64,000 bases of DNA, from positions 1,248,001-1,312,000 of the forward strand of contig NZ_CP157522.1 of the NCBI RefSeq assembly GCF_049075655.1. Direction: 5' to 3'. Both the position numbers and the translations under genes were made by a program. The stretch comes from Methanothermococcus sp. Ax23 (GTDB taxonomy: Archaea; AGJL01; Methanococci; Methanococcales; Methanococcaceae). This document shows, piece after piece, positions 1 through 64,000 of the stretch (position 1 is the stretch's first letter; each line of letters starts with the position of its first letter). A model generated the notes under the pieces. The model saw only the letters and a list, made by a program, of their open reading frames with translations, had not been told where the DNA came from and did no database searches.

Positions 1-206
1 TCCACAATCCCTTCAACAACAAATGTTGCTGGAAATTCACCCTCTACTTTCAGATTACAAATATATTCCAATGAATCATCGTCCATTTTTTTGTAATCTA
101 TCTTCCAATTGGTATTCAGCTCCAAATCACCTTTTTTTGGATTTTCTTTTGGTCTTATAAATCTTACTTTTTCAATATATATTTTCGTACTAATACTTGC
201 CACCAT
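1..206 (-). CDS. hypothetical protein, 5' part (runs off window)
   Basis: ATG at 206-204 with upstream GGTGA; open frame MVASISTKIYIEKVRFIRPKENPKKGDLELNTNWKIDY... to the window edge. Confidence 0.6.
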   Translation of the reverse strand, partial: MVASISTKIYIEKVRFIRPKENPKKGDLELNTNWKIDYKKMDDDSLEYICNLKVEGEFPATFVVEGIV

Positions 207-380
207 ATTACTAACTCTATTGATATCACCCCTCATCATTATATATAAAATTTATTATTTTCTTCCAATTTTTATTATTATAATAATATAAATATTTAAA
301 AAGTATTACTAAGTATCTAAAAAATAAAGGAAGTCCCACAAGGGACTTCCTTAATATTATATTTAATTAAAATTAATAAA

Positions 381-1685
381 TTATATCATCTCATTAACTT
401 TTTTGATTAATATCTTCATTATCTCCTTGTCGGATAAAAGACCTTCTGGTGCATTGATTACCTTTTTAAGCTCAATTGGAATACCATCCATCCTATAAGC
501 TGTTCCTTCGCATTCGATACCTGCTATTGCAGGAGGGATTATGATATTTGCCAATTCAGATGTCGGAGTTTTATGCGGGTCGATGCATACTAAAGGAATC
601 TTTGCCATGTGCTTAACTGCTTTTTGTGGGAAGTGAGCTCCTGGGTCTGATGCTATATTAAGCATCATGTCCCCATCCTCCCTCATCAATGAATCTGTAA
701 TACTTGTATCCCCGGGGTTGTATCTTGGATAACCTCTTGTGTAATCAACACACAGCGGATATCCGCTTATCCATGTGCATACCTGATTAAATCCATTCAC
801 ATTGTAATGCCCCCTCATTGGAGTTAAAGTGAATTTTGTATGAGCATTTAAATCAATGACCAATTCAATTGCATTATCGATATTTCTATGTTTTCCTCTT
901 GTATGGGTAATGCCCATGCCGAAGAAGAGCTCTCCAAATTGAGCATTTTTACAGACATCCACTGCTTCATAAATTGTTTCAGCAGGAATTCCTGCAACTT
1001 CATCAACATCAAGTTTAACGCCCTTCAATACTGCCCTCATGGCACTCACTAATTCATAGTCCTTATGGGGTTCCACCTGCAAGTGAATATCTGCTAATTT
1101 TGCAGTATCTGTTTTTCTTGGGTCAACGACGATTAAGGTTCTATCATTTCTTCCCCTTTCTCTGAAAAATCCCCTGGCAAATGTTGAATATCTACTCATA
1201 TGTCTTGGGTGGGCATGCATGGGGTTTGAAGCCCAATATATTATTACATCTGCTCTGTTTTTAACTTCCCCCAATGTGCAAATAGGATATCCTACATCCT
1301 GCAACCCCCAAACACTTGGACCATGACAAACCTCTGCGGTATTACTTACAATGCCTCTGATTTTCTCTGCCAATTCCATCCCATACACATGAGCATGGCA
1401 TTCTGTGGCTGAAAATCCATATATCAACGGTAGTTTTGATTCAACCAATAATCTTGCAGTTTCTTCTATTGCAGTTTCGTAATCTGTTTTTTTGAAATCC
1501 TCTTTTTTGTTTTCTCTTATTAAAGGAACAGTGTGCCTCACAGCACCTTCAAAATGCATGAATTTTGCATTCCCTATTCTGCAAGCGTTTTTAGTTCCAA
1601 TAATATGTCCATCTTCAACCATAATTTCCAAATCATCGCACAATGTTCCACAGAAGGGGCATACGACATTTTTAACTATTTCCAT
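381..1685 (-). CDS. fwdB: formylmethanofuran dehydrogenase subunit B, cysteine isoform
   Basis: VVCPFCGTLCDD N-terminus; AEVCHGPS active-site Cys (no UGA); start moved to ATG 1685 behind GGTGA. Confidence 0.92.
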   Translation of the reverse strand: MEIVKNVVCPFCGTLCDDLEIMVEDGHIIGTKNACRIGNAKFMHFEGAVRHTVPLIRENKKEDFKKTDYETAIEETARLLVESKLPLIYGFSATECHAHVYGMELAEKIRGIVSNTAEVCHGPSVWGLQDVGYPICTLGEVKNRADVIIYWASNPMHAHPRHMSRYSTFARGFFRERGRNDRTLIVVDPRKTDTAKLADIHLQVEPHKDYELVSAMRAVLKGVKLDVDEVAGIPAETIYEAVDVCKNAQFGELFFGMGITHTRGKHRNIDNAIELVIDLNAHTKFTLTPMRGHYNVNGFNQVCTWISGYPLCVDYTRGYPRYNPGDTSITDSLMREDGDMMLNIASDPGAHFPQKAVKHMAKIPLVCIDPHKTPTSELANIIIPPAIAGIECEGTAYRMDGIPIELKKVINAPEGLLSDKEIMKILIKKVNEMI

Positions 1686-1729
1686 GTAATCACCCAAATA
1701 ATTAAAATAAAATTAAATATATTTATATA

Positions 1730-3697
1730 TTAATTGGCAGGGTCCTTAAATGCTCCTTCAATCTGCTTAAATAATTGAATGGTTTTAAAGTGATTCTGTT
1801 CCATAGCACCACTTGGACATCCTGCCACACAGGTTCCACAACCTTTGCACAATGCTGAAATAACCTCTACAACAGATCTTCCATCTTTTTCTACTAATTT
1901 TGGAGCTCCATAAGGACATTGTTTTACACAGATGCCACATCCTCCACAAATGTCCTCATTTACCTCTGCAACTATTGGCTCAACATTGACCTCTCCCTTA
2001 GCCATTGGTATTGCAGCCCTTGATGCTGCTGCTGAACCTTGTGCAACCGATGCTGGAATATCCTTAGGTCCTTGACATGCACCTGCAAGATAAATACCAT
2101 CTGTCGCTGTATCAACAGGTTTGAGTTTTGGGTGAGCTTCCATAAAGAACCCATCTGCTGATTTTGAAATACCCAGAACCTTCTGAACATCATCCATAGA
2201 TGCTGTCGGCACCATACCCACTGAAAGAACAACCATATCATATTCTTTCTCAATTAGTTCTCCAAGTAAGGTTTCTTCTGCTCTTATAATCAGATTTTTA
2301 GTTTCTGGGTCTTCTATAATCTGTGCAGGTCTTCCCCTTATGAAGTTTATGCCGTACTGCCATGCGCTTCTTTCATAGAATTCTTCATATCCCTTAGAGA
2401 ATGCCCTAATATCCATATAGTAAATATCTATCTTTGTATCGGGTTCGTGTTCTATTATCAATTGGGAGTTTTTCATAGCATACATACAGCAGACATTTGA
2501 ACAGTATTTATTCCCCACTTTTGCATCTCTTGAACCAACACACTGAATAAAGGCTATTCTTTTTGGATGCTTCCCATCACTTAGCCTTACAACGTGCCCC
2601 ATTGTTGGACCTGATGCATTTATCAGCCTTTCAAGTTCAAGCCCTGTAATTACATTATCATAAACCCCATAGCCATACTCCTCCTTAATCGATGGGTCGA
2701 ATGGGTCATACCCTATTGCAGTAATTATGCTTCCCACCTCTTCCTCAATAATCTCGGGTTTTTGATTGTAGTCTATTGCATTAGGTCCGCAAACTGTGGA
2801 ACATAATCCACATTCTATACAATGTTCTTTGTCAATTGTGTATTTTGCAGGAACAGCCTGTGGGAATGGTTTATATATTGCCTTTCTTGTTCCAAGCCCC
2901 ATATCAAATTCATTTGGAACTTCAATTGGACATACCTCTGCACACTGACCGCATCCTGTACATTTTGTTTCATCAAGGTATCTTGGCTTTTTTAATATCT
3001 TGACCTTGAAGTTTCCAATGTATCCGCTTACTTCTTTAACCTCTGAATAGGAATAAAGTTTAACATTTGGATGCTTTGCAACATCTACCATTTTTGGAGC
3101 TAAAATACAGATAGAACAGTCGTTTGTTGGAAATGTTTTGTCCAGCTGTGCCATCCTTCCCCCAACAGATGGTGTTTTCTCAACCAATATTGTTTCAAAT
3201 CCCATATCTCCCAAATCCAGTGCCGCCTGAATACCTGAAACACCACCACCAATTACCAGAGCTCTGTTTTTAACACCTACATTAATAAAGTCCAATGGTT
3301 CCAACAATCTTGCCTTTGCAACTCCCATTCTTACTAAATCTTTTGCCTTTTCCGTAGCCTTCTCTGGCTCATGCATATGCACCCAAGAATCATGTTCTCT
3401 TATATTTACAAACTCGAATAAGAAGGGATTTAATCCAGCTTCTTCAACACATCTCCTAAATGTTGGTTCGTGCATTCTTGGAGAACAAGCCGCAACAACA
3501 ACCCTATTTAAATTATACTCTTTAATGTCCTTCTGTATGATTTCCTGCCCCGGGTCTGCACAGAAATATTTGTAATCTCTTGCAACAACAACATTTTTTA
3601 ATGTTTTAGCAAACTCGGCAAGTTCTGGACAATTAACTACTCCGCCAATGTTAATTCCACAATGGCAGACATAAACACCAATTCTTGGTTCTTCCAT
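1730..3697 (-). CDS. hdrA: heterodisulfide reductase subunit A, cysteine isoform
   Basis: [19 protein letters not shown] motif, [13 protein letters not shown], ferredoxin motifs. Confidence 0.96.
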
Positions 3698-3771
3698 AAT
3701 ATCACCATTATTTATATCAATATTATATTTTCTAATGACCTAATTTAAAAAAATCCCATCCTTGTCATATT

Positions 3772-4920
3772 TTATCGCAATTCTAAAACTTTCTTTTTCT
3801 CTGCCTCTGCACATGAGAGGCAAAGGAGACACATGACACAGTATCCTTTTAATGGGATTTTACCTTTACTTAATCTTAAAGTATCCATTGGACATACTTC
3901 AACACATTTTCCACATTTATCACATAAGTGTGGGCTGAATTCTATTCTGTTGTAGTCCTTTCCATTGTGGTTTATTGAGCCCATCTTCAAAGCACCAGTT
4001 GGACATGCCACAGTGCATGCTCCACAAACTATACACATTTTTATGGTTTTTGATTTTTTATCTGCAACTATGGCGTCAGTTGGACATACTTTTGCACATT
4101 TTTCCAATATATCGTAATCCTTCTCAATTATTACGAGACCTTCATCTGTAATTGGATGAGCAGATTCGTATTTTACATCAAGTGTTAAAGCATCCACTGG
4201 ACAGATATTCACACACAAATTACATGCTGGACATGCCACTGGAGTTTCAATCACAAGGTTTTCGTTATCAACTTTAATCATATTGCCAGGACATATTTCA
4301 GCACATTTGATACATCCAATACATTTTTCAGTATCCACTTCGAATTTTAAGATTTCCTTCTTCCTCTTTTTAGGAATCTTTCCAGCGACAAATATTGCAT
4401 TCCATGGACATGTCTGGGCACAAAGTGAGCAGTATATACATTTATTCTTATCCACAACTGCTTTACCGTCTTCCATAGTAATAGCATCTACTGGACATAC
4501 TGGAACGCACACTTCACACCCAACACAGGCATCAGTAACTGCTATTGGGTCCTTTGGAATGTTTATTTCTTTTTTAGGTTTTTCTACCAGTCCTGGGATT
4601 GATATAATTTCAATCGGACATACTTCAACACATTTTTTACATAAAACACAGTGTCCCTTTGAGTATGGGAATGTATCATCTACTTTCTTTATCTTTGTTG
4701 GGCACACTTCTGCACATGCCCCACATTTTTTACATTTTGTTGGATTGTAGTTTATCTTATCATCCAATTCTGACAAAGCCCCTGTTGGACACACCTGCGT
4801 ACACTGCATACACAAGGTGCATGTCTTAAAGGGGGCTATCTCTATGGCATCTGTTGGACAGACCGCCGCACATGCATTACACACTAAGCATGCATCCTCT
4901 TGAATCTTTATTCCTTCCAA
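3772..4920 (-). CDS. vhcB: polyferredoxin (VhcB/MvhB)
   Basis: many CxxCxxCxxxCP repeats; position after the hydrogenase large subunit. Confidence 0.88.
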
Positions 4921-4979
4921 TGTATAACACCTTTTGAGTTTTTAATCTAACCAAAGTTTCACATAAATTAATCGTTAAA

Positions 4980-6401
4980 TTATACTCTTATTGATTTAAC
5001 CAGTTCATTTTCTTTATATACCTCCAATGAGAGATTACTAGCATTATTACCTATTACGTGGGTTGCACAGGATAAACAGGGGTCATAAGCCCTAATTACC
5101 ATTTCCATGTAATTCAAAACCTGCGGGTTTGCATCATCTGGTGTTTTTAAGTATTTTTCAGCAACCTTTCTAACACCAATATCCATTGCAGGATTGTTTT
5201 GAACTGTCGCAACAATCAAGTTAGTATCTTTAATGATTCCTTTATCATCTGTTTTAAAGTGGTGTATTAAAGTCCCCCTTGGAGCTTCGACACATCCTAC
5301 TCCTTCACCAATTACATCATCAGGTTCTGTCCTTATGTCTGTATCAACAATTTTATCATTCTCTAGAAGTTCTTTTGTTTTTTCAGCACTTGATAAGAGC
5401 TCTATCAATCTTGCATAATTAAACAATATTGGATAGTGGCATGGTTTTCCAAACTCATTAATAAATTCTTCATAGTATTTTTGTGCCAGTGGTGTTGCCA
5501 TTTTATCCGAAACATTAAGTCTTGACAGTGTATTTACCCTATAAACCCCCTCTTCTTCCCCTTTATCCTTTAAGTATGGGAATTTCAAGTAGGAGTAGGG
5601 CCTAACTCCCTCGACAATATAATTTGTATATTCAGCAGGGTCAAATTCATATTCGGTTTTTCCTTTTGGATTAACTACTCTAATTTTTCCATCATAGAGC
5701 TCATGGGTTCCATCATTTACCATACCTGCATGGTAGGATTCAAAATACCCTATGTCCATTAAATCATTTTCTTTTATATTTTCAATTAGTTTTTTACCTA
5801 TTTCGATGGATTTTTCAGACAATTCTATTGCCCTATCTGATAATTTTAATAATTCATCCCTTTCTTCTTCTTTCAATGGTTTTGACTGACCTCCAACAAC
5901 TGCTGTGGCTGGGTGGATTGCCCTTCCTCCAACTGTTTTTACAATGGTTTGACCTATTTTTCTTAATTCTATCGCTTCTTTAACAACTTCGGGGTTTTCT
6001 TTTGCTATGCCCAATAAATTTCTTTTTAAAATATCCTCTGTTGTTGGAAACATTAAATCAGGAGCTCCAAGGGCATAAAAATGCAGTGCATGACTGTGAA
6101 CTGTTGCCCCTTGGTGCATTAAATTTCTTAAAAGATTTGCTGTTTCAGGAATTTTTACTCCAAATACATTATCTACCGCCTTTGCACTTGCCAGGTGGTG
6201 AGACACTTGACATATTCCACAGATTCTTGGGGTATATGTTGGTGCATCTTCGATATATCTTCCTTCTAAAAATTTTTCAAAACCTCTAACCTCTACCACA
6301 TGAAAATGAACTTTATCTAAATTTCCACCCTCATCAAAAGACACAGTTATCTTTCCATGCCCTTCGACCCTTGTAACTGGTTCAACTGATAACTTTACCA
6401 T
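4980..6401 (-). CDS. vhcA: F420-non-reducing [NiFe] hydrogenase large subunit (Cys form)
   Basis: RICGIC and DPCLSCATH in one chain (no separate VhuU peptide). Confidence 0.92.
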   Translation of the reverse strand: MVKLSVEPVTRVEGHGKITVSFDEGGNLDKVHFHVVEVRGFEKFLEGRYIEDAPTYTPRICGICQVSHHLASAKAVDNVFGVKIPETANLLRNLMHQGATVHSHALHFYALGAPDLMFPTTEDILKRNLLGIAKENPEVVKEAIELRKIGQTIVKTVGGRAIHPATAVVGGQSKPLKEEERDELLKLSDRAIELSEKSIEIGKKLIENIKENDLMDIGYFESYHAGMVNDGTHELYDGKIRVVNPKGKTEYEFDPAEYTNYIVEGVRPYSYLKFPYLKDKGEEEGVYRVNTLSRLNVSDKMATPLAQKYYEEFINEFGKPCHYPILFNYARLIELLSSAEKTKELLENDKIVDTDIRTEPDDVIGEGVGCVEAPRGTLIHHFKTDDKGIIKDTNLIVATVQNNPAMDIGVRKVAEKYLKTPDDANPQVLNYMEMVIRAYDPCLSCATHVIGNNASNLSLEVYKENELVKSIRV

Positions 6402-6432
6402 TTTATCACCATTATTTTAATATTGATATTTA

Positions 6433-7338
6433 TTACTCATCCTTTAATTTAACAGGAATCAAAGCACTCGGAAGCGTAAATTTATAAAAACATCCTATTT
6501 TGTCGTCTATTGATTTTGGAAGTATTGTAGGGTCCACTTCTTTATCTTTATCAATCCCATAATCAGAACACAACGCAGAAATCATTTTTGCCCCTTGGTC
6601 TATAACAGCACCTGTTGGTCCATAACATCCAGAGCATGGAACCCCTGCACTAGGACATTTTGCACCACAGGTCGCTCTTGTTGCAGGCCCCATACATAGA
6701 TATCCCTGTTCTAACAGGCATTTTTCTGGGTCTGGCGTTCCTTTGAACTTTCTTTTTAGGGTTGTAATTGAAACTCCATCTTCACTCTTTTTCCTTGAAC
6801 ATTCTTCACAGAGGTTATTCTTTGGCAGTTCAGGAGTTTTTCCTTCCAATAATGCAGTCAATACTTTTGCTATGAGCTCAGGTTCTGGCGGACATCCTGG
6901 TATAATATAATCTACATCTATAACATCGGATAACGGTTTAACTCTTGAAGTTAATTCAGGAACTTCTTCGTCTGGGATAATGCCTTTTTCATTTTCTGTC
7001 GTTAATGTTGTTTTATAGACCTTGTCTAATATCTCTTCATTTGAATATAAGTTCTCCAATCCTGGAACACCGCCGAATCCTGCACAGCTACCAAATGCTA
7101 CGACTATTTTTGCTTTTTCCCTCATTTCTTTTGCTATTTCTTCGTTTTCTTTATTTCTTATTCCCCCTTCAATCAATGCAATATCCACATTATCAGGAAT
7201 TTCCTTAACATCCATTAGAACAGGGCAGTGGACGAGCTCAACTTTATCCAATATATTTAGGAGCTCTTCATGTAAATCTAACAAGCTTATATGACATCCA
7301 GAACAACAGCACAGCCATGTCGTTGCTATTTTTACCAT
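6433..7338 (-). CDS. vhcG: F420-non-reducing hydrogenase small subunit
   Basis: CSGC, GSCA, IPGCPP, CMGP and CYGP motifs. Confidence 0.9.
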
Positions 7339-7375
7339 CTAATCACCATTTATCCATTATATATCTATTTTAATA

Positions 7376-7798
7376 TTATTCTCCTAATTTTTCTTTTAAT
7401 TTCAAAGGTCCTAATGATTTTACAGTATTATATACTTCAATCATTGTTTTTTGGAATTTCTCACCTTCTGATGCTGAAATCCATTCAAATCTAAACCTTT
7501 CTTTTTCAATGCCAAATTCTGGAAGTAACTCCTCTAAAAACATGGCTCTTCTTTGCCATTTGTAGTTTCCAGAATCATAATGGCAATCTGCCAAGTGGCA
7601 ACCTCCAACAAAAACGCCGTCTGCTCCTTCACTAAATGCTTTTAAAATTAGAGATGGTTCTATTCTTCCAGAGCACATAACTCTGATTATTCTAATGCTT
7701 GGAGGATATTGCATCCTACCTACTCCTGCTGTATCTGCTCCACCATAGGTGCACCAGTTACAACAAAACCCTACTATTTTTGGTTCCCAGTCTGACAT
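7376..7798 (-). CDS. vhcD: hydrogenase [2Fe-2S] subunit D (Cys form)
   Basis: [28 protein letters not shown]; start at MSDWEPK behind GGTGA. Confidence 0.92.
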
Positions 7799-8183
7799 TT
7801 CATCACCTATTAAAAATATTGATATGTTTATTGCACAATCTAATACTGACTTTAAAGTTTGTGATATATATAATAATATATTTAAAATCAAATAGTAAAA
7901 TTTATATAGCCATTTAAAATTATTTAAATTATTTAAGTTTATTTAACATTTTTTTAATAATTCTTTACAAAAAAAGAATATTTGATATTATTTTTATTTA
8001 ATTAGTATTATTAAAATCATATAAACTCGGATTTTTGTTTTAACATATATATCTTTCTATTTTGAACAAATAACCGTATTTTAAATATATTATGATTAAT
8101 AATAGATATATTAGTTTTTTAAATATCAATTAACTAATTAAATAATATATTAACTATTTTAATATCAGATATGTGGTGATTCC
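7799..8183. promoter_or_regulatory. divergent vhc/frc promoter region
   Basis: AT-rich intergenic region between divergent operons, TATA-like boxes (e.g. ~7863-7875, 8084-8090); same layout as the selenium-repressed vhc/frc region of Methanococcus voltae. Confidence 0.55.
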
Positions 8184-9416
8184 ATGGGGAAAATTGTGGA
8201 AATAAATCCGACAACAAGGCATGAAGGCCATACAAAACTAGTTTTAAAAATTGATGATGAAGGAATTGTAGAAAAAGGAGCCTATTTAAGTGTAACGCCA
8301 GTAAGGGGTTTTGAAAAATTTTTAGTAGGAAAACCAGCGGAATTCGCACCGCTTGCTGTGATGAGATTTTGTGGAATCTGTCAAGCTGCACATGGGATTT
8401 CATCAGTTGAGGCAATTGAAGATGCATGCAACATAACTCCTCCAAAAGATGGATTATTATTAAGAGAATTGCTCGGAATTGGAAATAAATTGCACTCTCA
8501 CCCACTGCACCAATTCTTAATCTCTCCTGATTTTGTGCCTGAAAAGGATAAAGTTGAGTTCATCAAGAGAGTCCAGGCAATGAGAAAAATAGGGCAATAT
8601 ATCTGCGATGTTGTAGGGGGAGAAGCAATACATCCACCAAATATAATGATTGGAGGGATGGCAAAGAATATCACAGAAAGTGTTAAATCAAAAATATACT
8701 ACAAATGCAAAGAATATGAAAAACTTGCGAAGGAACAGATAGATTATTTAATTCCGATATTTGAAAATAAAACATTAGTTGATGGAACTGAGCTCCCGGA
8801 AAAACTCGGATACCACGATTTTGGATATATAGCTACCCATCCAACCTATGGAGATAGAACAAAGATTGACCAAGATAATGTCGTAGAATATGCCCCATTT
8901 GATGTCTATGATAAGGATGTGGCAATTCAGGCATCAACAACAATTCCTACTTTAAATGGAAGATTGGCAGAGGTTGGACCCAGAGCGAGATTCAATAAAT
9001 TCTTTGATTTTAAGGAAAAGGGAGCCATGGCGATACATGTAGCTAGGGCTTATGAAATGATTGTCCATGTTAAGAGAGCATTAGAAATTATTGATGAATT
9101 AAATGTAAATGGAAAAACCCTAGCGGATGAACCGATAACCGGAGATGGTGAAAAAGTAGGATTGGGTGTTCATGAAGCAGCAAGAGGGCACAACACTCAT
9201 CAAGCTTCAATTGATAAAAACGGAAGAATAACATATTATAATGCAATTGTCGCTACAACATGGAACATTCCGTTGATTGGTAAAGCAATTGAAGGAAGTC
9301 ATTATAAATTTGCAGAACACGTTGTTAGGGCTTATGACCCGTGTGTTTCCTGTGCAACTCACATGATTGTTAAAGATTACGATAATAAAACAGTTGATGA
9401 AAAATTCATTCAGTAG
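8184..9416 (+). CDS. frcA: F420-reducing hydrogenase alpha subunit (Cys form)
   Basis: [23 protein letters not shown]. Confidence 0.93.
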
Positions 9417-9483
9417 ATAAAAAATGAATAACTAACAAAAATAAAAATAATTAAAAATTCAAAAATATTAATTAAGGTGGAAT

Positions 9484-9978
9484 ATGCCCAATTATCTAAA
9501 TAAAGAAGTTTTAGTTCTTGGATGTGGAAATATATTATTTGGAGACGATGGATTTGGATATACCGTAATAAATGAATTAAATAAAATGAAGGAAAAAAAT
9601 CCAATCTTGAATTCCAATAAAATAGAGATAATTGATGCGGGGACTGGTGCATCTCACTTTATATTGTCTTTAATTGATGAAAATACACCAATAAAGAAGA
9701 TTGTAATAATAGATGCAATAGAATATGGCTTGAAAGCTGGGGAATTAATAAAACTACGCCCTAAGGATTTACCGAATATAGAGAAATACCAAGTAGATGC
9801 CCACGATATGCCACTTGCAGGAATGTTAAATGAACTTAATGAAAAATACAAAATTGATGTTGTAGTTATTGGATGTCAAATAAAGAATATGACTGCACCA
9901 GATATATGTCTTGAATTATCAGAAGAAGTTAAAAAATCGGTCAATGGCGCAGTAAATATGGTTTTGGACGAATTATAA
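9484..9978 (+). CDS. frcD: hydrogenase maturation protease FrhD
   Basis: GCGNILFGDDGFG, DAH motif. Confidence 0.9.
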   Translation: MPNYLNKEVLVLGCGNILFGDDGFGYTVINELNKMKEKNPILNSNKIEIIDAGTGASHFILSLIDENTPIKKIVIIDAIEYGLKAGELIKLRPKDLPNIEKYQVDAHDMPLAGMLNELNEKYKIDVVVIGCQIKNMTAPDICLELSEEVKKSVNGAVNMVLDEL

Positions 9979-10011
9979 TATGCATTGAATATATATAATT
10001 GAGGTGAAAAA

Positions 10012-10740
10012 ATGGTCAGGGTGGCACATATTCACATGAGCGGGTGCACTGGATGTTTAATATCCTTAACCGATACTTATGAAAAGCTTTTGAATATATT
10101 GGAGAATATAGATTTAGTTTATTCATTGACATTGATGGATGAAAAAACCGAAATAAAAGAAACTGATGATAAAATATTGATTGAAAGAAATATTCCAGAC
10201 AACATAGATATTGCACTTGTGGAAGGCGGAGTTTGTTTAGATGACAAACACCCTATGAAAGATATTCTTGAAACTAGAGAAAAATCAAAAATCGTGGTTG
10301 CATTGGGAGCATGTGCATCAACTGGGGGTGTTCTGAGGTATTGTAGGGGAGGGCAGATGTCAAAACCAACACATGCATCATATACTGCAATTGGAGATGT
10401 AATAAAAGTTGATTTGGCAATTCCCGGATGCCCGCCATCACCAGAATTAATAGTTAATGTAATTACAGCAGCATTAAATGGAGACATGGATTATTTGGAA
10501 CCATTTGCAGAATTTGCTAAAAAAACAGAATACTGCGGATGTGATTTGATATACAATGTTATAAACAAATCCCTTTGCATGGGATGTGGAACATGTGCGT
10601 CTGCATGTCCTTTAAGAGTAATTAGTATGATAGATGGAAAACCAAACATAAGGAGCGAATTATGTATAAAATGCGGTGCATGTTCATTCCAGTGCCCAAG
10701 AATTAGGCTTCCAGAACAGGTTAAGGAGTTAGAGGAATAA
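10012..10740 (+). CDS. frcG: F420-reducing hydrogenase gamma subunit
   Basis: CTGC, GACA, IPGCPP and two C-terminal ferredoxin motifs. Confidence 0.92.
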
Positions 10741-10765
10741 ATAATAAAATCCTAGGGGTGATTAA

Positions 10766-11614
10766 ATGGATGCTTTTGGAAAATATAAAACAGTAATATC
10801 TGCAAGAGCAGCAGATAAAAAAATATTGAAAAAATCCCAAGATGGAGGGATTGTATCTGCTGCATATATCTATGGATTGGAGAACAACCTTTTAGATGGT
10901 GTAATAGTAGCAGATAAAGAAGATGAGTTTAAGGCAGTTCCTAAGGTTGCCACAACACCAGAAGAGGTTTTAAATGCAGCAGGAACAAAATATACCGTAT
11001 GTTCAAACCTGAGTGTTTTGAAAAATGCTATCAGAGAATATGGCTGTGAAAAACTTGGAGTTGTAGGAACTCCTTGTCAGGTAATAGCTACAAGAAAAGC
11101 CATAAAATATCCAGTAGGATTTAGACACATGCCTGATAAAATTGCATTGATTGTAGGAATCTTCTGTATGGAAAACTTCCCATACAATGGTATGAAAACC
11201 ATAGTTGAAGAACACTGCGGTGTGAAAATAGAAGATGTTGCTAAATTGGACATTGGAAAAGGTAAATTCTGGGTATATACGAAATGGGGAGAAACAAAAT
11301 CCATCAAGTTAAAAGAAACCCATCCTTATGAACAAATAGCATGTCATGTATGCACCGACTATACAGCAGAATTGGCTGATATTTCAACAGGTTCAGTAGG
11401 TAGCCCTGATGGTTGGAGCTCTGTATTTGTAAGGACTGCAAAAGGAGAAGAATTTATTAATAAAATGATTGATGAAGGATACTTAGAAACCAAACCAATA
11501 GATGAAGGTAAATTTGGTTTAGGAATACTTGAAAAACTTGCATTACTTAAAAAAGATAAAAACGCAAAAGAAATCGAGCATAGGAAGGAAATAGGATTAC
11601 CTGTTCCTTATTAA
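10766..11614 (+). CDS. frcB: F420-reducing hydrogenase beta subunit
   Basis: [24 protein letters not shown]. Confidence 0.93.
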
Positions 11615-11809
11615 ATAAATATAGTTCATTAATTTAGGTTCCAACCGACACGAGCGATAGCGAGTGGAGGTTGGATTTCCGAATGAAATGAGGAAATCGT
11701 ATAAATCCACAAAGTGGATTTTGAGATTTTGGGTAGCATCCTTTTTTAAAGGATGCATGCAAAGGAAATAGAACATAGGAAGGAAATAGGATTACCTGTT
11801 CCTTATTAA
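11615..11809. repeat. hairpin array followed by a 51-bp duplicate of the frcB 3' end
   Basis: 11759-11809 matches 11564-11614 at 48/51; several short inverted repeats in between. Confidence 0.85.
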
Positions 11810-11834
11810 CTATTTTTATTCTTTGAAAAAATAG

Positions 11835-12404
11835 CTAACCTTCATTTCGTTCAGTGATTAAATCTAAAAATCCCCTTCCTATTAAATGAGATATTCTTAA
11901 ACATTCTGGAATTTTGCTTTTTAATCTTGTTTTTTTAATTATTAAATTAAGGAGCTCCCTCTTAATACCGACATATTGAACATATATTCCTTCAATATTT
12001 TCAGGCTCTGGAAATGATTTTAAAAGAGAGATTCTTTCTTCATAATCATCAAAATGTTTTTTTAACGCATCCATCATTTTTTGACGGTTTGGCATCCTAT
12101 CTATAACTGCAACCACGGGAATCCCTGTTTTCTCATTTACTTCATAGAGATTTGTTATATTAAACCCCCCAAATGTAACGCCGTCCAAAAATATAACATT
12201 TATTTTTGTTTTATGTTTCCCCATGACCATTTCAATAATCTTTTCCGTTGAGTCCATTCCATCCCGTTTTATCCTCTTAAAATAAATGCCGTCTATTATT
12301 CTATTTCCTCGGCAGTATGTTCCTATTAATATTGCCTCTTTATCATTTTTATCAAATGGTGCATCATCTATTCCGATAACGCCAATTTCATCTTTAATAT
12401 TCAT
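11835..12404 (-). CDS. DUF99/UPF0215 family (endonuclease V-like) protein
   Basis: IGIDDAPF, DGVTFGGFN, IPECLRISHLI. Confidence 0.8.
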   Translation of the reverse strand: MNIKDEIGVIGIDDAPFDKNDKEAILIGTYCRGNRIIDGIYFKRIKRDGMDSTEKIIEMVMGKHKTKINVIFLDGVTFGGFNITNLYEVNEKTGIPVVAVIDRMPNRQKMMDALKKHFDDYEERISLLKSFPEPENIEGIYVQYVGIKRELLNLIIKKTRLKSKIPECLRISHLIGRGFLDLITERNEG

Positions 12405-12448
12405 TATACCACAAATATTACTTTTTTATTTTTTAGCTCTATTTTTAA

Positions 12449-12691
12449 TTATCTTCTTTTAGACAGCAGATAATAAATTATAGCCCCGATTATGCCCAAA
12501 AACCAAACAACCAACAGCCATAGAATTTTTTCAAGAGTGTCCAAATCATCCCTTTTAAGTATATCTATAACAACCAATATAAATACTACAATTCTTATTA
12601 TACCCCACAATCCAAAAAACATGAAACCAAAAAAAGGGAGCTCCGTTATTCCAAAACCATTTCCCATCATATTCATTGGGGAAAACCACAT
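12449..12691 (-). CDS. small membrane protein, PLDc N-terminal-like domain
   Basis: DIL...EKILWLLVV...GAIIYY pattern. Confidence 0.7.
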
Positions 12692-12752
12692 ATTATTTCA
12701 CCTTAAAAAATTAAATTTAAGATTAAAATATAATAAAATATATAATAAAAAT

Positions 12753-13334
12753 TTATTCAATAATCACATTTTTTTCGATTTCGCATCCTAAGGAATTACT
12801 TATAAGACATTTTTTAGAGCTCTCCAATATTAGCTCTTTTAATTCACTCCCATTTGAATTACCATTAATTTTAGCATGGATATTTAATATTATCTTCTCA
12901 ATACATCCCTTTTCAAAGTTCTTTTTAACCATTGCATTAACTTTAATATTTCCAATTATTCCCTTTTCAGCAAGAGCTCTCCCAACTGCAATAGAGACAC
13001 AACCACAAAGTCCAGATAAAAACAAATCCATAGGAGATATTGAATCCTTTGTAGCTCCTTTGCCCCCCTTTGAATTTATTTTTAGCCCTTTAACATTTAT
13101 GGAAGTTTCAAAATCCTTTATGAAAGTTGCGGATATTTCGCAGTCATTGCTTTTAGATACGATTATATCCACAATCTTTTTTATAAATTCCTCCCTTTCA
13201 TTTTTTGGAATATTCATTAAATGTTTTTCCATAACCTTAGGTATCATTTCAGGCATCATCTTTGGCATCATAGTTTCGCACATTTCAGAGCTCATCATAG
13301 TTTGCATCATTTCCTTCATCATCTCTGGATTCAT
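12753..13334 (-). CDS. OsmC-family protein with Met-rich N-terminus
   Basis: SPMDLFLSGLCGC...CLISNSL OsmC cysteine pair. Confidence 0.75.
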   Translation of the reverse strand: MNPEMMKEMMQTMMSSEMCETMMPKMMPEMIPKVMEKHLMNIPKNEREEFIKKIVDIIVSKSNDCEISATFIKDFETSINVKGLKINSKGGKGATKDSISPMDLFLSGLCGCVSIAVGRALAEKGIIGNIKVNAMVKKNFEKGCIEKIILNIHAKINGNSNGSELKELILESSKKCLISNSLGCEIEKNVIIE

Positions 13335-13370
13335 ATCACCACCCTTTTATTTTATTTTAAAATATTCAAA

Positions 13371-14414
13371 TTAATGCCCTTTAAATGGATATCCATGATA
13401 TGTTGCTATTGCGGTTTTTACAAGAGTAATTGCCCATAATCCAAATAACAGCCAGTATAATCCAAAACCAACATAGTCAATTATATTATACTGGAATATT
13501 CCATAAATCATATGGCTGGATGCCACATAAGCACCAAGAGGGAATATAAATGCCCACCAAGGCATACCATAAGGCAATTTTAGATTTTTAATATAGTATA
13601 TTGTCATTATTATTGCCATCACAGCCCACCATAATCCAAAGCCCCAGAATAAGAATGAAAATATATAAAACGGCTCTTTTACAGATACAAATGGTGAGTT
13701 ATTCACTAAATTGAGTAATGCTATAATCCCAGCACCAATTGGTCCCAAATTAATCCATATTGTTGGTGCTAATGCGGAAGGTAATGGATTGTGTAGTATG
13801 AACCTATACATTACAACAGCAAGTAAAGCCAAATAAGCAAATATTCCTGCCCCTAATCCATAGTAATTTACTAAAACCACCAATTCATGAATTAATCCTG
13901 TGGTATGTGGCATTATTAAACTTCCTGCAATAGCCATAACCAATAAACCCACTGGTGGAATATACCAGCCTGGATTTACATGGTCCAACTTTATATGCTC
14001 TGATTTGAACATGTAAAATGTCACAACTGTGCTGAATATTATCATCCCTATTACGCCGATTCCCCAAAATATTTCTCCAATAAACATATTATGCCCGATA
14101 CTTATGAAATCAGACGCTAACACGAGCATTGCCACGGCAACTGTTGGATAGAATGAACTTAATATTGGATGCTTCAAGTCAGCAAAGGCATTTTTAGGAT
14201 ACATTATCCATCTTAAAGTCCAAGGTATTATAAATGCAAAGAACATTAATATATTAAAATAAAACAATATTATGGCAATATTGTTTAATGCTGGAATATA
14301 CGACGAATACATCATGCTAGATATTGCTAAAATACCCGTTCCCATTACCGCTGCAAACCACGATGGTATGAAATTTTTAATAATATCACATTTTGATTCA
14401 CATGCCTCTAGCAC
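13371..14414 (-). CDS. TDT (tellurite-resistance/dicarboxylate, SLAC1-like) transporter
   Basis: PSWFAAVMGTG, WYIPPVG, WWAFIFPLG; ~10 TM segments. Confidence 0.88.
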   Translation of the reverse strand: MLEACESKCDIIKNFIPSWFAAVMGTGILAISSMMYSSYIPALNNIAIILFYFNILMFFAFIIPWTLRWIMYPKNAFADLKHPILSSFYPTVAVAMLVLASDFISIGHNMFIGEIFWGIGVIGMIIFSTVVTFYMFKSEHIKLDHVNPGWYIPPVGLLVMAIAGSLIMPHTTGLIHELVVLVNYYGLGAGIFAYLALLAVVMYRFILHNPLPSALAPTIWINLGPIGAGIIALLNLVNNSPFVSVKEPFYIFSFLFWGFGLWWAVMAIIMTIYYIKNLKLPYGMPWWAFIFPLGAYVASSHMIYGIFQYNIIDYVGFGLYWLLFGLWAITLVKTAIATYHGYPFKGH

Positions 14415-14555
14415 ATTCTCACCTATTTTTACCCATATGTGTATAGTCCTAATGTCATTGTATTTAAACCTTCCGATTAATCGATATATTTTAATGTTTT
14501 TTAAATATATTTGGATATTATGATATACATTAAAAAAATAAAAAATAAATAAAAA

Positions 14556-15272
14556 TTAAAGTAGGTTATGTCTTCGTTTTATGCCGTCGTATAAATCTAT
14601 TACATTTCCATTTAAAAAGGCAGACATTGTATATATCACTCCCGGCGGTAGGATATTTGTGGCAGTCCCTCTTTTAACAAAATACAAATTATCAAAACTT
14701 AGTAATCCACCGAATATTAATCCTGCTAATTTTGGGAGCTCCTTTAATTCCTCAAAAGTTATGACTACAACAGGGTCATCTGTGTCAACGCCGGAATATC
14801 CAACACCATGAATCTTTTTTGGATTATCTGATATGCTGGAACCCACATCAAAGCCGTATTTCTTCCCAATATCTTCAACAAACAATGCCATTTCATTTAC
14901 GATATCCTCTCCCCCATAGGTGTCAAAGGAAACTATTAAAGCGTCGCCGTATTCAGAACCTGCTTTTGCAACTGCATAGGAGACGCCTTCTCCTGCATCC
15001 TCGGGGCATTGGGAAATTCCATTTAAATCCTCAAAACCTTCTGCATGTTTTTTTAGTAAGTTTATAATGCTTTTATTGGTTTCTTCGATTAAATTTTCAG
15101 GGACAAAGGATGTAATTACTATATCATCCCCTGTGATATTTGAAAGTGCCGATTTTACACCTGGGGGCGTAATTAATGGCAGTTCTCTGCTTATTTTCTC
15201 ATTTACAATATGATTTGTTTCCACATCATTTGATGATATATCTATACTTATCGAAGTGATGTATTTTTCCAT
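14556..15272 (-). CDS. hypothetical protein
   Basis: 238-aa ORF with host-like composition; no motif recognised. Confidence 0.6.
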   Translation of the reverse strand: MEKYITSISIDISSNDVETNHIVNEKISRELPLITPPGVKSALSNITGDDIVITSFVPENLIEETNKSIINLLKKHAEGFEDLNGISQCPEDAGEGVSYAVAKAGSEYGDALIVSFDTYGGEDIVNEMALFVEDIGKKYGFDVGSSISDNPKKIHGVGYSGVDTDDPVVVITFEELKELPKLAGLIFGGLLSFDNLYFVKRGTATNILPPGVIYTMSAFLNGNVIDLYDGIKRRHNLL

Positions 15273-15316
15273 GTTATCATCGCATTTATTTTTAGAATTT
15301 TATAAAATAAAGTCAT

Positions 15317-15408
15317 CGTTGCGTAGCAAGCGACCTAAAACCTACGGTTTTAAGTTTTACTCATTTCATTCGTAAATGCAACGAAATCACTTTGTGATTT
15401 CGTCTAAT
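15317..15408 (-). repeat. two tandem double-hairpin micro-elements overlapping the cupin stop
   Basis: minus strand ATTAGACGAAATCACAAAGTGATTTCGTTGC plus hairpin; second unit ends CGCTTGCTACGCAACG, as in the 31248 insert. Confidence 0.8.
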
Positions 15409-15773
15409 TCCATTAGTTCTGTATCTTCGTGAGAGTAGGGAGGAGAACAACAGCATAATATCTTTAAAGGTATATTATTTATATTTTCAATTTGGTGAGG
15501 AGCTCCCGGAGGGATACATATTGTGTCTCCTTTTTTAACCTCAAATTTATTGTCGCTTATAGTCATCATCCCCTTACCTTCCACAATGTAATATATCTCT
15601 TCGGATTTATGATGCTTATGCAATAAGGTTTTAGCCCCCACTGGAACGGTTGCTTCCGCTAGACTCTGTTTCTCATTTCCATGAACCATCGGGTGCATTA
15701 ACTCTCGAATTATTGAGCTGTCTTTGGTAATGTATGGATTAATCCCAGCATATTCAGTTTTTATTATTTTCAT
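15387..15773 (-). CDS. cupin domain protein
   Basis: HKHHKSEEIYYI...GDTICIPPGAPHQI. Confidence 0.85.
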   Translation of the reverse strand: MKIIKTEYAGINPYITKDSSIIRELMHPMVHGNEKQSLAEATVPVGAKTLLHKHHKSEEIYYIVEGKGMMTISDNKFEVKKGDTICIPPGAPHQIENINNIPLKILCCCSPPYSHEDTELMELDEITK

Positions 15774-15891
15774 ATTGCACCAATTCCTTATATTTTTGAT
15801 GTTATTATATTATTTATGAAAAATGAAATTTAAAAATCTTTCTTTCGAGTGGTGTAGTTGGCAGTAGTTATAGCCATACGCTTACATAAAC

Positions 15892-16683
15892 TTAAACGAA
15901 TTCCACCATATTTCTACATACTCCCAGTTTCATGGTTGTTTTTTTATAGTTTTCCATCCACTCCCTTTTAAATCTATTTAACACATAGCTATCGTAAATA
16001 TATTCTACATCAGTTTTTGCATCCATCAGTATAAGTCCCTCTGCTGGTGCTGGTGCTACACCCTCTTTATGATTTTCACATAGGAGCTCATCTATCCAAC
16101 CCACAGGTTTGTTCTCTTTTCCCACCTCAGATAGTGTAGTAATTATTTTTCTTACCATATTCCACAGGAAACTTTTGCCGATAACATCAATTGTAATGTA
16201 GTATGGATTTTCATCAATTTTTATATCATATATTGTCCTAATTGGGCTTTTTTCCTTTGTTCTATCTCTTTTAGATAGATTATGGAATGAATGCGTTCCT
16301 ATGAGTTTTTTTGAAGCCTCCTTCATTAAATCAATATTATATTCATCATCATATGGTATATTAGGTAATATATATCTGTAATGTCTATATTTTACCTCAG
16401 GAATGCCATTTATTTTATTATATCCTAAAATCCAAATCCCTTTATTTTTTAATTTTGAATAAATATATGATAATATCGGCTCTTGGTTTAATTCCACCAC
16501 TATAAAATTTCCAATTGCAGAAACTCCTTTATCAGTCCTCCCACCATAAAAAATTATTTTGTCATTTGCTAAATAATTACATTCTCTTAAAGCATCCATT
16601 ATTTTATCACAAACTGTTTCTTTGTGGGGTTGAGATTGGAATCCATAATTATACTCATCATATGCTACTTTTAAGATATACAT
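15892..16683 (-). CDS. truA: tRNA pseudouridine(38-40) synthase
   Basis: GRTDKGVSA, SFLWNMVR, APAEGL. Confidence 0.93.
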   Translation of the reverse strand: MYILKVAYDEYNYGFQSQPHKETVCDKIMDALRECNYLANDKIIFYGGRTDKGVSAIGNFIVVELNQEPILSYIYSKLKNKGIWILGYNKINGIPEVKYRHYRYILPNIPYDDEYNIDLMKEASKKLIGTHSFHNLSKRDRTKEKSPIRTIYDIKIDENPYYITIDVIGKSFLWNMVRKIITTLSEVGKENKPVGWIDELLCENHKEGVAPAPAEGLILMDAKTDVEYIYDSYVLNRFKREWMENYKKTTMKLGVCRNMVEFV

Positions 16684-16827
16684 AATATCACAATAATAAT
16701 ATACTCATATAATTGCATAATATATAATATTATAATTTGGAAGAGATATTTTTAAATCAAAATTAAAATAGATGTGAAATATACAATATATATTATATTT
16801 CTTAATTTGATATAAAAAAGTGATAGT

Positions 16828-18090
16828 ATGAAAACTCTAATTATAGACCCCAAAATATCTGGAATATCTGGTGATATGTTTATATCTGCACTTATTGATT
16901 TAACCGATGATATTGATTTATTAGGGGAGCTCACCTCCACCATCAACAATTTGAAAAACTGCAAAAAATTTGAAGTAGATATTAAGGAAGAAAAAATAAA
17001 CGGTATAGTGGTAAAAAAGCTTTATATGAATATAATTGAAGATAGATTCCACCGCCCAGAAGATTTAAAAGATGCGATTAAGGAAGTTTCTAATAATTTA
17101 AATTTATCTGAAAAAGCAAATAATATAATCTGTAATATCATAGACGATTTAATATATGCCGAAAAAAAGCTCCATAAAACCGACTTCCACCTTCACGAAG
17201 TGGCATCCCTTGATACAGTTTTTGATGTTGTTGGAAGCGTAATGCTTCTTGAAAAAAACGGATTTTTGGACGGAAAAATATACTCCACGCCCCCAGTTCT
17301 TGGCGGTGGATATGTGAGTATGGAACACGGTATTTTATCAGTTCCAGCTCCTGCTACCCTTGAAATATTATGCAAACATGGTATAAAATACTCCAATCCA
17401 CCTTATGCCACCAAATTTGAACATACCACACCAACGGGCATTGCCATACTTTCCAATGTAGTTGATGAAATTGTGGATAACTTTCCCCCTATGACACCCA
17501 TAAAAGTTGGATATGGCGGAGGCTCAAAGATATTAAAAGAAGTTCCAAATATTTTAAGAGTTATTGAAGGAAAAATAAATAAAAACATAGAAAAAAACAT
17601 GGTTGTGCTTGAAACTAATGTGGATGATGTTTCTGGGGAGATTATAGGAAATCTTTTTGAAAAACTACTAAATGAAGGGGCAAAAGAAGTATTTGTTGTA
17701 AATGGTATCGGAAAGAAAAACCGACCCACCAATATTATTTCTGTAATCACAAATTATGCAAAATCTGAAAAACTTGCAAAAATGCTTATGGAAGAAACTG
17801 GAACATTAGGAGTAAGAATAAAAGAAATAGATAGAATAAAGGCAGAACGAATTGAAAAAACCTATTTTATTAATATAAATGGTAAAGAATTTAAATTTAA
17901 TGTGAAAATATCATCTATTGACGATAAAATAATAAATATGAAACCAGAATATGAAGACGCCAAAAAAATAGCAGAGGAGTTAAAAATACCCCTTAGAAAG
18001 GTTTTAAAGATGTTGGATAATGAAATCACCTGTGTAGCAGGTGAGCAACGAAATCATGAAGTGATTTCGTCTAATTTACGAGCGAAGTGA
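16828..18090 (+). CDS. larC: nickel pincer cofactor biosynthesis protein LarC
   Basis: GISGDM, HLHEV, HGILSVPAPA, ETNVDD, KPEYED; last ~20 aa come from a hairpin insert. Confidence 0.88.
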   Translation: MKTLIIDPKISGISGDMFISALIDLTDDIDLLGELTSTINNLKNCKKFEVDIKEEKINGIVVKKLYMNIIEDRFHRPEDLKDAIKEVSNNLNLSEKANNIICNIIDDLIYAEKKLHKTDFHLHEVASLDTVFDVVGSVMLLEKNGFLDGKIYSTPPVLGGGYVSMEHGILSVPAPATLEILCKHGIKYSNPPYATKFEHTTPTGIAILSNVVDEIVDNFPPMTPIKVGYGGGSKILKEVPNILRVIEGKINKNIEKNMVVLETNVDDVSGEIIGNLFEKLLNEGAKEVFVVNGIGKKNRPTNIISVITNYAKSEKLAKMLMEETGTLGVRIKEIDRIKAERIEKTYFININGKEFKFNVKISSIDDKIINMKPEYEDAKKIAEELKIPLRKVLKMLDNEITCVAGEQRNHEVISSNLRAK

Positions 18091-18115
18091 GTAAATAAAC
18101 AAATCATGAGGATTT
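18026..18115. repeat. double-hairpin micro-element(s) at the larC 3' end
   Basis: minus strand ATTAGACGAAATCACTTCATGATTTCGTTGCTCACCTGCTACACAGGTGA (18075-18026), then TTACGAGCGAAGTGAGTAA and ACAAATC-ATGAG-GATTTGT hairpins. Confidence 0.8.
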
Positions 18116-18354
18116 GTCAGCTACCAACGACTAAAGTCGTTGGCTTGCCCTTCCAACTCCCTCAATAATAAGGGCGGAGGACATTAGGCTGGCTGACGGA
18201 CAGCCCAGTATTATTCACCAATAATGCCCTTCCAACCGTATCCACTCTACCGAGCTTCGTGCCTTAGGGCTTATTACAATTTATAGTTTATACAACATAT
18301 AAATTTTTCGGCTCCTCCAACGGCTAAAACCGTTGGCTTCCTGCCGAAGGAGTC
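18116..18354 (-). mobile_element. non-autonomous IS200/IS605-type element (239 bp) with probable stand-alone omegaRNA
   Basis: left: TCAC|GACTCC..GAAG-CCAACGGTTTTAGCCGTTGG; right: CAAG-CCAACGACTTTAGTCGTTGG-TAGCTGAC; both guide/cleavage tetramers fit the IS608 pairing rule; internal BRE-TATA CGAAAAATTTATAT. Confidence 0.8.
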
Positions 18355-18368
18355 GTGAAATTTCCAAA

Positions 18369-19064
18369 TCACCACACCTTTAAATCAATGCCTTCAATAT
18401 ATACTCTGTTTCCTTCAACTTCAACAACTACTCCTGAATGAACCTTTTGCATCATGCAGTGATTTGGTATAAACTTAACAGTATGCCCGACTTCGGGAAC
18501 CTTTCCAATAACTATGCCTTCAAATGCCACAACCATGGCAAGACCTACATTTATATATTCTTTTTCTTCCCCTGTGATTCTATGGCATGGTCCTTCAATA
18601 TGGACAATATATAACCCATGATTTTCATCAATTATTTTAGCAAAATGTGGTATTGGACAGCCCAATGGTCTGTATTGGATATAATCTCCAATTTTTAAAG
18701 GTCTTTTATCCGTAATCATTAAAGTTTCCCTGCATGAATGTTCATTAGGTAGCGGGTCCAACAGAAAATCTGCTTCATATCCATCAATTACCCCAACTAG
18801 TTTTTTATCTTTTTCATTTTCTTCCTTTTCTTCTTTTTCCACTTTTGATTTTACCTCTTTTTTATGCTCAACATCCTTTAATAATTCTTTTAACTCCTTC
18901 ATATTTTCCTTAAAATCTTCCCTAAATAAAAATGGGCATTTATCTGGTGAAGTTTCACCATTTAAAAGTTCCTCTGCAAAAATATCACATCGTTTATAAC
19001 CGCATGCTTTGCAGTTGTATCCGGGAAGCAATTTTATTATTTTATTTAATTTATTTACATCCAT
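18369..19064 (-). CDS. Fe-S cluster-binding protein (RnfB-like N-terminal FeS domain)
   Basis: LPGYNCKACGYKRC...CP; GCP and HCMMQKVH C-terminal domain. Confidence 0.75.
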   Translation of the reverse strand: MDVNKLNKIIKLLPGYNCKACGYKRCDIFAEELLNGETSPDKCPFLFREDFKENMKELKELLKDVEHKKEVKSKVEKEEKEENEKDKKLVGVIDGYEADFLLDPLPNEHSCRETLMITDKRPLKIGDYIQYRPLGCPIPHFAKIIDENHGLYIVHIEGPCHRITGEEKEYINVGLAMVVAFEGIVIGKVPEVGHTVKFIPNHCMMQKVHSGVVVEVEGNRVYIEGIDLKVW

Positions 19065-19065
19065 A

Positions 19066-19818
19066 TTATTCCCCTGTGTATTTTGTAAATCCATCGATTC
19101 TTCTTAAAACTCCTCTGTGGTATTTCTTTGAAACTCTTGTTTCTCCAACACAAAGGGTGCAAATACATAATGGGGCATTGTGCCTTAATTCCTCATCTTC
19201 TAAACTTGTCAGTGGTTTTGTTTCAGCTATTTCATCAGCCAATTCTCCGCAACCCTGACCGCTTAATCCATTTACATCGTAAATTCTACAATTGGGATTC
19301 ATCTCCAAAATTCTTTCCCTAAATACTTCCCTTTCTGCCTGAGAGATTATATCTCCTTTTGTAATTGCCACAACATCGGCACTTGTCAAAAATGGACCAA
19401 CCTTTCTTGGTGTATTTGGACCAGATGTTGCATCTATCACACAGATTCCAAGGCTGTTTTTTGTATATGGGGCACACCTATGGCACAACCCTGCGGTTTC
19501 AATTATGAGTATGTCAATATCTTCATCTTGATTTTTTGCCCATTCAACCATTTCTTCCATATTATATATTGCAAAATGGTCTGGACACATATCCTTACTA
19601 AGACCTATAAGGGTGGGGATGCCTAATTTACCATACCTTACATCGTCATCCGTATAAAGACAGTCAATTTTAACAACCGCTGGTTTATGTCCTGCATTCA
19701 TAAGATTTTTAATTGTATGTATTAATACGGAAGTTTTTCCTGCTCCCGGTGTTCCCGCCACTATGCTTATTTTTATATCTTTTTTATTTGTTTTATCTAT
19801 TTTATTTAAATTATCCAT
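19066..19818 (-). CDS. CobW/HypB/UreG-type G3E GTPase
   Basis: [20 protein letters not shown]. Confidence 0.82.
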
Positions 19819-19827
19819 TATTTCACC

Positions 19828-20607
19828 TTATACTGTAAATTCTATATCTTCCAATGCCAATCTCTCGCCATGCCTTATTTTTTCTCTCATTGACAGCATC
19901 CAGTTGTCTATGTCATTTAATTTCTTTGAAACTTCTTTTTCTTCCTCGGTAGTTTCAATAATTTCAGACATCCCGCCGTTTTTCATTACAACCCTTCTAT
20001 CTGTCATAAGTGCTAAAACTGGGTCATGGGTAATTACCATCACAATTTTTCCATAACCTGCAAGGAGCTCCAAAGCCTCATGCTTCTTAATCCCTGCGTT
20101 TTCTATCTCATCGATTAATACAATAGGAGAATCACTTATAACTGCCACATCTGCAACCATTAAACTTCTTGACTGCCCACCGCTTAAAATCGTTAAGTTA
20201 TAGTCCTTTTTAATCGGTTCTCCTGTTAATTTATTTGCTAAATTTATTATTTCATCTACTATTCCTTCTTTTTCTATGCCTCTACTTTTTGCGTGCATCA
20301 ATAGGAACTCTTCAACAGTCATGTCTGCTAAAAAGTTCATGTTTTGGGATAATTGAGCTATCCTTCTTTTTCTTGGGTCTCTTCTCATATCAACTGGTGG
20401 AACTTCCCCATTTATCAATATTTTTCTTCTTGAAAGGGTATCCCCCTGTGCTAACTGCTCAATATCGCTTATTAAATTTGATTTTCCACTACCTGTTGGA
20501 CCTACAACACCAAATATTTCTCCTTTTTTTACAGTTAATTCCCTAACAGCCTCTGGCTCTCCAAATTTGTTGTATCCGCCAATTATCGTAATTTCATTTA
20601 TATCCAT
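19828..20607 (-). CDS. ABC-type ATP-binding protein (no adjacent permease)
   Basis: [21 protein letters not shown]. Confidence 0.85.
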
Positions 20608-20707
20608 AGTATCACATATTTTTATATAATTATATTTCATCTATTTATTTAATTATTATTTGTTGGTTAATTATTATTACCATTGCCAATTACCAATTAC
20701 CAATTAT

Positions 20708-21466
20708 TCACTGTATTTTTCCAAAAGTATCTCCCCTTAATCCTCTTCTGAGTGTTTCAAGGGATATTACTTCATCGTAAGCTATATTTCCTAAATTAAC
20801 ATCATTTCCAACTTTTAATATAAATTCAACCTGCTGATTCTTATTTGGTGCTTCAAATATGATTTTTTCAACTGGGACATTATTAATTAGGGTTTCAAAT
20901 TCAGACACCTTTACATTTCCTTCTTTATCGAATAATCCGATGGATTTTCCGCTTTCCCTACCTTCGATAATTACATAATCTGCTCCTGCTTTTAAGTCCT
21001 CATTTATTAGATTTATTCTATCCATTATGCTCAATTCCTTGTCCTTTTCTATACTCTTTTTTCCAACTTCTGTTAAAACGATAAATCCTTCATCCTTTGC
21101 CTTTTTTATGGCATTTTTTCTATCTTCCAAACTTAAATCCATTGAACCATTAGATATTTCCACAGCTTCAAAACCGAGCTCCTTACATTCATTTAAATAT
21201 TCATCAAATATTCCTCTTGAAAAACAAACCTCAAATAAAGTTCCGCCGGGATATACTTTTATTCCGTATTCTTTGTAATTTCCTATCTTTTCTTTTACAA
21301 TGTCCCTATCCTGAACTGCACTTGTTCCCCAGCCAAATTTAATAAAGGTTATGTATTTTCCGCAAACTTTCAAATAATCTTTTACAAAATCAGGGGAGAG
21401 CCCCTTGTCCAAAACCATTGTAATGCCCTTTTCTCTTTCAATATCTAAAAAACCAAATGCATTCAT
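20708..21466 (-). CDS. comA: phosphosulfolactate synthase (coenzyme M biosynthesis)
   Basis: GITMVLDKG, KFGWGT, EVGKK, EGRESG, LRRGLRGDT. Confidence 0.93.
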   Translation of the reverse strand: MNAFGFLDIEREKGITMVLDKGLSPDFVKDYLKVCGKYITFIKFGWGTSAVQDRDIVKEKIGNYKEYGIKVYPGGTLFEVCFSRGIFDEYLNECKELGFEAVEISNGSMDLSLEDRKNAIKKAKDEGFIVLTEVGKKSIEKDKELSIMDRINLINEDLKAGADYVIIEGRESGKSIGLFDKEGNVKVSEFETLINNVPVEKIIFEAPNKNQQVEFILKVGNDVNLGNIAYDEVISLETLRRGLRGDTFGKIQ

Positions 21467-21896
21467 ATTATCGCCTTTTTATTTTAACTTTTTATCTTAT
21501 TATTTTCATTTATATTCTTTTTATCTTATAAGAAAATTTTGATATTAAATATATATTAAAGTATAATTTTTAGTTATTATAGGATTAATATTTTATATAT
21601 TTTTTGATTTGATTTTTACTATGATAACAATATAGACACACATATGATAAAAAGGAATGGTATAAAAAAGGAAGAGTAGATATTCATTTGATTTTTCTCC
21701 ACAAACTAAAACAATTTGATTTCAAAAAAACAATTTTAAAGTTATGTGTATTTTCTCCGTTGGCAATAGGTTTTTATTTATATTTGATATATATTATAAA
21801 CAAAATAATAATTTAAAATAATAATTTAAAAGCCCAATTAAATGTATTAAACTATGTTAAACATACATTAGATGATTAAATATCGGGGGCGGTAAT

Positions 21897-22523
21897 TTGA
21901 CCATATTTCTCTTTAAAAGAAAACCTGAAAAAGAAGTTATAAATCTATTAAAAACTCATGTTTCCCTATCTATTGATAGTATTAAATTATTGGATGAATA
22001 TATTGATGATAAGAGCGATAATAAATTACGTGAAATTGTAAAACTTGAAAAAGAAGGGGATGAAATAAGAAAAAGAGTAATATTAAATCTCTATGAAGCA
22101 TTTTTGCCCAGCATGAAGAAAGAATTAAATTATTCAATTGAAATTCTTGATGAAGTCCTTGATAGTATTAAGCACGGAGCTCTGATATATGATTTGATGA
22201 CTTTTGATTTAGATGAAACTATCAAGGAAAAGTGCAAATTAATATTAAATATATCCTTAAACATGCTAAACTCAATGGATAATTTAATAGATGTGTTTGA
22301 AAACGGGGGTGATTTTAAAAAACATATAAAAGACATAAAAGCAGGAGAAGAAGAAATTGATGATATTCATCATGAAATTTATAGATATATGGTGAATATG
22401 GAAATAAACTCCTTTTGGGAAGGGAAACTTATGAGTGATTTTGTAGATAGGATAACTGAGATAAGCGATTATATCGAAAATGTGGCTGATGAATTTCAAA
22501 TAATATATCTAAGTTATCGGTGA
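21897..22523 (+). CDS. DUF47/PhoU-like phosphate transport regulator
   Basis: EKEGDE...EEEIDD...SDYIENVAD repeats; overlaps the pit gene. Confidence 0.82.
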   Translation: MTIFLFKRKPEKEVINLLKTHVSLSIDSIKLLDEYIDDKSDNKLREIVKLEKEGDEIRKRVILNLYEAFLPSMKKELNYSIEILDEVLDSIKHGALIYDLMTFDLDETIKEKCKLILNISLNMLNSMDNLIDVFENGGDFKKHIKDIKAGEEEIDDIHHEIYRYMVNMEINSFWEGKLMSDFVDRITEISDYIENVADEFQIIYLSYR

Positions 22524-23413
22524 TTAACATACTGGAATCAATAGCTCTATTAAGTGGGATATACATTGCATTCGTAATTGGGGCAAATGACACAGCAAAT
22601 GCTCTTGGCACATCAGTTGGAGCAAATTTAATGAGCTATAAAAAATTAGTGTTAATATTTGGAGTATTTGTGTTATTGGGATGTTTAAATGCTCACAATG
22701 TGGGGCATACAGTGAGCTCCATAGTATCGGGAAATATTGTTCCTTCATTGGTTATTGCAGGGTTAATTATCACAGTAATTACCTACAAAAAAATACCAAT
22801 ATCTACCCACCAAGTAATTGTATGTGCATTGGTTGGATTGAACATGAGCTCCGCAAACATGGAGTTATTTATGAAAATTATTGGAAGTTGGATAACTTCA
22901 CCAGTATTAACTGCATTAATTTCCTTTATACTTTATAAATTGTTTGAACACTCAAACATACCTATCTTAAAAAGAGTAGAATTATTAAAATATGGATTAA
23001 TATTAAGTGGGGGGCTTATAGCATATAATTTAGGTTCAAATGACCTTCCCACAGCCCTTGGTGCAATATCGGATAATACATATGTTTTTTTTATGGGGGG
23101 AATTGCCCTTATAATCGGAGCTCTGTTGTTTGGGAAGGGAGTTTCTGAAACTGTTGGTATGAATCTTGTTAAATTAAGTCCACTGGCGGCATTTGTGGCA
23201 CAGTTATCCGCAGGAATAAGCGTTTTTGTATTTACGCAGTTTGGAATGCCAGTTTCCACAACTCAGGCAATAATCGGCGGTGTTGTGGGAGTTGGATTAA
23301 CAAAGGGTATCAAAACAGTTAAATGGAAAACATTGTCAAATATTGTATTAGGGTGGGTTTCTGCCCCAAGTTTTGCATTGATTGTTGGTTATTTGATTGA
23401 AATATTAAAATAG
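22520..23413 (+). CDS. inorganic phosphate transporter (PiT family)
   Basis: GANDTAN, PISTHQ, GSND, PVSTTQ. Confidence 0.9.
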   Translation: MINILESIALLSGIYIAFVIGANDTANALGTSVGANLMSYKKLVLIFGVFVLLGCLNAHNVGHTVSSIVSGNIVPSLVIAGLIITVITYKKIPISTHQVIVCALVGLNMSSANMELFMKIIGSWITSPVLTALISFILYKLFEHSNIPILKRVELLKYGLILSGGLIAYNLGSNDLPTALGAISDNTYVFFMGGIALIIGALLFGKGVSETVGMNLVKLSPLAAFVAQLSAGISVFVFTQFGMPVSTTQAIIGGVVGVGLTKGIKTVKWKTLSNIVLGWVSAPSFALIVGYLIEILK

Positions 23414-23479
23414 ATAAAAATAGAATGCATCTTTTATATTTTATTTTTATTATTCCTTTATTTTCATTTAATTATTATC

Positions 23480-24526
23480 GAGGTTGTCGAAAAATATTAA
23501 ATTATCAATAACATATAATACATGTTATGAAGGGGAATATAAAAAAGAAAATAGAAAAGAAAAAGACCAATCCTAAGACAAAAGGATACTGGAGAATATA
23601 CGACCTTAGATATAAGAAATACGACCTAAGAACTACTTATACGTTGATTTTATCCATTACAAACATGCTGAATCGTCCTTCTACCGAAGGACGAAAGGTT
23701 GGTAGGGTATCTGCCCTACCCTATAATGAATATGTGGTAGTTCTAATATTAAAACATATCTACAAACTAAGTTTAAGGGATTTAGAGACACTCTCAAATA
23801 CATTACATAACAAACATATTGACCATTCCACATACGGTAAAGCATTTAAACGGATGGATAATGAGTTTCTATCCAATTTACTCACTTTTACATATACGAT
23901 TATAGATAATCTACTAACTCAGCCCTCCAACAAACTATATATGGCAGACTCAACAGGAGTTTCCATAAATAGGTTATACTATGAGTGCATTCACGGAGGG
24001 AAACGTACTAAACGATTGGTGCATGATAAATTGCATGTTCTAGCATCATACTATCCAGAACAAGGATATATTCCAATAATCTCCGCCCGTTGGGGCGGAG
24101 GTTATAGTTCCGATAGTGCCAACCTATTGGAAATGGTTAAACAGATTGATTTTTTAGATAATGAATATCTACTGGCTGATGGAGGATATGATTGCTGTGA
24201 ATTGTTTTAATATTTACTACAACACAATATCACTCCAATAGTTAAAACAAAAGAATTCAAGTGGAAGTATCATATTAGCAAAGTTAGAAAAACCATTAAG
24301 AGCATGTTTAACAAGGATTGGTATCGCCTTCGGGGGATAGTAGAATCCATATTTGGAGGGCTGGAGACTAAAAACAGGTTAAAATTAGATGACAGGTTGG
24401 CGGATAGCAGAGATGTAAAAGCACTATTGCTACTGCGATAGTGCATAACGTATTAACACTAATGAGAGTATTAGTATTAACATATGATACTGAATAAAAT
24501 TACAAATTCAATTATTCGACAACCTC
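23480..24526 (+). mobile_element. DDE insertion sequence (IS5/IS4-like), 1047 bp
   Basis: TIRs GAGGTTGTCGAA(A/T)AAT; 9-bp TSD ATTATTATC at 23471-23479 and 24527-24535. Confidence 0.9.
23527..24441 (+). pseudogene. DDE transposase with in-frame nonsense codon
   Basis: ADSTG and ADGGYD before TAA at 24208-24210; the same frame continues to YRLRGIVESIFG (third catalytic E). Confidence 0.85.
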
Positions 24527-24615
24527 ATTATTATCTAAAAAAATAAGTGAGATAGCGTGTTTATATCCATCATTTTACTAATTACAATAAAAAGAAGAAA
24601 AAAATAATAATTTAA

Positions 24616-25962
24616 TTAGATTTTTAAGTATGCGTTTGTTTCCCAGTCTGTTACTGATGTTCTGAAACTGTCCCATTCAGCTGTTTTTATTTCTAAGAAG
24701 TTTTCGAATATGTGTTTTCCGAGAGCTTCTTTTAATACTGTGTTGTTTTCTAGTTCATCGAGTGCTTCTTTTAAGTTAGCTGGAACTGATTCAATACCGA
24801 GCTCTTTCTTCTCAGCTTCACTCATTGCAAAGATGTTTCTTTCAACTGGTTCTGGTGCATCTAATTTCTTCTTGATACCATCTAAACCAGCAGCAAGCAT
24901 TACTGTGAATGCTAAGTATGGGTTGCATGATGGGTCAGGAGCTCTGAACTCGATTCTTGTTCCTTTGCCTCTTGCAGCAGGAACTCTGATAATAGCACTT
25001 CTGTTTGAGTTTGCCCATGCAATATTTACAGGAGCTTCGTATCCTGGAACAAGCCTTTTGTATGAGTTGACTGTTGGGTTTGTAACTGCTACAATTGCCT
25101 TAGCGTGTTCTAATATACCTGCAACATAGTTCATACAGGTTTCACTTAACTGGTATGGTGCGCTTTCATCGTAGAATGAAGGTTCTCCATTTAACCATAT
25201 ACTCTGGTGGCAGTGCATACCGCTACCGTTCATACCGAAGAATGGTTTTGGCATGAATGTTGCCATAAATCCGTATTGTTTAGCAATCATTTTGATTGTT
25301 GTTTTGAATGTAATTACACTGTCAGCTGTTTTAAGAGCATCGTCAAATTTGAAATCTACTTCGTGCTGACCTGGTGCAACTTCGTGGTGGGAAGCTTCAA
25401 CATGGAATCCTAAGTTTTCCAAAGCAAATACTATGTCCCTTCTGATGTTTGGTGCATCATCCAATGGTTCCAAGTCGAAGTATGCTCCATCATCAGCTGG
25501 AACCATTTTGTGTGGGTTGTGTGGGTCTGGTTTTACTAAGAAGAATTCTGGTTCTGGACCTACGAAGTAGTCTCCGTTCATTTCTTCTTTAAGTTTGCCC
25601 ATGATTCTCTTTAAGCATCCTCTTGGGTCTCCCTCGAATGGTTTTCCATCTGTTTTATATACATCACAGATAACTCTTGCCACTGATTTTTCAGCAGGTC
25701 TCCATGGGAGAACGGATAATGTTGATAAATCTGGCTTTAATATCATGTCTGAGCAATCGATGGAAACAAATCCTTCAATTGATGAACCATCAAAGTATAA
25801 TCCATCAGTTAAAACATCTCTCAATTCATCGAGTCCTTTCTCTCCTGATTTTACTGGATATGCTACATTTTTTGGAACGCCCAACAAATCTACAAATTGG
25901 AATCTTAAAAACTTAACATCATTTGCCTTTATGTATTCCAATGCTTGTTCAACAGTGGTCAT
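24616..25962 (-). CDS. glnA: glutamine synthetase type I
   Basis: FDGSSIEG, HHEVAPGQHE, NGSGMH, RIEFRAPD. Confidence 0.97.
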   Translation of the reverse strand: MTTVEQALEYIKANDVKFLRFQFVDLLGVPKNVAYPVKSGEKGLDELRDVLTDGLYFDGSSIEGFVSIDCSDMILKPDLSTLSVLPWRPAEKSVARVICDVYKTDGKPFEGDPRGCLKRIMGKLKEEMNGDYFVGPEPEFFLVKPDPHNPHKMVPADDGAYFDLEPLDDAPNIRRDIVFALENLGFHVEASHHEVAPGQHEVDFKFDDALKTADSVITFKTTIKMIAKQYGFMATFMPKPFFGMNGSGMHCHQSIWLNGEPSFYDESAPYQLSETCMNYVAGILEHAKAIVAVTNPTVNSYKRLVPGYEAPVNIAWANSNRSAIIRVPAARGKGTRIEFRAPDPSCNPYLAFTVMLAAGLDGIKKKLDAPEPVERNIFAMSEAEKKELGIESVPANLKEALDELENNTVLKEALGKHIFENFLEIKTAEWDSFRTSVTDWETNAYLKI

Positions 25963-25988
25963 CTATTACACCTCGTTTATAGATTATC

Positions 25989-26002
25989 GGAAATAAATTT
26001 CC
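25989..26002. promoter_or_regulatory. NrpR nitrogen operator upstream of glnA
   Basis: GGAA-ATAAAT-TTCC = GGAA-N6-TTCC, just downstream of a minus-strand TATA (26011-26021). Confidence 0.85.
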
Positions 26003-26122
26003 GATTTTAAATATATATAATTTACGGTTTTATAATCTACTTTTATAAATAATATATTATTAATAGAATATCATCATTATATTATCAGTATAATAAATAG
26101 AATTAGCATATTTGGTGATTAT

Positions 26123-27421
26123 ATGATAATAGTGGAAAAAACCGATAAGATAAAAGGAAATATCTATGCCCCTCCTTCAAAATCATACACTCATAGGGCA
26201 GTAATATGTGCATCTCTATCTGATGGAATTTCAGAGATAAAGAATCCGTTAAACAGTGCCGACTGTCTTTCATCAGTTCATGGTGCAAGAATGCTCGGAG
26301 CTCACATAAACACCGAAGATGAAAATAAATGGATTGTGGAAGGAAACAATAACAACCCAAAAACTCCTGACAATATAATCGATATTGGGAACAGCGGAAC
26401 AACCCTAAGGATTTTAACAGGGATTTCATCCCAAATACCAAATGGATATGCCGTATTAACAGGAGATGAATCCATAAGAAAAAGACCTATGCAACCGCTA
26501 CTGGATGCCTTAAAACAGCTCGGTATTGAAGCTTTTTCATCAAAAATGGATGGAACTGCCCCAATTATTGTTAAAAGTGGTGAGATAAAAAATAACATTG
26601 TTAAGATAAGGGGCGATATGAGCTCTCAATTCATCACATCATTAATGATGACATTGCCATTTGCCAAAGATGATTCAAAGATAATTTTAACAACTCCTTT
26701 AAAATCTGCACCATATTTGGACATAACAATCGATGTTCTTAGTAAGTTTGGAATAACCGTTAAACCTTTGGAAGAAGAAAATGAAAAAGGATTTTTTATT
26801 GAAGGAAATCAGAAATACAAACCTTGCAACTACACAGTAGAAGGAGACTATTCATCAGCATCATATCTTGTAGCCGCAGGAGTTCTTTTAAATTCAGAAT
26901 TAACTATAAACAATTTATTTAAGGACTCAAAGCAAGGAGATAAGGAAATAATAAACATAGTTAAAGAAATGGGGGCAGATATTGAAGTTAAAAATGATAA
27001 AGTCATAATCAATGGACCCCATAAACTAAAAGGTATAGATATAGATGTAAAAAATATACCTGATTTAGTGCCAACTATTGCGGTGTTAGGATGCTTTGCG
27101 GAAGGTAAAACCACAATATACAATGGAGAGCATGTTAGATTAAAGGAATGCGACCGACTAAATGCCTGTGCAAAAGAATTAACAAAGATGGGGGCAAAAA
27201 TAACTGAAAAACCTGATGGTCTTGTAATTGAAGGTGTCGGAAAATTAAAAGGTGCAGAACTGGAAACATACCACGACCACAGGCTTGTAATGGCTTTCAC
27301 AATTGCTGGAATGATGGCAGAAGGCAAAACAATAATAAAAGGGGAAGATGCCGTTAAAATATCATTCCCAAACTTCGTGGATGTAATGAAGTCAATTGGA
27401 GCAAATATTACACTGTGTTAA
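26123..27421 (+). CDS. aroA: 3-phosphoshikimate 1-carboxyvinyltransferase
   Basis: PPSKSYTHR, GNSGTT, SSQF, KECDR, DHR. Confidence 0.96.
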   Translation: MIIVEKTDKIKGNIYAPPSKSYTHRAVICASLSDGISEIKNPLNSADCLSSVHGARMLGAHINTEDENKWIVEGNNNNPKTPDNIIDIGNSGTTLRILTGISSQIPNGYAVLTGDESIRKRPMQPLLDALKQLGIEAFSSKMDGTAPIIVKSGEIKNNIVKIRGDMSSQFITSLMMTLPFAKDDSKIILTTPLKSAPYLDITIDVLSKFGITVKPLEEENEKGFFIEGNQKYKPCNYTVEGDYSSASYLVAAGVLLNSELTINNLFKDSKQGDKEIINIVKEMGADIEVKNDKVIINGPHKLKGIDIDVKNIPDLVPTIAVLGCFAEGKTTIYNGEHVRLKECDRLNACAKELTKMGAKITEKPDGLVIEGVGKLKGAELETYHDHRLVMAFTIAGMMAEGKTIIKGEDAVKISFPNFVDVMKSIGANITLC

Positions 27422-27517
27422 ATACATACATTTATTTTAGTTCGTTTTAATTTTTATTTTATATTCCTTTTACATTCATTGTCTTTAAAATTAAATTAAA
27501 ATTAAAGTAGGGATACG

Positions 27518-28549
27518 ATGAATAAAATAAAAGATTTTTTAAATTATTTAAGTGAAAACAACATAAAGAAAGCCATAGTTTTAAAAAAGGAAAATATAAA
27601 TTATTTTTTAGAAAAATATCCCCCAACATTTTCGGTTTTAGTTTTTGATGCAGAGGAAGATAGGGCAGTTTTGAAAGTTCCAAAACTGGAATATAGGGGA
27701 GCTCTAACATATAAAAACAAATACCTTGATATCGAGTTGTTCGAAAAAATTGAAGAGGTATTTAAGGGATGCGATGGTGTTGAGGATTCCCTTCCTTTAA
27801 AATTTTTGAAATATCTTGATAAGAATTATAAACTAATATCCGACAAAATAAGAGAAATGCGAGCAATAAAAAACGATAGGGAAATCGAACTAATCCAAAA
27901 GGCATCTAAAATAAGCGATAAAGCAGTCGAGTATGCAACAGAGTTTATATTAAATTCAGATAAACCAATTACTGAAAATGAGCTCGCCGCAGAGATTGAG
28001 TATATTATGAAAAAAGAAGGTAGTATAAAACCATCCTTTGACACAATAGCAATTTCAGATAAAAAAACAGCACTACCTCACGGAGCTCCTTCTGATGCAG
28101 TAATTAAAAATATACTTCTGATGGATATTGGGGCAACTTATGAAGGTTATTGCTCAGATATTACAAGAACAGTTATTTTAAATCCAGATGAGAGATATAG
28201 GGATATATACAACATTGTTCATAATGCAAAAAATGAAGCAGAACAGTATCTTAAAGAAGGAATTTCAGTAAAGGAGCTCGACTCAATAGCAAGAAAATCC
28301 ATGGGCAAGTATGAAAAATATTTCATTCACTCCTTAGGTCATGGTGTTGGTGTAGAGGTTCATGAAGAACCATCAGTTTCTTCAAAGGTTAAGGAAGATA
28401 TTATTTTAAAAGAAGGTATGGTAATTACAATAGAACCAGGTATTTATTTAGACGATTTTGGAATAAGAATTGAAGATTTATATGTTGTTAAAAAGAATGG
28501 ATTTAAAAAATTGAGTAATGCAAAAATATTAGACGAAATCACTTTGTGA
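27518..28549 (+). CDS. pepQ: Xaa-Pro dipeptidase (M24 family)
   Basis: DIGA, YCSDITRT, HSLGHGVG, TIEPG, RIED. Confidence 0.88.
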   Translation: MNKIKDFLNYLSENNIKKAIVLKKENINYFLEKYPPTFSVLVFDAEEDRAVLKVPKLEYRGALTYKNKYLDIELFEKIEEVFKGCDGVEDSLPLKFLKYLDKNYKLISDKIREMRAIKNDREIELIQKASKISDKAVEYATEFILNSDKPITENELAAEIEYIMKKEGSIKPSFDTIAISDKKTALPHGAPSDAVIKNILLMDIGATYEGYCSDITRTVILNPDERYRDIYNIVHNAKNEAEQYLKEGISVKELDSIARKSMGKYEKYFIHSLGHGVGVEVHEEPSVSSKVKEDIILKEGMVITIEPGIYLDDFGIRIEDLYVVKKNGFKKLSNAKILDEITL

Positions 28550-28575
28550 TTTCGTTGCTCTTCGCTTCGCTCCGA
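28528..28575 (+). repeat. double-hairpin micro-element supplying the pepQ stop
   Basis: ATTAGACGAAATCACTTTGTGATTTCGTTGCTCTTCGCTTCGCTCCGA. Confidence 0.8.
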
Positions 28576-28610
28576 TTAAATATTAATTTTATTTTTTATT
28601 ATTATTTTTA

Positions 28611-29681
28611 TTATTTATTTTCTATTCCCAATTTAATCATCTCATCAAACAAAAACCTTGCATCATGAGGTCCAGGTCCTGCCTCTGGGTGGTATTGGAC
28701 ACACAATATGTTTTTGTCCTTTATTCTTAAACCTTCAACTGTGTTGTCGTTTAAGTTAATATGGAATACTTCTGCATCTTTTGGCATGGACTCGCTTTTT
28801 GTGGCAAATCCATGATTTTGAGATGTAATATATACTCTATCTTCCTCTAAATTCTTTACTGGCTGGTTTCCTCCTCTGTGTCCAAACTTCATTTTGTAAG
28901 TCTCACCGCCAAGTGCAAGGGTGATGATTTGATGACCTAAACAGATTCCTGTAATTGGCACTTTTCCTATTAAGGATTTTACAGTGTCTATTGTTTCCTT
29001 AACAGAGCTCGGGTCTCCTGGACCATTTGATACCATTACAAAATCTGGGTTGTAGCTCAATATTTCATCCGCTGGTGTGTTGTATGGCACCTGAATTACT
29101 GTGCAGTTTCTCTCCACTAAACAATCTATTATGCTTGTTTTAACACCACAGTCAATTAATACGCATTTTGCCACTTCATCTTCTGCTTCGTGGATTACAG
29201 TTTCTTTTGTTGATACTTCTGGCACTAAATCAATTTCAGATAAATCCTTATGACTTTTTGCCATCTCAATGTATTTTTCAATTTCTGAATCATCAATAGG
29301 TTCTGATGAGGTTTTTAGGAGAGCTCTTACAACACCTTTTGACCTTATCCTTCTTGTAATAAATCTTGTATCTATGTTGCATATCCCGGGAACATCGTAT
29401 TTTTTTAAGAATTCATCTAATTCGTTTCCAGTTAGGTCTTTTATAACAAATCCTTCCGCTTTTATACCATCTGATTCAAACCATGATTCACTAACTCCGT
29501 AGTTTCCTTCCAATGGGTATGTCATTGTAATAATCTGCCCTTTATAAGAAGGGTCTGTGAGTATTTCCACATAACCGGTCATACTTGTGTTAAATACCAG
29601 TTCTCCTAAAACTTCCTTTTCTGCTCCAAATCCTTTTCCTTTTAAAACTGTTCCATCTTCTAAAACTAAAATTCCATACAA
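28611..29681 (-). CDS. carA: carbamoyl-phosphate synthase small subunit
   Basis: [27 protein letters not shown]. Confidence 0.96.
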
Positions 29682-29796
29682 TTTCTCACCAATTATATTT
29701 AATAATTTATATCAACTTTATATTTTCATAGTGTTTATAATTATAAATTACATGATGATTATATCATAATTATATCATAACATATTTAATATTAAT

Positions 29797-30725
29797 TAGT
29801 GTGGGTCATATTACACTCTAACCTCTAATACCTTCATATAAGGATAACCTCTGGTAATGAGATTATATAGTGCTAAAACCTGTGCAGAAACTACTGCACA
29901 GAGACAGAATACTTTTTTACGAATATAACCTTTGATATTAATCCAAAACTTATTCATAAATCGGTTCTTTAATATTGAATTGGTGTGCTCTATTTTAACT
30001 CTTATCTTAGAAACTTCCGAAGGAAGTTTCTTTTTATTTTTCCTACCCAATCTCCGTGGATTATGTGCTGTTATTAGTTCATTTTTGTATAATTCTATCG
30101 CTTTTTTTTAAATCTTTTGAATCATAGCCTGCATCTGCACAGGACTTTTTGGTAGGTACTAATAATTTATCAGCTACTTTACAATCGTGAGTATTTGCTG
30201 TGGTAAATTCTGCTCTTAATGGTATTCCTAACTTATCTACTGCTAAATGTAATTTAAAGCCTTTAAACATTCCTACACTGTTATATCCTATCTTTCCCTC
30301 AATATCTGTTTCGTCTTTTATTGGAGTGCTATCGTATATTGACCATTCAGGATTATTTAGTTCAATATATTTATCACCTAATAAAGTAATTATTGCATGC
30401 AATTCTTCATCTAGGGATTTTTTCCATCTATCGATGGTTCTTCTACCAGGGCAGGATTTAAATCCTAATGCAGTTAAAATCTGTGGATTATTTTGTAAGT
30501 GTAATACTAACGCTCTATTTGAATGTATGCCTTTTAAAAAGGCATACACTAATAGTTTAAGCCTCAACTCTAAATTATATCCTTTTCTCCCTACCTTTCT
30601 TCGTTTAGGGATTCGGTCAATTAAATCTGATGTAATTATCTCATTTACCACTTCCTCAGCCTTCATATTATCGTCTTTTTTATAATATTATATTTAGTAT
30701 AGGTTATATATTTTGACCCATACTA
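29797..30725 (-). mobile_element. DDE insertion sequence (IS5/IS1182-like), 929 bp, flanked by a 31-bp direct repeat
   Basis: TIRs TAGT(G/A)TGGGTCA; identical 31-mer at 29766-29796 and 30726-30756. Confidence 0.88.
29811..30666 (-). pseudogene. DDE transposase split by a frameshift in an A8 run
   Basis: ORF1 has YDSTP and ADAGYD; removing one A at 30102-30109 joins it to KAIELYK...RVKIEHTN (third acidic residue). Confidence 0.82.
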
Positions 30726-30851
30726 ATAATTATATCATAACATATTTAATATTAATCTTTTATTTTATTTAGAGTTAATAATTTAAATAATTTAAACATT
30801 ATACGAGATTTAATATAAAAGAAAATGATGAATATATAAAAAGAATTTTAC

Positions 30852-32360
30852 GATAAACCGCCGGGAAAGCCAACGACTTCAGTCGTTATACAAAACATAG
30901 TTTTGTAAAATCTCTTACGAGATTGGATGAGAGGCGGACATTCTATATTCCACACAATCAAAAATTATCTGTAATTGAATATATAAACTATATTTATAAG
31001 AACTATGGTGAATTCCATGCAAGTAACCAGAGTGCTGACAATAAACCTAACCAGAAGTTTAAATAATGAACAATTAACAATCATAAACCATTTAACCTAC
31101 TCAGCATCAAAACTCTGGAATACATCCAATTATGAAGTAATACTACAAAACATTGAACCAAATAAAATAGATGTTCAAATGAAGGATAACTTCTGGTTTA
31201 AAAACCTACACTCACAATCAGCACAGGCAGTATGTCAAAAACTCTCAATTAGACGAAAACCTTCGGTTTTCGTTGCTCGCTTGCTACGCAAGCGATAGCA
31301 TGGCAAAACTACTTCAAACAGCACACTAAAAGACCACGATACCAACCAAAAGATGGACACTTTCCAGTAAAATGGAAGAAACAAGGTTTCAAAATCATAG
31401 GCAATAAGTTAAGGTTATCCCTATCAAAACAAACTAAAAACTATCTCAAAGAAAAGCATGTTATCAAGTCCAAGTACTTATGGGTAGATTTATCGAAAAC
31501 TCTACCGCTTGATACCACGCAGGTTAAAGAAGTTGAGATAGTTCCGCAGACCATCTATGGGATAACCTACCACATACTTCACTTAATCCATAAGAAACCA
31601 GTAATTCAAGAACCTATCAAAGAAGGTAATATACTAAGTATTGATTTAGGAATTAAGAATTTAGCAACCACAGTAACTAACACGGGCATCAGGCGAAAAC
31701 CTTCGGTTTTCGCTACTCACCAACATCAGTTGGTGAAAGCAGTAATCTATGATGGAAGAAGGTTAATTTCTAAATTCCGATGGTTTGCTAAAAGTAAAGG
31801 AAAAATCCAATCTACCCTAACAAAGCAAGAGTTAAAATATAATAAACGATTATCCCGCTTAACAGTAAGGGAAAAGAATTATACTAAGGATTATCTACAT
31901 AAAATAAGTAAAATGATTATCGATTTTGCAGTGGAAAATAAAGTTTCAAGGATTGTAATCGGCGAGTTAAACAAAGGTATTTCAAATATTAATATTGGTA
32001 GAAAGAACAACGAGAAAATACACAAGATACCTTTTGGTAGGTTAGTAAGTATGATAATGTATAAAGCAGAAGAAAAGGGATTAACAGTAGAACAGGTTAA
32101 TGAATCTTATACTTCTCAAACTTGTAGTAATTGTGGTGTAGTTAAAAAGAGTAATAGGAAGTACAGGGGTTTGTATGTTTGTAGTGAGTGTGGTATGGTT
32201 TTGAATGCAGACATTAACGGGGCTTTGAATATTTTAAAAAAAGTATTTTCATGTAGCGTAGCCCTGAACCCGTTAATGGGTAGGGGTAGTGGGTTTGGCC
32301 ACCCATGTAGGGTTAGACCCTGCTAAAGAACCCCACGATTTTAATGTGGGAGTAGGTCAG
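30852..32360 (+). mobile_element. IS200/IS605-family tnpB element (TTAC target), copy 1
   Basis: TTAC|GATAAACC left end with AAAG plus hairpin; right end GAAC-hairpin...TCAG; near-identical to 52979-54447. Confidence 0.9.
31017..32326 (+). pseudogene. tnpB: tnpB frameshifted by a 47-bp insertion, plus a 48-bp in-frame insertion
   Basis: colinear with intact tnpB at 53147 except for inserts at 31248-31294 and 31688-31735. Confidence 0.9.
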
Positions 32361-32436
32361 ATAGATTATATATTTAATATATAATAACATATATTGATAA
32401 AAGATAATGACTAAAAATTAGAAAGAGAGTGATTTT

Positions 32437-34008
32437 ATGTCAAAGATACTTATAACTGATGCTATTCATGATGATGCAATTGAAATATTAAAAAACGTTG
32501 GCGATGTAGAAATAGCCACGGGTTTAACGCCAGAGGAGTTAAAAGAAAAAATAAAGGATGCAGACGCTATTGTTATTAGAAGTGGAACAAAACTTACAAA
32601 AGATATAATCGACGCAGCTGAAAAATTAAAAGTTATCGCAAGGGCAGGTGTTGGAGTAGATAATGTTGATTTACAGGCAGCAACAGAAAAGGGGATTATA
32701 GTAGTTAATTCACCGGATGCTTCATCAATATCAGTAGCAGAATTAACAATAGGATTCATGCTCTCAGCTGCAAGAAATATTCCCCAAGCAACTGCCTCAT
32801 TAAAGAGAGGCGAATGGGATAGAAAATCATTTAAAGGTGTAGAGCTCTACGGGAAAACCCTTGGTATTGTTGGATTGGGAAGAATAGGACAGCAAGTGGC
32901 AAAAAGGGCTAAGGCTTTTGGAATGAATATTGTAGGATATGACCCATACATACCAGCAGAGGTTGCGAAAAATATGGGTATTAAATTAATGGATGTGAAT
33001 GAATTATGTCAGGTAAGTGATTTCATTACGCTACATGTCCCATTAACTCCAAAAACTAAACATATCATTAGTAAAGAACAAATTTCATTAATGAAAAAGA
33101 ATGCCATAATTGTAAATTGTGCAAGAGGTGGCTTAATTGACGAGGAAGCCCTTTATGAAGCTTTAAAAGACAAAAAAATAAGAAGTGCGGCACTTGATGT
33201 ATTCGAACAGGAGCCACCAAAGGACAACCCGCTGTTGGAGCTAGACAATGTAATAGGAACTCCACATCAGGGAGCTTCAACCGTGGAAGCTCAGAAAAGT
33301 GCTGGAACAATCGTAGCTGAACAAGTTGTAAAGATATTGAAAGGAGAACCTGCTGAAAATGTTGTAAATCTTCCTATGCTACCTATGGAAAAGATGAGTA
33401 AATTAAAACCATACATGATACTTGCAGAGAAAATAGGCAATATGATAATACAATTACTGGACAAATCGATAGAAAAAGTAGAATTAACATACATGGGTGA
33501 GCTCGCAAAAGAAGATACCGAAATGATAAAAAGGTCATTTTTAATGGGAATCTTATCACCAATATTACTTGCAGGAGTTAATTTAATAAATGCACCGACA
33601 ATAGCAAAGAACAGAAATATAAAGATTGTAGAAGGAACCGTATCAGAGAGCGATTATGGAAATGCCATAAAAATTATAGCAAAAGGAAAAACAGAAGAAA
33701 TTTCAATAGTAGGGTCATTAACAGATGGCAGGCCTGTTCTTCGTGAAATAAATGGGTATAAAGTAGATATTAAACCAGAAGGAATTATCTGCGTGATTAA
33801 ACACATAGATAGACCCGGTATGATTGGTAAGGTTGGTCTATTACTTGGGGACTGCGGAGTAAATATTGCAGGGATGCAGGTTGGAAGGAAAGAACCTGGC
33901 GGAGAAAGTATAATGGTGCTTAATGTGGACCATATGATTCCAGATGATGTTATAGAAAAACTAAAAAAACTTGAAAATATTAAGGATGCTAAGGTTATTG
34001 ACTTATAA
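32437..34008 (+). CDS. serA: D-3-phosphoglycerate dehydrogenase
   Basis: RAGVGVDN, GLGRIG, TPHQGAST, C-terminal ACT domain. Confidence 0.95.
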   Translation: MSKILITDAIHDDAIEILKNVGDVEIATGLTPEELKEKIKDADAIVIRSGTKLTKDIIDAAEKLKVIARAGVGVDNVDLQAATEKGIIVVNSPDASSISVAELTIGFMLSAARNIPQATASLKRGEWDRKSFKGVELYGKTLGIVGLGRIGQQVAKRAKAFGMNIVGYDPYIPAEVAKNMGIKLMDVNELCQVSDFITLHVPLTPKTKHIISKEQISLMKKNAIIVNCARGGLIDEEALYEALKDKKIRSAALDVFEQEPPKDNPLLELDNVIGTPHQGASTVEAQKSAGTIVAEQVVKILKGEPAENVVNLPMLPMEKMSKLKPYMILAEKIGNMIIQLLDKSIEKVELTYMGELAKEDTEMIKRSFLMGILSPILLAGVNLINAPTIAKNRNIKIVEGTVSESDYGNAIKIIAKGKTEEISIVGSLTDGRPVLREINGYKVDIKPEGIICVIKHIDRPGMIGKVGLLLGDCGVNIAGMQVGRKEPGGESIMVLNVDHMIPDDVIEKLKKLENIKDAKVIDL

Positions 34009-34095
34009 TTGACTTATTAACAGCGAATCCAAGATTCTTATTAGAATAATTATTTTTTATTTTATTTTTTTCAATTTAATTTTCAACTAACTAAA

Positions 34096-34521
34096 ATGGT
34101 GGTAAATATCAACGAAATTATAGCTGGACTTGTGATAGCATTTTTATATGGTGTTGGCACATTTTTTGCAAAAATAGTGTCTGAAAAGGACCCATTTTTA
34201 CAGTGGATAATTGTTAATATCGTTGGTATTATATTATGTATGGCCATAATTGCAAAAGAACCCCAAAGAATATACCAACTTCACGGAAAAATACTTTTAT
34301 ATGGGATAATTTCTGCTGTAATGGTTGTAGTTGGTAGCCTGCTTTTGTATTATACATTGCACAAGGGAAGGGCAAGTATAGTTGTGCCACTGTCATCAAT
34401 AGGTCCAGCAATTACTACAATATTAGCAGTGATTTTTCTAAAAGAGCATTTGTCTGCTTTTCAAATATTTGGGATAGTGTTAATAATTGTGGGAATTATA
34501 TTAATTTCGTTAAACAGTTAA
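34096..34521 (+). CDS. EamA/DMT family membrane protein
   Basis: hydrophobic; ASIVVPL...LAVIFLKE motif. Confidence 0.8.
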   Translation: MVVNINEIIAGLVIAFLYGVGTFFAKIVSEKDPFLQWIIVNIVGIILCMAIIAKEPQRIYQLHGKILLYGIISAVMVVVGSLLLYYTLHKGRASIVVPLSSIGPAITTILAVIFLKEHLSAFQIFGIVLIIVGIILISLNS

Positions 34522-34607
34522 AAAACACATATCAAGAAGTATCTAAAAAATACATAAAAAAGAAAAAAGAAAATAATAAATCTAATTTAATATAATCATT
34601 ATATCAA

Positions 34608-34850
34608 TTATAATTTCAATAACTTTTTAGCCCCCTGAGCTCCAAGCTGTAATTTTAGTGCATTTAATATTTCATTTACATCATCCATATCTTCCGCATC
34701 TTCCATTGCATTTTGAAATATCTCTCTTTTACTCGGCTCTACAAGACCTATTAAATATTCTACTGTGGATACTAATTCTATATATCTGCCTTCTTTTTGA
34801 GCCTGAGCTCGAACTTCTTCAATGGTCTTTTTTATATTTTCAGATACCAC
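34608..34850 (-). CDS. small hypothetical protein
   Basis: 80-aa ORF with GGTGA RBS. Confidence 0.6.
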   Translation of the reverse strand: MVSENIKKTIEEVRAQAQKEGRYIELVSTVEYLIGLVEPSKREIFQNAMEDAEDMDDVNEILNALKLQLGAQGAKKLLKL

Positions 34851-34911
34851 TGTATCACCATGCTTTTAATTTTAATATTTTGTAATTTATTAATATATAA
34901 AATTTTGTTTT

Positions 34912-34949
34912 TTGATATATTCCGTAGGAGTTGATATATTCCGTAGGAG
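34912..34949. repeat. 19-bp tandem direct repeat
   Basis: TTGATATATTCCGTAGGAG x2. Confidence 0.8.
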
Positions 34950-34975
34950 CTCGGAAGGTCGCAACTTTTTATTAC

Positions 34976-35296
34976 GATAAACCGCCGAGAAAGCCAACGA
35001 TTTTAATCGTTATACAAAACATAGTTTTGTAAAATCTCTTATGAGATTGGATGAGAGGCGGACATTATATCGGCTAGTAAGTAGTAAAATATAAATATGT
35101 GAAGATTAGTAGTAAGTAACGCTACCAGTCCAAGTTCTAATGGGTAGGGTTAGTGAAAACTCTACCGCTGGTAGTGGTTGAAAGTGCATAGCGTAGCCCT
35201 GAACCCATTAATGGGTAGGGGTAGTGGGTTTGGCCACCCATGTAGGGTTAAACCCTACTAATGAACCCCACGATTTTAATCGTGGGAGTAGGTCAG
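34976..35296 (+). mobile_element. non-autonomous derivative (321 bp) of the TTAC tnpB element retaining the omegaRNA end
   Basis: same left end as 30852/52979; 35190-35296 matches 32255-32360; no tnpB ORF. Confidence 0.88.
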
Positions 35297-36045
35297 AGAG
35301 ATTTAGCAATTTCTTCCACTTTCTTATATACTTCATTATTTTCATCTATATCAAACAGAGGTTTGCCTACTAAATCATATTTTGATATTTCTTCATTATA
35401 GGGCAATTTCCCTATTAAATTTAACCCCAATTCTTCGGCGTTTTTCTCAACTATATCTTTGGTTTCATCATTTACTTTATTTGCAACAACACATATATCT
35501 TTGAATTTTATTTCGAGGTCATTCGCTAGTTTTTTTATTCTTTTAGCAGTCCCTAACCCTCGCTTTGAAGCATCACTCACCACTATCATGGTATCTACAT
35601 TTTGAGTGGTTCTTCTACTCAAATGCTCCAAGCCTGCTTCCGTATCTATAACCACATAATCATAGGATTTTGCAAGATTATCTATAATCTGCCTTAACCA
35701 GTTATTCACACTACAATAACAACCACTTCCTTCGGGTCTCCCCATAACAAGCAAATCAAAGTTCTCTGTTTCAACCATAATTTCATATATTCTTCCCAGT
35801 AAATAATCCTGTTTTGATATGCCAGAAGGCAATTTATCATCAGCCACTAACTGTTTTAACTCTTCTCTTATATCCCCAATAGTCCGTTCTACTTCAACGC
35901 CAAGAGTTTCGGGGAGATTTGAATCGGGGTCAGCATCAACAACAAGCATATTGTGCGTCTTTTTTGATAATGCTTTTACAAGTAATGTGGAAAACATGGT
36001 TTTACCAGTTCCTCCTTTTCCGCTTATTGCTATTATTTTGGTCAA
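35293..36045 (-). CDS. cooC: CO dehydrogenase nickel-insertion ATPase CooC family
   Basis: GKGGTGKT, DADP, GSGCYC, DTEAGLEHLSR. Confidence 0.88.
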   Translation of the reverse strand: MTKIIAISGKGGTGKTMFSTLLVKALSKKTHNMLVVDADPDSNLPETLGVEVERTIGDIREELKQLVADDKLPSGISKQDYLLGRIYEIMVETENFDLLVMGRPEGSGCYCSVNNWLRQIIDNLAKSYDYVVIDTEAGLEHLSRRTTQNVDTMIVVSDASKRGLGTAKRIKKLANDLEIKFKDICVVANKVNDETKDIVEKNAEELGLNLIGKLPYNEEISKYDLVGKPLFDIDENNEVYKKVEEIAKSL

Positions 36046-36247
36046 ATTATCACCAATTACCTACATATATACATACAAAAAAAGTTTAAGACATATAACG
36101 AATATATTACATTGAACAATATCATCTAAATCAATATATATTATATATTTATTACATAAATATATTGGCAATGAATATATAGGACACACATAAGAATAAT
36201 ATATTTATTTAATAGTCGTTTTTTAAAAATGATATTGGGGGGCTCTT

Positions 36248-39200
36248 ATGTATGAGAGGATGTTGCAAGAAGAACTTTCAAAATTATTTAAAGAATATTG
36301 TGAATTGGATTGGAAAAAGAAATCTGAGGCAGCCCGAATATTAGGGTATATTAATGATGTTAATGAAATTAAGAAAATACAGGAACAAATTATAAAACTA
36401 GCTCAGGATAAAAACTTAGCTACAAGAGTAAATCTAATGAACTCTATAAAGAAGCTCGTTTTAGACCGCCACATTATCAATGAAGATATCTTTGTTTTAC
36501 TCTATTTTTGGGCCAATTCCTTCAACACCACAACATCAGAATTTGCCAAACAAATTATAAACTCCTTAAATGTGAATGTGATTGTCGACTACATCCTCTC
36601 ATTATCCATAAAACTTTATTCTTCCAATCCTTATGAAGTAGCATATGCCATGGCATCCTTGGGATTGATATCAACAGTTACCCCTGAACACTTAACAAAT
36701 ACCCTCCCTGAGATTGTATTAATATCTAACAGTTATAAATACAAGATACTTCAAGTGCTTGCTATTGAAATACTTGAAGAATTTAAAACATTGGATAAAG
36801 AATATCTAATAAGTTCATTTTTTTTAATTTATAATATATATAAAAATAATAAACAGATTGGCGACTTCAATATTGAATCTATGAATGGAAGCGAATTATT
36901 TGAATATATGTTATGTATATATTTTAAAAAAAATGCAAGTAACGAAAATATTTTAAATATAATAACAATGTTGGATTATGTTGATTTACTTACAAAATCC
37001 TTTGCACTGATCACATTATATACTCATGCCGATGTTTTGTATCGGATATTAAAGGAGGATAAGAAATTAAGCAATTACCTGATAGATGAAATAATAAGCT
37101 CTTTTAAAAATCCTGACCGGATGATTAGGCTTTCATCCATGTTTTTGTTTATAAAGTTGATATTCTTTGATAAAATATATATTAAAGATGAATACTTAGA
37201 TATGTTTTTTGACAAAATCCTTGAAAATTTCAATGATAAATATATTGTAAAAGGATTTTCTCTTGAAATATTATACTACCTATTAAAAAATACAGAATCG
37301 AAATATATTAAAAAGAAAGTATCTGAGGTTATTGATAAAATTGATTTAAAAAGTATAATGAATGAAGGACATTTATGCTATTATAATGGGTTATATTTGG
37401 CATATGAATTAAAAAAATATGAATGTTTCTCAGCAACATCTTCTCCTAATTTTAATATGGCTCTTGTGGGGGAATTTAACACATTGGAAACTGTTGAATA
37501 TTATGATTTAATTAAATCTATTAATATATCTGTGAAGCGAAAATACTGGCTTAGTGGATGGTTGGATAGATACTACGCTGGAAAATATTTAGGCAATGCA
37601 ATATATGCAAGACCCGGTTATGCATCCAATATGTTTGATACAATAGACACCCTATTAGGTGATAACAACTATATGGTAAGATGCATTGGAATTTGGATTT
37701 TAAGACTTACCACTGAGTTAGGTATTGAACCGCCAACTGATATTATCATTAAATCAATATCATTGCTTGATGACTGGTTCTATGAATGCAGAATTGAATA
37801 TATGTTATTTTACAACATATTATTAAAAAATTTTCCGCATATTTTGGAAGACAGCAGAATTAAACAAAAACTCATTTCTGCAATAGCCTCAAAACATCTA
37901 ACGGACAGCAATAAACTTGTAAGGAATGTTTGCACAATGATATTAAAAAATAAAGAATTATTATATAGGAATTCAGAAATTGAATTTTTTAAAAATTACT
38001 ATGACTTGTCAGTTCCTGAAAGAATTGAATTACTTGAAAAATATTGGGAAATCCCAGAGCTGAGAAAAGCTGTAATTATGCTCGTTAAAGTAAGATTAAA
38101 ATATTATATTAAAAAAGGAGATTATACTACCATTGAAATGGCTTTAAAAAAAATATTTGATGGGAAACTCCATAAAGAAATAGGTCATATACTGTATGAA
38201 ATTGTACGATTGAAAGAAAAATCTGAAATGGCTAAAAAGATATTAAATGCATTTAAAAACAAATATCCAAAACTTCCAAAAGATTTAGAGAAAACATTAT
38301 TCCATAATATCAATGAACCAATAATTACCATTAGAACCCATAAACTTAAAGAACTATTGTTATTTGTCAAAGAGGGAGTTACAATAAGCTATGAGTTATT
38401 AAATAAGGTTAAAGAGATAGCAATATACGAATGTGTTAGTGAGCGAAACCTAAATCTTGCATTATCTATACTTGGAGAAATAAATGAACTTGAAAGTATG
38501 GCCATAATTAAGGAAAAAAGGGAATTAATAGAATATCTGGAAAATAATCCATTAAATCTTGACAAAATAAAAAGAAAAGATTTGAAAAGATTGGATTGGA
38601 AGGATTATTGTATTAAAATAGCATACATTCCCACGGAAGGAATAATGGATATATTTGCAGAGGATAATGTAAATGAGGTTGTAGAAACAGTTGTATCTCT
38701 ATTGCACTTTGAAGATGTTGTAATTTTAAAGGTAAGAATTATAGATTTATTAATTGAAGAAATTTCCAAAAATGAAGAATTATTAAATATATTGTTGGAT
38801 AATAAAGAAATATTTGCTATATTGTTAAAACTATATTTATCTAAAGGATATAGTTTTTTATCAAAAAAAGCACTAACCTTACTAGAAAAATTATCGCTAA
38901 AAAGAGATAACTGGTTAAGAAGTAATTTAATACATTATTTTAAAAGTAATGATTTTAATTCTCAAAAATCGTTAAATAATATATTATACCTCCTAACTGA
39001 AAATATCTCCACATATGTTAAAATAGAAATTTTGAATTCTATAAAATATGCATTAGAAAATAAATTAATTGAATGTAATAAAGATGCTGCATATACTTTC
39101 GTAGACATTATGATGAATACCGACAGTAATCAGCCATGGACAATATTTAAAAACGCAGTTGATATTATTTTTTCATGTCCGTATATAAAAACTGATGAAA

Positions 39201-39379
39201 AACTTCTAAGTAGCATTGTCGAGAAATTTATAGGTCTTGCGGACATTGTAGAAGAAGGAAAGAAAGACTATATACTCATTTACCTAAAAAAACTATTAGA
39301 AATGAGTGGAGTTAACATTATAGAACTTGATGAGGAGGTTATTGAAAAACTTCTTGAATTTGAAAATAGGAATTTATAA
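36248..39379 (+). CDS. large hypothetical protein, probable HEAT/ARM alpha-solenoid
   Basis: 1043 aa, amphipathic helices, HEAT-like DxxxxVR motifs (LGDNNYMVR, TDSNKLVR). Confidence 0.6.
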   Translation: MYERMLQEELSKLFKEYCELDWKKKSEAARILGYINDVNEIKKIQEQIIKLAQDKNLATRVNLMNSIKKLVLDRHIINEDIFVLLYFWANSFNTTTSEFAKQIINSLNVNVIVDYILSLSIKLYSSNPYEVAYAMASLGLISTVTPEHLTNTLPEIVLISNSYKYKILQVLAIEILEEFKTLDKEYLISSFFLIYNIYKNNKQIGDFNIESMNGSELFEYMLCIYFKKNASNENILNIITMLDYVDLLTKSFALITLYTHADVLYRILKEDKKLSNYLIDEIISSFKNPDRMIRLSSMFLFIKLIFFDKIYIKDEYLDMFFDKILENFNDKYIVKGFSLEILYYLLKNTESKYIKKKVSEVIDKIDLKSIMNEGHLCYYNGLYLAYELKKYECFSATSSPNFNMALVGEFNTLETVEYYDLIKSINISVKRKYWLSGWLDRYYAGKYLGNAIYARPGYASNMFDTIDTLLGDNNYMVRCIGIWILRLTTELGIEPPTDIIIKSISLLDDWFYECRIEYMLFYNILLKNFPHILEDSRIKQKLISAIASKHLTDSNKLVRNVCTMILKNKELLYRNSEIEFFKNYYDLSVPERIELLEKYWEIPELRKAVIMLVKVRLKYYIKKGDYTTIEMALKKIFDGKLHKEIGHILYEIVRLKEKSEMAKKILNAFKNKYPKLPKDLEKTLFHNINEPIITIRTHKLKELLLFVKEGVTISYELLNKVKEIAIYECVSERNLNLALSILGEINELESMAIIKEKRELIEYLENNPLNLDKIKRKDLKRLDWKDYCIKIAYIPTEGIMDIFAEDNVNEVVETVVSLLHFEDVVILKVRIIDLLIEEISKNEELLNILLDNKEIFAILLKLYLSKGYSFLSKKALTLLEKLSLKRDNWLRSNLIHYFKSNDFNSQKSLNNILYLLTENISTYVKIEILNSIKYALENKLIECNKDAAYTFVDIMMNTDSNQPWTIFKNAVDIIFSCPYIKTDEKLLSSIVEKFIGLADIVEEGKKDYILIYLKKLLEMSGVNIIELDEEVIEKLLEFENRNL

Positions 39380-39415
39380 TTTTTAATATTATGTTATAAT
39401 TTAATATTATTTTAG

Positions 39416-40037
39416 AGAGTGTGTCTAAAATCGAATGATAAATATATACTAATAAAAAAATATGGTGGCAAAAAGTGGATTCTAGAAAATTCTTAAAAAA
39501 CTTTGGAGTTTTGATTACGAAAGGACGTTTATTAATTCAACAAAGTTTCCAAATAATGTAGGTGAATTGGAGTGAGCAAAGCGAACGGAGGGCTATAAAA
39601 ATCCCTTTGGGATTTTCATTCAATCGGTAAGATACATGCTATAACTCGCTACGATTTAGAAAATAAAACATTATATCTCACATCCATGATTAAAAATCAG
39701 ACTTGGAATTTGCTGATGGGAAAGGATATTTTTTGGTGATGGAGAATAGGGAAATAAAAAGACATTGAATAAAATCTTATCGGATTTTATAACCCGCTCT
39801 CTTTGCTCGTGGTTGAACAATATCGTTAAATCCATCTAAACAATAATAAAGAAAACGTAAAGATAGGTAGACATGTAAAGGATTCTTCAGAGCTTTAACC
39901 AATAGATTCAGAGATAAATTAAATACTTCCTTAGTATTAACTACCATCACTCTTATCGCTATAAGAGTTTATATGTACTCGTTAATCATGTTGCTAAGAT
40001 ATACTATATAATACCTGAGCTATCTTAGACACACCCT
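39416..40037 (+). mobile_element. degenerate IS remnant with internal hairpin inserts
   Basis: TIRs AGAGTGTGTCTAAAAT / AGGGTGTGTCTAAGAT (14/16); broken transposase-like fragments (ADGKGY, FFRALTNRFR); hairpins at ~39569-39617 and ~39771-39815. Confidence 0.6.
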
Positions 40038-40080
40038 GCCTAATCCATAATGAAAATAAATAAAAAAATGAGATGAAAAC

Positions 40081-40962
40081 ATGGAATGTATAGAATATGA
40101 AATAAAACATGCGATAGAACATATGATGGAAACTAATTATCCGAGAAAAAAATTATGGGATATGGATTCAAAAGTTCCGGAGTTAATAAGAGGAATTAGG
40201 GCAGGAGATGATGCAGTAGTGATAGGAAAAAAGGTTATAAACATGGAAGGTCCCTATCCTTTAAAATTGGGTTCAAAAACTGCCTTAATTCATACATCAT
40301 GCGATGTTGTGGCAATGGGTGCAAAACCATTATATGCCATGGATGCAATTCAGGCGCAGAATGAAGAAGAAATAAAAATGGCAGTAGATGGACTAAAAAA
40401 GCAATCCATAGGTCTAAATATACCTATTGTTGGTGGAAATACACAAACAGAAAAGGAATTAAAATCCTGTGTGAGTGTAGTGGTATTTGGAGAGCTCATA
40501 TGTGATAAGGTAATTACTGATGGCGGAGCTCAGGCTGGAGATACAATAATTATGCTCGGTCATCCTGTGGAAGGAGATATTGGAGGTAGAGTCCAGAAGG
40601 CAAAAAATAAATTTGACACATTTCTGAAAATTTTAGAAAATGATGTGGAAGTCCATGCCTGCAAAGACGCTTCAAGGGGTGGATGGCTTTGTAACATACT
40701 TGAAATGCTTGCAAAGGCAAAAAAAGGTATTAGGATAAATGCAATCCCTTATCCAAGAGCTACAAGATATTTGGGAACTTATCTTGTGTGTATGGATGAG
40801 GATAATTTAAATGACGCCATAAATATAGCAATCGACAACAGATGTCCTATTATTCCATTTGGAAAAATAACAGAGGAAAGAACCTTTAAAATAGGGAATA
40901 AAGAATACATCAGTGAAGAAAAAATGAACAATATTATAAAAGAATTTCCCTATAAATACTAA
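40081..40962 (+). CDS. AIR synthase (PurM-like) superfamily protein
   Basis: AGDDAVV, DVVAMGAKP, VGGNT, KDASRGG. Confidence 0.8.
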   Translation: MECIEYEIKHAIEHMMETNYPRKKLWDMDSKVPELIRGIRAGDDAVVIGKKVINMEGPYPLKLGSKTALIHTSCDVVAMGAKPLYAMDAIQAQNEEEIKMAVDGLKKQSIGLNIPIVGGNTQTEKELKSCVSVVVFGELICDKVITDGGAQAGDTIIMLGHPVEGDIGGRVQKAKNKFDTFLKILENDVEVHACKDASRGGWLCNILEMLAKAKKGIRINAIPYPRATRYLGTYLVCMDEDNLNDAINIAIDNRCPIIPFGKITEERTFKIGNKEYISEEKMNNIIKEFPYKY

Positions 40963-40970
40963 TTTAATAT

Positions 40971-41906
40971 TTAATATATTTCCTCTAAATCATATTTTTT
41001 TGAAATTTCTTTTAGTATTAAATCAACTATTGTGGATTTACCATATATTTTACAGTATTTTTTTAATGCATCTATATTTTTATAAATTACATCGGGGTGA
41101 TATTTAGAGATTTCATAGATAGTATTTAGCGTCGTATATCTAATAACATCATTTTCATTGAATAATAGTTTTAACACATTTTCGATAATCTCTTCCAATT
41201 CCTCTTCATTTAAGGTCGATATTGTGGAAAGGCAATACGCAATATTTAATGGACTTAATTTATCAATATCTCCGCTTTTTATAACTTTTAAAGTCCCTTT
41301 TAGGTCATCTTTGCGTATTGATGAGTTAATTTTTTCTTCTGTTATGTCTATCTTATCTACTTTATCGAAATTAATTAAAGATAAGCCCGTATTAAGCAAT
41401 TTTTTAATTAACGCATTTTGTTTAAGGGAGTCTTTCAATAGCCTAATACGTTCATATGATTTTGGACGTGATTCACTTTCTGATTTTGGAATTTCACCAT
41501 ATTTCCTTATTAATTCCCAGGCATATTCTCTTATTTGAAGATTCACAAATTTTTCATTTATATTCCATAGTTCCTTCTCCACCACGTTAAAATATTCTGG
41601 ATTGTTGAGCAATATAATCTTTAAAGAAATTAGTGTATTTAATACAAGATTTTCGTTATTACTTCTTAGACATTTTTTAATATATGGCATGAGATTTTTA
41701 ACATTCTTCCCATGCTTTAAAAATATTTTTGTTGTAAGATAGACAGAGTTTGACACTATCTTGGGATTATTTGAATCGATAAGCCCCATAAGAGAATCCA
41801 TAAGTGAAGTATTATTTTCCACAAGTTTCTGAGCTTCTAAAAGTCGCCCCTCCTCTAAGAGTTTTTTTAGCTTACTAGATTTTGAGCGAAAAAAAGGGAT
41901 AGCCAT
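40971..41906 (-). CDS. hypothetical protein, HEAT-repeat-like
   Basis: helical repeats (LIDSNNPKIV, LRSNNENLV, LFNENDVIR). Confidence 0.55.
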   Translation of the reverse strand: MAIPFFRSKSSKLKKLLEEGRLLEAQKLVENNTSLMDSLMGLIDSNNPKIVSNSVYLTTKIFLKHGKNVKNLMPYIKKCLRSNNENLVLNTLISLKIILLNNPEYFNVVEKELWNINEKFVNLQIREYAWELIRKYGEIPKSESESRPKSYERIRLLKDSLKQNALIKKLLNTGLSLINFDKVDKIDITEEKINSSIRKDDLKGTLKVIKSGDIDKLSPLNIAYCLSTISTLNEEELEEIIENVLKLLFNENDVIRYTTLNTIYEISKYHPDVIYKNIDALKKYCKIYGKSTIVDLILKEISKKYDLEEIY

Positions 41907-41972
41907 TATTGAATCACCCAACGCTATTAAATAAATTATTACTAATTTACCACCTGCAATCTTGGACTTAAT

Positions 41973-42470
41973 TTAACATTCGTAGGATTCTATGGGGGTT
42001 ATGGTATAGGATAGGTCTTTGTTTTTTCTGAGAATCTCTAAAAATTTCACACATTTTGATGGGTCCTTGTTTGTCACAATAATATCACATATGGCTGTTA
42101 TGAAATCATCTGATGTAATTTCGGTTTTAAGTGGAACTGCACCGCAACATATAAAAGAATTTAATAGTTCCTTCTGAATAGTAAGACATTTTTCTGCGTC
42201 TCCTTTTATTCTAACTCGATAAGATGGGAAAACCAATTCATAACAATTTGTAATTATAACATTATACCCTTGCAAAATTTCACAGAGTTTTGTGCAATTT
42301 TCACTAGTTGTCTTTATTATAAATTTTAAAAAATAATGATTATGGTTTAACGTATTTGTAACCTTTATATCATAAACTCTTGAAACATTTTCTGCAACTA
42401 AAATTCTTAACTTATCAAATATTTCTGATTCACATAATGAGTGAATAACATACAATTTTTCCATACTCAT
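41973..42470 (-). CDS. hypothetical protein
   Basis: 165-aa ORF with GGTGA RBS. Confidence 0.55.
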   Translation of the reverse strand: MSMEKLYVIHSLCESEIFDKLRILVAENVSRVYDIKVTNTLNHNHYFLKFIIKTTSENCTKLCEILQGYNVIITNCYELVFPSYRVRIKGDAEKCLTIQKELLNSFICCGAVPLKTEITSDDFITAICDIIVTNKDPSKCVKFLEILRKNKDLSYTITPIESYEC

Positions 42471-42631
42471 CTTTTCACCCTCTTAATTACATACGCCCAT
42501 ATATATTTTCATTTAAATATATATGTTTTAATATAAAAATATATATCATAAAACTGTGTAATTAAAAAATATTTTAAAATACATACATATAAATATATGC
42601 CATATTTAGAAATAGATATAAAATAGTGATT

Positions 42632-43027
42632 TTATAAGGGATTATACTGCAAAACCAGTAGAGTTATTGATATAATAATGGTAAATATTAAAAATACCAC
42701 TTCACTGAGACCTATGGTTCCATCATGTAGTTGTATTTTCGAATTTTCAGAATATCCTCTTGAAACCATTGCTAAATATGTTCGTTCCCCCTGCTCATAT
42801 GCTCTTATAAAGAGAGCTCCTACACTGTAACCAAATATATTCAGTATTTGTTTGTAACCAAATATATTCAGTATTTGTTTATATGTTAAATTTTTCCCAT
42901 TAAAACATCTTGACTGTTGAGCTCTCAATGTAGATTCTAAAACGTCATACATGATAAATATATATCTTATCATCAATCCCAAAAGTGTTGAAAAAATATT
43001 TGGAAGCCCCAACTTCCTTCTGCACAT
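42632..43027 (-). pseudogene. C-terminal fragment of a second ECF T-component (CbiQ/NikQ)
   Basis: RYIF...AQQSR...AMVSRGY but no N-terminal TM half; 27-bp tandem duplication at 42827-42880. Confidence 0.7.
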
Positions 43028-43069
43028 ATTACTTCATGCATCAGCAGGTACTTCACGTATATTCTATGA

Positions 43070-43960
43070 TTAATATTGTTTTAAAATAGATTTTAATAAA
43101 TCATATGCCTCATCTACGGTATTTGGTATTTCATCAATGTTTAATTTATCATTGAATTCATCTTTTATCTTTTTGAAAAGTTTTGCTATCTCTGGGACAT
43201 CCAAGTTTTCTTTTTCAAGTAATTCAATGTTGGAAAAAACATCCTTTGGACTTCCTTCAAATATTATTGTTTTGTTTAAAACATAACACCTATCTGCAAT
43301 TGAAACCAAATTTGGGTCGTGGCTAACAAAAATTATTGTTTTTCCTTCATTATTTAATTTCTTTATTAGATTGATAATATATCTTTTGCTTTTTGGGTCT
43401 AAATATGATGTTGGTTCATCCATTAAAATAATTTCTGGTTCAATTGAGATAACGGAGGCTATTGATGCTTTTTTCTTTTCACCCCCGCTTATATTGTAAG
43501 GATGTTTGTCTCTTAATCCATATATGTTCATATCTCTAAGAGTTTTATCTGTGATTTTCACTGCTTTTTCTTTTGAATATAGGTGCAAAGGTCCAAAAGC
43601 TACATCATCCCAAACAGTTGGACTAAACAGCATGATATCGGGGTCTTGAAACACAAAACCTACTTTGCTTCTGAAGTATTTCATAGAACTCTTTTTCATA
43701 AGAACTTTTTCAGTTAATTTTTTTCCTTCAAAATAAATTTCCCCACTGCTTGGAAATTCCAATCCATTTAGAATTTTTAATAATGTGGTTTTTCCAGCAC
43801 CATTTGAACCAATTATTGCGAGTATTTCACCACCATATATGTTCATATTAATATTACTTAATGCTAATGTGCCGTCTGGGTATTTATAGGACAAATTTTT
43901 TAATTCAAAAATCTTTTTATTTTTTTTATTTTTTTTCATATCAATATTATTTTTATTCAT
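43070..43960 (-). CDS. nikO: ECF nickel/cobalt transporter ATPase
   Basis: GSNGAGKT, FQDPD, SGGEKKK, DEPT. Confidence 0.8.
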   Translation of the reverse strand: MNKNNIDMKKNKKNKKIFELKNLSYKYPDGTLALSNINMNIYGGEILAIIGSNGAGKTTLLKILNGLEFPSSGEIYFEGKKLTEKVLMKKSSMKYFRSKVGFVFQDPDIMLFSPTVWDDVAFGPLHLYSKEKAVKITDKTLRDMNIYGLRDKHPYNISGGEKKKASIASVISIEPEIILMDEPTSYLDPKSKRYIINLIKKLNNEGKTIIFVSHDPNLVSIADRCYVLNKTIIFEGSPKDVFSNIELLEKENLDVPEIAKLFKKIKDEFNDKLNIDEIPNTVDEAYDLLKSILKQY

Positions 43961-44778
43961 AATATACACCTGTCAATAATCATTGCAATCGCCATTATTA
44001 GCATTGAAACTATTAAAAATACATAATCTTTTGTTTTAATATAAAAATTAGAATATGTTTTTGGTTCATTTAAATAACCTCTCGAAAGCATTGCATAGTA
44101 TAAATCTTCCCCCATTTGATGTGTTTTTATAAATAAAGCCCCCATATTCTTCCCAGCTTCAATCCAGCTTTCTTTTAATCCTATATTTTTACATAACCTC
44201 GATTTTCTTGAATACATTGAATCTAAAAGTGTGTTCATAAGAAGAAAAATATATCGATAGGCAATTGTCATTATGGTAATTATTATGTCTGGAACCCCAA
44301 GGTTATTTAATGCCTTTGTTATATCATTCCATGTTGTTGTAATTGTAAGTAAAACTGCATAGGAAACAGCTGTTGCAACTCTTAATGTAAACATTATAGC
44401 ATAATACAATCCATTATCGCTAATGGCAATATATGGGTTATTTAATAGAACATAAATTGGTTTTCCGGGGGTTATAAATATAATTGGAACTGCAATAATA
44501 CCCGTGAAAATTGGAATAAATAACCATACTCTTTTTAAGTAGTGTTTTAATGGAATTTTTGAGATATAACAAAAAATTATAGATAATATATACAATCCAA
44601 AAATAACCTCTAAATGTTTTGTAAGAACAGTAATAACGATAAATGAAATAATAACTATTAGTTTTATCCTGGGTTCCATGGATTGTAATACCCCATTGTT
44701 TTTTGCATATTTTTCTGCAAAAACTGCCTCATTTATATATTTAATAACTCCCTCAATGGTTTTATTAAATAATTTCAT
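43957..44778 (-). CDS. nikQ: ECF nickel/cobalt transporter T component
   Basis: EPRIK, YRYIF, RKSR, AMLSRGY. Confidence 0.8.
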   Translation of the reverse strand: MKLFNKTIEGVIKYINEAVFAEKYAKNNGVLQSMEPRIKLIVIISFIVITVLTKHLEVIFGLYILSIIFCYISKIPLKHYLKRVWLFIPIFTGIIAVPIIFITPGKPIYVLLNNPYIAISDNGLYYAIMFTLRVATAVSYAVLLTITTTWNDITKALNNLGVPDIIITIMTIAYRYIFLLMNTLLDSMYSRKSRLCKNIGLKESWIEAGKNMGALFIKTHQMGEDLYYAMLSRGYLNEPKTYSNFYIKTKDYVFLIVSMLIMAIAMIIDRCIL

Positions 44779-44996
44779 TGAATCACCAACAAAAATATGA
44801 GATGTAAATTTCATAAAATATTAAATTAATTATTAATTAGTGACATTTATTATTTAAATAATATTTAAAATTTTATAGAAGATTAAAAATTTTAATTATC
44901 TAATATATATTTCAAAAATTATCTGTATAGGTTTACAGAAGACTTAAACCATTATTTAAAATATTCAAAATTATGAAAAAAAATTAAAAATGGAAA

Positions 44997-45335
44997 TTAT
45001 TGGGATGAAGGATTTATTGTTTTTACAAGGCCATAATATAAACCCATGCAGAGAACAACTCCAACTATTGCAGATAATATATAACCTATTGAAGCATGTG
45101 TAGGGTCATCCCATCCTGGAACATCATAATCTGGAAGTGGAGCGTAAGCCCAAACATCTGAAAGAGATTCAAGCCCTGAAATATCACCATGCACATTATC
45201 AGCTAAATCTTCTACACCCCATTCTCCCCAAGCGTCGCCATAATCCCATGTTATCAATATACCAAGGGGGGATAATATAATCAACACTCCAATTACTATA
45301 AAAAACTTTTTAATTAATGGATCATTAAAGTTCAT
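44997..45335 (-). CDS. nikN: ECF nickel transporter accessory subunit (NikN/PDGLE-like)
   Basis: AWGEW, APLPDY, GYILSAIVG. Confidence 0.7.
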   Translation of the reverse strand: MNFNDPLIKKFFIVIGVLIILSPLGILITWDYGDAWGEWGVEDLADNVHGDISGLESLSDVWAYAPLPDYDVPGWDDPTHASIGYILSAIVGVVLCMGLYYGLVKTINPSSQ

Positions 45336-45996
45336 CTTTTTCACCACCTGCAAGTTTTGAGAGATTAAATAAATCTGGCCTTGATTTTTTGACATACCAA
45401 ACCACTATTGCAGTTACTATGGCTGCGGCTGGTCCAGCAGTTATTAAATGAGCCAAAGCCATTGCTGGAACAGATACTGTAAAAGGGTATGGACAGTATC
45501 CAGGCTGTATATATGGTTGAAGTCCAAACTCAAATCCTGCTACAATTGCAGCTGCAACAATACCAATATATGCACCAATACCACTGGCAGCAACATCCCC
45601 AATTTTATTTTTTAATATTTTATAGCAATAATAACCAATGAAGGGTAAAACTACACCCATATTAAAACAGTTTGCTCCAAGTGCTGTTATTCCACCATCA
45701 CCAAAGAATAATGCCTGTATTAGTAATACTATTGAAATAGCAACTGTTGCGGTCCATGGGTTCCCCATTAATATTGCTATCAATGTTCCACCTACCATGT
45801 GTGCGGTGGTTCCATCAGGCACAGGTAGGTTATACATCATTACTAAGAAAGAAAATGCCGTCAAAACTCCAAGAAGTGGTATTTGTTTGGGATGCAGGGT
45901 TTTTAACTTTTTAATTGCAATAGCCCAAAAGAACAACATTATAATATAAAATATTGCACATGTTATTGGGCCTAAATACCCATCTGGTATATGCAT
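45325..45996 (-). CDS. nikM: ECF nickel transporter substrate component
   Basis: N-terminal MHIPDGYL (NikM-type, not CbiM MHIMEG); GDGGITALG. Confidence 0.82.
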   Translation of the reverse strand: MHIPDGYLGPITCAIFYIIMLFFWAIAIKKLKTLHPKQIPLLGVLTAFSFLVMMYNLPVPDGTTAHMVGGTLIAILMGNPWTATVAISIVLLIQALFFGDGGITALGANCFNMGVVLPFIGYYCYKILKNKIGDVAASGIGAYIGIVAAAIVAGFEFGLQPYIQPGYCPYPFTVSVPAMALAHLITAGPAAAIVTAIVVWYVKKSRPDLFNLSKLAGGEKDEL

Positions 45997-46078
45997 ATTT
46001 TCACCTTTTTTTATATTTTTTCATATTCTTATGTATTTTTTTGTATTTTTTAATATTTATTTGTATTTTAGTAATACC

Positions 46079-46105
46079 ATATTACTTTAATAAAATTAAT
46101 AATAT
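46079..46105. promoter_or_regulatory. possible NikR operator upstream of nikM
   Basis: ATATTA-N15-TAATAT palindrome; weak evidence because the region is very AT-rich. Confidence 0.3.
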
Positions 46106-46245
46106 TTATAGTTTTTCATAAAATTTTTTGTAATAATTTTTAATATATTTTTATAAAAAATATTACCTGAGAATAATTATATAAAATATTTATATTATAG
46201 TGTAGTGTATTTAGAACACTTTACAGCATAATTGGTGGGTAAATA

Positions 46246-49200
46246 ATGATAAATACGATATACGATATTTTAAAAGAGAATGGCATCACTGAGCTCAGAC
46301 CTCCACAAAAAAAAGTAATCGAAGGAGGGCTATTAAATAAAAATAAAAATTTTTTAATCTGCATACCTACGGCATCGGGGAAAACACTTATTGGTGAGAT
46401 GGCATTTATAAACCATCTTTTAAATGAGAATAAAAATCCCACAAATAAAAAAGGATTGTTCATTGTTCCTTTAAAGGCACTTGCAAATGAGAAATACGAA
46501 GAATTTAAGGAGAAATATGAAAAATACGGTTTAAAAGTAGCATTGTCCATTGGAGATTTTGATGAAAAAGATGAACTAAGCGGATATGATTTAATAATCA
46601 CGACAGCGGAAAAGCTCGATTCACTGATTAGGCACAATATAGGGTGGATAAATGACGTATCTGTTGTAGTTATAGATGAAATCCATTTAATAGGAGATGA
46701 TGGGAGAGGGGGAACCCTTGAAATTCTACTTACAAAACTGAAAAGCAAATACGACACCCAAATAATTGGACTATCTGCCACCATAGGAAATCCCGAAGAG
46801 TTTGCCAAATGGCTAAATGCTGAGCTGGTTATGGACGAGTGGAGACCTGTTGAATTAAGAAAGGGAGTAGGGTATGACGACAAAATCATATTTATTGATG
46901 AGGATGGAAATGTCATAGAGGAATACGTTATTAATGGAACATCTAAAAACAGCATGTTTAATATTGTAGTGGATAGTGTTTTAAAGGACGGCTCATGCCT
47001 GATATTTTGCAATTCAAAGAGAGGGGCAGTTAATGAAGCAAAAAAATTAAATTTGAAAAAATATTTATCAGCTGATGAAGTAGCGGAGCTCCGAAATTTA
47101 AAAGAGGAAGTCCTAATGGCACTTGACCCGCCAACAGAAACCTGCAAAACCCTTGCGGAATGTATTGAAAGGGGTGTAGCATTCCATCATGCAGGTTTAA
47201 CCTACGAACAGCGGAAAATTGTTGAAGATGGATTCAGAAAAAAGCTGATAAAGGTAATTTGTTGCACTCCGACACTCTGTTTAAATGCAAATACTGAGAT
47301 ATTACAAGAAAGTGGGTTTAAAAAGATTACAGAATTGAATAAAAATGAAAAGGTATTTGCATTGTGTGGAAATAAAATAAAACCGGTGGATTGTTGGAAA
47401 GTCCATAAGACCCCGCAACATGAGTATAATATTGTTGTAAAAACAGCAAATGGGCTAAAAATTACCACAACTCCTAATCATTTGTTCTTAGTTAAAAAAG
47501 GAAAAGATACTTGTGAAAAAGAAGCAAAGGATTTAAAAATAGGGGATTATGTGGCTACTACTGATAAAATAGTAGTTGAAGAAAGAGATATCGATTTATC
47601 CTATGGGGACATTTATTTCATTGGATATTTTATAGGGGATGGATATACTGGCGTTATTGAAAAAAATGTATTTAGGGGCAGTCCAGATATTGCATTTAAT
47701 CCAAAATCCTCGCCAAATTTCGACGACTCCAAATTACATAAAAAATACTTCTTAAAGCATAGGGAAATGGAAGGTGTATCTCATTATATATATTCAAAAA
47801 AACTAAGGAAAGTATTCAACAAATTGAACATGCTAACCAAGAATAACAAGAATATTGATACATTTTACAATCTTCCATTGGAAAAATTTTCATACTTTAT
47901 TGCAGGGTTGTTTGATAGTGATGGATACATTAATGCCAATAGAAAGGAAATTGAATTCGATTCAATATCGGAAAATCTAATCAAAAAACTACAATTGGGA
48001 TTATTGAGGTTTGGAATACATAGCACCATTAGAAAAAGAAAAGGAAAAGTTATGAAACTTGACAAAACCTTCGGGTTTTGTAAGTCAGCGAATCCAAAGG
48101 ATTCGCTTCGATCACCAACGAATTATAAAGAATATAAAAGTAGGGACATTTATAAACTAATAATTGGTGATTTTATAAGTGTAAAAAGATTTTATGAAAA
48201 TATTCCACTGAGGCACAAGGAAAAAAGAAGAAAATTGGAGGAAATCGTAAAAAGTAAGGAAATTGCTAAAATGTGGTGTGATTGTGGATTTAGCACTGAT
48301 TTAACTATGTTTAAGCCGAGAACAGAAAGTCAGAGGAACTTGAATAAAAAGCGTATAAACTTGCTTTTTGAACTATTAAATGGGAAAAAATTGATTATGA
48401 ATTACAAGAGCTATTATTCAAAGAGAAAGAATTCTCATTTTGAATTCATAACAAGAGAAAATGTGGGAGGAAATAAGAAAGGAGTATATTATTCCCTAAA
48501 TAATAAAGGAAAGATTTTAATGAATCTTCTTAATAAAAATATAAAAAATAAAGAGAATTTAGAAGAAATGTATGATTTCTTAACAAATCTTGAAAAATGT
48601 CCAATTTGTGGTAAGCCACTCTACAAAGAAATAAGATACAGTTGGAAAAAAGAATATTATGATGAAGATATTTATTGGGATGCAATTAAAGAAATTAAAA
48701 AAATAAAAGTAAATGACAAATATGCTTATGACATAGAACTGCCTGATGATGGGACAAATGACCATTATGTTGTGGCGAATGGATTTATTGTGCATAACTC
48801 TGCGGGACTAAATTTACCTTGTAGAAGGGCAATCGTAAGGGATTTAAAGAGATTTTCCAGCAGAGGTATGGCCCCAATTCCAAAAATGGAAATTCATCAG
48901 TGCATTGGAAGAGCTGGACGGCCAAATTTAGACCCCTATGGTGAAGGAATAATATATGTAAGCAATAGGGAGAACCCTGAAAGCATTGAAAATGCAAAAA
49001 ACTATTTAATTGGAAATGTGGAGGAAATTTACTCAAAACTATCTAATCAGAAGGTTTTAAGAACTCATATACTTGGGTTAATTACCACAGGTGAGGTTAA
49101 AAACAAAAATGATTTAGAGGAATTTATAAAAAATACATTCTATGCTCATCAATATCAAAATACTGAAAAAATTTTGGAAAATATTGATGAAATAACCAAT

Positions 49201-50061
49201 TTTTTAGAGAAAAATGGATTTATACAGTTAAATTATGGTTCAAATGATAATAATAACAATAATAATGTAAAGATGCTCGTATTGGATAACAATTCATTGA
49301 CTGTTAAATCAAGATACGAGGGCGAAAATATATATTATACTATCACACCCCTTGGAAAGAGGGTTTCGGAGCTCTACATAGACCCACTAAGTGCAGAGAT
49401 TATTATAGATGGATTGAAGGAGCTCCATAAAAAAACATTAAATTCAGCAAGTCCAAAAACTATGGATTATTATATTTTTTATATACTATATATAATATCA
49501 AAAACCACCGAAATGCAGCCAGCTTTAAGAGTAAAAAAATTTGAAGAGGAGGATTTAATTTATGAGATGATAAATTTGGATATGGGCGTAGATATGAACG
49601 ATATATCTTTGGAAAATTTAGAATATTTTAAAAATGCCAAAATGTTCTATGATTGGATTAATGAAGTTCCTGAGGAAAAGATTTTGGAGAAATACAACAT
49701 TGAGCCGGGAATTTTACGATACAAGGTAGAACAATCTAAATGGATGATTCATTCTGCAAAAGAAATATTTGATTTGCTTGATATTGAAAATAAATTCATA
49801 AGGGACTGTTTAAATGATTTGGAGATAAGAATAGAATATGGTGCAAAACAGGATATCATAGAACTCCTAAAAATAAAACATATTGGTAGGGTCAGAGCTC
49901 GAACATTATATAATTCAGGTATAAAAAATGTAAGGGATATCGTTAATAACCCTAAAAAAGTCATTAATTTATTGGGGGAAAAAATAACAAAGAAAATTTT
50001 AGAGGAACTGGGTGTGGATGTTAAATTTGGTCAGATGAAACTTTCAATGTATGATATGTGA
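46246..50061 (+). CDS. hel308: Hel308/Ski2-like DEAD/DEAH helicase with intein
   Basis: PTASGKT, DEIH, SAT, FHHAGL, TPTL|SAGLNLP, GRAGRP. Confidence 0.9.
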   Translation: MINTIYDILKENGITELRPPQKKVIEGGLLNKNKNFLICIPTASGKTLIGEMAFINHLLNENKNPTNKKGLFIVPLKALANEKYEEFKEKYEKYGLKVALSIGDFDEKDELSGYDLIITTAEKLDSLIRHNIGWINDVSVVVIDEIHLIGDDGRGGTLEILLTKLKSKYDTQIIGLSATIGNPEEFAKWLNAELVMDEWRPVELRKGVGYDDKIIFIDEDGNVIEEYVINGTSKNSMFNIVVDSVLKDGSCLIFCNSKRGAVNEAKKLNLKKYLSADEVAELRNLKEEVLMALDPPTETCKTLAECIERGVAFHHAGLTYEQRKIVEDGFRKKLIKVICCTPTLCLNANTEILQESGFKKITELNKNEKVFALCGNKIKPVDCWKVHKTPQHEYNIVVKTANGLKITTTPNHLFLVKKGKDTCEKEAKDLKIGDYVATTDKIVVEERDIDLSYGDIYFIGYFIGDGYTGVIEKNVFRGSPDIAFNPKSSPNFDDSKLHKKYFLKHREMEGVSHYIYSKKLRKVFNKLNMLTKNNKNIDTFYNLPLEKFSYFIAGLFDSDGYINANRKEIEFDSISENLIKKLQLGLLRFGIHSTIRKRKGKVMKLDKTFGFCKSANPKDSLRSPTNYKEYKSRDIYKLIIGDFISVKRFYENIPLRHKEKRRKLEEIVKSKEIAKMWCDCGFSTDLTMFKPRTESQRNLNKKRINLLFELLNGKKLIMNYKSYYSKRKNSHFEFITRENVGGNKKGVYYSLNNKGKILMNLLNKNIKNKENLEEMYDFLTNLEKCPICGKPLYKEIRYSWKKEYYDEDIYWDAIKEIKKIKVNDKYAYDIELPDDGTNDHYVVANGFIVHNSAGLNLPCRRAIVRDLKRFSSRGMAPIPKMEIHQCIGRAGRPNLDPYGEGIIYVSNRENPESIENAKNYLIGNVEEIYSKLSNQKVLRTHILGLITTGEVKNKNDLEEFIKNTFYAHQYQNTEKILENIDEITNFLEKNGFIQLNYGSNDNNNNNNVKMLVLDNNSLTVKSRYEGENIYYTITPLGKRVSELYIDPLSAEIIIDGLKELHKKTLNSASPKTMDYYIFYILYIISKTTEMQPALRVKKFEEEDLIYEMINLDMGVDMNDISLENLEYFKNAKMFYDWINEVPEEKILEKYNIEPGILRYKVEQSKWMIHSAKEIFDLLDIENKFIRDCLNDLEIRIEYGAKQDIIELLKIKHIGRVRARTLYNSGIKNVRDIVNNPKKVINLLGEKITKKILEELGVDVKFGQMKLSMYDM
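47278..48798 (+). mobile_element. intein with LAGLIDADG homing endonuclease (507 aa)
   Basis: starts CLNANT; TPNH block B; FIGDG and FIAGLFDSDG; ends VHN followed by S. Confidence 0.93.
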
Positions 50062-50118
50062 TATGACAAAATATACTAAAATATAACAAAACACCCAAAT
50101 ATGATTTAAAATAAAAAT

Positions 50119-50180
50119 AACTGCTCAGCTGTCCCCGTTGTCATCACGAATCAGTGAAGTCGGCACTCATCATTGCAGTT
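50119..50180 (-). ncRNA. C/D box methylation guide sRNA
   Basis: AACTGC-A-ATGATGA(C)-GTGCCGACTTCA-CTGA(D')-TTC-GTGATGA(C')-CAACGGGGACAG-CTGA(D)-GCAGTT with a 6-bp terminal stem. Confidence 0.9.
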
Positions 50181-50387
50181 TAATAAAAAAATTAGCTACT
50201 CTGCGAGCTCTTATTTATTTTCAGATGTTATATAATAAAACAATGTCATCGTTTTTATAGCTTTGTATGTTAAATATGTATAAACATTTTATAAAATATA
50301 ACTTAAAATTACCATTATTTATTTTAATTAACATATTGTTATTATATTTGTATTGGAAGCATATGTTATTGGTGGAGGAGGTAAAAA

Positions 50388-51737
50388 ATGAAAAATTTGA
50401 ATCGTAAAACCAAAATATTAATAACAATGGGTCCATCCATTGAAAATAAATTAAAAGATGTAGTTAAACTAATAGATGGCATTAGATTCAACATGTCACA
50501 TACTGATGTTGAAGATATTAAAAAATATCTAGATATTTTAGAGAAAAACAACATTGCCAAATTAATGGATTTAAAGGGGAACAAAATAAGAATAAAAAAG
50601 ACCTTTAAGTCGGAGCTAAAAAATGGGGATGAGCTCGTAATTGGGAAGGACATAATATTATCATATCATCCAATAGATGAAGCAGAAGAAGACCATTTTA
50701 TACTTATAAACGATGGAAAGATAAAATTAAAAGTTAAAAGAATAAAGGATAATTTAATATATTCCGAGGTATTAATTGGCGGTGTTGTAAAAGAGGGGAT
50801 GGGCGTAAATCTACCGGATACTCATTTAAAAATACCTATAATATCCAACGAAGACATAGAGAATATAAAATTTGCCATAGAACATGATTTTGAATACATA
50901 TCACTATCTTTTGTTAGAAATAAGGATGATATTATTAATTTAAGAAATATAATATCTGAACAGGATGGGAATATCTCTATAATCGCCAAAATAGAGACAA
51001 AGGAAGGGTTAAGGAATATAGATGAAATAGCAAAATATTCTGATGGTGTCATGGTTGCTAGGGGTGATTTGGGGGTTGAAATTCCTATTGAATATATCCC
51101 GATAGAACAAAAAAATATAATAAATACTACAAATAAATGGGGAAAATTGACAATAACTGCCACTCAAATGCTTGATTCAATGGTGTCTAACCCATATCCT
51201 ACAAGGGCTGAGATAACAGATATTGCAAATGCCATATTTGACGGAACAGATTGTTTAATGCTCTCGAATGAAACGGCAGTTGGAAAATATCCAATAGAAG
51301 CCATTAAAGTTATGAACAAGGTTGCAAAGATTTCAGAACAAAATATGGAAAAATTTGCCGTGGAAACTTGCTTAGAGGGTTCTTCCATTTCAACAGGCAT
51401 AGCACATGCTACATACACCCTTTACACAAAATTAAATCCAAAGATAATAATGACTCCAACATGGTCTGGAAAAAGTGCCATGCTTATATCAAAGTTTAGA
51501 CCAAAAGTTCCAATAATTGCTTTAACTCCAAACGTGAAAACATTTAAAAAATTAAGGCTTGTTTGGGGCGTGATTCCTCACTATGTTGATGAAGTAAATA
51601 ATGTGGATGACATATTGGAAATATCAAAGAAGGTGGCAGAAAGTATGATTGACGAAGGTATATACATTACCACGCTAGGTCATCCAGTTGGCAAGAAAAA
51701 GACCAACGTGATTAAGGTTGGAGTTATAAAAAGGTAA
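50388..51737 (+). CDS. pyk: pyruvate kinase
   Basis: RFNMSH, IIAKIE, MVARGDLGVE, ATQMLDSM, MLSNETA. Confidence 0.95.
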   Translation: MKNLNRKTKILITMGPSIENKLKDVVKLIDGIRFNMSHTDVEDIKKYLDILEKNNIAKLMDLKGNKIRIKKTFKSELKNGDELVIGKDIILSYHPIDEAEEDHFILINDGKIKLKVKRIKDNLIYSEVLIGGVVKEGMGVNLPDTHLKIPIISNEDIENIKFAIEHDFEYISLSFVRNKDDIINLRNIISEQDGNISIIAKIETKEGLRNIDEIAKYSDGVMVARGDLGVEIPIEYIPIEQKNIINTTNKWGKLTITATQMLDSMVSNPYPTRAEITDIANAIFDGTDCLMLSNETAVGKYPIEAIKVMNKVAKISEQNMEKFAVETCLEGSSISTGIAHATYTLYTKLNPKIIMTPTWSGKSAMLISKFRPKVPIIALTPNVKTFKKLRLVWGVIPHYVDEVNNVDDILEISKKVAESMIDEGIYITTLGHPVGKKKTNVIKVGVIKR

Positions 51738-51790
51738 TAAGAATAAAAATATATTCCATTACATAGGTAGTTATAAATTATGGTGATATT

Positions 51791-52921
51791 ATGAATACAT
51801 TTGGAGAGATGTTTAGAGTAACGACATGGGGAGAAAGTCATGGGAAGGCACTTGGTGCAGTAATTGACGGGTGTCCATCAAATTTGCCCCTTACAGAGGA
51901 GGATATACAAAAGGAGCTCAACAGAAGAAGACCTGGATACAGTCTTTTTTCCACACCACGAAAGGAAGCCGATGAAGTTGAATTACTCTCGGGAGTTTTT
52001 GAAGGAAAAACAACAGGAACTCCAATTTCAGCATTAGTATATAATAGAAATCAAAAATCAAAGGATTACAGTAAGATAAAGGATACTCCAAGACCCGGAC
52101 ACGCAGATTTTACCTATGGCGTAAAATATGGTAATTACGACTACCGCGGAGGCGGAAGAAGCAGTGGAAGAACTACAATAGGGCATGTTATAGGTGGTGC
52201 AGTTGCAAAAAAACTTTTAGATTATACTCATAATATCAAGATAGTAGGGTATGCTGTGAAAATTGGGAAGATTGAAGGAGATTTTAACTACTATTCAAAA
52301 CCTGAGATATTTAATCTAAATAATATCGATAATATAGTTGAAAAAATCGAAAATAATCCATTGAGGTGCCCCTCTTCAAACTCTGATGAAATGAAGGATT
52401 ATGTGCTTAATGCCATGGAAAACAAAGATAGTGTTGGAGGAATTGTGGAAGTGGTGGCATTAAATGTTCCCGCAGGCGTGGGCAATCCAATATTTGGAAA
52501 ACTCAATGGAGAGCTCGCAAGTGCTATGATGAATATAAATGCAGTTAAGGGCGTGGAGATAGGAAGAGGTTTTGAAAGTGCAGAGGTCTATGGAAGCGAG
52601 ATGAACGATGAATATTATTATGATAGTGAAAACAATATACAACTAAAAACAAATAACTGCGGTGGAATATTGGGAGGTATAAGTTGCGGAGCTCCGCTTG
52701 TTTTAAGGGTGGCAATTAAACCAACGCCATCAATTTCAAAAATCCAAGAGACTGTCAATATAAAAACAGGACAAAATCAGGAGATAGAAATTGGTGGGAG
52801 ACACGACCCAATAATTGTTCCTAGGGCAATTCCTGTTTTAGAATCTATGGTTGCCATTACTCTTTCAGACTTGATGATTAGAGGAGGTTTTATTCATCCT
52901 TGTAGATTACCTCAAAAATAA
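51791..52921 (+). CDS. aroC: chorismate synthase
   Basis: WGESHG, RPGHAD, RGGGRSSGR, GRHDP. Confidence 0.96.
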   Translation: MNTFGEMFRVTTWGESHGKALGAVIDGCPSNLPLTEEDIQKELNRRRPGYSLFSTPRKEADEVELLSGVFEGKTTGTPISALVYNRNQKSKDYSKIKDTPRPGHADFTYGVKYGNYDYRGGGRSSGRTTIGHVIGGAVAKKLLDYTHNIKIVGYAVKIGKIEGDFNYYSKPEIFNLNNIDNIVEKIENNPLRCPSSNSDEMKDYVLNAMENKDSVGGIVEVVALNVPAGVGNPIFGKLNGELASAMMNINAVKGVEIGRGFESAEVYGSEMNDEYYYDSENNIQLKTNNCGGILGGISCGAPLVLRVAIKPTPSISKIQETVNIKTGQNQEIEIGGRHDPIIVPRAIPVLESMVAITLSDLMIRGGFIHPCRLPQK

Positions 52922-52978
52922 AAATAAAATAAAAAAATAAAAAATATAATAAGAGAGGTAAAAGCTTTATATTATTAC

Positions 52979-54447
52979 GATAAACCGCCGAGAAAGCCAA
53001 CGATTTTAATCGTTATACAAAACAAGGTTTTGTAAAATCTCTTATGAGATTGGATGAGAGGCGGACATCATTTTTTTTATATGCTCCACTACATAATATA
53101 TGAGTGTAATTAGAATAATAGCATATATATAAATTTGGTGAATTCCATGCAAGTAACCAGAGTGCTGACAATAAACCTAACCAGAAGTTTGAGTAATGAA
53201 CAATTAACAATCATAAACCATTTAACCTACTCGGCATCAAAACTCTGGAATGTATCAAACTACGAAGTAATGCAACGAAACATTAAACCAAATAAAGCAG
53301 ATGTTCAAATGAAAAACAACTTCTGGTTTAAAAATCTTCATTCACAGTCAGCACAGGCAGTATGTCAAAAACTCACAATAGCATGGGATAACTTTTTTAA
53401 ACAACACACTAAAAGACCACGATACCAACCAAAAGATGGACACTTTCCAGTAAAATGGAAAAAACAAGGTTTCAAAATCATAAACAATAAATTAAGATTA
53501 TCATTATCTAAACAAACTAAAAACTATCTCAAAGAAAAGCATGGTATTAAGTCCAAGTATTTATGGGTAGAGTTATCGAAAACTCTACCGCTTGATACCA
53601 TGCAGGTTAAAGAAGTTGAAATAGTTCCACATAAAATCTACGGGATAACTTATTATATGCTTCATTTAATCTATAAGAAACCAGTAATTCAAGAACCTAT
53701 CAAAGAAGGTAATATATTAAGTATTGATTTAGGAATTAAGAATTTAGCAACCGCAGTAATTAATACGGGCAGTGCGATAATCTACGATGGAAGAAGGTTA
53801 ATTTCTAAATTTCGGTGGTTTGCTAAAAGTAAAGGAAAAATCCAATCTACCCTAACAAAGCAAGAGTTAAAATATAATAAACGATTATCCCGCTTAACAG
53901 TAAAGGAGAAAAACTACACTAAGGATTATCTACATAAAATAAGTAAAATGATTATCGATTTTGCAGTAGATAATAAAGTTTCAAGGATTGTAATCGGCGA
54001 GTTAAACAAAGGCATTTCAAGTATTGACATTGGAGATAGGGTTAATCAGCAATTGCATAGAATACCTTTTGGTAGGTTAGTAAGTATGATAATGTATAAA
54101 GCAGAAGAAAAGGGATTAACAGTAGAACAGGTTAATGAATCTTATACTTCTCAAACTTGTAGTAATTGTGGTGTGGTTAAAAAGAGCAATAGGAAGTATA
54201 GGGGTTTGTATGTGTGTAGTGAGTGTGGCATGGTTTTGAATGCAGACATTAACGGGGCTTTGAATATTTTAAAAAAAGTATCGCATAAGGTAGCCCTGAA
54301 TCTCCTAAACGGAGATAGGGGTAGTGGGCTTGGCAACCCATGTAGGGTTAGACCCTGCTAAAATTAGACGAAATCACTTCGTGATTTCGTTGCTCGCTTA
54401 CTACCGTAAGCGAGAACCCCACGATTTTAATCGTGGGAGTATGTCAG
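52979..54447 (+). mobile_element. IS200/IS605-family tnpB element (TTAC target), copy with intact tnpB ORF
   Basis: TTAC|GATAAACC...TCAG ends; 51-bp insert at 54362-54412 in the omegaRNA region. Confidence 0.9.
53147..54361 (+). CDS. tnpB: RNA-guided endonuclease TnpB
   Basis: RuvC SIDLG / IGEL / NADINGA, CxxC-CxxC zinc ribbon; start at ATG behind GGTGA. Confidence 0.92.
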   Translation: MQVTRVLTINLTRSLSNEQLTIINHLTYSASKLWNVSNYEVMQRNIKPNKADVQMKNNFWFKNLHSQSAQAVCQKLTIAWDNFFKQHTKRPRYQPKDGHFPVKWKKQGFKIINNKLRLSLSKQTKNYLKEKHGIKSKYLWVELSKTLPLDTMQVKEVEIVPHKIYGITYYMLHLIYKKPVIQEPIKEGNILSIDLGIKNLATAVINTGSAIIYDGRRLISKFRWFAKSKGKIQSTLTKQELKYNKRLSRLTVKEKNYTKDYLHKISKMIIDFAVDNKVSRIVIGELNKGISSIDIGDRVNQQLHRIPFGRLVSMIMYKAEEKGLTVEQVNESYTSQTCSNCGVVKKSNRKYRGLYVCSECGMVLNADINGALNILKKVSHKVALNLLNGDRGSGLGNPCRVRPC

Positions 54448-54494
54448 TACAACAATAACAATAATATATAAATTCCAAAATATGGAGGGGTTTT

Positions 54495-55418
54495 ATGAAA
54501 GATATTGAAATATTATCAAAAAAAGATGTATTAATTCCAGCAGATGTTCCAGCAAATAAAAAGGAAGAATATATAAAAAATTACCTTGAATTAACAAAAA
54601 ATACTGGAAGGTTAATGCTTTTTGCAGGAGACCAAAAAATAGAGCATTTAAATGATGATTTTTATGGTGAAGGCATATCAAAAGACGATGCCACTCCTGA
54701 GCATTTATTTAAAATTGCTTCAAATTCAAAAATAGGGGCATTTGCCACACAGTTGGGATTAATAGCAAGATATGGTATGGATTATAAAGATATAAACTAC
54801 ATAGTTAAAATAAACTCAAAAACAAACCTTGTTAAAACTTCTCAGAAAGACCCAATAAGTAAGGCATTAGTTGATATAAATGATGTTGTGGAGTTTAAAA
54901 ATAATTCAGGGCTTAATATTTTAGGAGTAGGTTATACAATATATTTGGGAAGTGAATTTGAACATGAAATGCTTTCAGAGGCTTCAAGAATAATTTATGA
55001 TGCTCATAAAAATGGATTAATTACCATATTGTGGATATACCCAAGAGGAAAGGCAGTTAAAAACGAAAAAGACCCTCATTTAATAGCAGGAGCCACAGGT
55101 GTTGGGGCATGTTTGGGAGCAGATTTTGTTAAGGTTAATTATCCCGAATGTGAAAATCCAGCTGAAGCATTTAAGGAGGCAGTTTTAGCCGCAGGTAGAA
55201 CAAAAGTAGTTTGTGCTGGTGGGAGCTCCACAGACCCAGAGGCATTTTTGCAGAGGTTGTATGACCAAATACACATAAGCGGTGCAGCAGGAAATGCCAC
55301 AGGTAGAAATATTCATCAAAAATCCTACGAAGAAGCTGTAAGAATGTGTAATGCAATATATGCCATTACCGTTGAAAATAAAACAGTTGATGAGGCTTTA
55401 AAAATATATTATGGATAA
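54495..55418 (+). CDS. class I (DhnA-type) aldolase, probable fructose-bisphosphate aldolase/6-deoxy-5-ketofructose-1-phosphate synthase
   Basis: AGDQKIEH, WIYPRG, GADFVKVNYP (Schiff-base K), GRNIHQ. Confidence 0.8.
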   Translation: MKDIEILSKKDVLIPADVPANKKEEYIKNYLELTKNTGRLMLFAGDQKIEHLNDDFYGEGISKDDATPEHLFKIASNSKIGAFATQLGLIARYGMDYKDINYIVKINSKTNLVKTSQKDPISKALVDINDVVEFKNNSGLNILGVGYTIYLGSEFEHEMLSEASRIIYDAHKNGLITILWIYPRGKAVKNEKDPHLIAGATGVGACLGADFVKVNYPECENPAEAFKEAVLAAGRTKVVCAGGSSTDPEAFLQRLYDQIHISGAAGNATGRNIHQKSYEEAVRMCNAIYAITVENKTVDEALKIYYG

Positions 55419-55454
55419 TTATTCTAAATTTTTCTTATATTTATATTATTTCAA

Positions 55455-55910
55455 TTATAACTGTTTTTTCAGCATATCAAAGGCTTTCTTTAAATCTCCT
55501 GTTTCAAGTAATGCCTTTTCAATGTCTTCCTTTTTAAATCCTTTTTTTTCAAAAAATTCCACAGCCTCCTCAAAGAATTTTGAATTTTTTAAAATCTCCT
55601 CAGCGAGCTCCTTCTTCAACTCCATATATTCATCTTCGCCCATTCCAATCCTCAAAAGGTCGCTATCTCTGAAAGGACAGGGTTTTGTTATTTTACAGCA
55701 CCATACCAAACTACCAAAGCAGGTGTTTTTCCCTTCACCTAATCGTGTTTTTTTTCCAAAATCTTCCTTTATCTTTATGAATTCCTGAGGAGTCATTTTT
55801 AATACATTCAATGCGTTATAGATTGGACAACCTTTTACAGGAGGACAGCAAAAGGCAAGACCTCTTAAATCTCCTCCTCTACATACATGAGACGGTGCAT
55901 TTTCCCACAT
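55455..55910 (-). CDS. methanogenesis marker 9 domain protein
   Basis: WENAPSHVCRGGDLRGLAFCCPP, CFGSLVWCCK. Confidence 0.8.
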   Translation of the reverse strand: MWENAPSHVCRGGDLRGLAFCCPPVKGCPIYNALNVLKMTPQEFIKIKEDFGKKTRLGEGKNTCFGSLVWCCKITKPCPFRDSDLLRIGMGEDEYMELKKELAEEILKNSKFFEEAVEFFEKKGFKKEDIEKALLETGDLKKAFDMLKKQL

Positions 55911-56020
55911 TTTATTTCCTCCGTGTATATTGTATATTAATTATAGTATAGACAAAAATATAATTTATATTATATATACTATTTCATTAGGATTACTATT
56001 ATAATATTAATGGTGAAATT

Positions 56021-56644
56021 ATGAAAACAGTGCATTTTGACAGTATTTCTGCATTGATAGTAGATGATAAAAAACTGGATTATACAGGAAGTGAAATAGA
56101 ACCCCTTTGGGCATTTAAAAACTTCAATATTCAAAAGGATAGTATAATCGCATTTAACGGAGCTCTCAATGTGGGCATCAAAAACATGAAGGATTTGAAG
56201 GATGTTAAAGAAGAATCAAAATATGGGGATATTTTAATAAAATCATCAAATGCCATAAACTTCATAGTGGAGCATTTTGATAACCCTGATTTAAAGATGA
56301 TATATTTAAGACAGAGGATTTTAGTATCCATAGCAAAGGAAATAATAGAAGAAATAACCAATAAACGATTAAAAAGAAGTGGGGATGATTTATATTATAA
56401 AGATGGTAAATTATCCGTATGTATAGCTTGCCGTGGAATATCCTCAGCAAAGATACACCTCGGTATAAATGTGTCAAATGTGGGAGCTCCCGAGTATGTT
56501 AATACCTCTTCATTGGAGGATTTGGGAATTGATATAAATGATGATATGAACATAATCAGTTTAATGAAAAAAATAGCAACCAAATATGCGGAAGAAATGG
56601 ATAAAATAGAAAAGGATATGAGAAAGACATTGTATTTAGTTTAG
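56021..56644 (+). CDS. DUF366 family protein (lipoate/biotin ligase-like fold)
   Basis: YTGSEI..LWA, FIVEHFD, RSGDDLY, KLSVCIA, IHLGIN. Confidence 0.75.
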   Translation: MKTVHFDSISALIVDDKKLDYTGSEIEPLWAFKNFNIQKDSIIAFNGALNVGIKNMKDLKDVKEESKYGDILIKSSNAINFIVEHFDNPDLKMIYLRQRILVSIAKEIIEEITNKRLKRSGDDLYYKDGKLSVCIACRGISSAKIHLGINVSNVGAPEYVNTSSLEDLGIDINDDMNIISLMKKIATKYAEEMDKIEKDMRKTLYLV

Positions 56645-57523
56645 TTCTCTTCTTTTTCTTAATATCAAATACATAATTAAAGATATTGCAATTAGTGTTG
56701 TGGATATTGGGATTGGTGTTATTATAGGAGTTCCTCCCCCCTCCCCCGCCACAATATTCCCCAACAATCTTTCCAAGTTTTCAGGAGCTTCTGAACTCAC
56801 ATTAATAGTATCGCCAATAGTGGTTCCGTTGAATCCATTTATAATATCGGAAGTATTACCTATCAATGGAGCAAAGAATACAACACCAGTGTCATTAAAC
56901 TCCTCAGCAGTCATTGTTCCATTGTATAACTTTTCAATTTCCTCTGGCGTTAATGTCTTATTGAATATACCTACTCCAGATACATTTATATCAGCACCCC
57001 ATATCTCTTTCCACGGTCTATTGGCTATCTCTAAACCAGAGTTAATATATGTCGTATCATTCCTAAAATTTGAAGTTAAAGTTCCAGTTTTGAAATCAGT
57101 TTTACTATAAACTTCTTCTCCATCTTTATATATTTTAACGGTACCAGTGTTTCCGTCATAAGTTAAAACAATATTTTGATATTCATCGGGCGTTAGTTGA
57201 ACATCAGTTTCAATCCAATACCACGAATCGCCTACTCCATCATTATTTGTATCTACATTAATAGCATACTTTATTTTGTTATCTGTGGTCAATGCAACCT
57301 CATAAGTATTTTCCTGATTCACTATAATATCATAATCAGTGTTTTGATTGTCAGTTGGTGCAACCCAGAAAGAAATAGAAAGCTGGTCGCTTCCTGTCAG
57401 TTGTGTAACATCCTGAGAACCATCGTATCTTAATGTAGAATTATCTCCCCAATTGGAAAGGTCACCATACGCAGTGTTAAAAAATAATACCAAAATGCCC
57501 AATAATGTTATAGCTTTTTTCAT
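56636..57523 (-). CDS. secreted LamG/concanavalin A-like surface protein with PIP-CTERM-like anchor
   Basis: signal peptide; SISFWV...IVLTYDG...IYKDG...IFNKTLTPEEI; C-terminal TPIP-TM-RKRR. Confidence 0.7.
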   Translation of the reverse strand: MKKAITLLGILVLFFNTAYGDLSNWGDNSTLRYDGSQDVTQLTGSDQLSISFWVAPTDNQNTDYDIIVNQENTYEVALTTDNKIKYAINVDTNNDGVGDSWYWIETDVQLTPDEYQNIVLTYDGNTGTVKIYKDGEEVYSKTDFKTGTLTSNFRNDTTYINSGLEIANRPWKEIWGADINVSGVGIFNKTLTPEEIEKLYNGTMTAEEFNDTGVVFFAPLIGNTSDIINGFNGTTIGDTINVSSEAPENLERLLGNIVAGEGGGTPIITPIPISTTLIAISLIMYLILRKRRELN

Positions 57524-57616
57524 AACCACCACCGAATGTTCAGTGAGATGTACAATATATATTTTGATAATTGTAAGTTAGTTATAATATCGCATACAGT
57601 GGAAGGTTATATTTAA

Positions 57617-58633
57617 CTATTTCTCATTTGTTTCAATCTTAAATCCATTATTATTCCCCTTTGTAATTATTACATCCCCCTCAATACCATTTTTATCAAA
57701 GAATTCTTTGGAGGTTTCGACTACCTTTTGTATGCCCTCTTTTCCATTGCATATGGAATAAATCGTCGGTCCAAAACTTGACAGTCCGCTATATGACACT
57801 TTTTGAAGAGCTCCTAAAAGTTCCTTAACAATATCTTTTTGGAGCTCCACTTCAACTTTTTTAAATCCAATATATTGTAATTCATTTACAACTTCCCCAA
57901 AGGATTTTATGTCATTTTCAATTACTGCGGGCATCATTTTCATTAATATTAAATGACACATCCTTTGAGTTTCGTTTAATGGTATTGGGCAGTATTTTTT
58001 AAAAATATCTATCTCTTTATCGCCGTAAATATTTTCTCCTTTTGGAATGGTTAAAACAACATCCCAATTAAAATCATGTCTAAACAGAAGGGGCGGAGCT
58101 CTCACATTTTTTGATGCTGATGAAGGTCTAAAATCCTCTTTATCCTTTCCTTTTCCAAAGGTATGACCTCCGTCAATTATAAATCCTCCTTTTTCAAATG
58201 CATTAACTCCAATGCCTGATGTTCCTCCCCTACCTGTAATATTTGAAAGAGTTTTTCCATCCAATTCCTTATTATATATCATTGATATTAATTTTCCAGT
58301 AGAAAGTGCCATTTGAGTTCCACTTCCTAAACCACTGTGTTGAGGTATTATATTTTTTATTTTTAAATAAATACCCTCCTCCCCAATGTAGTTTAAAATT
58401 TTCTTTGAAATATTGTATATTCTTTTTTCTATCTCATTTTTATTGATATTGTTAATATTATTCAATATATTTTTGTCAAATTCTATCTCAATATCTGAGC
58501 TCCCCCTCCCTTCAACTATAAAATTTGGATGGTTTAATGTAATACCTATACCTCCATCTACCCTGCCGATACTACCGTTCAAATCTATAAGCCCTAAATG
58601 AATCCTTGAAGGGGATATTATTGTTAATTTCAT
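57617..58633 (-). CDS. mptG: beta-ribofuranosylaminobenzene 5'-phosphate synthase (methanopterin biosynthesis)
   Basis: PSRIHLGLID, HSGLGSGTQ, GRGGTSGIG, SSFGPT. Confidence 0.88.
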   Translation of the reverse strand: MKLTIISPSRIHLGLIDLNGSIGRVDGGIGITLNHPNFIVEGRGSSDIEIEFDKNILNNINNINKNEIEKRIYNISKKILNYIGEEGIYLKIKNIIPQHSGLGSGTQMALSTGKLISMIYNKELDGKTLSNITGRGGTSGIGVNAFEKGGFIIDGGHTFGKGKDKEDFRPSSASKNVRAPPLLFRHDFNWDVVLTIPKGENIYGDKEIDIFKKYCPIPLNETQRMCHLILMKMMPAVIENDIKSFGEVVNELQYIGFKKVEVELQKDIVKELLGALQKVSYSGLSSFGPTIYSICNGKEGIQKVVETSKEFFDKNGIEGDVIITKGNNNGFKIETNEK

Positions 58634-58659
58634 AATATTCACCGAAAAAAGAAAATTTA

Positions 58660-59124
58660 TTAAATTAATGCTTCTATTAAATCTCCTCTTGTAATTATGC
58701 CTACAAGTTCTCCATTTTTAATTACAGGTAGCCTTTTAATTTTATTTTTAGTCATTACTTCAGCTGCTTCATTTATTGAAGCTTCTGGTGAAATGACAAT
58801 TACATCCTTTGTCATTATATCTTTTACCTTTGTTTTTAATGCCTTTTCAATATCCTCCCTAAATTCTTCTATTTTTAACGTTGTTTTTAAAGGTAGTTCA
58901 ATTAAATCAAAAGGGGATGGCAATACAATATTAAATTTTTCGTCATGGGTTGTAAGAGTTTTTATAATATCACTTTCGGATATAATCCCAACAAGATTTC
59001 TATCATCGTCTATTACAGGAGCTCCGCTAATCTTATGTTCTCTAAATAATTTAATTACATCCCTAATATCGTTATTTTGATTAACAACAATGGGTTTTTT
59101 CATTACAGAATCTACATTAACCAT
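58660..59124 (-). CDS. CBS domain protein
   Basis: two CBS repeats (ISGAPV, IKRLPV). Confidence 0.88.
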   Translation of the reverse strand: MVNVDSVMKKPIVVNQNNDIRDVIKLFREHKISGAPVIDDDRNLVGIISESDIIKTLTTHDEKFNIVLPSPFDLIELPLKTTLKIEEFREDIEKALKTKVKDIMTKDVIVISPEASINEAAEVMTKNKIKRLPVIKNGELVGIITRGDLIEALI

Positions 59125-59244
59125 AAAATCACCAAATGATAATTATAATAATTTTATATTTATAATATAAAAAACTACGATAATATAATAAATTATAGGT
59201 ATAAATATATATGACATTCTTTCAATATAAACCTGGTGAAAATA

Positions 59245-60423
59245 ATGCATATAAGAATTAACAATGGTATCAATGAGTGTGATATTTACTTAATAGGCAC
59301 AGCTCATGTTTCAGGCGAGAGTATAAAGGAAGTTGAAAGAGCCATAACTGACATAGACCCTGATTTAATAGCTGTTGAACTGGATGAGGATAGATTTTTT
59401 GCTATCACAAACGATAATCTCAATAAAGCTAATGGTAAAAATAACATCGATATATTAAAATTAATAAAGGAGGGGAATGTAGGTCTTTTTTTGGTTCATA
59501 CGATTTTAGCAAATTTTCAAAAGGATATTGGGGAGAAGTTTGGTATAAAACCAGGCAGTGAAATGAAAAAGGCAGTGGATTTAGCCATAATATACAATAA
59601 ACCAATATCTCTAATAGATAGGCCCATAAATATTACATTGAAGCGTGCATTAAAAAGCATGAGTTTAAAGGAAAAATTAAGCTTTTTATATGGAATTTTC
59701 GAGGATAAAGACGGCATGGAATTGGATGAAAAATCGTTAAATGAAATGGTGAATAATGCAGAGGATTTAATCCATGTATTAAAAGAAGTATCCCCTTCAA
59801 TATATGAAGTTCTCGTAGATGAAAGGGATAAATTTATGGCAAAAAACATTTTTGAAATTAGCAAAGGGAAAGAAAGAATATTGGTGGTTGTGGGGGCAGG
59901 TCATTTAAAAGGAATAGCCAATTATTTAAAAAAGCTTGAAAAAAATGAAATAGATATAAATTTAAAGGAATTAATGGAGATAAAAAAAGGAAAAAATTAT
60001 TTTAAAATGGTATTCTCAGTAATGATATTGTGTATTATATTATATGGATTTTATTCAATATCCTCAAATCCCGAAGCCCTAAAAAAACTAACTATTGATT
60101 GGATTCTTATAAATGGTAGTTTGTCTGCACTAGGGGCAGTTCTTGCCCGTGGGAAGATTCCATCAATTATTTCGGCATTTCTTGCGGCACCAGTCACATC
60201 TTTGATTCCAGTAATTGGAGCAGGTTATGTTGCAGGATTTGTTGAATTGAAATATAGGGGCATTACAACAGAGGATATCGACGAATTGTTTAAATCCGAT
60301 GATTTAAAAAGGTTAATGAATAACAATGTGATAAGGGTTTTAATGGTTGCAACACTTTCCAGTATTGGAAGTGCCATTGGGACATTTTATTTTGTTCCAG
60401 GATTTTTAGGACATTTGTTTTAA
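59245..60423 (+). CDS. TraB/GumN family protein
   Basis: GTAHVS, VELD, PGSEM, DERD, VVGAGH; C-terminal TMs. Confidence 0.85.
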   Translation: MHIRINNGINECDIYLIGTAHVSGESIKEVERAITDIDPDLIAVELDEDRFFAITNDNLNKANGKNNIDILKLIKEGNVGLFLVHTILANFQKDIGEKFGIKPGSEMKKAVDLAIIYNKPISLIDRPINITLKRALKSMSLKEKLSFLYGIFEDKDGMELDEKSLNEMVNNAEDLIHVLKEVSPSIYEVLVDERDKFMAKNIFEISKGKERILVVVGAGHLKGIANYLKKLEKNEIDINLKELMEIKKGKNYFKMVFSVMILCIILYGFYSISSNPEALKKLTIDWILINGSLSALGAVLARGKIPSIISAFLAAPVTSLIPVIGAGYVAGFVELKYRGITTEDIDELFKSDDLKRLMNNNVIRVLMVATLSSIGSAIGTFYFVPGFLGHLF

Positions 60424-60424
60424 C

Positions 60425-61833
60425 ATATTCTGCGAGAAGTTTGATAAATTCCTTCGGAATTTATAAATGTCTTCGCTACGCTCAGACATCCCCATCCGTA
60501 AGGGTGGGGATGAATCGCAGGCATTATTTATATATGGCATAAGTGGCAACATACTATTTATAAATAATCAAACTGTGATGCCAATGATAAGGACTCATAA
60601 GTTCCGCCTTTATCCTTCAAAGAGTATCCAAATAACAATAGAGGAGCATCTAAATATATGTAGATACCTCTATAACTATCTTTTGGAGCAGAAAACTAAA
60701 AATCCGAAACTAAATAAAATGGATACTCAAAAACTAATCACAGAACATAAGAAGGAGAATCCTGAACTTAAAAAAGTCCATTCGAAAGTCCTTCAAATGG
60801 TAAATAATAAACTTTGGGGGAACCTCAAAGCATTAGGCAAACTAAAACAGAACGGTCATAAGGTAGGTAAATTAAGATTTAAATCATCAAGGAACAGATA
60901 TAAAACATTAGAATACAATCAATCAGGTTTCAAGATTAAGGATAACAAACTTCACCTATCTAAAATAGGTGAAATTCCCATAAAACTACACAGAAACATT
61001 AAAGGGAAGACTAAAAACGTAATCCTAAAAAAAGAACCTACGGGCAAGTGGTTTGCTTTCTTTCAAGTGGAAGAAGAACCTAAACCACTACCTAAAACTA
61101 ACAAGGTTGTAGGTATCGATTTAGGAATCGATGGTTATACCATCGATTCAGATGGTAATAAATTCGAAAATCCTAAATTCATAGATAGAACTTTGGATAA
61201 AATAAAGAGAGTCCAAAAAAACATATCTAGAAAAGTAAAAGGTTCGAACAACTACAAAAAGACCAAACTAAAACTTATCAGGATTTACGATAAACTAAAC
61301 AATCAGAAAAATGATTTTCTACATAAACTATCAAGATATTACATAAATAACTACGATAAAATAATTTTAGAAGACTTAAATATAAAATCGATGGTTGAAA
61401 ATGGAAAATGTAAGACCTTAAACCGTCATATCCTTGACGGTTCTTGGCGTAAATTCATAAATCTACTTCTCTACAAGGCGGAGGGTGCTGGTAGAGAAGT
61501 AATATTAGTAAATCCCCATTATACTTCTAAAAAATGTTCCAACTGCGGGCATGTTGTTAAAGACTTAAAACTTTCAGATAGAATCTTTTTTTGTCCCAAC
61601 TGCGGTTGGAAATCTGACAGGGACTACAATGCGTCCCTAAATATATTAAAGTCAGGGCTGGGAGAGTCCGTTGTGCCTGTTGAGGGGGGACCTCTACTCA
61701 GAGTTATACCTTATATAAAGGTAATCTCTGGGCAAGTATCCCCTATGAGTCAGGAAGCCTTGCCCGAAGGGCGAGGGCTACGAAAACCGAAAGGTTTTCG
61801 TTTAACCCCGTCCGTAAGGGCGGAGTAATTCAC
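60425..61833 (+). mobile_element. second-type IS200/IS605 tnpB element with hairpin inserts in both ends (left boundary approximate)
   Basis: end hairpins CCCCATCCGTAAGGGTGGGG and CCCCGTCCGTAAGGGCGGAG...TCAC; each separated from GAAG by a 48-50 bp insert. Confidence 0.8.
60584..61828 (+). CDS. tnpB: RNA-guided endonuclease TnpB
   Basis: HKFRLYP, GIDLG, ILEDL, CSNC/CPNC, DRDYNAS. Confidence 0.92.
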   Translation: MIRTHKFRLYPSKSIQITIEEHLNICRYLYNYLLEQKTKNPKLNKMDTQKLITEHKKENPELKKVHSKVLQMVNNKLWGNLKALGKLKQNGHKVGKLRFKSSRNRYKTLEYNQSGFKIKDNKLHLSKIGEIPIKLHRNIKGKTKNVILKKEPTGKWFAFFQVEEEPKPLPKTNKVVGIDLGIDGYTIDSDGNKFENPKFIDRTLDKIKRVQKNISRKVKGSNNYKKTKLKLIRIYDKLNNQKNDFLHKLSRYYINNYDKIILEDLNIKSMVENGKCKTLNRHILDGSWRKFINLLLYKAEGAGREVILVNPHYTSKKCSNCGHVVKDLKLSDRIFFCPNCGWKSDRDYNASLNILKSGLGESVVPVEGGPLLRVIPYIKVISGQVSPMSQEALPEGRGLRKPKGFRLTPSVRAE

Positions 61834-62079
61834 TTTCCTAAATATCATTATTATCTAATGTATTATATTGAAATCTAAAATTACTGCAAAAAAATCCATC
61901 ATGCAATGAATGCCCCTTATTTGTGGCGTAAAAAACTCATTTAATTATTTAATTTAATTTTTATCCCATAAATTCTATTGACTATTAATACCATATCGAT
62001 AGATTAATATATTATTACAGATACAAATATGTATGTATTATATATTTAGTATTATGAAAATGAAAAAATAAAAAGTGGA

Positions 62080-63093
62080 ATGATGAAAAAAATATTTGTA
62101 TTAATGGGGTTAATTACATTAACCTTTGGTATCTTCTTTGCTGGATGCACAGAACAGATGTCCGCAGACCAGATAGCAAAAAAGATGGAAGAGAAATACA
62201 ATTCCATCACCGACATGAGCTGTAAGATGGTCATGACAACAAATATTCAGGACAATTCTAAATCAATAATTTATGCTTACAAATATAAAAAACCAAATAA
62301 AGTTTATATGGAAAATAATGATACCATAATGGTTTCTGATGGAAAAACTATATATGTATATGATAAAAAACAAAATACCTATATGAAAATGGATGCACCG
62401 CCACAACAGAATTGGGACTACGGAGCTCTCATAAAAAGCATGTTTGATTTATATGATATAAAATATGTTGGAGATGAAAAAGTTTCAAATAGGGATTGTT
62501 ATGTATTGGAATTAACTCCAAAAAACAAAACTGGAAATATGGCTGTAAATATGGGAGCTCTGAAAATGTGGGTTGATAAAGAATACTGGCAACCATTGAA
62601 AATTGAAATGAATGGAAAAGGATTTTCAAGCATAATAGAATATCAAGACGTGAGATATAATATAGGAATTGGTGATGATGCGTTTAAATTCGCACCGCCT
62701 AAGGATGCAAAATTAGTTGAAAATAACATGCCAAAAGAAATGACAATTGAAGATGCACAAAAAGAAGTTTCATTTAATATATTAGTTCCAAAATATACCG
62801 CAGGTTATGAATTCAAGTCTGCAACACCTAATAAATATGGCGGGGAAGAATCCGTTATATTGAAGTATGCAAAGGATGAAAATCATGTAATTGTTATAAT
62901 GGAGTCAAACTCTGGAAATAGCAATAACATGCCAAATGCCGAAAAGGTAAAAATAGGAGATATTGAAGGAGAATATGTTAAATCTATTGGAATCAATATG
63001 CTTTCATTTAAAAAAGATGGCATTACCATTATAATAGCAGGAGCTCTTGAAAAAGAAGAATTAATAAAAATAGCCGAATCGATGATTAATTAA
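62080..63093 (+). CDS. lipoprotein with LolA-like domain
   Basis: FAGC lipobox; KKPNK, VSDGKT, MWVDKE..PLK, FKFAPP. Confidence 0.75.
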   Translation: MMKKIFVLMGLITLTFGIFFAGCTEQMSADQIAKKMEEKYNSITDMSCKMVMTTNIQDNSKSIIYAYKYKKPNKVYMENNDTIMVSDGKTIYVYDKKQNTYMKMDAPPQQNWDYGALIKSMFDLYDIKYVGDEKVSNRDCYVLELTPKNKTGNMAVNMGALKMWVDKEYWQPLKIEMNGKGFSSIIEYQDVRYNIGIGDDAFKFAPPKDAKLVENNMPKEMTIEDAQKEVSFNILVPKYTAGYEFKSATPNKYGGEESVILKYAKDENHVIVIMESNSGNSNNMPNAEKVKIGDIEGEYVKSIGINMLSFKKDGITIIIAGALEKEELIKIAESMIN

Positions 63094-63143
63094 TACATAT
63101 TCTCTTCCTTTTTCCTTTCTTCCTTTTCTTTTTTTAATATTTT

Positions 63144-63437
63144 TTATTTTATTTGTTTTATATATGATTTATTTTTATTAAATTCATCCCTTAAAGACAT
63201 GTATAAAAGAGGTATCCAAAATATTAGCGAAATAATGTTAAATATTATTATTGGATAATCGTCCCTTAATAGTCCATAAATTAACCATAGAAACAAACCT
63301 GTTGTAAATGACATTACAAAATAGGGAGATATTCCACTCATGTCTTTTGTTTTTAATGACTTAATTAGTTGAGGGAGCGATGCAAAGGTCGTTAGTGTGC
63401 CTGCCATATATCCAATAATTGTGAAATCCAATGCCAT
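63144..63437 (-). CDS. SemiSWEET / PQ-loop transporter
   Basis: LPQLIKS, WLIYG, PIIIFN; 97 aa. Confidence 0.85.
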   Translation of the reverse strand: MALDFTIIGYMAGTLTTFASLPQLIKSLKTKDMSGISPYFVMSFTTGLFLWLIYGLLRDDYPIIIFNIISLIFWIPLLYMSLRDEFNKNKSYIKQIK

Positions 63438-63531
63438 GTTATCATCTTTTTGATTTTATTAATGTTCTATATTTTATCCCATATATATTTTAAGTAATAT
63501 ACAAAATTTTCCGTATAATTTAAAAATAAAA

Positions 63532-63592
63532 AGAAAACGGCTTCCTTTTTCTTTAAAAAAACATATATATGGGATATAGGAAAACACATTCC
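63532..63592. promoter_or_regulatory. NrpR operators upstream of amt
   Basis: GGAA-AACACA-TTCC at 63579-63592 and degenerate AGAA-AACGGC-TTCC at 63532-63545, flanking a TATA-like box. Confidence 0.75.
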
Positions 63593-63635
63593 CGTTGATA
63601 TTAAAAAAACATACAATTAAAACCGAGGTGTGCAT

Positions 63636-64000
63636 ATGTCTGGTTTGGATGTGTTCTTCTTTTTATGGGCAGCATCGTTAATATTTTTCATGAAAGCAGG
63701 GTTTATTGCATTGGAAATCGGTCAGTTCAGTCATAAAAATGCAGCTTACCACTGTGTTTTAAAATTGGTGGATTTATTCGCAGTGTTTTTAGGATATTTA
63801 GTAGTTGGTTATGGAATTTCTTATGGATTTGAATATATTATGCCATTGATAACTGGAACATTTGATGCCGAGCTCGGGGCATGGTGGATGAAGATGGCAG
63901 TATTTGCGGCGGCGGCTGTAACCATTATCACAGGTGGAGTTGCTGAGAGAATAAAAATTCTTCCATACTTTATAGGTGCATTACTTGTGGGTGGCGTGTT
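63636..64000 (+). CDS. amt: ammonium transporter (Amt family), 5' part
   Basis: FFMKAGFIALE...FAAAAVTIITGGVAER; runs off window. Confidence 0.85.
   Translation, partial: MSGLDVFFFLWAASLIFFMKAGFIALEIGQFSHKNAAYHCVLKLVDLFAVFLGYLVVGYGISYGFEYIMPLITGTFDAELGAWWMKMAVFAAAAVTIITGGVAERIKILPYFIGALLVGGV

Follow-up and report, generated by a model that had tools for sequence, protein, structure and literature searches.

Hairpin units at the locus

The window analysed here covers 64,000 nt of Methanothermococcus sp. Ax23 (contig NZ_CP157522.1, positions 1,248,001 to 1,312,000). It contains copies of two tnpB insertion sequences (IS-A and IS-B), a pepQ-like gene, a larC-like gene and a gene for a Hel308-like helicase with an intein. 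Short hairpin units are found within and beside these genes. They represent a genuine family of small non-coding insertion elements in Methanothermococcus sp. Ax23 and its relatives.

A preliminary description listed 12 units in the window, nine of which belong to the family (Table 1). Seven are matched by our covariance models (R1 at 18026, 28528, 31248, 31688, 54362 and 61758; R2 at 48058). The composite at 11638-11760 is loosely related. It lies between 54-bp direct repeats (11564-11617 and 11759-11812) and is missing from the close relative G012. The segments 39569-39617 and 39771-39815 do not belong to the family: they are the mutually pairing inverted ends of a separate element of ~250 bp, which neither model matches.

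Table 1. Hairpin units of the window, with build, surroundings and covariance model score.
Position	Strand	Build	Surroundings	Score
11638..11760	+	four-hairpin composite, one stem with a GAATGAAATGA loop; kinship of modules only		no R1 or R2 match
15317..15408	-	four-hairpin long form; outer hairpins fold as in type 1, two more inside
18020..18076	-	type-1 element	3' end of larC-like gene	R1, 55 bits
28527..28581	+	type-1 first hairpin with TCTTCGCTTCGCTCCGA second module	3' end of pepQ-like gene	R1, 29.6 bits
31248..31294	+	type-1 double hairpin (TTAG-ACGAAAACC/GGTTTTCGT-TGC-TCGCTTGC/GCAAGCGA), 47 nt	tnpB, IS-A site 1	R1, 81 bits
31688..31735	+	type-1 variant (TCAG-GCGAAAACC.., second stem TCACCAAC/GTTGGTGA)	IS-A site 2	R1, 66 bits
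48054..48111	+	type-2 double hairpin (CTTG-ACAAAACC..-AAGTC-AGCGAATCC..-TCGA)		R2, 75.6 bits
54362..54412	+	type-1 element	IS-A site 3, between tnpB stop and right-end hairpin	R1, 57 bits
60441..60489	+	49-nt unit, first hairpin and a stem with TCGCTACGCTC loop	directly 5' of IS-B left-end hairpin
61752..61807	-	type-1-like double hairpin	after the TnpB domain in an extended tnpB ORF, beside IS-B right-end hairpin	R1, 40.8 bits

The three insertions deduced earlier from a comparison of tnpB paralogs are exact (+47, +48 and +51 nt, with the limits given in Table 1 for 31248, 31688 and 54362). At IS-A site 1, the unit causes a frameshift and a TAG stop in tnpB. This insertion is common to seven full-length IS-A copies, and an empty counterpart is found at 53379. 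The unit at site 2 (net 48 nt) is in frame within tnpB; contigs of other runs lack 50 nt and have GT in place, and these could derive from other IS copies. At site 3, the insertion amounts to 51 nt, or to 50 nt when compared to empty sites with four A. Such empty sites occur at 32327, 35262 and elsewhere. The site 3 unit has been copied with IS-A and its short derivatives, with 23 near-identical copies genome-wide. In seven aligned IS-B left ends, units occupy varying positions around the left-end hairpin, while the unit at 61752 is present in all three IS-B copies, so that none of them provides an empty site.

The unit at 28527 substitutes for the final codons of the pepQ-like gene. The site is filled in this genome (G000) and in G003 and is empty in G012, and an identical 50-nt copy of the unit occurs in G031. 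The unit at 18020 is followed by a further hairpin, a stem with GAGCGAAGTGA loop (18077-18097). It is present in G000 and G003 and is lacking in G012 and G010. The architecture of the long form at 15317 recurs on contig C1 of this genome (910364-910464 and 1048245-1048346), and the orthologous place is empty in G012 and G010. The type-2 unit at 48054 lies in the gene for the Hel308-like helicase, in frame within its intein, and codes for LDKTFGFCKSANPKDSLR.

Filled and empty sites

Fourteen pairs of filled and empty sites are documented. The insertions have 46-57 bp, which corrects the range of ~37-54 bp given before, and the boundary slides by 0-2 nt throughout. IS-A sites 1-3 provide pairs with +47, +48 and +50/51 nt. 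Four loci filled in this genome are empty in G012 (+57, +57, +48 and +49 nt). The pepQ-like gene adds a further pair at its 3' end. In G015, an insertion of 49 nt interrupts the left end of an IS that bears tnpA (compared to G024 and G032); in G012, 57 nt are inserted in a transposase gene (compared to Methanothermococcus sp. Ax23). Four insertion events were found in the surroundings of the IS-B left-end hairpin. The clean filled and empty sites of this genome and G012 delimit the smallest unit and give its polarity and likely active strand.

The units insert as DNA at many kinds of sites, spacers as well as insertion sequences and housekeeping genes, without inverted ends or target duplication. 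The pairs bear out the earlier view of a modular build from hairpins without terminal inverted repeats and with a target duplication of at most a slide of 0-2 nt. The combination of terminal inverted repeats and target duplication that is typical of classical MITEs is absent, and the two ends of a unit differ. At the junctions of the pairs examined, no partial unit copies were found; units arrive whole. Among 92 unique flanks, no fixed target word of 4-5 nt was found. The sole conserved flank base is an A at -1 (89 of 92), and this A may belong to the element. A minority of the insertion sites have ATGAA(A/T) on their 5' side. We observed neither excised circles nor donor gaps nor very recent polymorphisms; the runs compared consisted of contigs.

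Architecture and folding

A single unit has a fixed polarity and begins with (A)TTAG or CTTG. This start is followed by a perfect hairpin of 8-10 bp with the base ACGAAA...TTTCGT, a linker of 3-5 nt and a second hairpin, the stem of which opens with TC and closes with GA. A stem of 5-6 bp with TCGCTNNGCTC loop serves as an alternative second module, and longer forms retain both end hairpins, with additional hairpins in the middle. The tetranucleotide 5' of the first hairpin is conserved as TTAG, TCAG or TTAA. Stems are perfect, and copies also occur within genes. Hairpins far exceed chance expectation on contig C1: perfect hairpins that contain GC number 490, as opposed to 157 in one Markov shuffle, and pairs of adjacent hairpins number 83, as opposed to none.

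The stem covariation claimed in the preliminary description is real. Of 1154 stem cells, 97.8% are paired. Both sides have changed at 12 of 17 pairs. Covariation consists almost entirely of Watson-Crick double changes, with 150 cells showing double-sided and nine showing single-sided changes. The covariation score was reached by none of 500 shuffles, for an alignment that is model-fitted and consists of related copies. G-T (G-U) pairs are nearly absent from the stems.

About 90% of the loops are GAA/GTA triloops on one strand. Among 68 unique sequences, 50 have two perfect hairpins; in these, the first loop is TTC in 28 and GAA in three cases, and the second is TTC or TAC in 32 and GAA or GTA in four. 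The loop register fits a triloop only, so that an RNA UUCG tetraloop is not possible. The Watson-Crick double changes and the GAA/GTA triloops on one strand are both more indicative of a DNA fold than of an RNA fold. A single-stranded DNA form, as envisaged earlier, is consistent with the scarcity of G-T pairs and with the preference of GNA triloops for one strand.

Copy number and distribution

A covariance model scan, as had been proposed, returned R1 matches genome-wide and across Methanococcales. The R1 count in this genome is 85, or 69 when listed beside G013 (54) and G017 (48). Among 41 genomes of relatives, 22 are positive for R1 and seven for R2. R1 matches occur in 13 of 17 genomes from genus g5 (Methanocaldococcus-type), seven genomes from genus g3 have 0-2, and the outgroup has none. 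G031, which represents a sister family and consists of three contigs, has 15 R1 and two R2 matches, with the same hairpin modules and with three-hairpin composites. Since 36 of 85 R1 matches are within IS-A or IS-B, the high copy number of many units is due to IS hitch-hiking, which multiplies units and moves them between genera. Assignment to a known Rfam family, considered a potential objection, found no support: there were no matches at gathering score in the 64-kb window and none at E<=1 on six unit-bearing loci.

Insertions in protein-coding genes

Whole units that stand alone, without an adjacent IS, were found in the genes for a P-type ATPase, a radical SAM protein, pantoate kinase, an M20 hydrolase, MfnD and an acetolactate-synthase-like protein, and in an intein. 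Units were found in other transposase genes, too. Several of the insertions in housekeeping genes are in frame, and copies in intact ORFs keep the reading frame open. Type-2 units use one and the same frame in all five of their ORF insertions. In two of the housekeeping hosts, the insert interrupts the alignment to the curated family model, leaving one stretch on either side, and is therefore derived. Annotation is affected by the units: seven full-length tnpB genes are broken, 3' ends of genes are altered, and 16-19 residues are added to enzymes.

Relation to IS200/IS605 elements

Of 19 genomes with TnpB, 16 carry elements, compared to six of the 22 that lack it. Insertions cluster before, inside and after the IS left-end hairpin, and also at IS-A site 3, where a hairpin lies on either side. 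Three independent units are located directly 3' of ATGAA(T/A), which itself follows an IS200/605 left-end hairpin. These left-end hairpins are insertion hot spots.

The preliminary description had suggested an enzyme acting in trans, possibly an HUH enzyme, as the mover. Y1 matches, intact or broken, are found in six Methanococcales genomes, and all six have elements. However, three high-copy genomes, G000 (98.9% complete), G013 and G017, have no match to the IS200-type Y1 model NF033573, although a highly diverged RAYT might go unnoticed by this single model. It has matches in five of 14 control genomes. An HUH mover is not confirmed by these results, and the element's hairpins do not resemble those at the ends of the Y1-bearing IS of relatives (CACCGCCC..GGGCGGTG), of IS-A or of IS-B.

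The units were also compared with IS200/605-derived miniatures. Their ends have no homology to IS-A, IS-B or the tnpA-bearing IS, and the units found there are insertions. The ends of two IS607 serine transposase copies are unrelated to the units as well.

Known relatives

The assumption that no description of such elements exists is probably wrong. Judging from the published description, the palindromic repeats MJRE1-3 of Methanocaldococcus jannaschii, which have coding potential, were reported in 2005 (Suyama, Lathe, Bork, FEBS Lett 2005; pmid 16182294). By description rather than by sequence, they resemble our units in stemming from the same archaeal order, in being palindromic and repeated, and in having some in-frame copies in genes. 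There are reportedly 141 MJRE copies, mostly extragenic and with few in frame inside protein genes. Their mean length is said to be ~100 bp, in contrast to the 46-57 bp of our units. As expected for repeats of this type, 13 of the 17 genomes from genus g5 have R1 matches, and in-frame ORF copies occur in this genome.

Rickettsia palindromic elements (RPEs) are a bacterial case (reported by Ogata et al. 2000). They differ from the archaeal units in host domain, in their greater length and in their unrelated sequence. RPEs are palindromic selfish DNA of ~100-150 bp, and their in-frame insertion into housekeeping genes gives the proteins an additional peptide. By description, MJRE and RPEs appear to be the closest families. 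To our knowledge, the mechanism mobilising them has been open for about twenty years. This question becomes testable with short oligonucleotides and an element-free Methanococcus host.

REP hairpins carry GTAG or CGTC tetranucleotide tags (PMC3733652). The units share with REPs and REPINs the short GC-rich hairpins, a tetranucleotide 5' of the stem (here TTAG), composites and a presumed activity as single-stranded DNA. The likeness in the tetranucleotide is partial, since REPs are imperfect extragenic palindromes and the stems of the units are perfect. They also differ from the REP/RAYT system in that no Y1 gene was found in this genome and that they occur in genes, too. While a REPIN is an inverted pair of one hairpin, a unit consists of two different adjacent hairpins. 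With IS200/IS605, the units share the lack of inverted ends and of target duplication, unlike end hairpins, strand polarity and co-occurrence. However, the units are far smaller and have no known parent element, their ends are non-homologous in the copies examined, and no fixed target word was found for them, whereas IS608-type elements have a defined target of 4-5 nt. The hairpins of the units come within 0-4 nt of the element termini, a geometry that differs from that of IS608.

Proposed mechanism and alternatives

We consider it probable that the units are mobile DNA palindromes, whichever enzyme is involved. Their active form would be a folded single strand, namely the one with GAA or GTA loops, and an enzyme supplied in trans would excise or copy it and paste it elsewhere. 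The likeliest single candidate for this enzyme, though a tentative one, is a Y1 HUH transposase, either REP-associated or of IS200/IS605 type, that is now absent from this genome. A dedicated non-Y1 nuclease or recombinase, encoded by the host or linked to an IS, may instead act on hairpins and prefer sites next to other hairpins. We regard this as rather doubtful. It would agree with the high copy numbers in three genomes without a Y1 match, with the dissimilarity between element hairpins and cognate IS200/605 hairpins, and with the clustering around the IS left-end hairpin and at IS-A site 3. It would also agree with the tandem and composite arrays of units, and with the recurrence of identical units across families of Methanococcales, at sites that are not related. 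However, no candidate gene was found, IS607 with its unrelated ends being no help, and insertion sites in coding regions have no obvious neighbouring hairpin. Moreover, the short derivatives of IS-A also became numerous in this genome, which has no Y1 gene, and this makes past Y1 activity plausible. In a bolder and equally doubtful version of the mobile palindrome, the units would be the smallest self-contained mobile DNA described from archaea and a new system for the insertion of hairpin DNA. Moving as folded single strands, by an enzyme other than a canonical IS200/605 transposase and absent from the three high-copy genomes, they would home beside hairpins, colonise and inactivate tnpB insertion sequences, spread between genera in them and add peptides to housekeeping proteins.

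Transposition might also be dispensable. Templated repair, snap-back synthesis or gene conversion could place units into breaks or stalled forks, with the stable hairpins helping. The absence of target duplication and the junction overlap of 0-2 nt would be consistent with this. So would the loop inversion between copies with the same stem (e.g., 66271 versus 130893 and 1121825 versus 1134599) and the second module, which is not the same in orthologous copies from G000 and G003. Single-sided stem changes are nearly absent, a pattern that templating of one arm by the other would produce. Nevertheless, we judge repair to be unlikely, given the same two ends in 14 independent events, the A at -1, the fixed polarity, the strong strand bias of the loops and the arrival of whole units without partial junction copies. 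Selection on RNA would apply if the units were functional modules, such as protein-binding hairpins, stabilisers or terminators, or parts of the TnpB guide RNA. The units at 54362 and 61752 are located at the 3' end of tnpB, where the guide RNA region is presumably to be found. One metatranscriptome contig spans part of the 28528 unit, but contigs cannot give RNA ends or levels. The lack of Rfam matches, the near absence of G-U pairs and the DNA-type GNA triloops on the strand opposite to sense copies make this explanation very improbable, as does the presence of units in both orientations, inside ORFs and at frame-breaking positions. It is hardly credible, finally, that the units are not independent elements but fragments of IS200/605 ends and of the short derivatives, even though many R1 matches fall within IS-A or IS-B and more units reside in other transposase genes: empty IS copies exist for every IS-A site, and the stand-alone units in genes contradict this.

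Definition and Census of the Double-Hairpin Units

The double-hairpin units of Methanothermococcus sp. Ax23 (G000) form a genuine, well-defined family of mobile DNA palindromes of very small size, most likely of the kind represented by MJRE (palindromic repeats of Methanocaldococcus jannaschii) and RPE (Rickettsia palindromic elements). Some details are new: the architecture (a minimal two-hairpin unit and its exact insertion sites), a structural signature of the DNA type, the hitch-hiking of units in insertion sequences with inactivation of tnpB, and hot spots at the left-end hairpins of IS200/605 elements.

The G000 genome (1.67 Mb, 32% G+C) consists of two contigs, C1 and C2; the window spans C1:1248001-1312000. 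The units named in the preliminary description fold as two adjacent perfect hairpins. Compared with one first-order Markov shuffle, contig C1 has 1724 versus 1151 perfect hairpins (stem of at least 7, loop of 3-7), 490 versus 157 hairpins with a stem G+C of at least 0.3, and 83 versus 0 adjacent hairpin pairs (gap of at most 8). The list of adjacent pairs yields two main types. Type 1 reads (A)TTAG-ACGAAA[2-4 variable]-triloop-[complement]TTTCGT-TGC-TC[G/A]...[C/T]GA, and type 2 reads CTTG-AC[G/A]AAA..-AAGTC-AGCGAATCC..GGATTCGCT-TCGA. A strict regular expression retrieves 49 loci, and an nhmmer search yields 116 hits, of which 59 have E<0.001.

Because MAFFT is blind to structure, a plain MAFFT alignment analyzed with RNAalifold recovered only 6 pairs. 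A search of Rfam gave no match. Therefore, covariance models with hand-written structures were built for type 1 (R1; 8 seed sequences, 17 pairs) and type 2 (R2; 7 seeds). In G000, R1 has 85 matches (E<=0.01) and R2 has 14 (E<=1e-4); matches also occur in the genomes of relatives. Nine of the twelve stretches originally assigned to the family belong to it (see table). The other three are a relative that shares a single module and the two ends of a separate element.

Features of the units, their host elements and neighboring repeats in G000 (window positions, unless contig C1 is named)
Feature	Position	Size	Remarks
Units matched by R1 or R2	18026, 28528, 31248, 31688, 48058, 54362, 61758		
Unit, long form	15317-15408		type-1 hairpins at both ends, two more between; architecture recurs at two other loci
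Unit adjoining IS hairpin	60440-60489	49 nt	inserted
Module relative only	11638-11760		one module in common with the family; 54-bp direct repeats on either side
Hairpin composite	11618-11758	~140 bp	flanked by the 54-bp duplication
Direct repeat	11564-11617 and 11759-11812	54 bp	93% identical
Separate element	39569-39815	~250 bp	~45-bp imperfect inverted ends (39569-39617, 39771-39815), an AAAATCC..GGATTTT hairpin in each
Insertion after the 18026 unit	18116-18367	~250 bp	IS200/605-style hairpins (CCAACGAC..GTCGTTGG)
Second double-hairpin repeat	23673-23720 (C1:1271673-1271720)		within ORF 23527-24210
Hel308-like helicase gene	46246-50061		intein at about residues 345-855, type-2 unit within
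IS-A	52966-54447		TnpB of 408 aa
IS-B	60490-61835		
IS-A site 1		+47 nt	2-nt slide; frameshift and TAG; 7 full-length copies
IS-A site 2		+48 nt net	in frame; 3 copies
IS-A site 3		+50/51 nt	between tnpB stop and right-end hairpin; 23 copies, mainly short derivatives
IS-A tnpB with frame-breaking unit	C1:130893, 894117, 1075486, 1125379, 1279253 (window 31253), 1499289, 1504659	47 nt	
IS-A tnpB without this unit	53135-54361; C1:431474-432786		at least these two
Unit in B12/radical-SAM gene	C1:313974	+57 nt	G012 empty
Unit in P-type ATPase gene	C1:1121799	+57 nt	G012 empty
Unit in pantoate kinase gene	C1:1064237	+48 nt	G012 empty
Unit at 3' end of a gene	C1:475884	+49 nt	G012 empty
IS607-type element pair	C1:46658-48671 and C1:1510565-1512578		serine transposase and TnpB; 97% identical; TAG within one transposase gene

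Filled and Empty Sites

The window contains two tnpB-only elements of the IS200/605 family, IS-A and IS-B. G000 has roughly 10 full-length copies of IS-A and some 30 short ones, and their comparison reveals three unit sites. The tnpB gene broken by the 47-nt unit has nonetheless been copied many times. Copying of insertion sequences explains the number of 36 of the 85 R1 matches (23 + 7 + 3, plus 3 in IS-B). The left-end hairpin of IS-B has units at several positions: ahead of the hairpin in the window copy, within it at 199585 and after ATGAAT at 336375. At the same hairpin, three short copies have a unit after ATGAAA and a fourth has none.

The whole main contig of the related genome G012, whose genes are ~87% identical to those of G000, was also compared. 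G012 has only 4 R1 matches, and it has clean empty sites for four G000 loci. The 28528 unit is present in G000 and G003 (another related genome) and missing from G012; the 18026 unit is present in the same two genomes and missing from G012 and G010. In the reverse case, a transposase gene of G012 carries a +57 nt type-2 unit in seven copies, and the G000 copies of the gene do not have it. In the left end of a tnpA-bearing IS200/605 element of G015, ATGAAT is followed by a +49 nt unit, which is not found in G024 and G032. For spacer loci, clean empty sites are often out of reach, because spacers of ~87% identity fail to align.

Orthologous loci thus differ in unit content, and the proposal that the units are insertions devoid of terminal inverted repeats holds for the pairs from IS copies, G012 and G015. 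None of these filled/empty pairs has inverted ends or a duplication, and the slide is 0-2 nt. Among the upstream flanks of 92 unique copies, 89 have an A at position -1, and no longer target word was detected. A target duplication of TTAG or TAG was considered and rejected: it fits three loci but is off by one base at IS-A site 1 and fails wholly at site 3.

Units within Genes

Stop-free frames of at least 150 aa run through 11 unit sites in G000. Housekeeping hosts are an acetolactate-synthase-like protein, MfnD, a radical-SAM protein, an ATPase, an M20 hydrolase and pantoate kinase; other hosts are the Hel308 intein in the window, an IS5-like transposase and two TnpB genes. Type-2 units are read in one orientation and frame in all four ORF cases of G000 (..LD[K/E]..F[C/R]KSANP[K/S]DSLR), and the insert in the G012 transposase is read likewise. 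In the radical-SAM protein and the M20 hydrolase, the alignment to the curated family model is split in two by the insert, which is therefore the derived state. Since the type-2 unit of the Hel308-like helicase lies within the intein, protein splicing would take it out of the mature enzyme.

Structural Signature

Covariation was evaluated in 75 R1 matches (72 distinct) from 14 genomes. In this R1-fitted alignment, which leans to the model and consists of related copies, standard pairs make up 97.8% of 1154 cells, 12 of the 17 pairs vary on both sides, and 150 cells are changed on both sides versus 9 on one side. None of 500 shuffles reached the observed score, and pairing falls to 36-45% when the partners are slid. 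The earlier claim that the stems vary while remaining paired is thereby corroborated.

G-T pairs are almost absent from the stems. On the strand carrying TTAG, the first loop is TTC in 28 cases versus GAA in 3, and the second is TTC or TAC in 32 versus GAA or GTA in 4 (counts from the 50 unique sequences, out of 68, in which both hairpins are perfect). Therefore, the opposite strand bears C-GAA-G or C-GTA-G triloops. An alternative second module has, on the strand opposite TTAG, the order stem, GA, GCGAAGC-like, GA, stem. In DNA, GNA triloops and the GCGAAGC hairpin have unusual stability. On sequence grounds, the scarcity of G-T pairs and the strand-biased loops argue for a structure kept as DNA rather than RNA. 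With these two features and the blank Rfam search, the alternative that the units are RNA elements was rejected; the stem register rules out the C(UUCG)G tetraloop of RNA. Metatranscriptome contigs cover the region 27000-34000 in part, with a single chimeric joint, located at the 28528 unit, and in the covered part no RNA-specific skipping of the tnpB inserts is seen. Skips of 47 and 50 nt are confined to runs whose kind is not stated, and other IS copies could yield them.

Some copies have the same stem with inverted loops, and the second module differs between orthologous units of G000 and G003. Judged from such comparisons, both features suggest that units may exchange sequence between copies.

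Distribution

R1 matched 22 of the 41 related genomes (E<=0.001), with high counts in G000 (69), G013 (54), G015 (48), G017 (48), G003 (35) and G010 (24). In a genus of the sister family (g5), 13 of 17 genomes have 1-14 matches apiece; in another genus (g3), one of seven genomes has 2, and the outgroup genome has none. R2 matched 7 of the 41 genomes (G013 58, G000 14, G012 10). The exact type-1 pattern occurs in 34 stretches of named genome records, a scan that is incomplete, having missed genomes with exact matches by the R1 survey. Four stretches are in records with Methanococcales titles (the titles with the pattern are Methanothermococcus, Methanocaldococcus and Methanocaldococcaceae). In the remaining 30 stretches, the hits are single and scattered over unrelated organisms; their number is close to the chance expectation (~39). 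A phylum-wide search again returned the same 40 genomes, and no unit match was obtained in plasmid and phage collections.

The unit of IS-A site 1 (49 nt) recurs twice without change, in G017 (within an integrase-type transposase gene) and in G034. The 3' flank is the same, which indicates travel inside an insertion sequence. The 28528 unit (50 nt) is identical to two copies in G031 that have different flanks. Unit orientation is clustered on contig C1 (14 runs versus ~21 expected for 40 independent loci); for example, all eight loci at 0.58-1.04 Mb are on the minus strand.

In G015 (L166, L170), a composite of ~150 nt combines two different double-hairpin units with a fifth hairpin; it is repeated on several contigs and adjoins a transposase gene fragment. 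The second contig of G000, C2 (7732 bp), is plasmid-like and carries no unit; neither of its two large ORFs (570 and 668 aa) is matched meaningfully in NCBIfam.

Candidate Mobilizing Enzymes and Related Systems

An HUH enzyme, suspected in the preliminary description, would be the likeliest single candidate for moving the units, albeit with well below an even chance of being the right one. All six Methanococcales genomes with any trace of Y1 (the HUH transposase of the IS200/605 kind) have units. Units are also present in 16 of 19 TnpB-positive versus 6 of 22 TnpB-negative genomes, which are kin rather than independent and in which some units sit inside insertion sequences. However, the IS200-type Y1 model has no match in G000, while control genomes do match, and none in G013 and G017. 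Among the 41 genomes, Y1 is intact only in G015, G024, G032 and the outgroup, broken in G010 and G029, and a remnant in G003. Where an insertion sequence does bear Y1, its cognate hairpins are unlike those of the units. Short derivatives of IS-A have multiplied in G000 in the absence of a Y1 gene, so that Y1 activity may simply have been present formerly and then lost. Two rivals to an HUH enzyme are live, namely movement by an unknown enzyme and enzyme-free templated insertion.

The serine transposase of IS607 was rejected as a mover: G000 has two copies, and the ends of this element bear no relation to the units.

Among known systems, MJRE1-3 of M. jannaschii come nearest by description. Reportedly, 141 copies total 14.3 kb, and three MJRE2 copies lie in frame in genes. 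The names of the MJRE elements were not found in open-access papers. In G031, a genome of the sister family, the same modules are joined as three-hairpin composites; thus, MJRE, known here by description only, and the units probably form one superfamily. Like the units, RPE are palindromic inserts in frame. REP/RAYT systems (RAYT being the REP-associated Y1 transposase) and IS200/605 elements share with the units a hairpin-plus-tag logic. G000 differs from REP/RAYT systems in its negative Y1 gene search, and the ends of IS200/605 have no homology to the unit hairpins. In the passages covered, the RepRanger paper counts generic palindromes in two Methanocaldococcus genomes and nothing more. PMC3733652 and PMC3184786 make no mention of these archaea, and further literature searches gave nothing relevant to the units.

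Neighboring Repeats

The 54-bp direct repeat next to the module relative is the duplicated 3' end of an frhB-like gene. G012 has neither the hairpin composite nor the duplication, which is too long to resemble the other insertions. The ~250-bp element with inverted ends is not part of the double-hairpin family; BLAST returned just six short partial matches elsewhere in G000. The insertion that follows the 18026 unit is missing at the corresponding place in G003, G012 and G010 and probably represents a further short derivative of an IS. The second double-hairpin repeat, with TCGTCCTTC..GAAGGACGA and then GGTAGGG..CCCTACC, is unrelated to the units; it is present in six to seven copies with conserved flanks.

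Follow-up and report, generated by a model that had tools for sequence, protein, structure and literature searches.

Small self-folding sequences cluster at the terminal hairpins of IS200/IS605 elements in a Methanocaldococcus-type, heat-loving methanogen, nest in one another and have spread with the elements that carry them. The window, a stretch of 64,000 nucleotides of this genome (G000), contains four TnpB-only IS200/IS605 elements or MITEs with inserts in their end hairpins, each insert being 37–51 bp long and made of two perfect hairpins. Over all the IS200/IS605 terminal hairpins considered, the modules at or in them measure 37–95 bp. They belong to a genus-wide family of small repeat modules that also occurs in intergenic DNA, in ORFs and in a DDE-type IS. 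The reading proposed here, that modules with a preference for structure enter hairpins and then spread with the IS200/IS605 ends, is held as a whole with slightly more confidence than doubt.

The carriers encode TnpB with OrfB_IS605 (RuvC-like) and zinc-ribbon domains, like TnpB-only (IS1341-like) members of the IS200/IS605 family. The ORF at 60467–61828 matched PF01385 at 2e-26 and PF07282 at 1e-24, and that at 53135–54361 matched PF07282 at 3e-24 and PF01385 at 2e-21. Each end has a subterminal imperfect-palindrome hairpin whose 5′ foot bears a tetranucleotide: GAAG and GAAG in family B, AAAG and GAAC in family A. These tetranucleotides are presumed to be the guides, by the IS608 model. TTAC lies 5′ of the left end in 36/36 matches of the family A left-end pattern, which itself includes TTAC; it is not repeated 3′ of the right end, indicating that the elements insert 3′ of a fixed tetranucleotide and do not duplicate their target. 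Both end hairpins and a TTAC-type target are kept by 25 family A MITEs and by 7 MITEs of the 18116 type described below.

The family B element (60425–61833, forward strand; Pfam OrfB_IS605, Cas12f1-like_TNB and HTH_OrfB_IS605) has two more copies in G000 and others in the genomes G009, G010 and G016. On the left, a 50-bp insert of two hairpins (60440–60489) separates GAAG (60436–60439) from the hairpin CCCCATCCGTAAGGGTGGGG (60490–60509). On the right, a 48-bp insert, also of two hairpins (61758–61805), separates GAAG (61754–61757) from the hairpin at 61806–61825, which precedes the terminus TAATTCAC (61826–61833). The guide is displaced from its hairpin at both ends, at the coordinates given in the first-pass annotation. 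The ORF is listed from 60467, its true start being probably an in-frame ATG at 60578 or 60584. The right insert adds 16 codons in frame, and the translated C-terminus reads SQEA-LPEGRGLRKPKGFRLT-PSVRAE before the stop codon. Removal of these 48 nt had been predicted to restore both the GAAG-hairpin junction and the C-terminus, and this very site, CAGGAAG directly followed by CCCCTTCCGTAAGGGAGGGGTAATTCAC, is found in two copies of G010. The right insert is present in 3/3 copies of G000 and in 3/3 aligned copies of G009. At the left site, other family B copies show a GAAG-T-CCCC hairpin with no insert; the 60440–60489 insert recurs at the identical site in four MITE-like copies and is expanded in the family D copy 439k.

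Family A copy 3 (52979–54447, forward strand) follows TTAC at 52975–52978, ends in GTCAG at 54447 and carries an uninterrupted 408-aa tnpB (53135–54361). Its 37-bp, two-hairpin left insert (53013–53049) splits the 3′ stem of the left hairpin between CCAACGATTTTAATCGTT and GG. Its 51-bp, two-hairpin right insert (54362–54412) lies in the omegaRNA region, one base 5′ of the guide GAAC (54414–54417), which is followed by the hairpin at 54418–54437. Copy 1 (30852–32360, forward strand), with a broken tnpB, has the left insert at 30886–30922 and an insert-free right end (32328–32360). The same arrangement is seen in a MITE derived from family A (34976–35296, forward strand; TTAC 34972–34975), with the left insert at 35010–35046 and no right insert. 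The first reading of the window had described one 37-bp two-hairpin insert between CCAACG...CGTT and GG in the three TTAC elements (30848, 34972 and 52975), an insert just 5′ of the right GAAC of copy 3, and a hairpin at the right cleavage site at 18116. All three descriptions proved accurate, the 37-bp inserts being identical. The hairpin at 18099–18117 adjoins and overlaps the right terminus of a 250-bp IS200/IS605-type MITE with CCAACG hairpins (18116–18365, reverse strand), near which a two-hairpin module in reverse orientation occupies 18028–18075. In two of seven aligned copies of this MITE, modules occupy the loop of the left hairpin and a position 9 nt 5′ of the right one. Beyond what had been noted before, the interior of the copy 1 tnpB contains a 47-bp insert with TAG (31250–31296) and a 51-bp in-frame insert (31688–31738).

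Among 34 TTAC-flanked loci of family A, the 37-bp left insert is present at 29 and the 51-bp right insert at 22, the left hairpin being unsplit at 5 loci and the right insert absent at 12. The right insert is found in 3/10 full copies and in 16/18 copies of the most successful MITE haplotype. None of the 34 copies has a private insertion, and two end events account for the whole set; the family A pattern is hitch-hiking, not repeated targeting. The earlier suggestion that altered ends still spread is borne out by these counts. Left and right inserts occur in all four combinations of presence and absence. In a polyploid hyperthermophile, this suggests that inserts are often lost and gained seamlessly, or that dispersed repeats undergo gene conversion with one another.

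Comparison of the copies shows the inserts to be secondary and not native end sequence, since both G010 and G000 itself contain empty sites. In family B, the right insert is missing from 2/2 G010 copies, whose homologous ends do not carry the segment natively. In family A, the left empty site CCAACGATTTTAATCGTTGG is present in copy A_432704 and in 4/14 aligned MITEs, and a DNA contig of run X8 skips exactly 53013–53049. It is highly improbable that the segments are native to the ends and that insert-free copies arose by precise deletion. The four combinations would fit such deletions, as would the occurrence of the 37-bp left insert at one and the same stem position in family A and in M78014, a separate MITE lineage, and the insert after ATGAAT in the tnpA-bearing copy of G009. 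However, removal of an insert restores each time a perfect hairpin and guide-hairpin adjacency, the same module family is found at more than 20 unrelated intergenic and ORF sites, and copies of the family B left end differ in where the insert lies, with four positions seen (between GAAG and the hairpin, within its 3′ stem, within its loop, and 6 nt past it).

The modules have a short form of two perfect hairpins (37–56 bp) and a long form of about four (about 95 bp). Their 5′ end is defined, (A)TT[AG][GA]A preceding hairpin 1. From copy to copy, the stems show perfect covariation. Automatic labelling of 59 distinct module events placed 28 in intergenic DNA, 14 in ORFs and 17 in IS DNA. Junctions show 0–2 ambiguous bases and no further duplication. 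A classical TIR MITE mobilised by a DDE transposase was considered and rejected, as the module ends are not mutual inverted repeats and there is no target site duplication of 2 bp or more. Modules also enter modules: the family D copy 439k has extra hairpins within hairpin 1 of its left-end insert, MITE 1587641 has a 47-bp nested addition, and the insert carried by the G000 copy 199k is enlarged in G009 copies by two further hairpins within it.

Perfect stems of at least 8 bp number 723 in G000 versus 248 in a shuffled genome, and perfect hairpins reach 6.57 per kb in IS200/IS605 DNA, 1.04 in intergenic DNA and 0.26 in CDS (0.14–0.21 after shuffling). A scan for indels between paralogues yielded 43 filled sites: 40 in 38.9 kb of IS200/IS605 DNA, 35 of them hairpin modules, and 3 in 112 kb of other repeats. 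By a hand count from the 59 events after manual re-labelling, 15 of 37 non-coding events fall in IS-type DNA, which makes up 10.4% of the non-ORF DNA, and 22 elsewhere in intergenic DNA (P ~2e-6). Of the 11 distinct end events, ten fall in an IS hairpin or no more than 9 nt from one (binomial P ~5e-5, taking ~30% of the end sequence as near a hairpin, p = 0.3). Both probabilities are to be read with the knowledge that the 9-nt window, the lists of events and the new labels given to six rows were chosen after viewing the data. When copies are summed, a Poisson model that applies the intergenic rate of 0.85 hairpin clusters per kb to the ~16 kb of IS DNA outside ORFs expects 13.6 events, and ~10 were seen. 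Enrichment in IS200/IS605 DNA thus turns on the null model chosen: there is an excess for distinct events and none for summed copies. The positional signal is stronger than the enrichment signal, and the accumulation per copy is mostly hitch-hiking, because insert-bearing ends occupy so many of the family A loci.

The absence of an excess over copies would be expected if relaxed selection alone were at work, with random landing in dispensable DNA followed by tolerance and amplification by transposition, and no targeting of hairpins. Such a course is regarded as unlikely. It is in keeping with the confinement of ORF inserts to copies already broken, and with the module in a DDE-type IS copy that has no end hairpins. 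G000 lacks TnpA, and its ends are therefore not now under selection for transposition. Hairpin-proximal positions could reflect tolerance rather than landing preference. Against this, the end events concentrate in or beside the hairpins, where a working end should tolerate least, and the share of non-coding events in IS-type DNA is well above the share of that DNA. Moreover, different modules recur at identical hairpin positions in unrelated copies: between GAAG and the hairpin, after CCGTAAGGGA and after CCAACGACTAA.

The first-pass annotation had offered two consequences of the inserts, hijacking of TnpA-bound ends or disarming of the transposons and their omegaRNAs. The former would mean that a Y1 (HUH) enzyme, either an IS200/IS605 TnpA or a RAYT-like protein, moves the modules in trans as minimal REP- or PATE-like substrates, which now appears improbable. 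Seamless presence or absence resembles peel-and-paste transposition, the modules all begin with a conserved, tetranucleotide-like leader placed at the base of a perfect hairpin, and a relative's family B copy, in G009, has a frameshifted tnpA. However, no PF01797 match was found in G000, nor any match to relatives' tnpA DNA by tblastx, and among 23 genomes of the family a PF01797 match is confined to 3. Genomes rich in the hairpin pattern include two without a Y1 match, G000 (55 versus 2 in the control) and G020 (29 versus 0). The inserts lie at the hairpin foot, stem or loop and not at TnpA cleavage sites, no shared tetranucleotide or conserved target was found 5′ of them, and related modules also occur in intergenic DNA, in ORFs and in a DDE-type IS. 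Hijacking is not upheld by these results. No mobilising function for the modules was identified in this analysis, and it is not a Y1 transposase encoded in G000.

Disarming is not upheld for the TTAC family either. Only two family A copies of tnpB are uninterrupted, and one of them (53135–54361) has inserts at both ends. RNA folds predicted at 37 and 80 °C keep all native helices, whether the 51-bp insert is present or not. In single-stranded DNA predictions, which likewise preserve the native helices, the inserts fold as separate hairpins, with z = −3.6 to −9.6 for four ends and −6.5 and −6.8 for two ORF inserts (200 shuffles each). A further possibility, adaptive recruitment of hairpins that stabilise the omegaRNA or the single-stranded ends near 80 °C growth, or that give regulatory signals, is very improbable. 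The high frequency of the right insert in the leading MITE haplotype, the frequent tetraloop-like TTCG loops and the RNA-library contigs that span both family B inserts could be taken in its favour. However, the modules occur in both orientations without sense bias (12 sense versus 17 antisense), they break tnpB ORFs, and in the metatranscriptome one contig per run (depth 500 in X1 and 119 in X2) joins the family A right end without the insert.

Under the structure-preferring reading, modules would enter DNA seamlessly and without a conserved target sequence, entry being favoured inside a hairpin already in place or a few bases from it. This would make hot spots of the subterminal hairpins in IS200/IS605 elements and MITEs, and modules would nest in each other too. 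Since each insert folds on itself, it would be extruded, both in the omegaRNA and in the single-stranded end, leaving the native helices intact; insert-bearing ends would therefore have stayed usable and been copied to dozens of loci. We infer that the modules recognise structure, and that TnpA and TnpB/omegaRNA tolerate the inserts. More tentatively, and with distinct reservation, the modules may form a separate class of mobile DNA that recognises extruded hairpins and not sequence, enters and leaves seamlessly without a Y1 or DDE transposase of its own, and acts as a hyperparasite homing to IS200/IS605 end hairpins and travelling with IS and MITEs into omegaRNAs. If so, the perfect covariation of the stems would reflect a copying step in which one arm is rebuilt on the template of the other.

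The palindromic repetitive elements MJRE1-3 of Methanocaldococcus jannaschii were reportedly described by Suyama, Lathe and Bork in FEBS Lett in 2005. Likened by description and not by sequence, the modules are probably the same kind of repeat: both are small, hairpin-rich, dispersed in a Methanocaldococcus-type host, mostly intergenic and sometimes in ORFs without breaking them. The modules are likewise short palindromic units, mainly extragenic with some in ORFs, and in-frame examples are the 48-bp and 51-bp inserts and a LarC-like C-terminus. We know of no description, for MJRE, of nesting in IS200/IS605 end hairpins, spread by MITEs or presence in omegaRNA regions. The small dispersed repeats (SDR) of Nostocaceae are said, after Elhai et al. 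in Genome Res in 2008, to be very small mobile repeats that insert into other repeats or palindromes. The modules share this size and habit and differ in phylum and sequence. To our knowledge, SDR have no known transposase.

According to PMC5861425, SDR5 may target the HIP1 palindrome sequence, whereas the feature common to the module targets is hairpin structure. With REP/BIME and REPIN sequences and their Y1 RAYT, as outlined in PMC3116915, the modules have in common short hairpins, a conserved 5′ leader, intergenic dispersal and the logic of IS200/IS605 ends. They differ from that outline in that neither a RAYT nor a Y1 gene is present in G000, the leader is other than GTAG, and two to four different hairpins inside IS ends replace inverted REP pairs. 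The carriers correspond to the PATEs and MITEs derived from IS200/IS605, a term used in PMC3119063 and PMC10055086. The modules themselves are not PATEs of these IS, having neither their end hairpins nor their guide tetramers nor their target motif. Rickettsia palindromic elements are also palindromic repeats in frame in protein genes (PMC2229807). They are longer than the modules, and nesting in transposon ends is not reported for them.

How tiny palindromic repeats such as MJRE, SDR and RPE-like elements move is a question two decades old. In this genome, numerous filled sites can be paired with empty counterparts on one defined scaffold, the IS200/IS605 end hairpin, which makes a structure-homing mechanism testable. 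They also show a load of foreign self-folding sequence that is apparently borne by single-stranded transposon ends and by the TnpB omegaRNA scaffold. Such tolerance of inserts bears on models of guide-tetramer recognition by TnpA and on the engineering of compact TnpB guides.

The genome of Methanothermococcus sp. Ax23 is 1.67 Mb long with a G+C content of 32%, and the gene content of the window (C1:1248001-1312000) is archaeal and methanogen-like, Methanocaldococcus isolates being the closest named relatives matched by its TnpB. A tblastn search of this genome, using both TnpB proteins encoded in the window as queries, delineated two main IS200/IS605 lineages, both without tnpA. Family A (target TTAC) has 10 full-length loci, and its MITEs appear as 14 short hits to the C-terminal part of TnpB. 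Family B consists of the element at 60425-61833 and two further copies, at C1:199,672 and C1:336,459. The search also detected several more divergent tnpB loci, among them the two-copy family D (C1:438979-440283 and 913359-914548), a third TnpB lineage with family-B-like ends. The right-end region of one family D copy carries a 56-bp two-hairpin insert, and the other copy an insert of about 95 bp with multiple hairpins at GAAG^left hairpin. An Rfam scan of the entire window gave no match at gathering scores, and curated RNA families, omegaRNA included, are thus of no help.

In the family B element of the window, a 50-bp insert (60440-60489) lies between GAAG, the tetramer at the hairpin foot, and the left hairpin, and a 48-bp insert (61758-61805) parts GAAG from the right hairpin, the tetramer being displaced at both ends alike, as the first-pass annotation had described. 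The right insert is in frame, the translated ORF ending in SQEA-LPEGRGLRKPKGFRLT-PSVRAE followed by the stop codon. That ORF inserts could be RNA-spliced bulge-helix-bulge introns was considered and rejected, as no junction pairing was seen by eye. All three TTAC elements in the window, starting at 30848, 34972 and 52975, have the 3' stem of their left hairpin split by an identical 37-bp insert with two hairpins, and copy 3 of family A has a 51-bp insert (54362-54412) directly 5' of GAAC and the right hairpin. The hairpin at 18099-18117 does adjoin the terminus of a minus-strand MITE (18116-18365). Every insert folds into two separate perfect hairpins, with single-stranded DNA fold z-scores of -3.6 to -9.6 (200 shuffles each). 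Near that MITE, a reverse-oriented two-hairpin module (18028-18075) spans the last codons of a LarC-like nickel-insertion ORF (16828-18090, plus strand), the Pfam domain of which ends at residue 392 of 420; the C-terminus is thus supplied by the module.

Both ends of family B were aligned with homologues from three further genomes of the genus. The right insert was present in three copies from the Ax23 genome and three from the relative G009, and two copies from another relative, G010, provided the exact empty site that had been predicted, CAGGAAG directly followed by CCCCTTCCGTAAGGGAGGGGTAATTCAC. The left-end inserts of the three Ax23 copies resemble one another, each having two hairpins, but differ in location: one precedes the native hairpin, one interrupts its 3' stem and one lies 6 nt beyond it. 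The G010 copies harbor a four-hairpin block of about 90 bp within the left hairpin loop, and in a G009 copy with a frameshifted tnpA the left hairpin is intact, the sole insert following ATGAAT. In family A, the unsplit left hairpin CCAACGATTTTAATCGTTGG is found in copy A_432704 and in 4 of 14 aligned MITEs. Judged from these alignments, the inserts are secondary. A 28-30 bp non-hairpin segment, present in 4 of the 14 aligned family A MITEs (e.g. C1:314858, 363025, 993212 and 1457179), is their sole recurrent indel that is not a module.

The modules share an architecture: a leader (A)TT[AG][GA]A is followed by a perfect hairpin, often with the loop TTCG, then, after a short spacer, by either a further hairpin or a TTCGCTTCGCT-type segment; in longer modules, two additional hairpins lie in the middle. 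Stems differ among copies by compensating changes and covary perfectly. Modules occur in either orientation, also in ordinary intergenic DNA and in ORFs, and are nested within one another. In the Ax23 genome, 98 instances were reduced by script to 59 distinct events. They are probably the kind of repeat published for M. jannaschii as MJRE1-3 (cited in PMC2229807). In the literature searched, no description turned up of hairpin modules nested in Methanocaldococcus IS200/IS605 ends; some of these sites may already be listed in the MJRE publication or its supplements. A main role as terminators or RNA stabilizers was dropped because the hairpins outside IS elements have no sense bias (12 sense versus 17 antisense) and their clusters are only mildly overrepresented between convergent genes (38 clusters per 34 kb, compared with 98 per 126 kb for tandem and 31 per 53 kb for divergent spacers).

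The first-pass annotation had suggested that the altered ends still transposed. Both ends were recognized in 34 family A elements (9 long copies and 25 MITEs), all preceded by TTAC; 29 have the left insert and 22 the right. As 14 aligned MITEs are 90-100% identical (median 94%), ends bearing the insert have been copied many times. Likewise, the right insert of family B occurs in all copies from Ax23 and G009 and in about ten short right-end matches in G016, a further relative, so that this end also spread after acquisition. The alternative that the inserts disarm the elements is at odds with copy 3, which has inserts at both ends and one of the two uninterrupted tnpB copies. Moreover, RNA folds predicted for the family A right end retain all native helices at 37 and 80 °C whether or not the 51-bp insert is included; when the left end is folded as single-stranded DNA, the split hairpin is predicted to close, forming a four-way junction. 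Left and right inserts were seen in all four possible combinations among the 34 elements (19, 10, 3 and 2), and each of three loop haplotypes of the right hairpin exists both with the nearly invariant 51-bp insert and in an insert-free form. To account for this distribution, seamless losses or gains must have recurred, or dispersed copies must have undergone short-tract gene conversion.

That the inserts hijack TnpA was the other mechanism proposed. No PF01797 match was found in the Ax23 genome, nor any tblastx match to tnpA DNA from its relatives, and among 23 genomes of the family, PF01797 matches occur in only 3. A relative, G021, has an open 144-aa frame for a Y1 TnpA. In the relative G020, the hairpin pattern gave 29 matches versus 0 for the control, with no Y1 match. 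The 5' flanks of the inserts have no tetranucleotide in common, and the inserts are situated away from TnpA cleavage sites. Hijacking of TnpA is therefore not supported, though it may have occurred in the past.

Perfect hairpins (stem of at least 7 bp with at least 2 G:C pairs, loop of 3-7 nt) amount to 6.57 per kb in IS200/IS605-derived DNA, counting every IS copy and the native end hairpins too, 1.04 in other intergenic DNA and 0.26 in ORFs, versus 0.21, 0.14 and 0.17 in the respective shuffled controls. Indels of at least 18 bp were searched in all within-genome paralogous alignments. This gapped scan, which is blind to inserts lying 30 columns or less from where an alignment stops (the 51-bp right insert, for example), yielded 43 filled sites. 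IS200/IS605 DNA, 38.9 kb in total, contains 40 of them, 35 being hairpin modules; other repeats, totalling 112 kb, contain 3, of which 2 are modules. One of these two is in a DDE-type IS, so modules are not exclusive to IS200/IS605. This IS (DDE_Tnp_1/DUF772, about 950 bp, 8 genome copies, including 29783-30733 in the window and C1:345043-346038) has one copy 48 bp longer owing to the module; in the window, only about 115 bp separate this IS from the start of family A copy 1. Whether modules are enriched in IS-type DNA depends on the null model. They are when distinct non-coding events are counted, with 15 in IS-type DNA (10.4% of non-ORF DNA) versus 22 elsewhere after six rows in IS-type hairpins outside the mask were re-labelled (binomial P ~2e-6). 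They are not under a Poisson null with a background of 167 intergenic clusters (about 0.85 per kb), which predicts 13.6 events in the copy-summed 16 kb of non-ORF IS DNA, versus about 10 seen. A whole-genome search for unbiased intergenic indels was dropped because housekeeping DNA is only 64-89% identical among the compared species. Only two end events trace to family A, none of whose 34 copies has an insertion of its own. The many inserts seen there are accordingly hitch-hikers, and the independent events belong mostly to the B/D lineage and to MITEs of the 18116 type.

Position is a stronger signal than enrichment. Eleven distinct end events were counted: family A left and right, family B left (four positions) and right, family D right, the left loop and right end of the 18116-type MITE, and the left stem of the separate MITE lineage M78014. 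Ten are inside a native hairpin or at most 9 nt away, the lone exception being the 56-bp family D insert, about 55 nt upstream of the right hairpin. This proximity has P ~5e-5 if about 30% of end sequence is near a hairpin, the 9-nt window and the event list having been chosen after the data were seen. Remnants with the same habit are CCGTAAGGGA^ at 1,071,370, CCAACGACTAA^ at 357,562 and 365,268, GAAA^ at 560,139 and CCAACGA^ at 1,587,501. As foreign DNA at its hairpins is what a working end would be least expected to tolerate, insertion directed at hairpins is favored over mere tolerance.

Contigs from two small vent metatranscriptome runs (X1 and X2), in which DNA may be present, have their peak depth at the family A right end and adjacent flank (54104-54705). 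Summed depths there are 1251 (X1) and 157 (X2), versus 33-65 and 6-12 over the ORF, a weak hint at most, as contig depth is unsuited to ranking parts of a gene and uncovered parts are uninformative. An insert-free right-end variant appears in one contig per run (depth 500 in X1, 119 in X2), where 54356 is connected to 54414 through 7 other letters. One X1 contig (61634-61823) crosses the family B right insert and one X2 contig (60449-60632) most of the left insert, which shows that these insert sequences are present in RNA libraries; retention in omegaRNA is not thereby established.

Family B copies are 83-87% identical across species (Ax23 versus G009 and G010), while neighboring housekeeping DNA is mostly 64-83% identical, a difference that suggests interspecies exchange of this IS. 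In Methanocaldococcus sp. 16A (CP187551.1), a family-A-like tnpB has its own 45-bp two-hairpin insert (alignment columns ~838-884) at an ORF position that differs from those of other inserts. A family-A-like TnpB that shares 65% identity with its archaeal counterpart is encoded on a 2.6-kb contig binned as a bacterial Persephonella MAG; either mis-binning or transfer may explain it.

Neither hijacking nor disarming is supported. Most likely, the modules would represent a hairpin-seeking, seamless micro-repeat that hitch-hikes on IS200/IS605 elements. The observation of inserts at these ends is real and broader than initially noted, being genus-wide and affecting several IS lineages, with nesting and ORF inserts.
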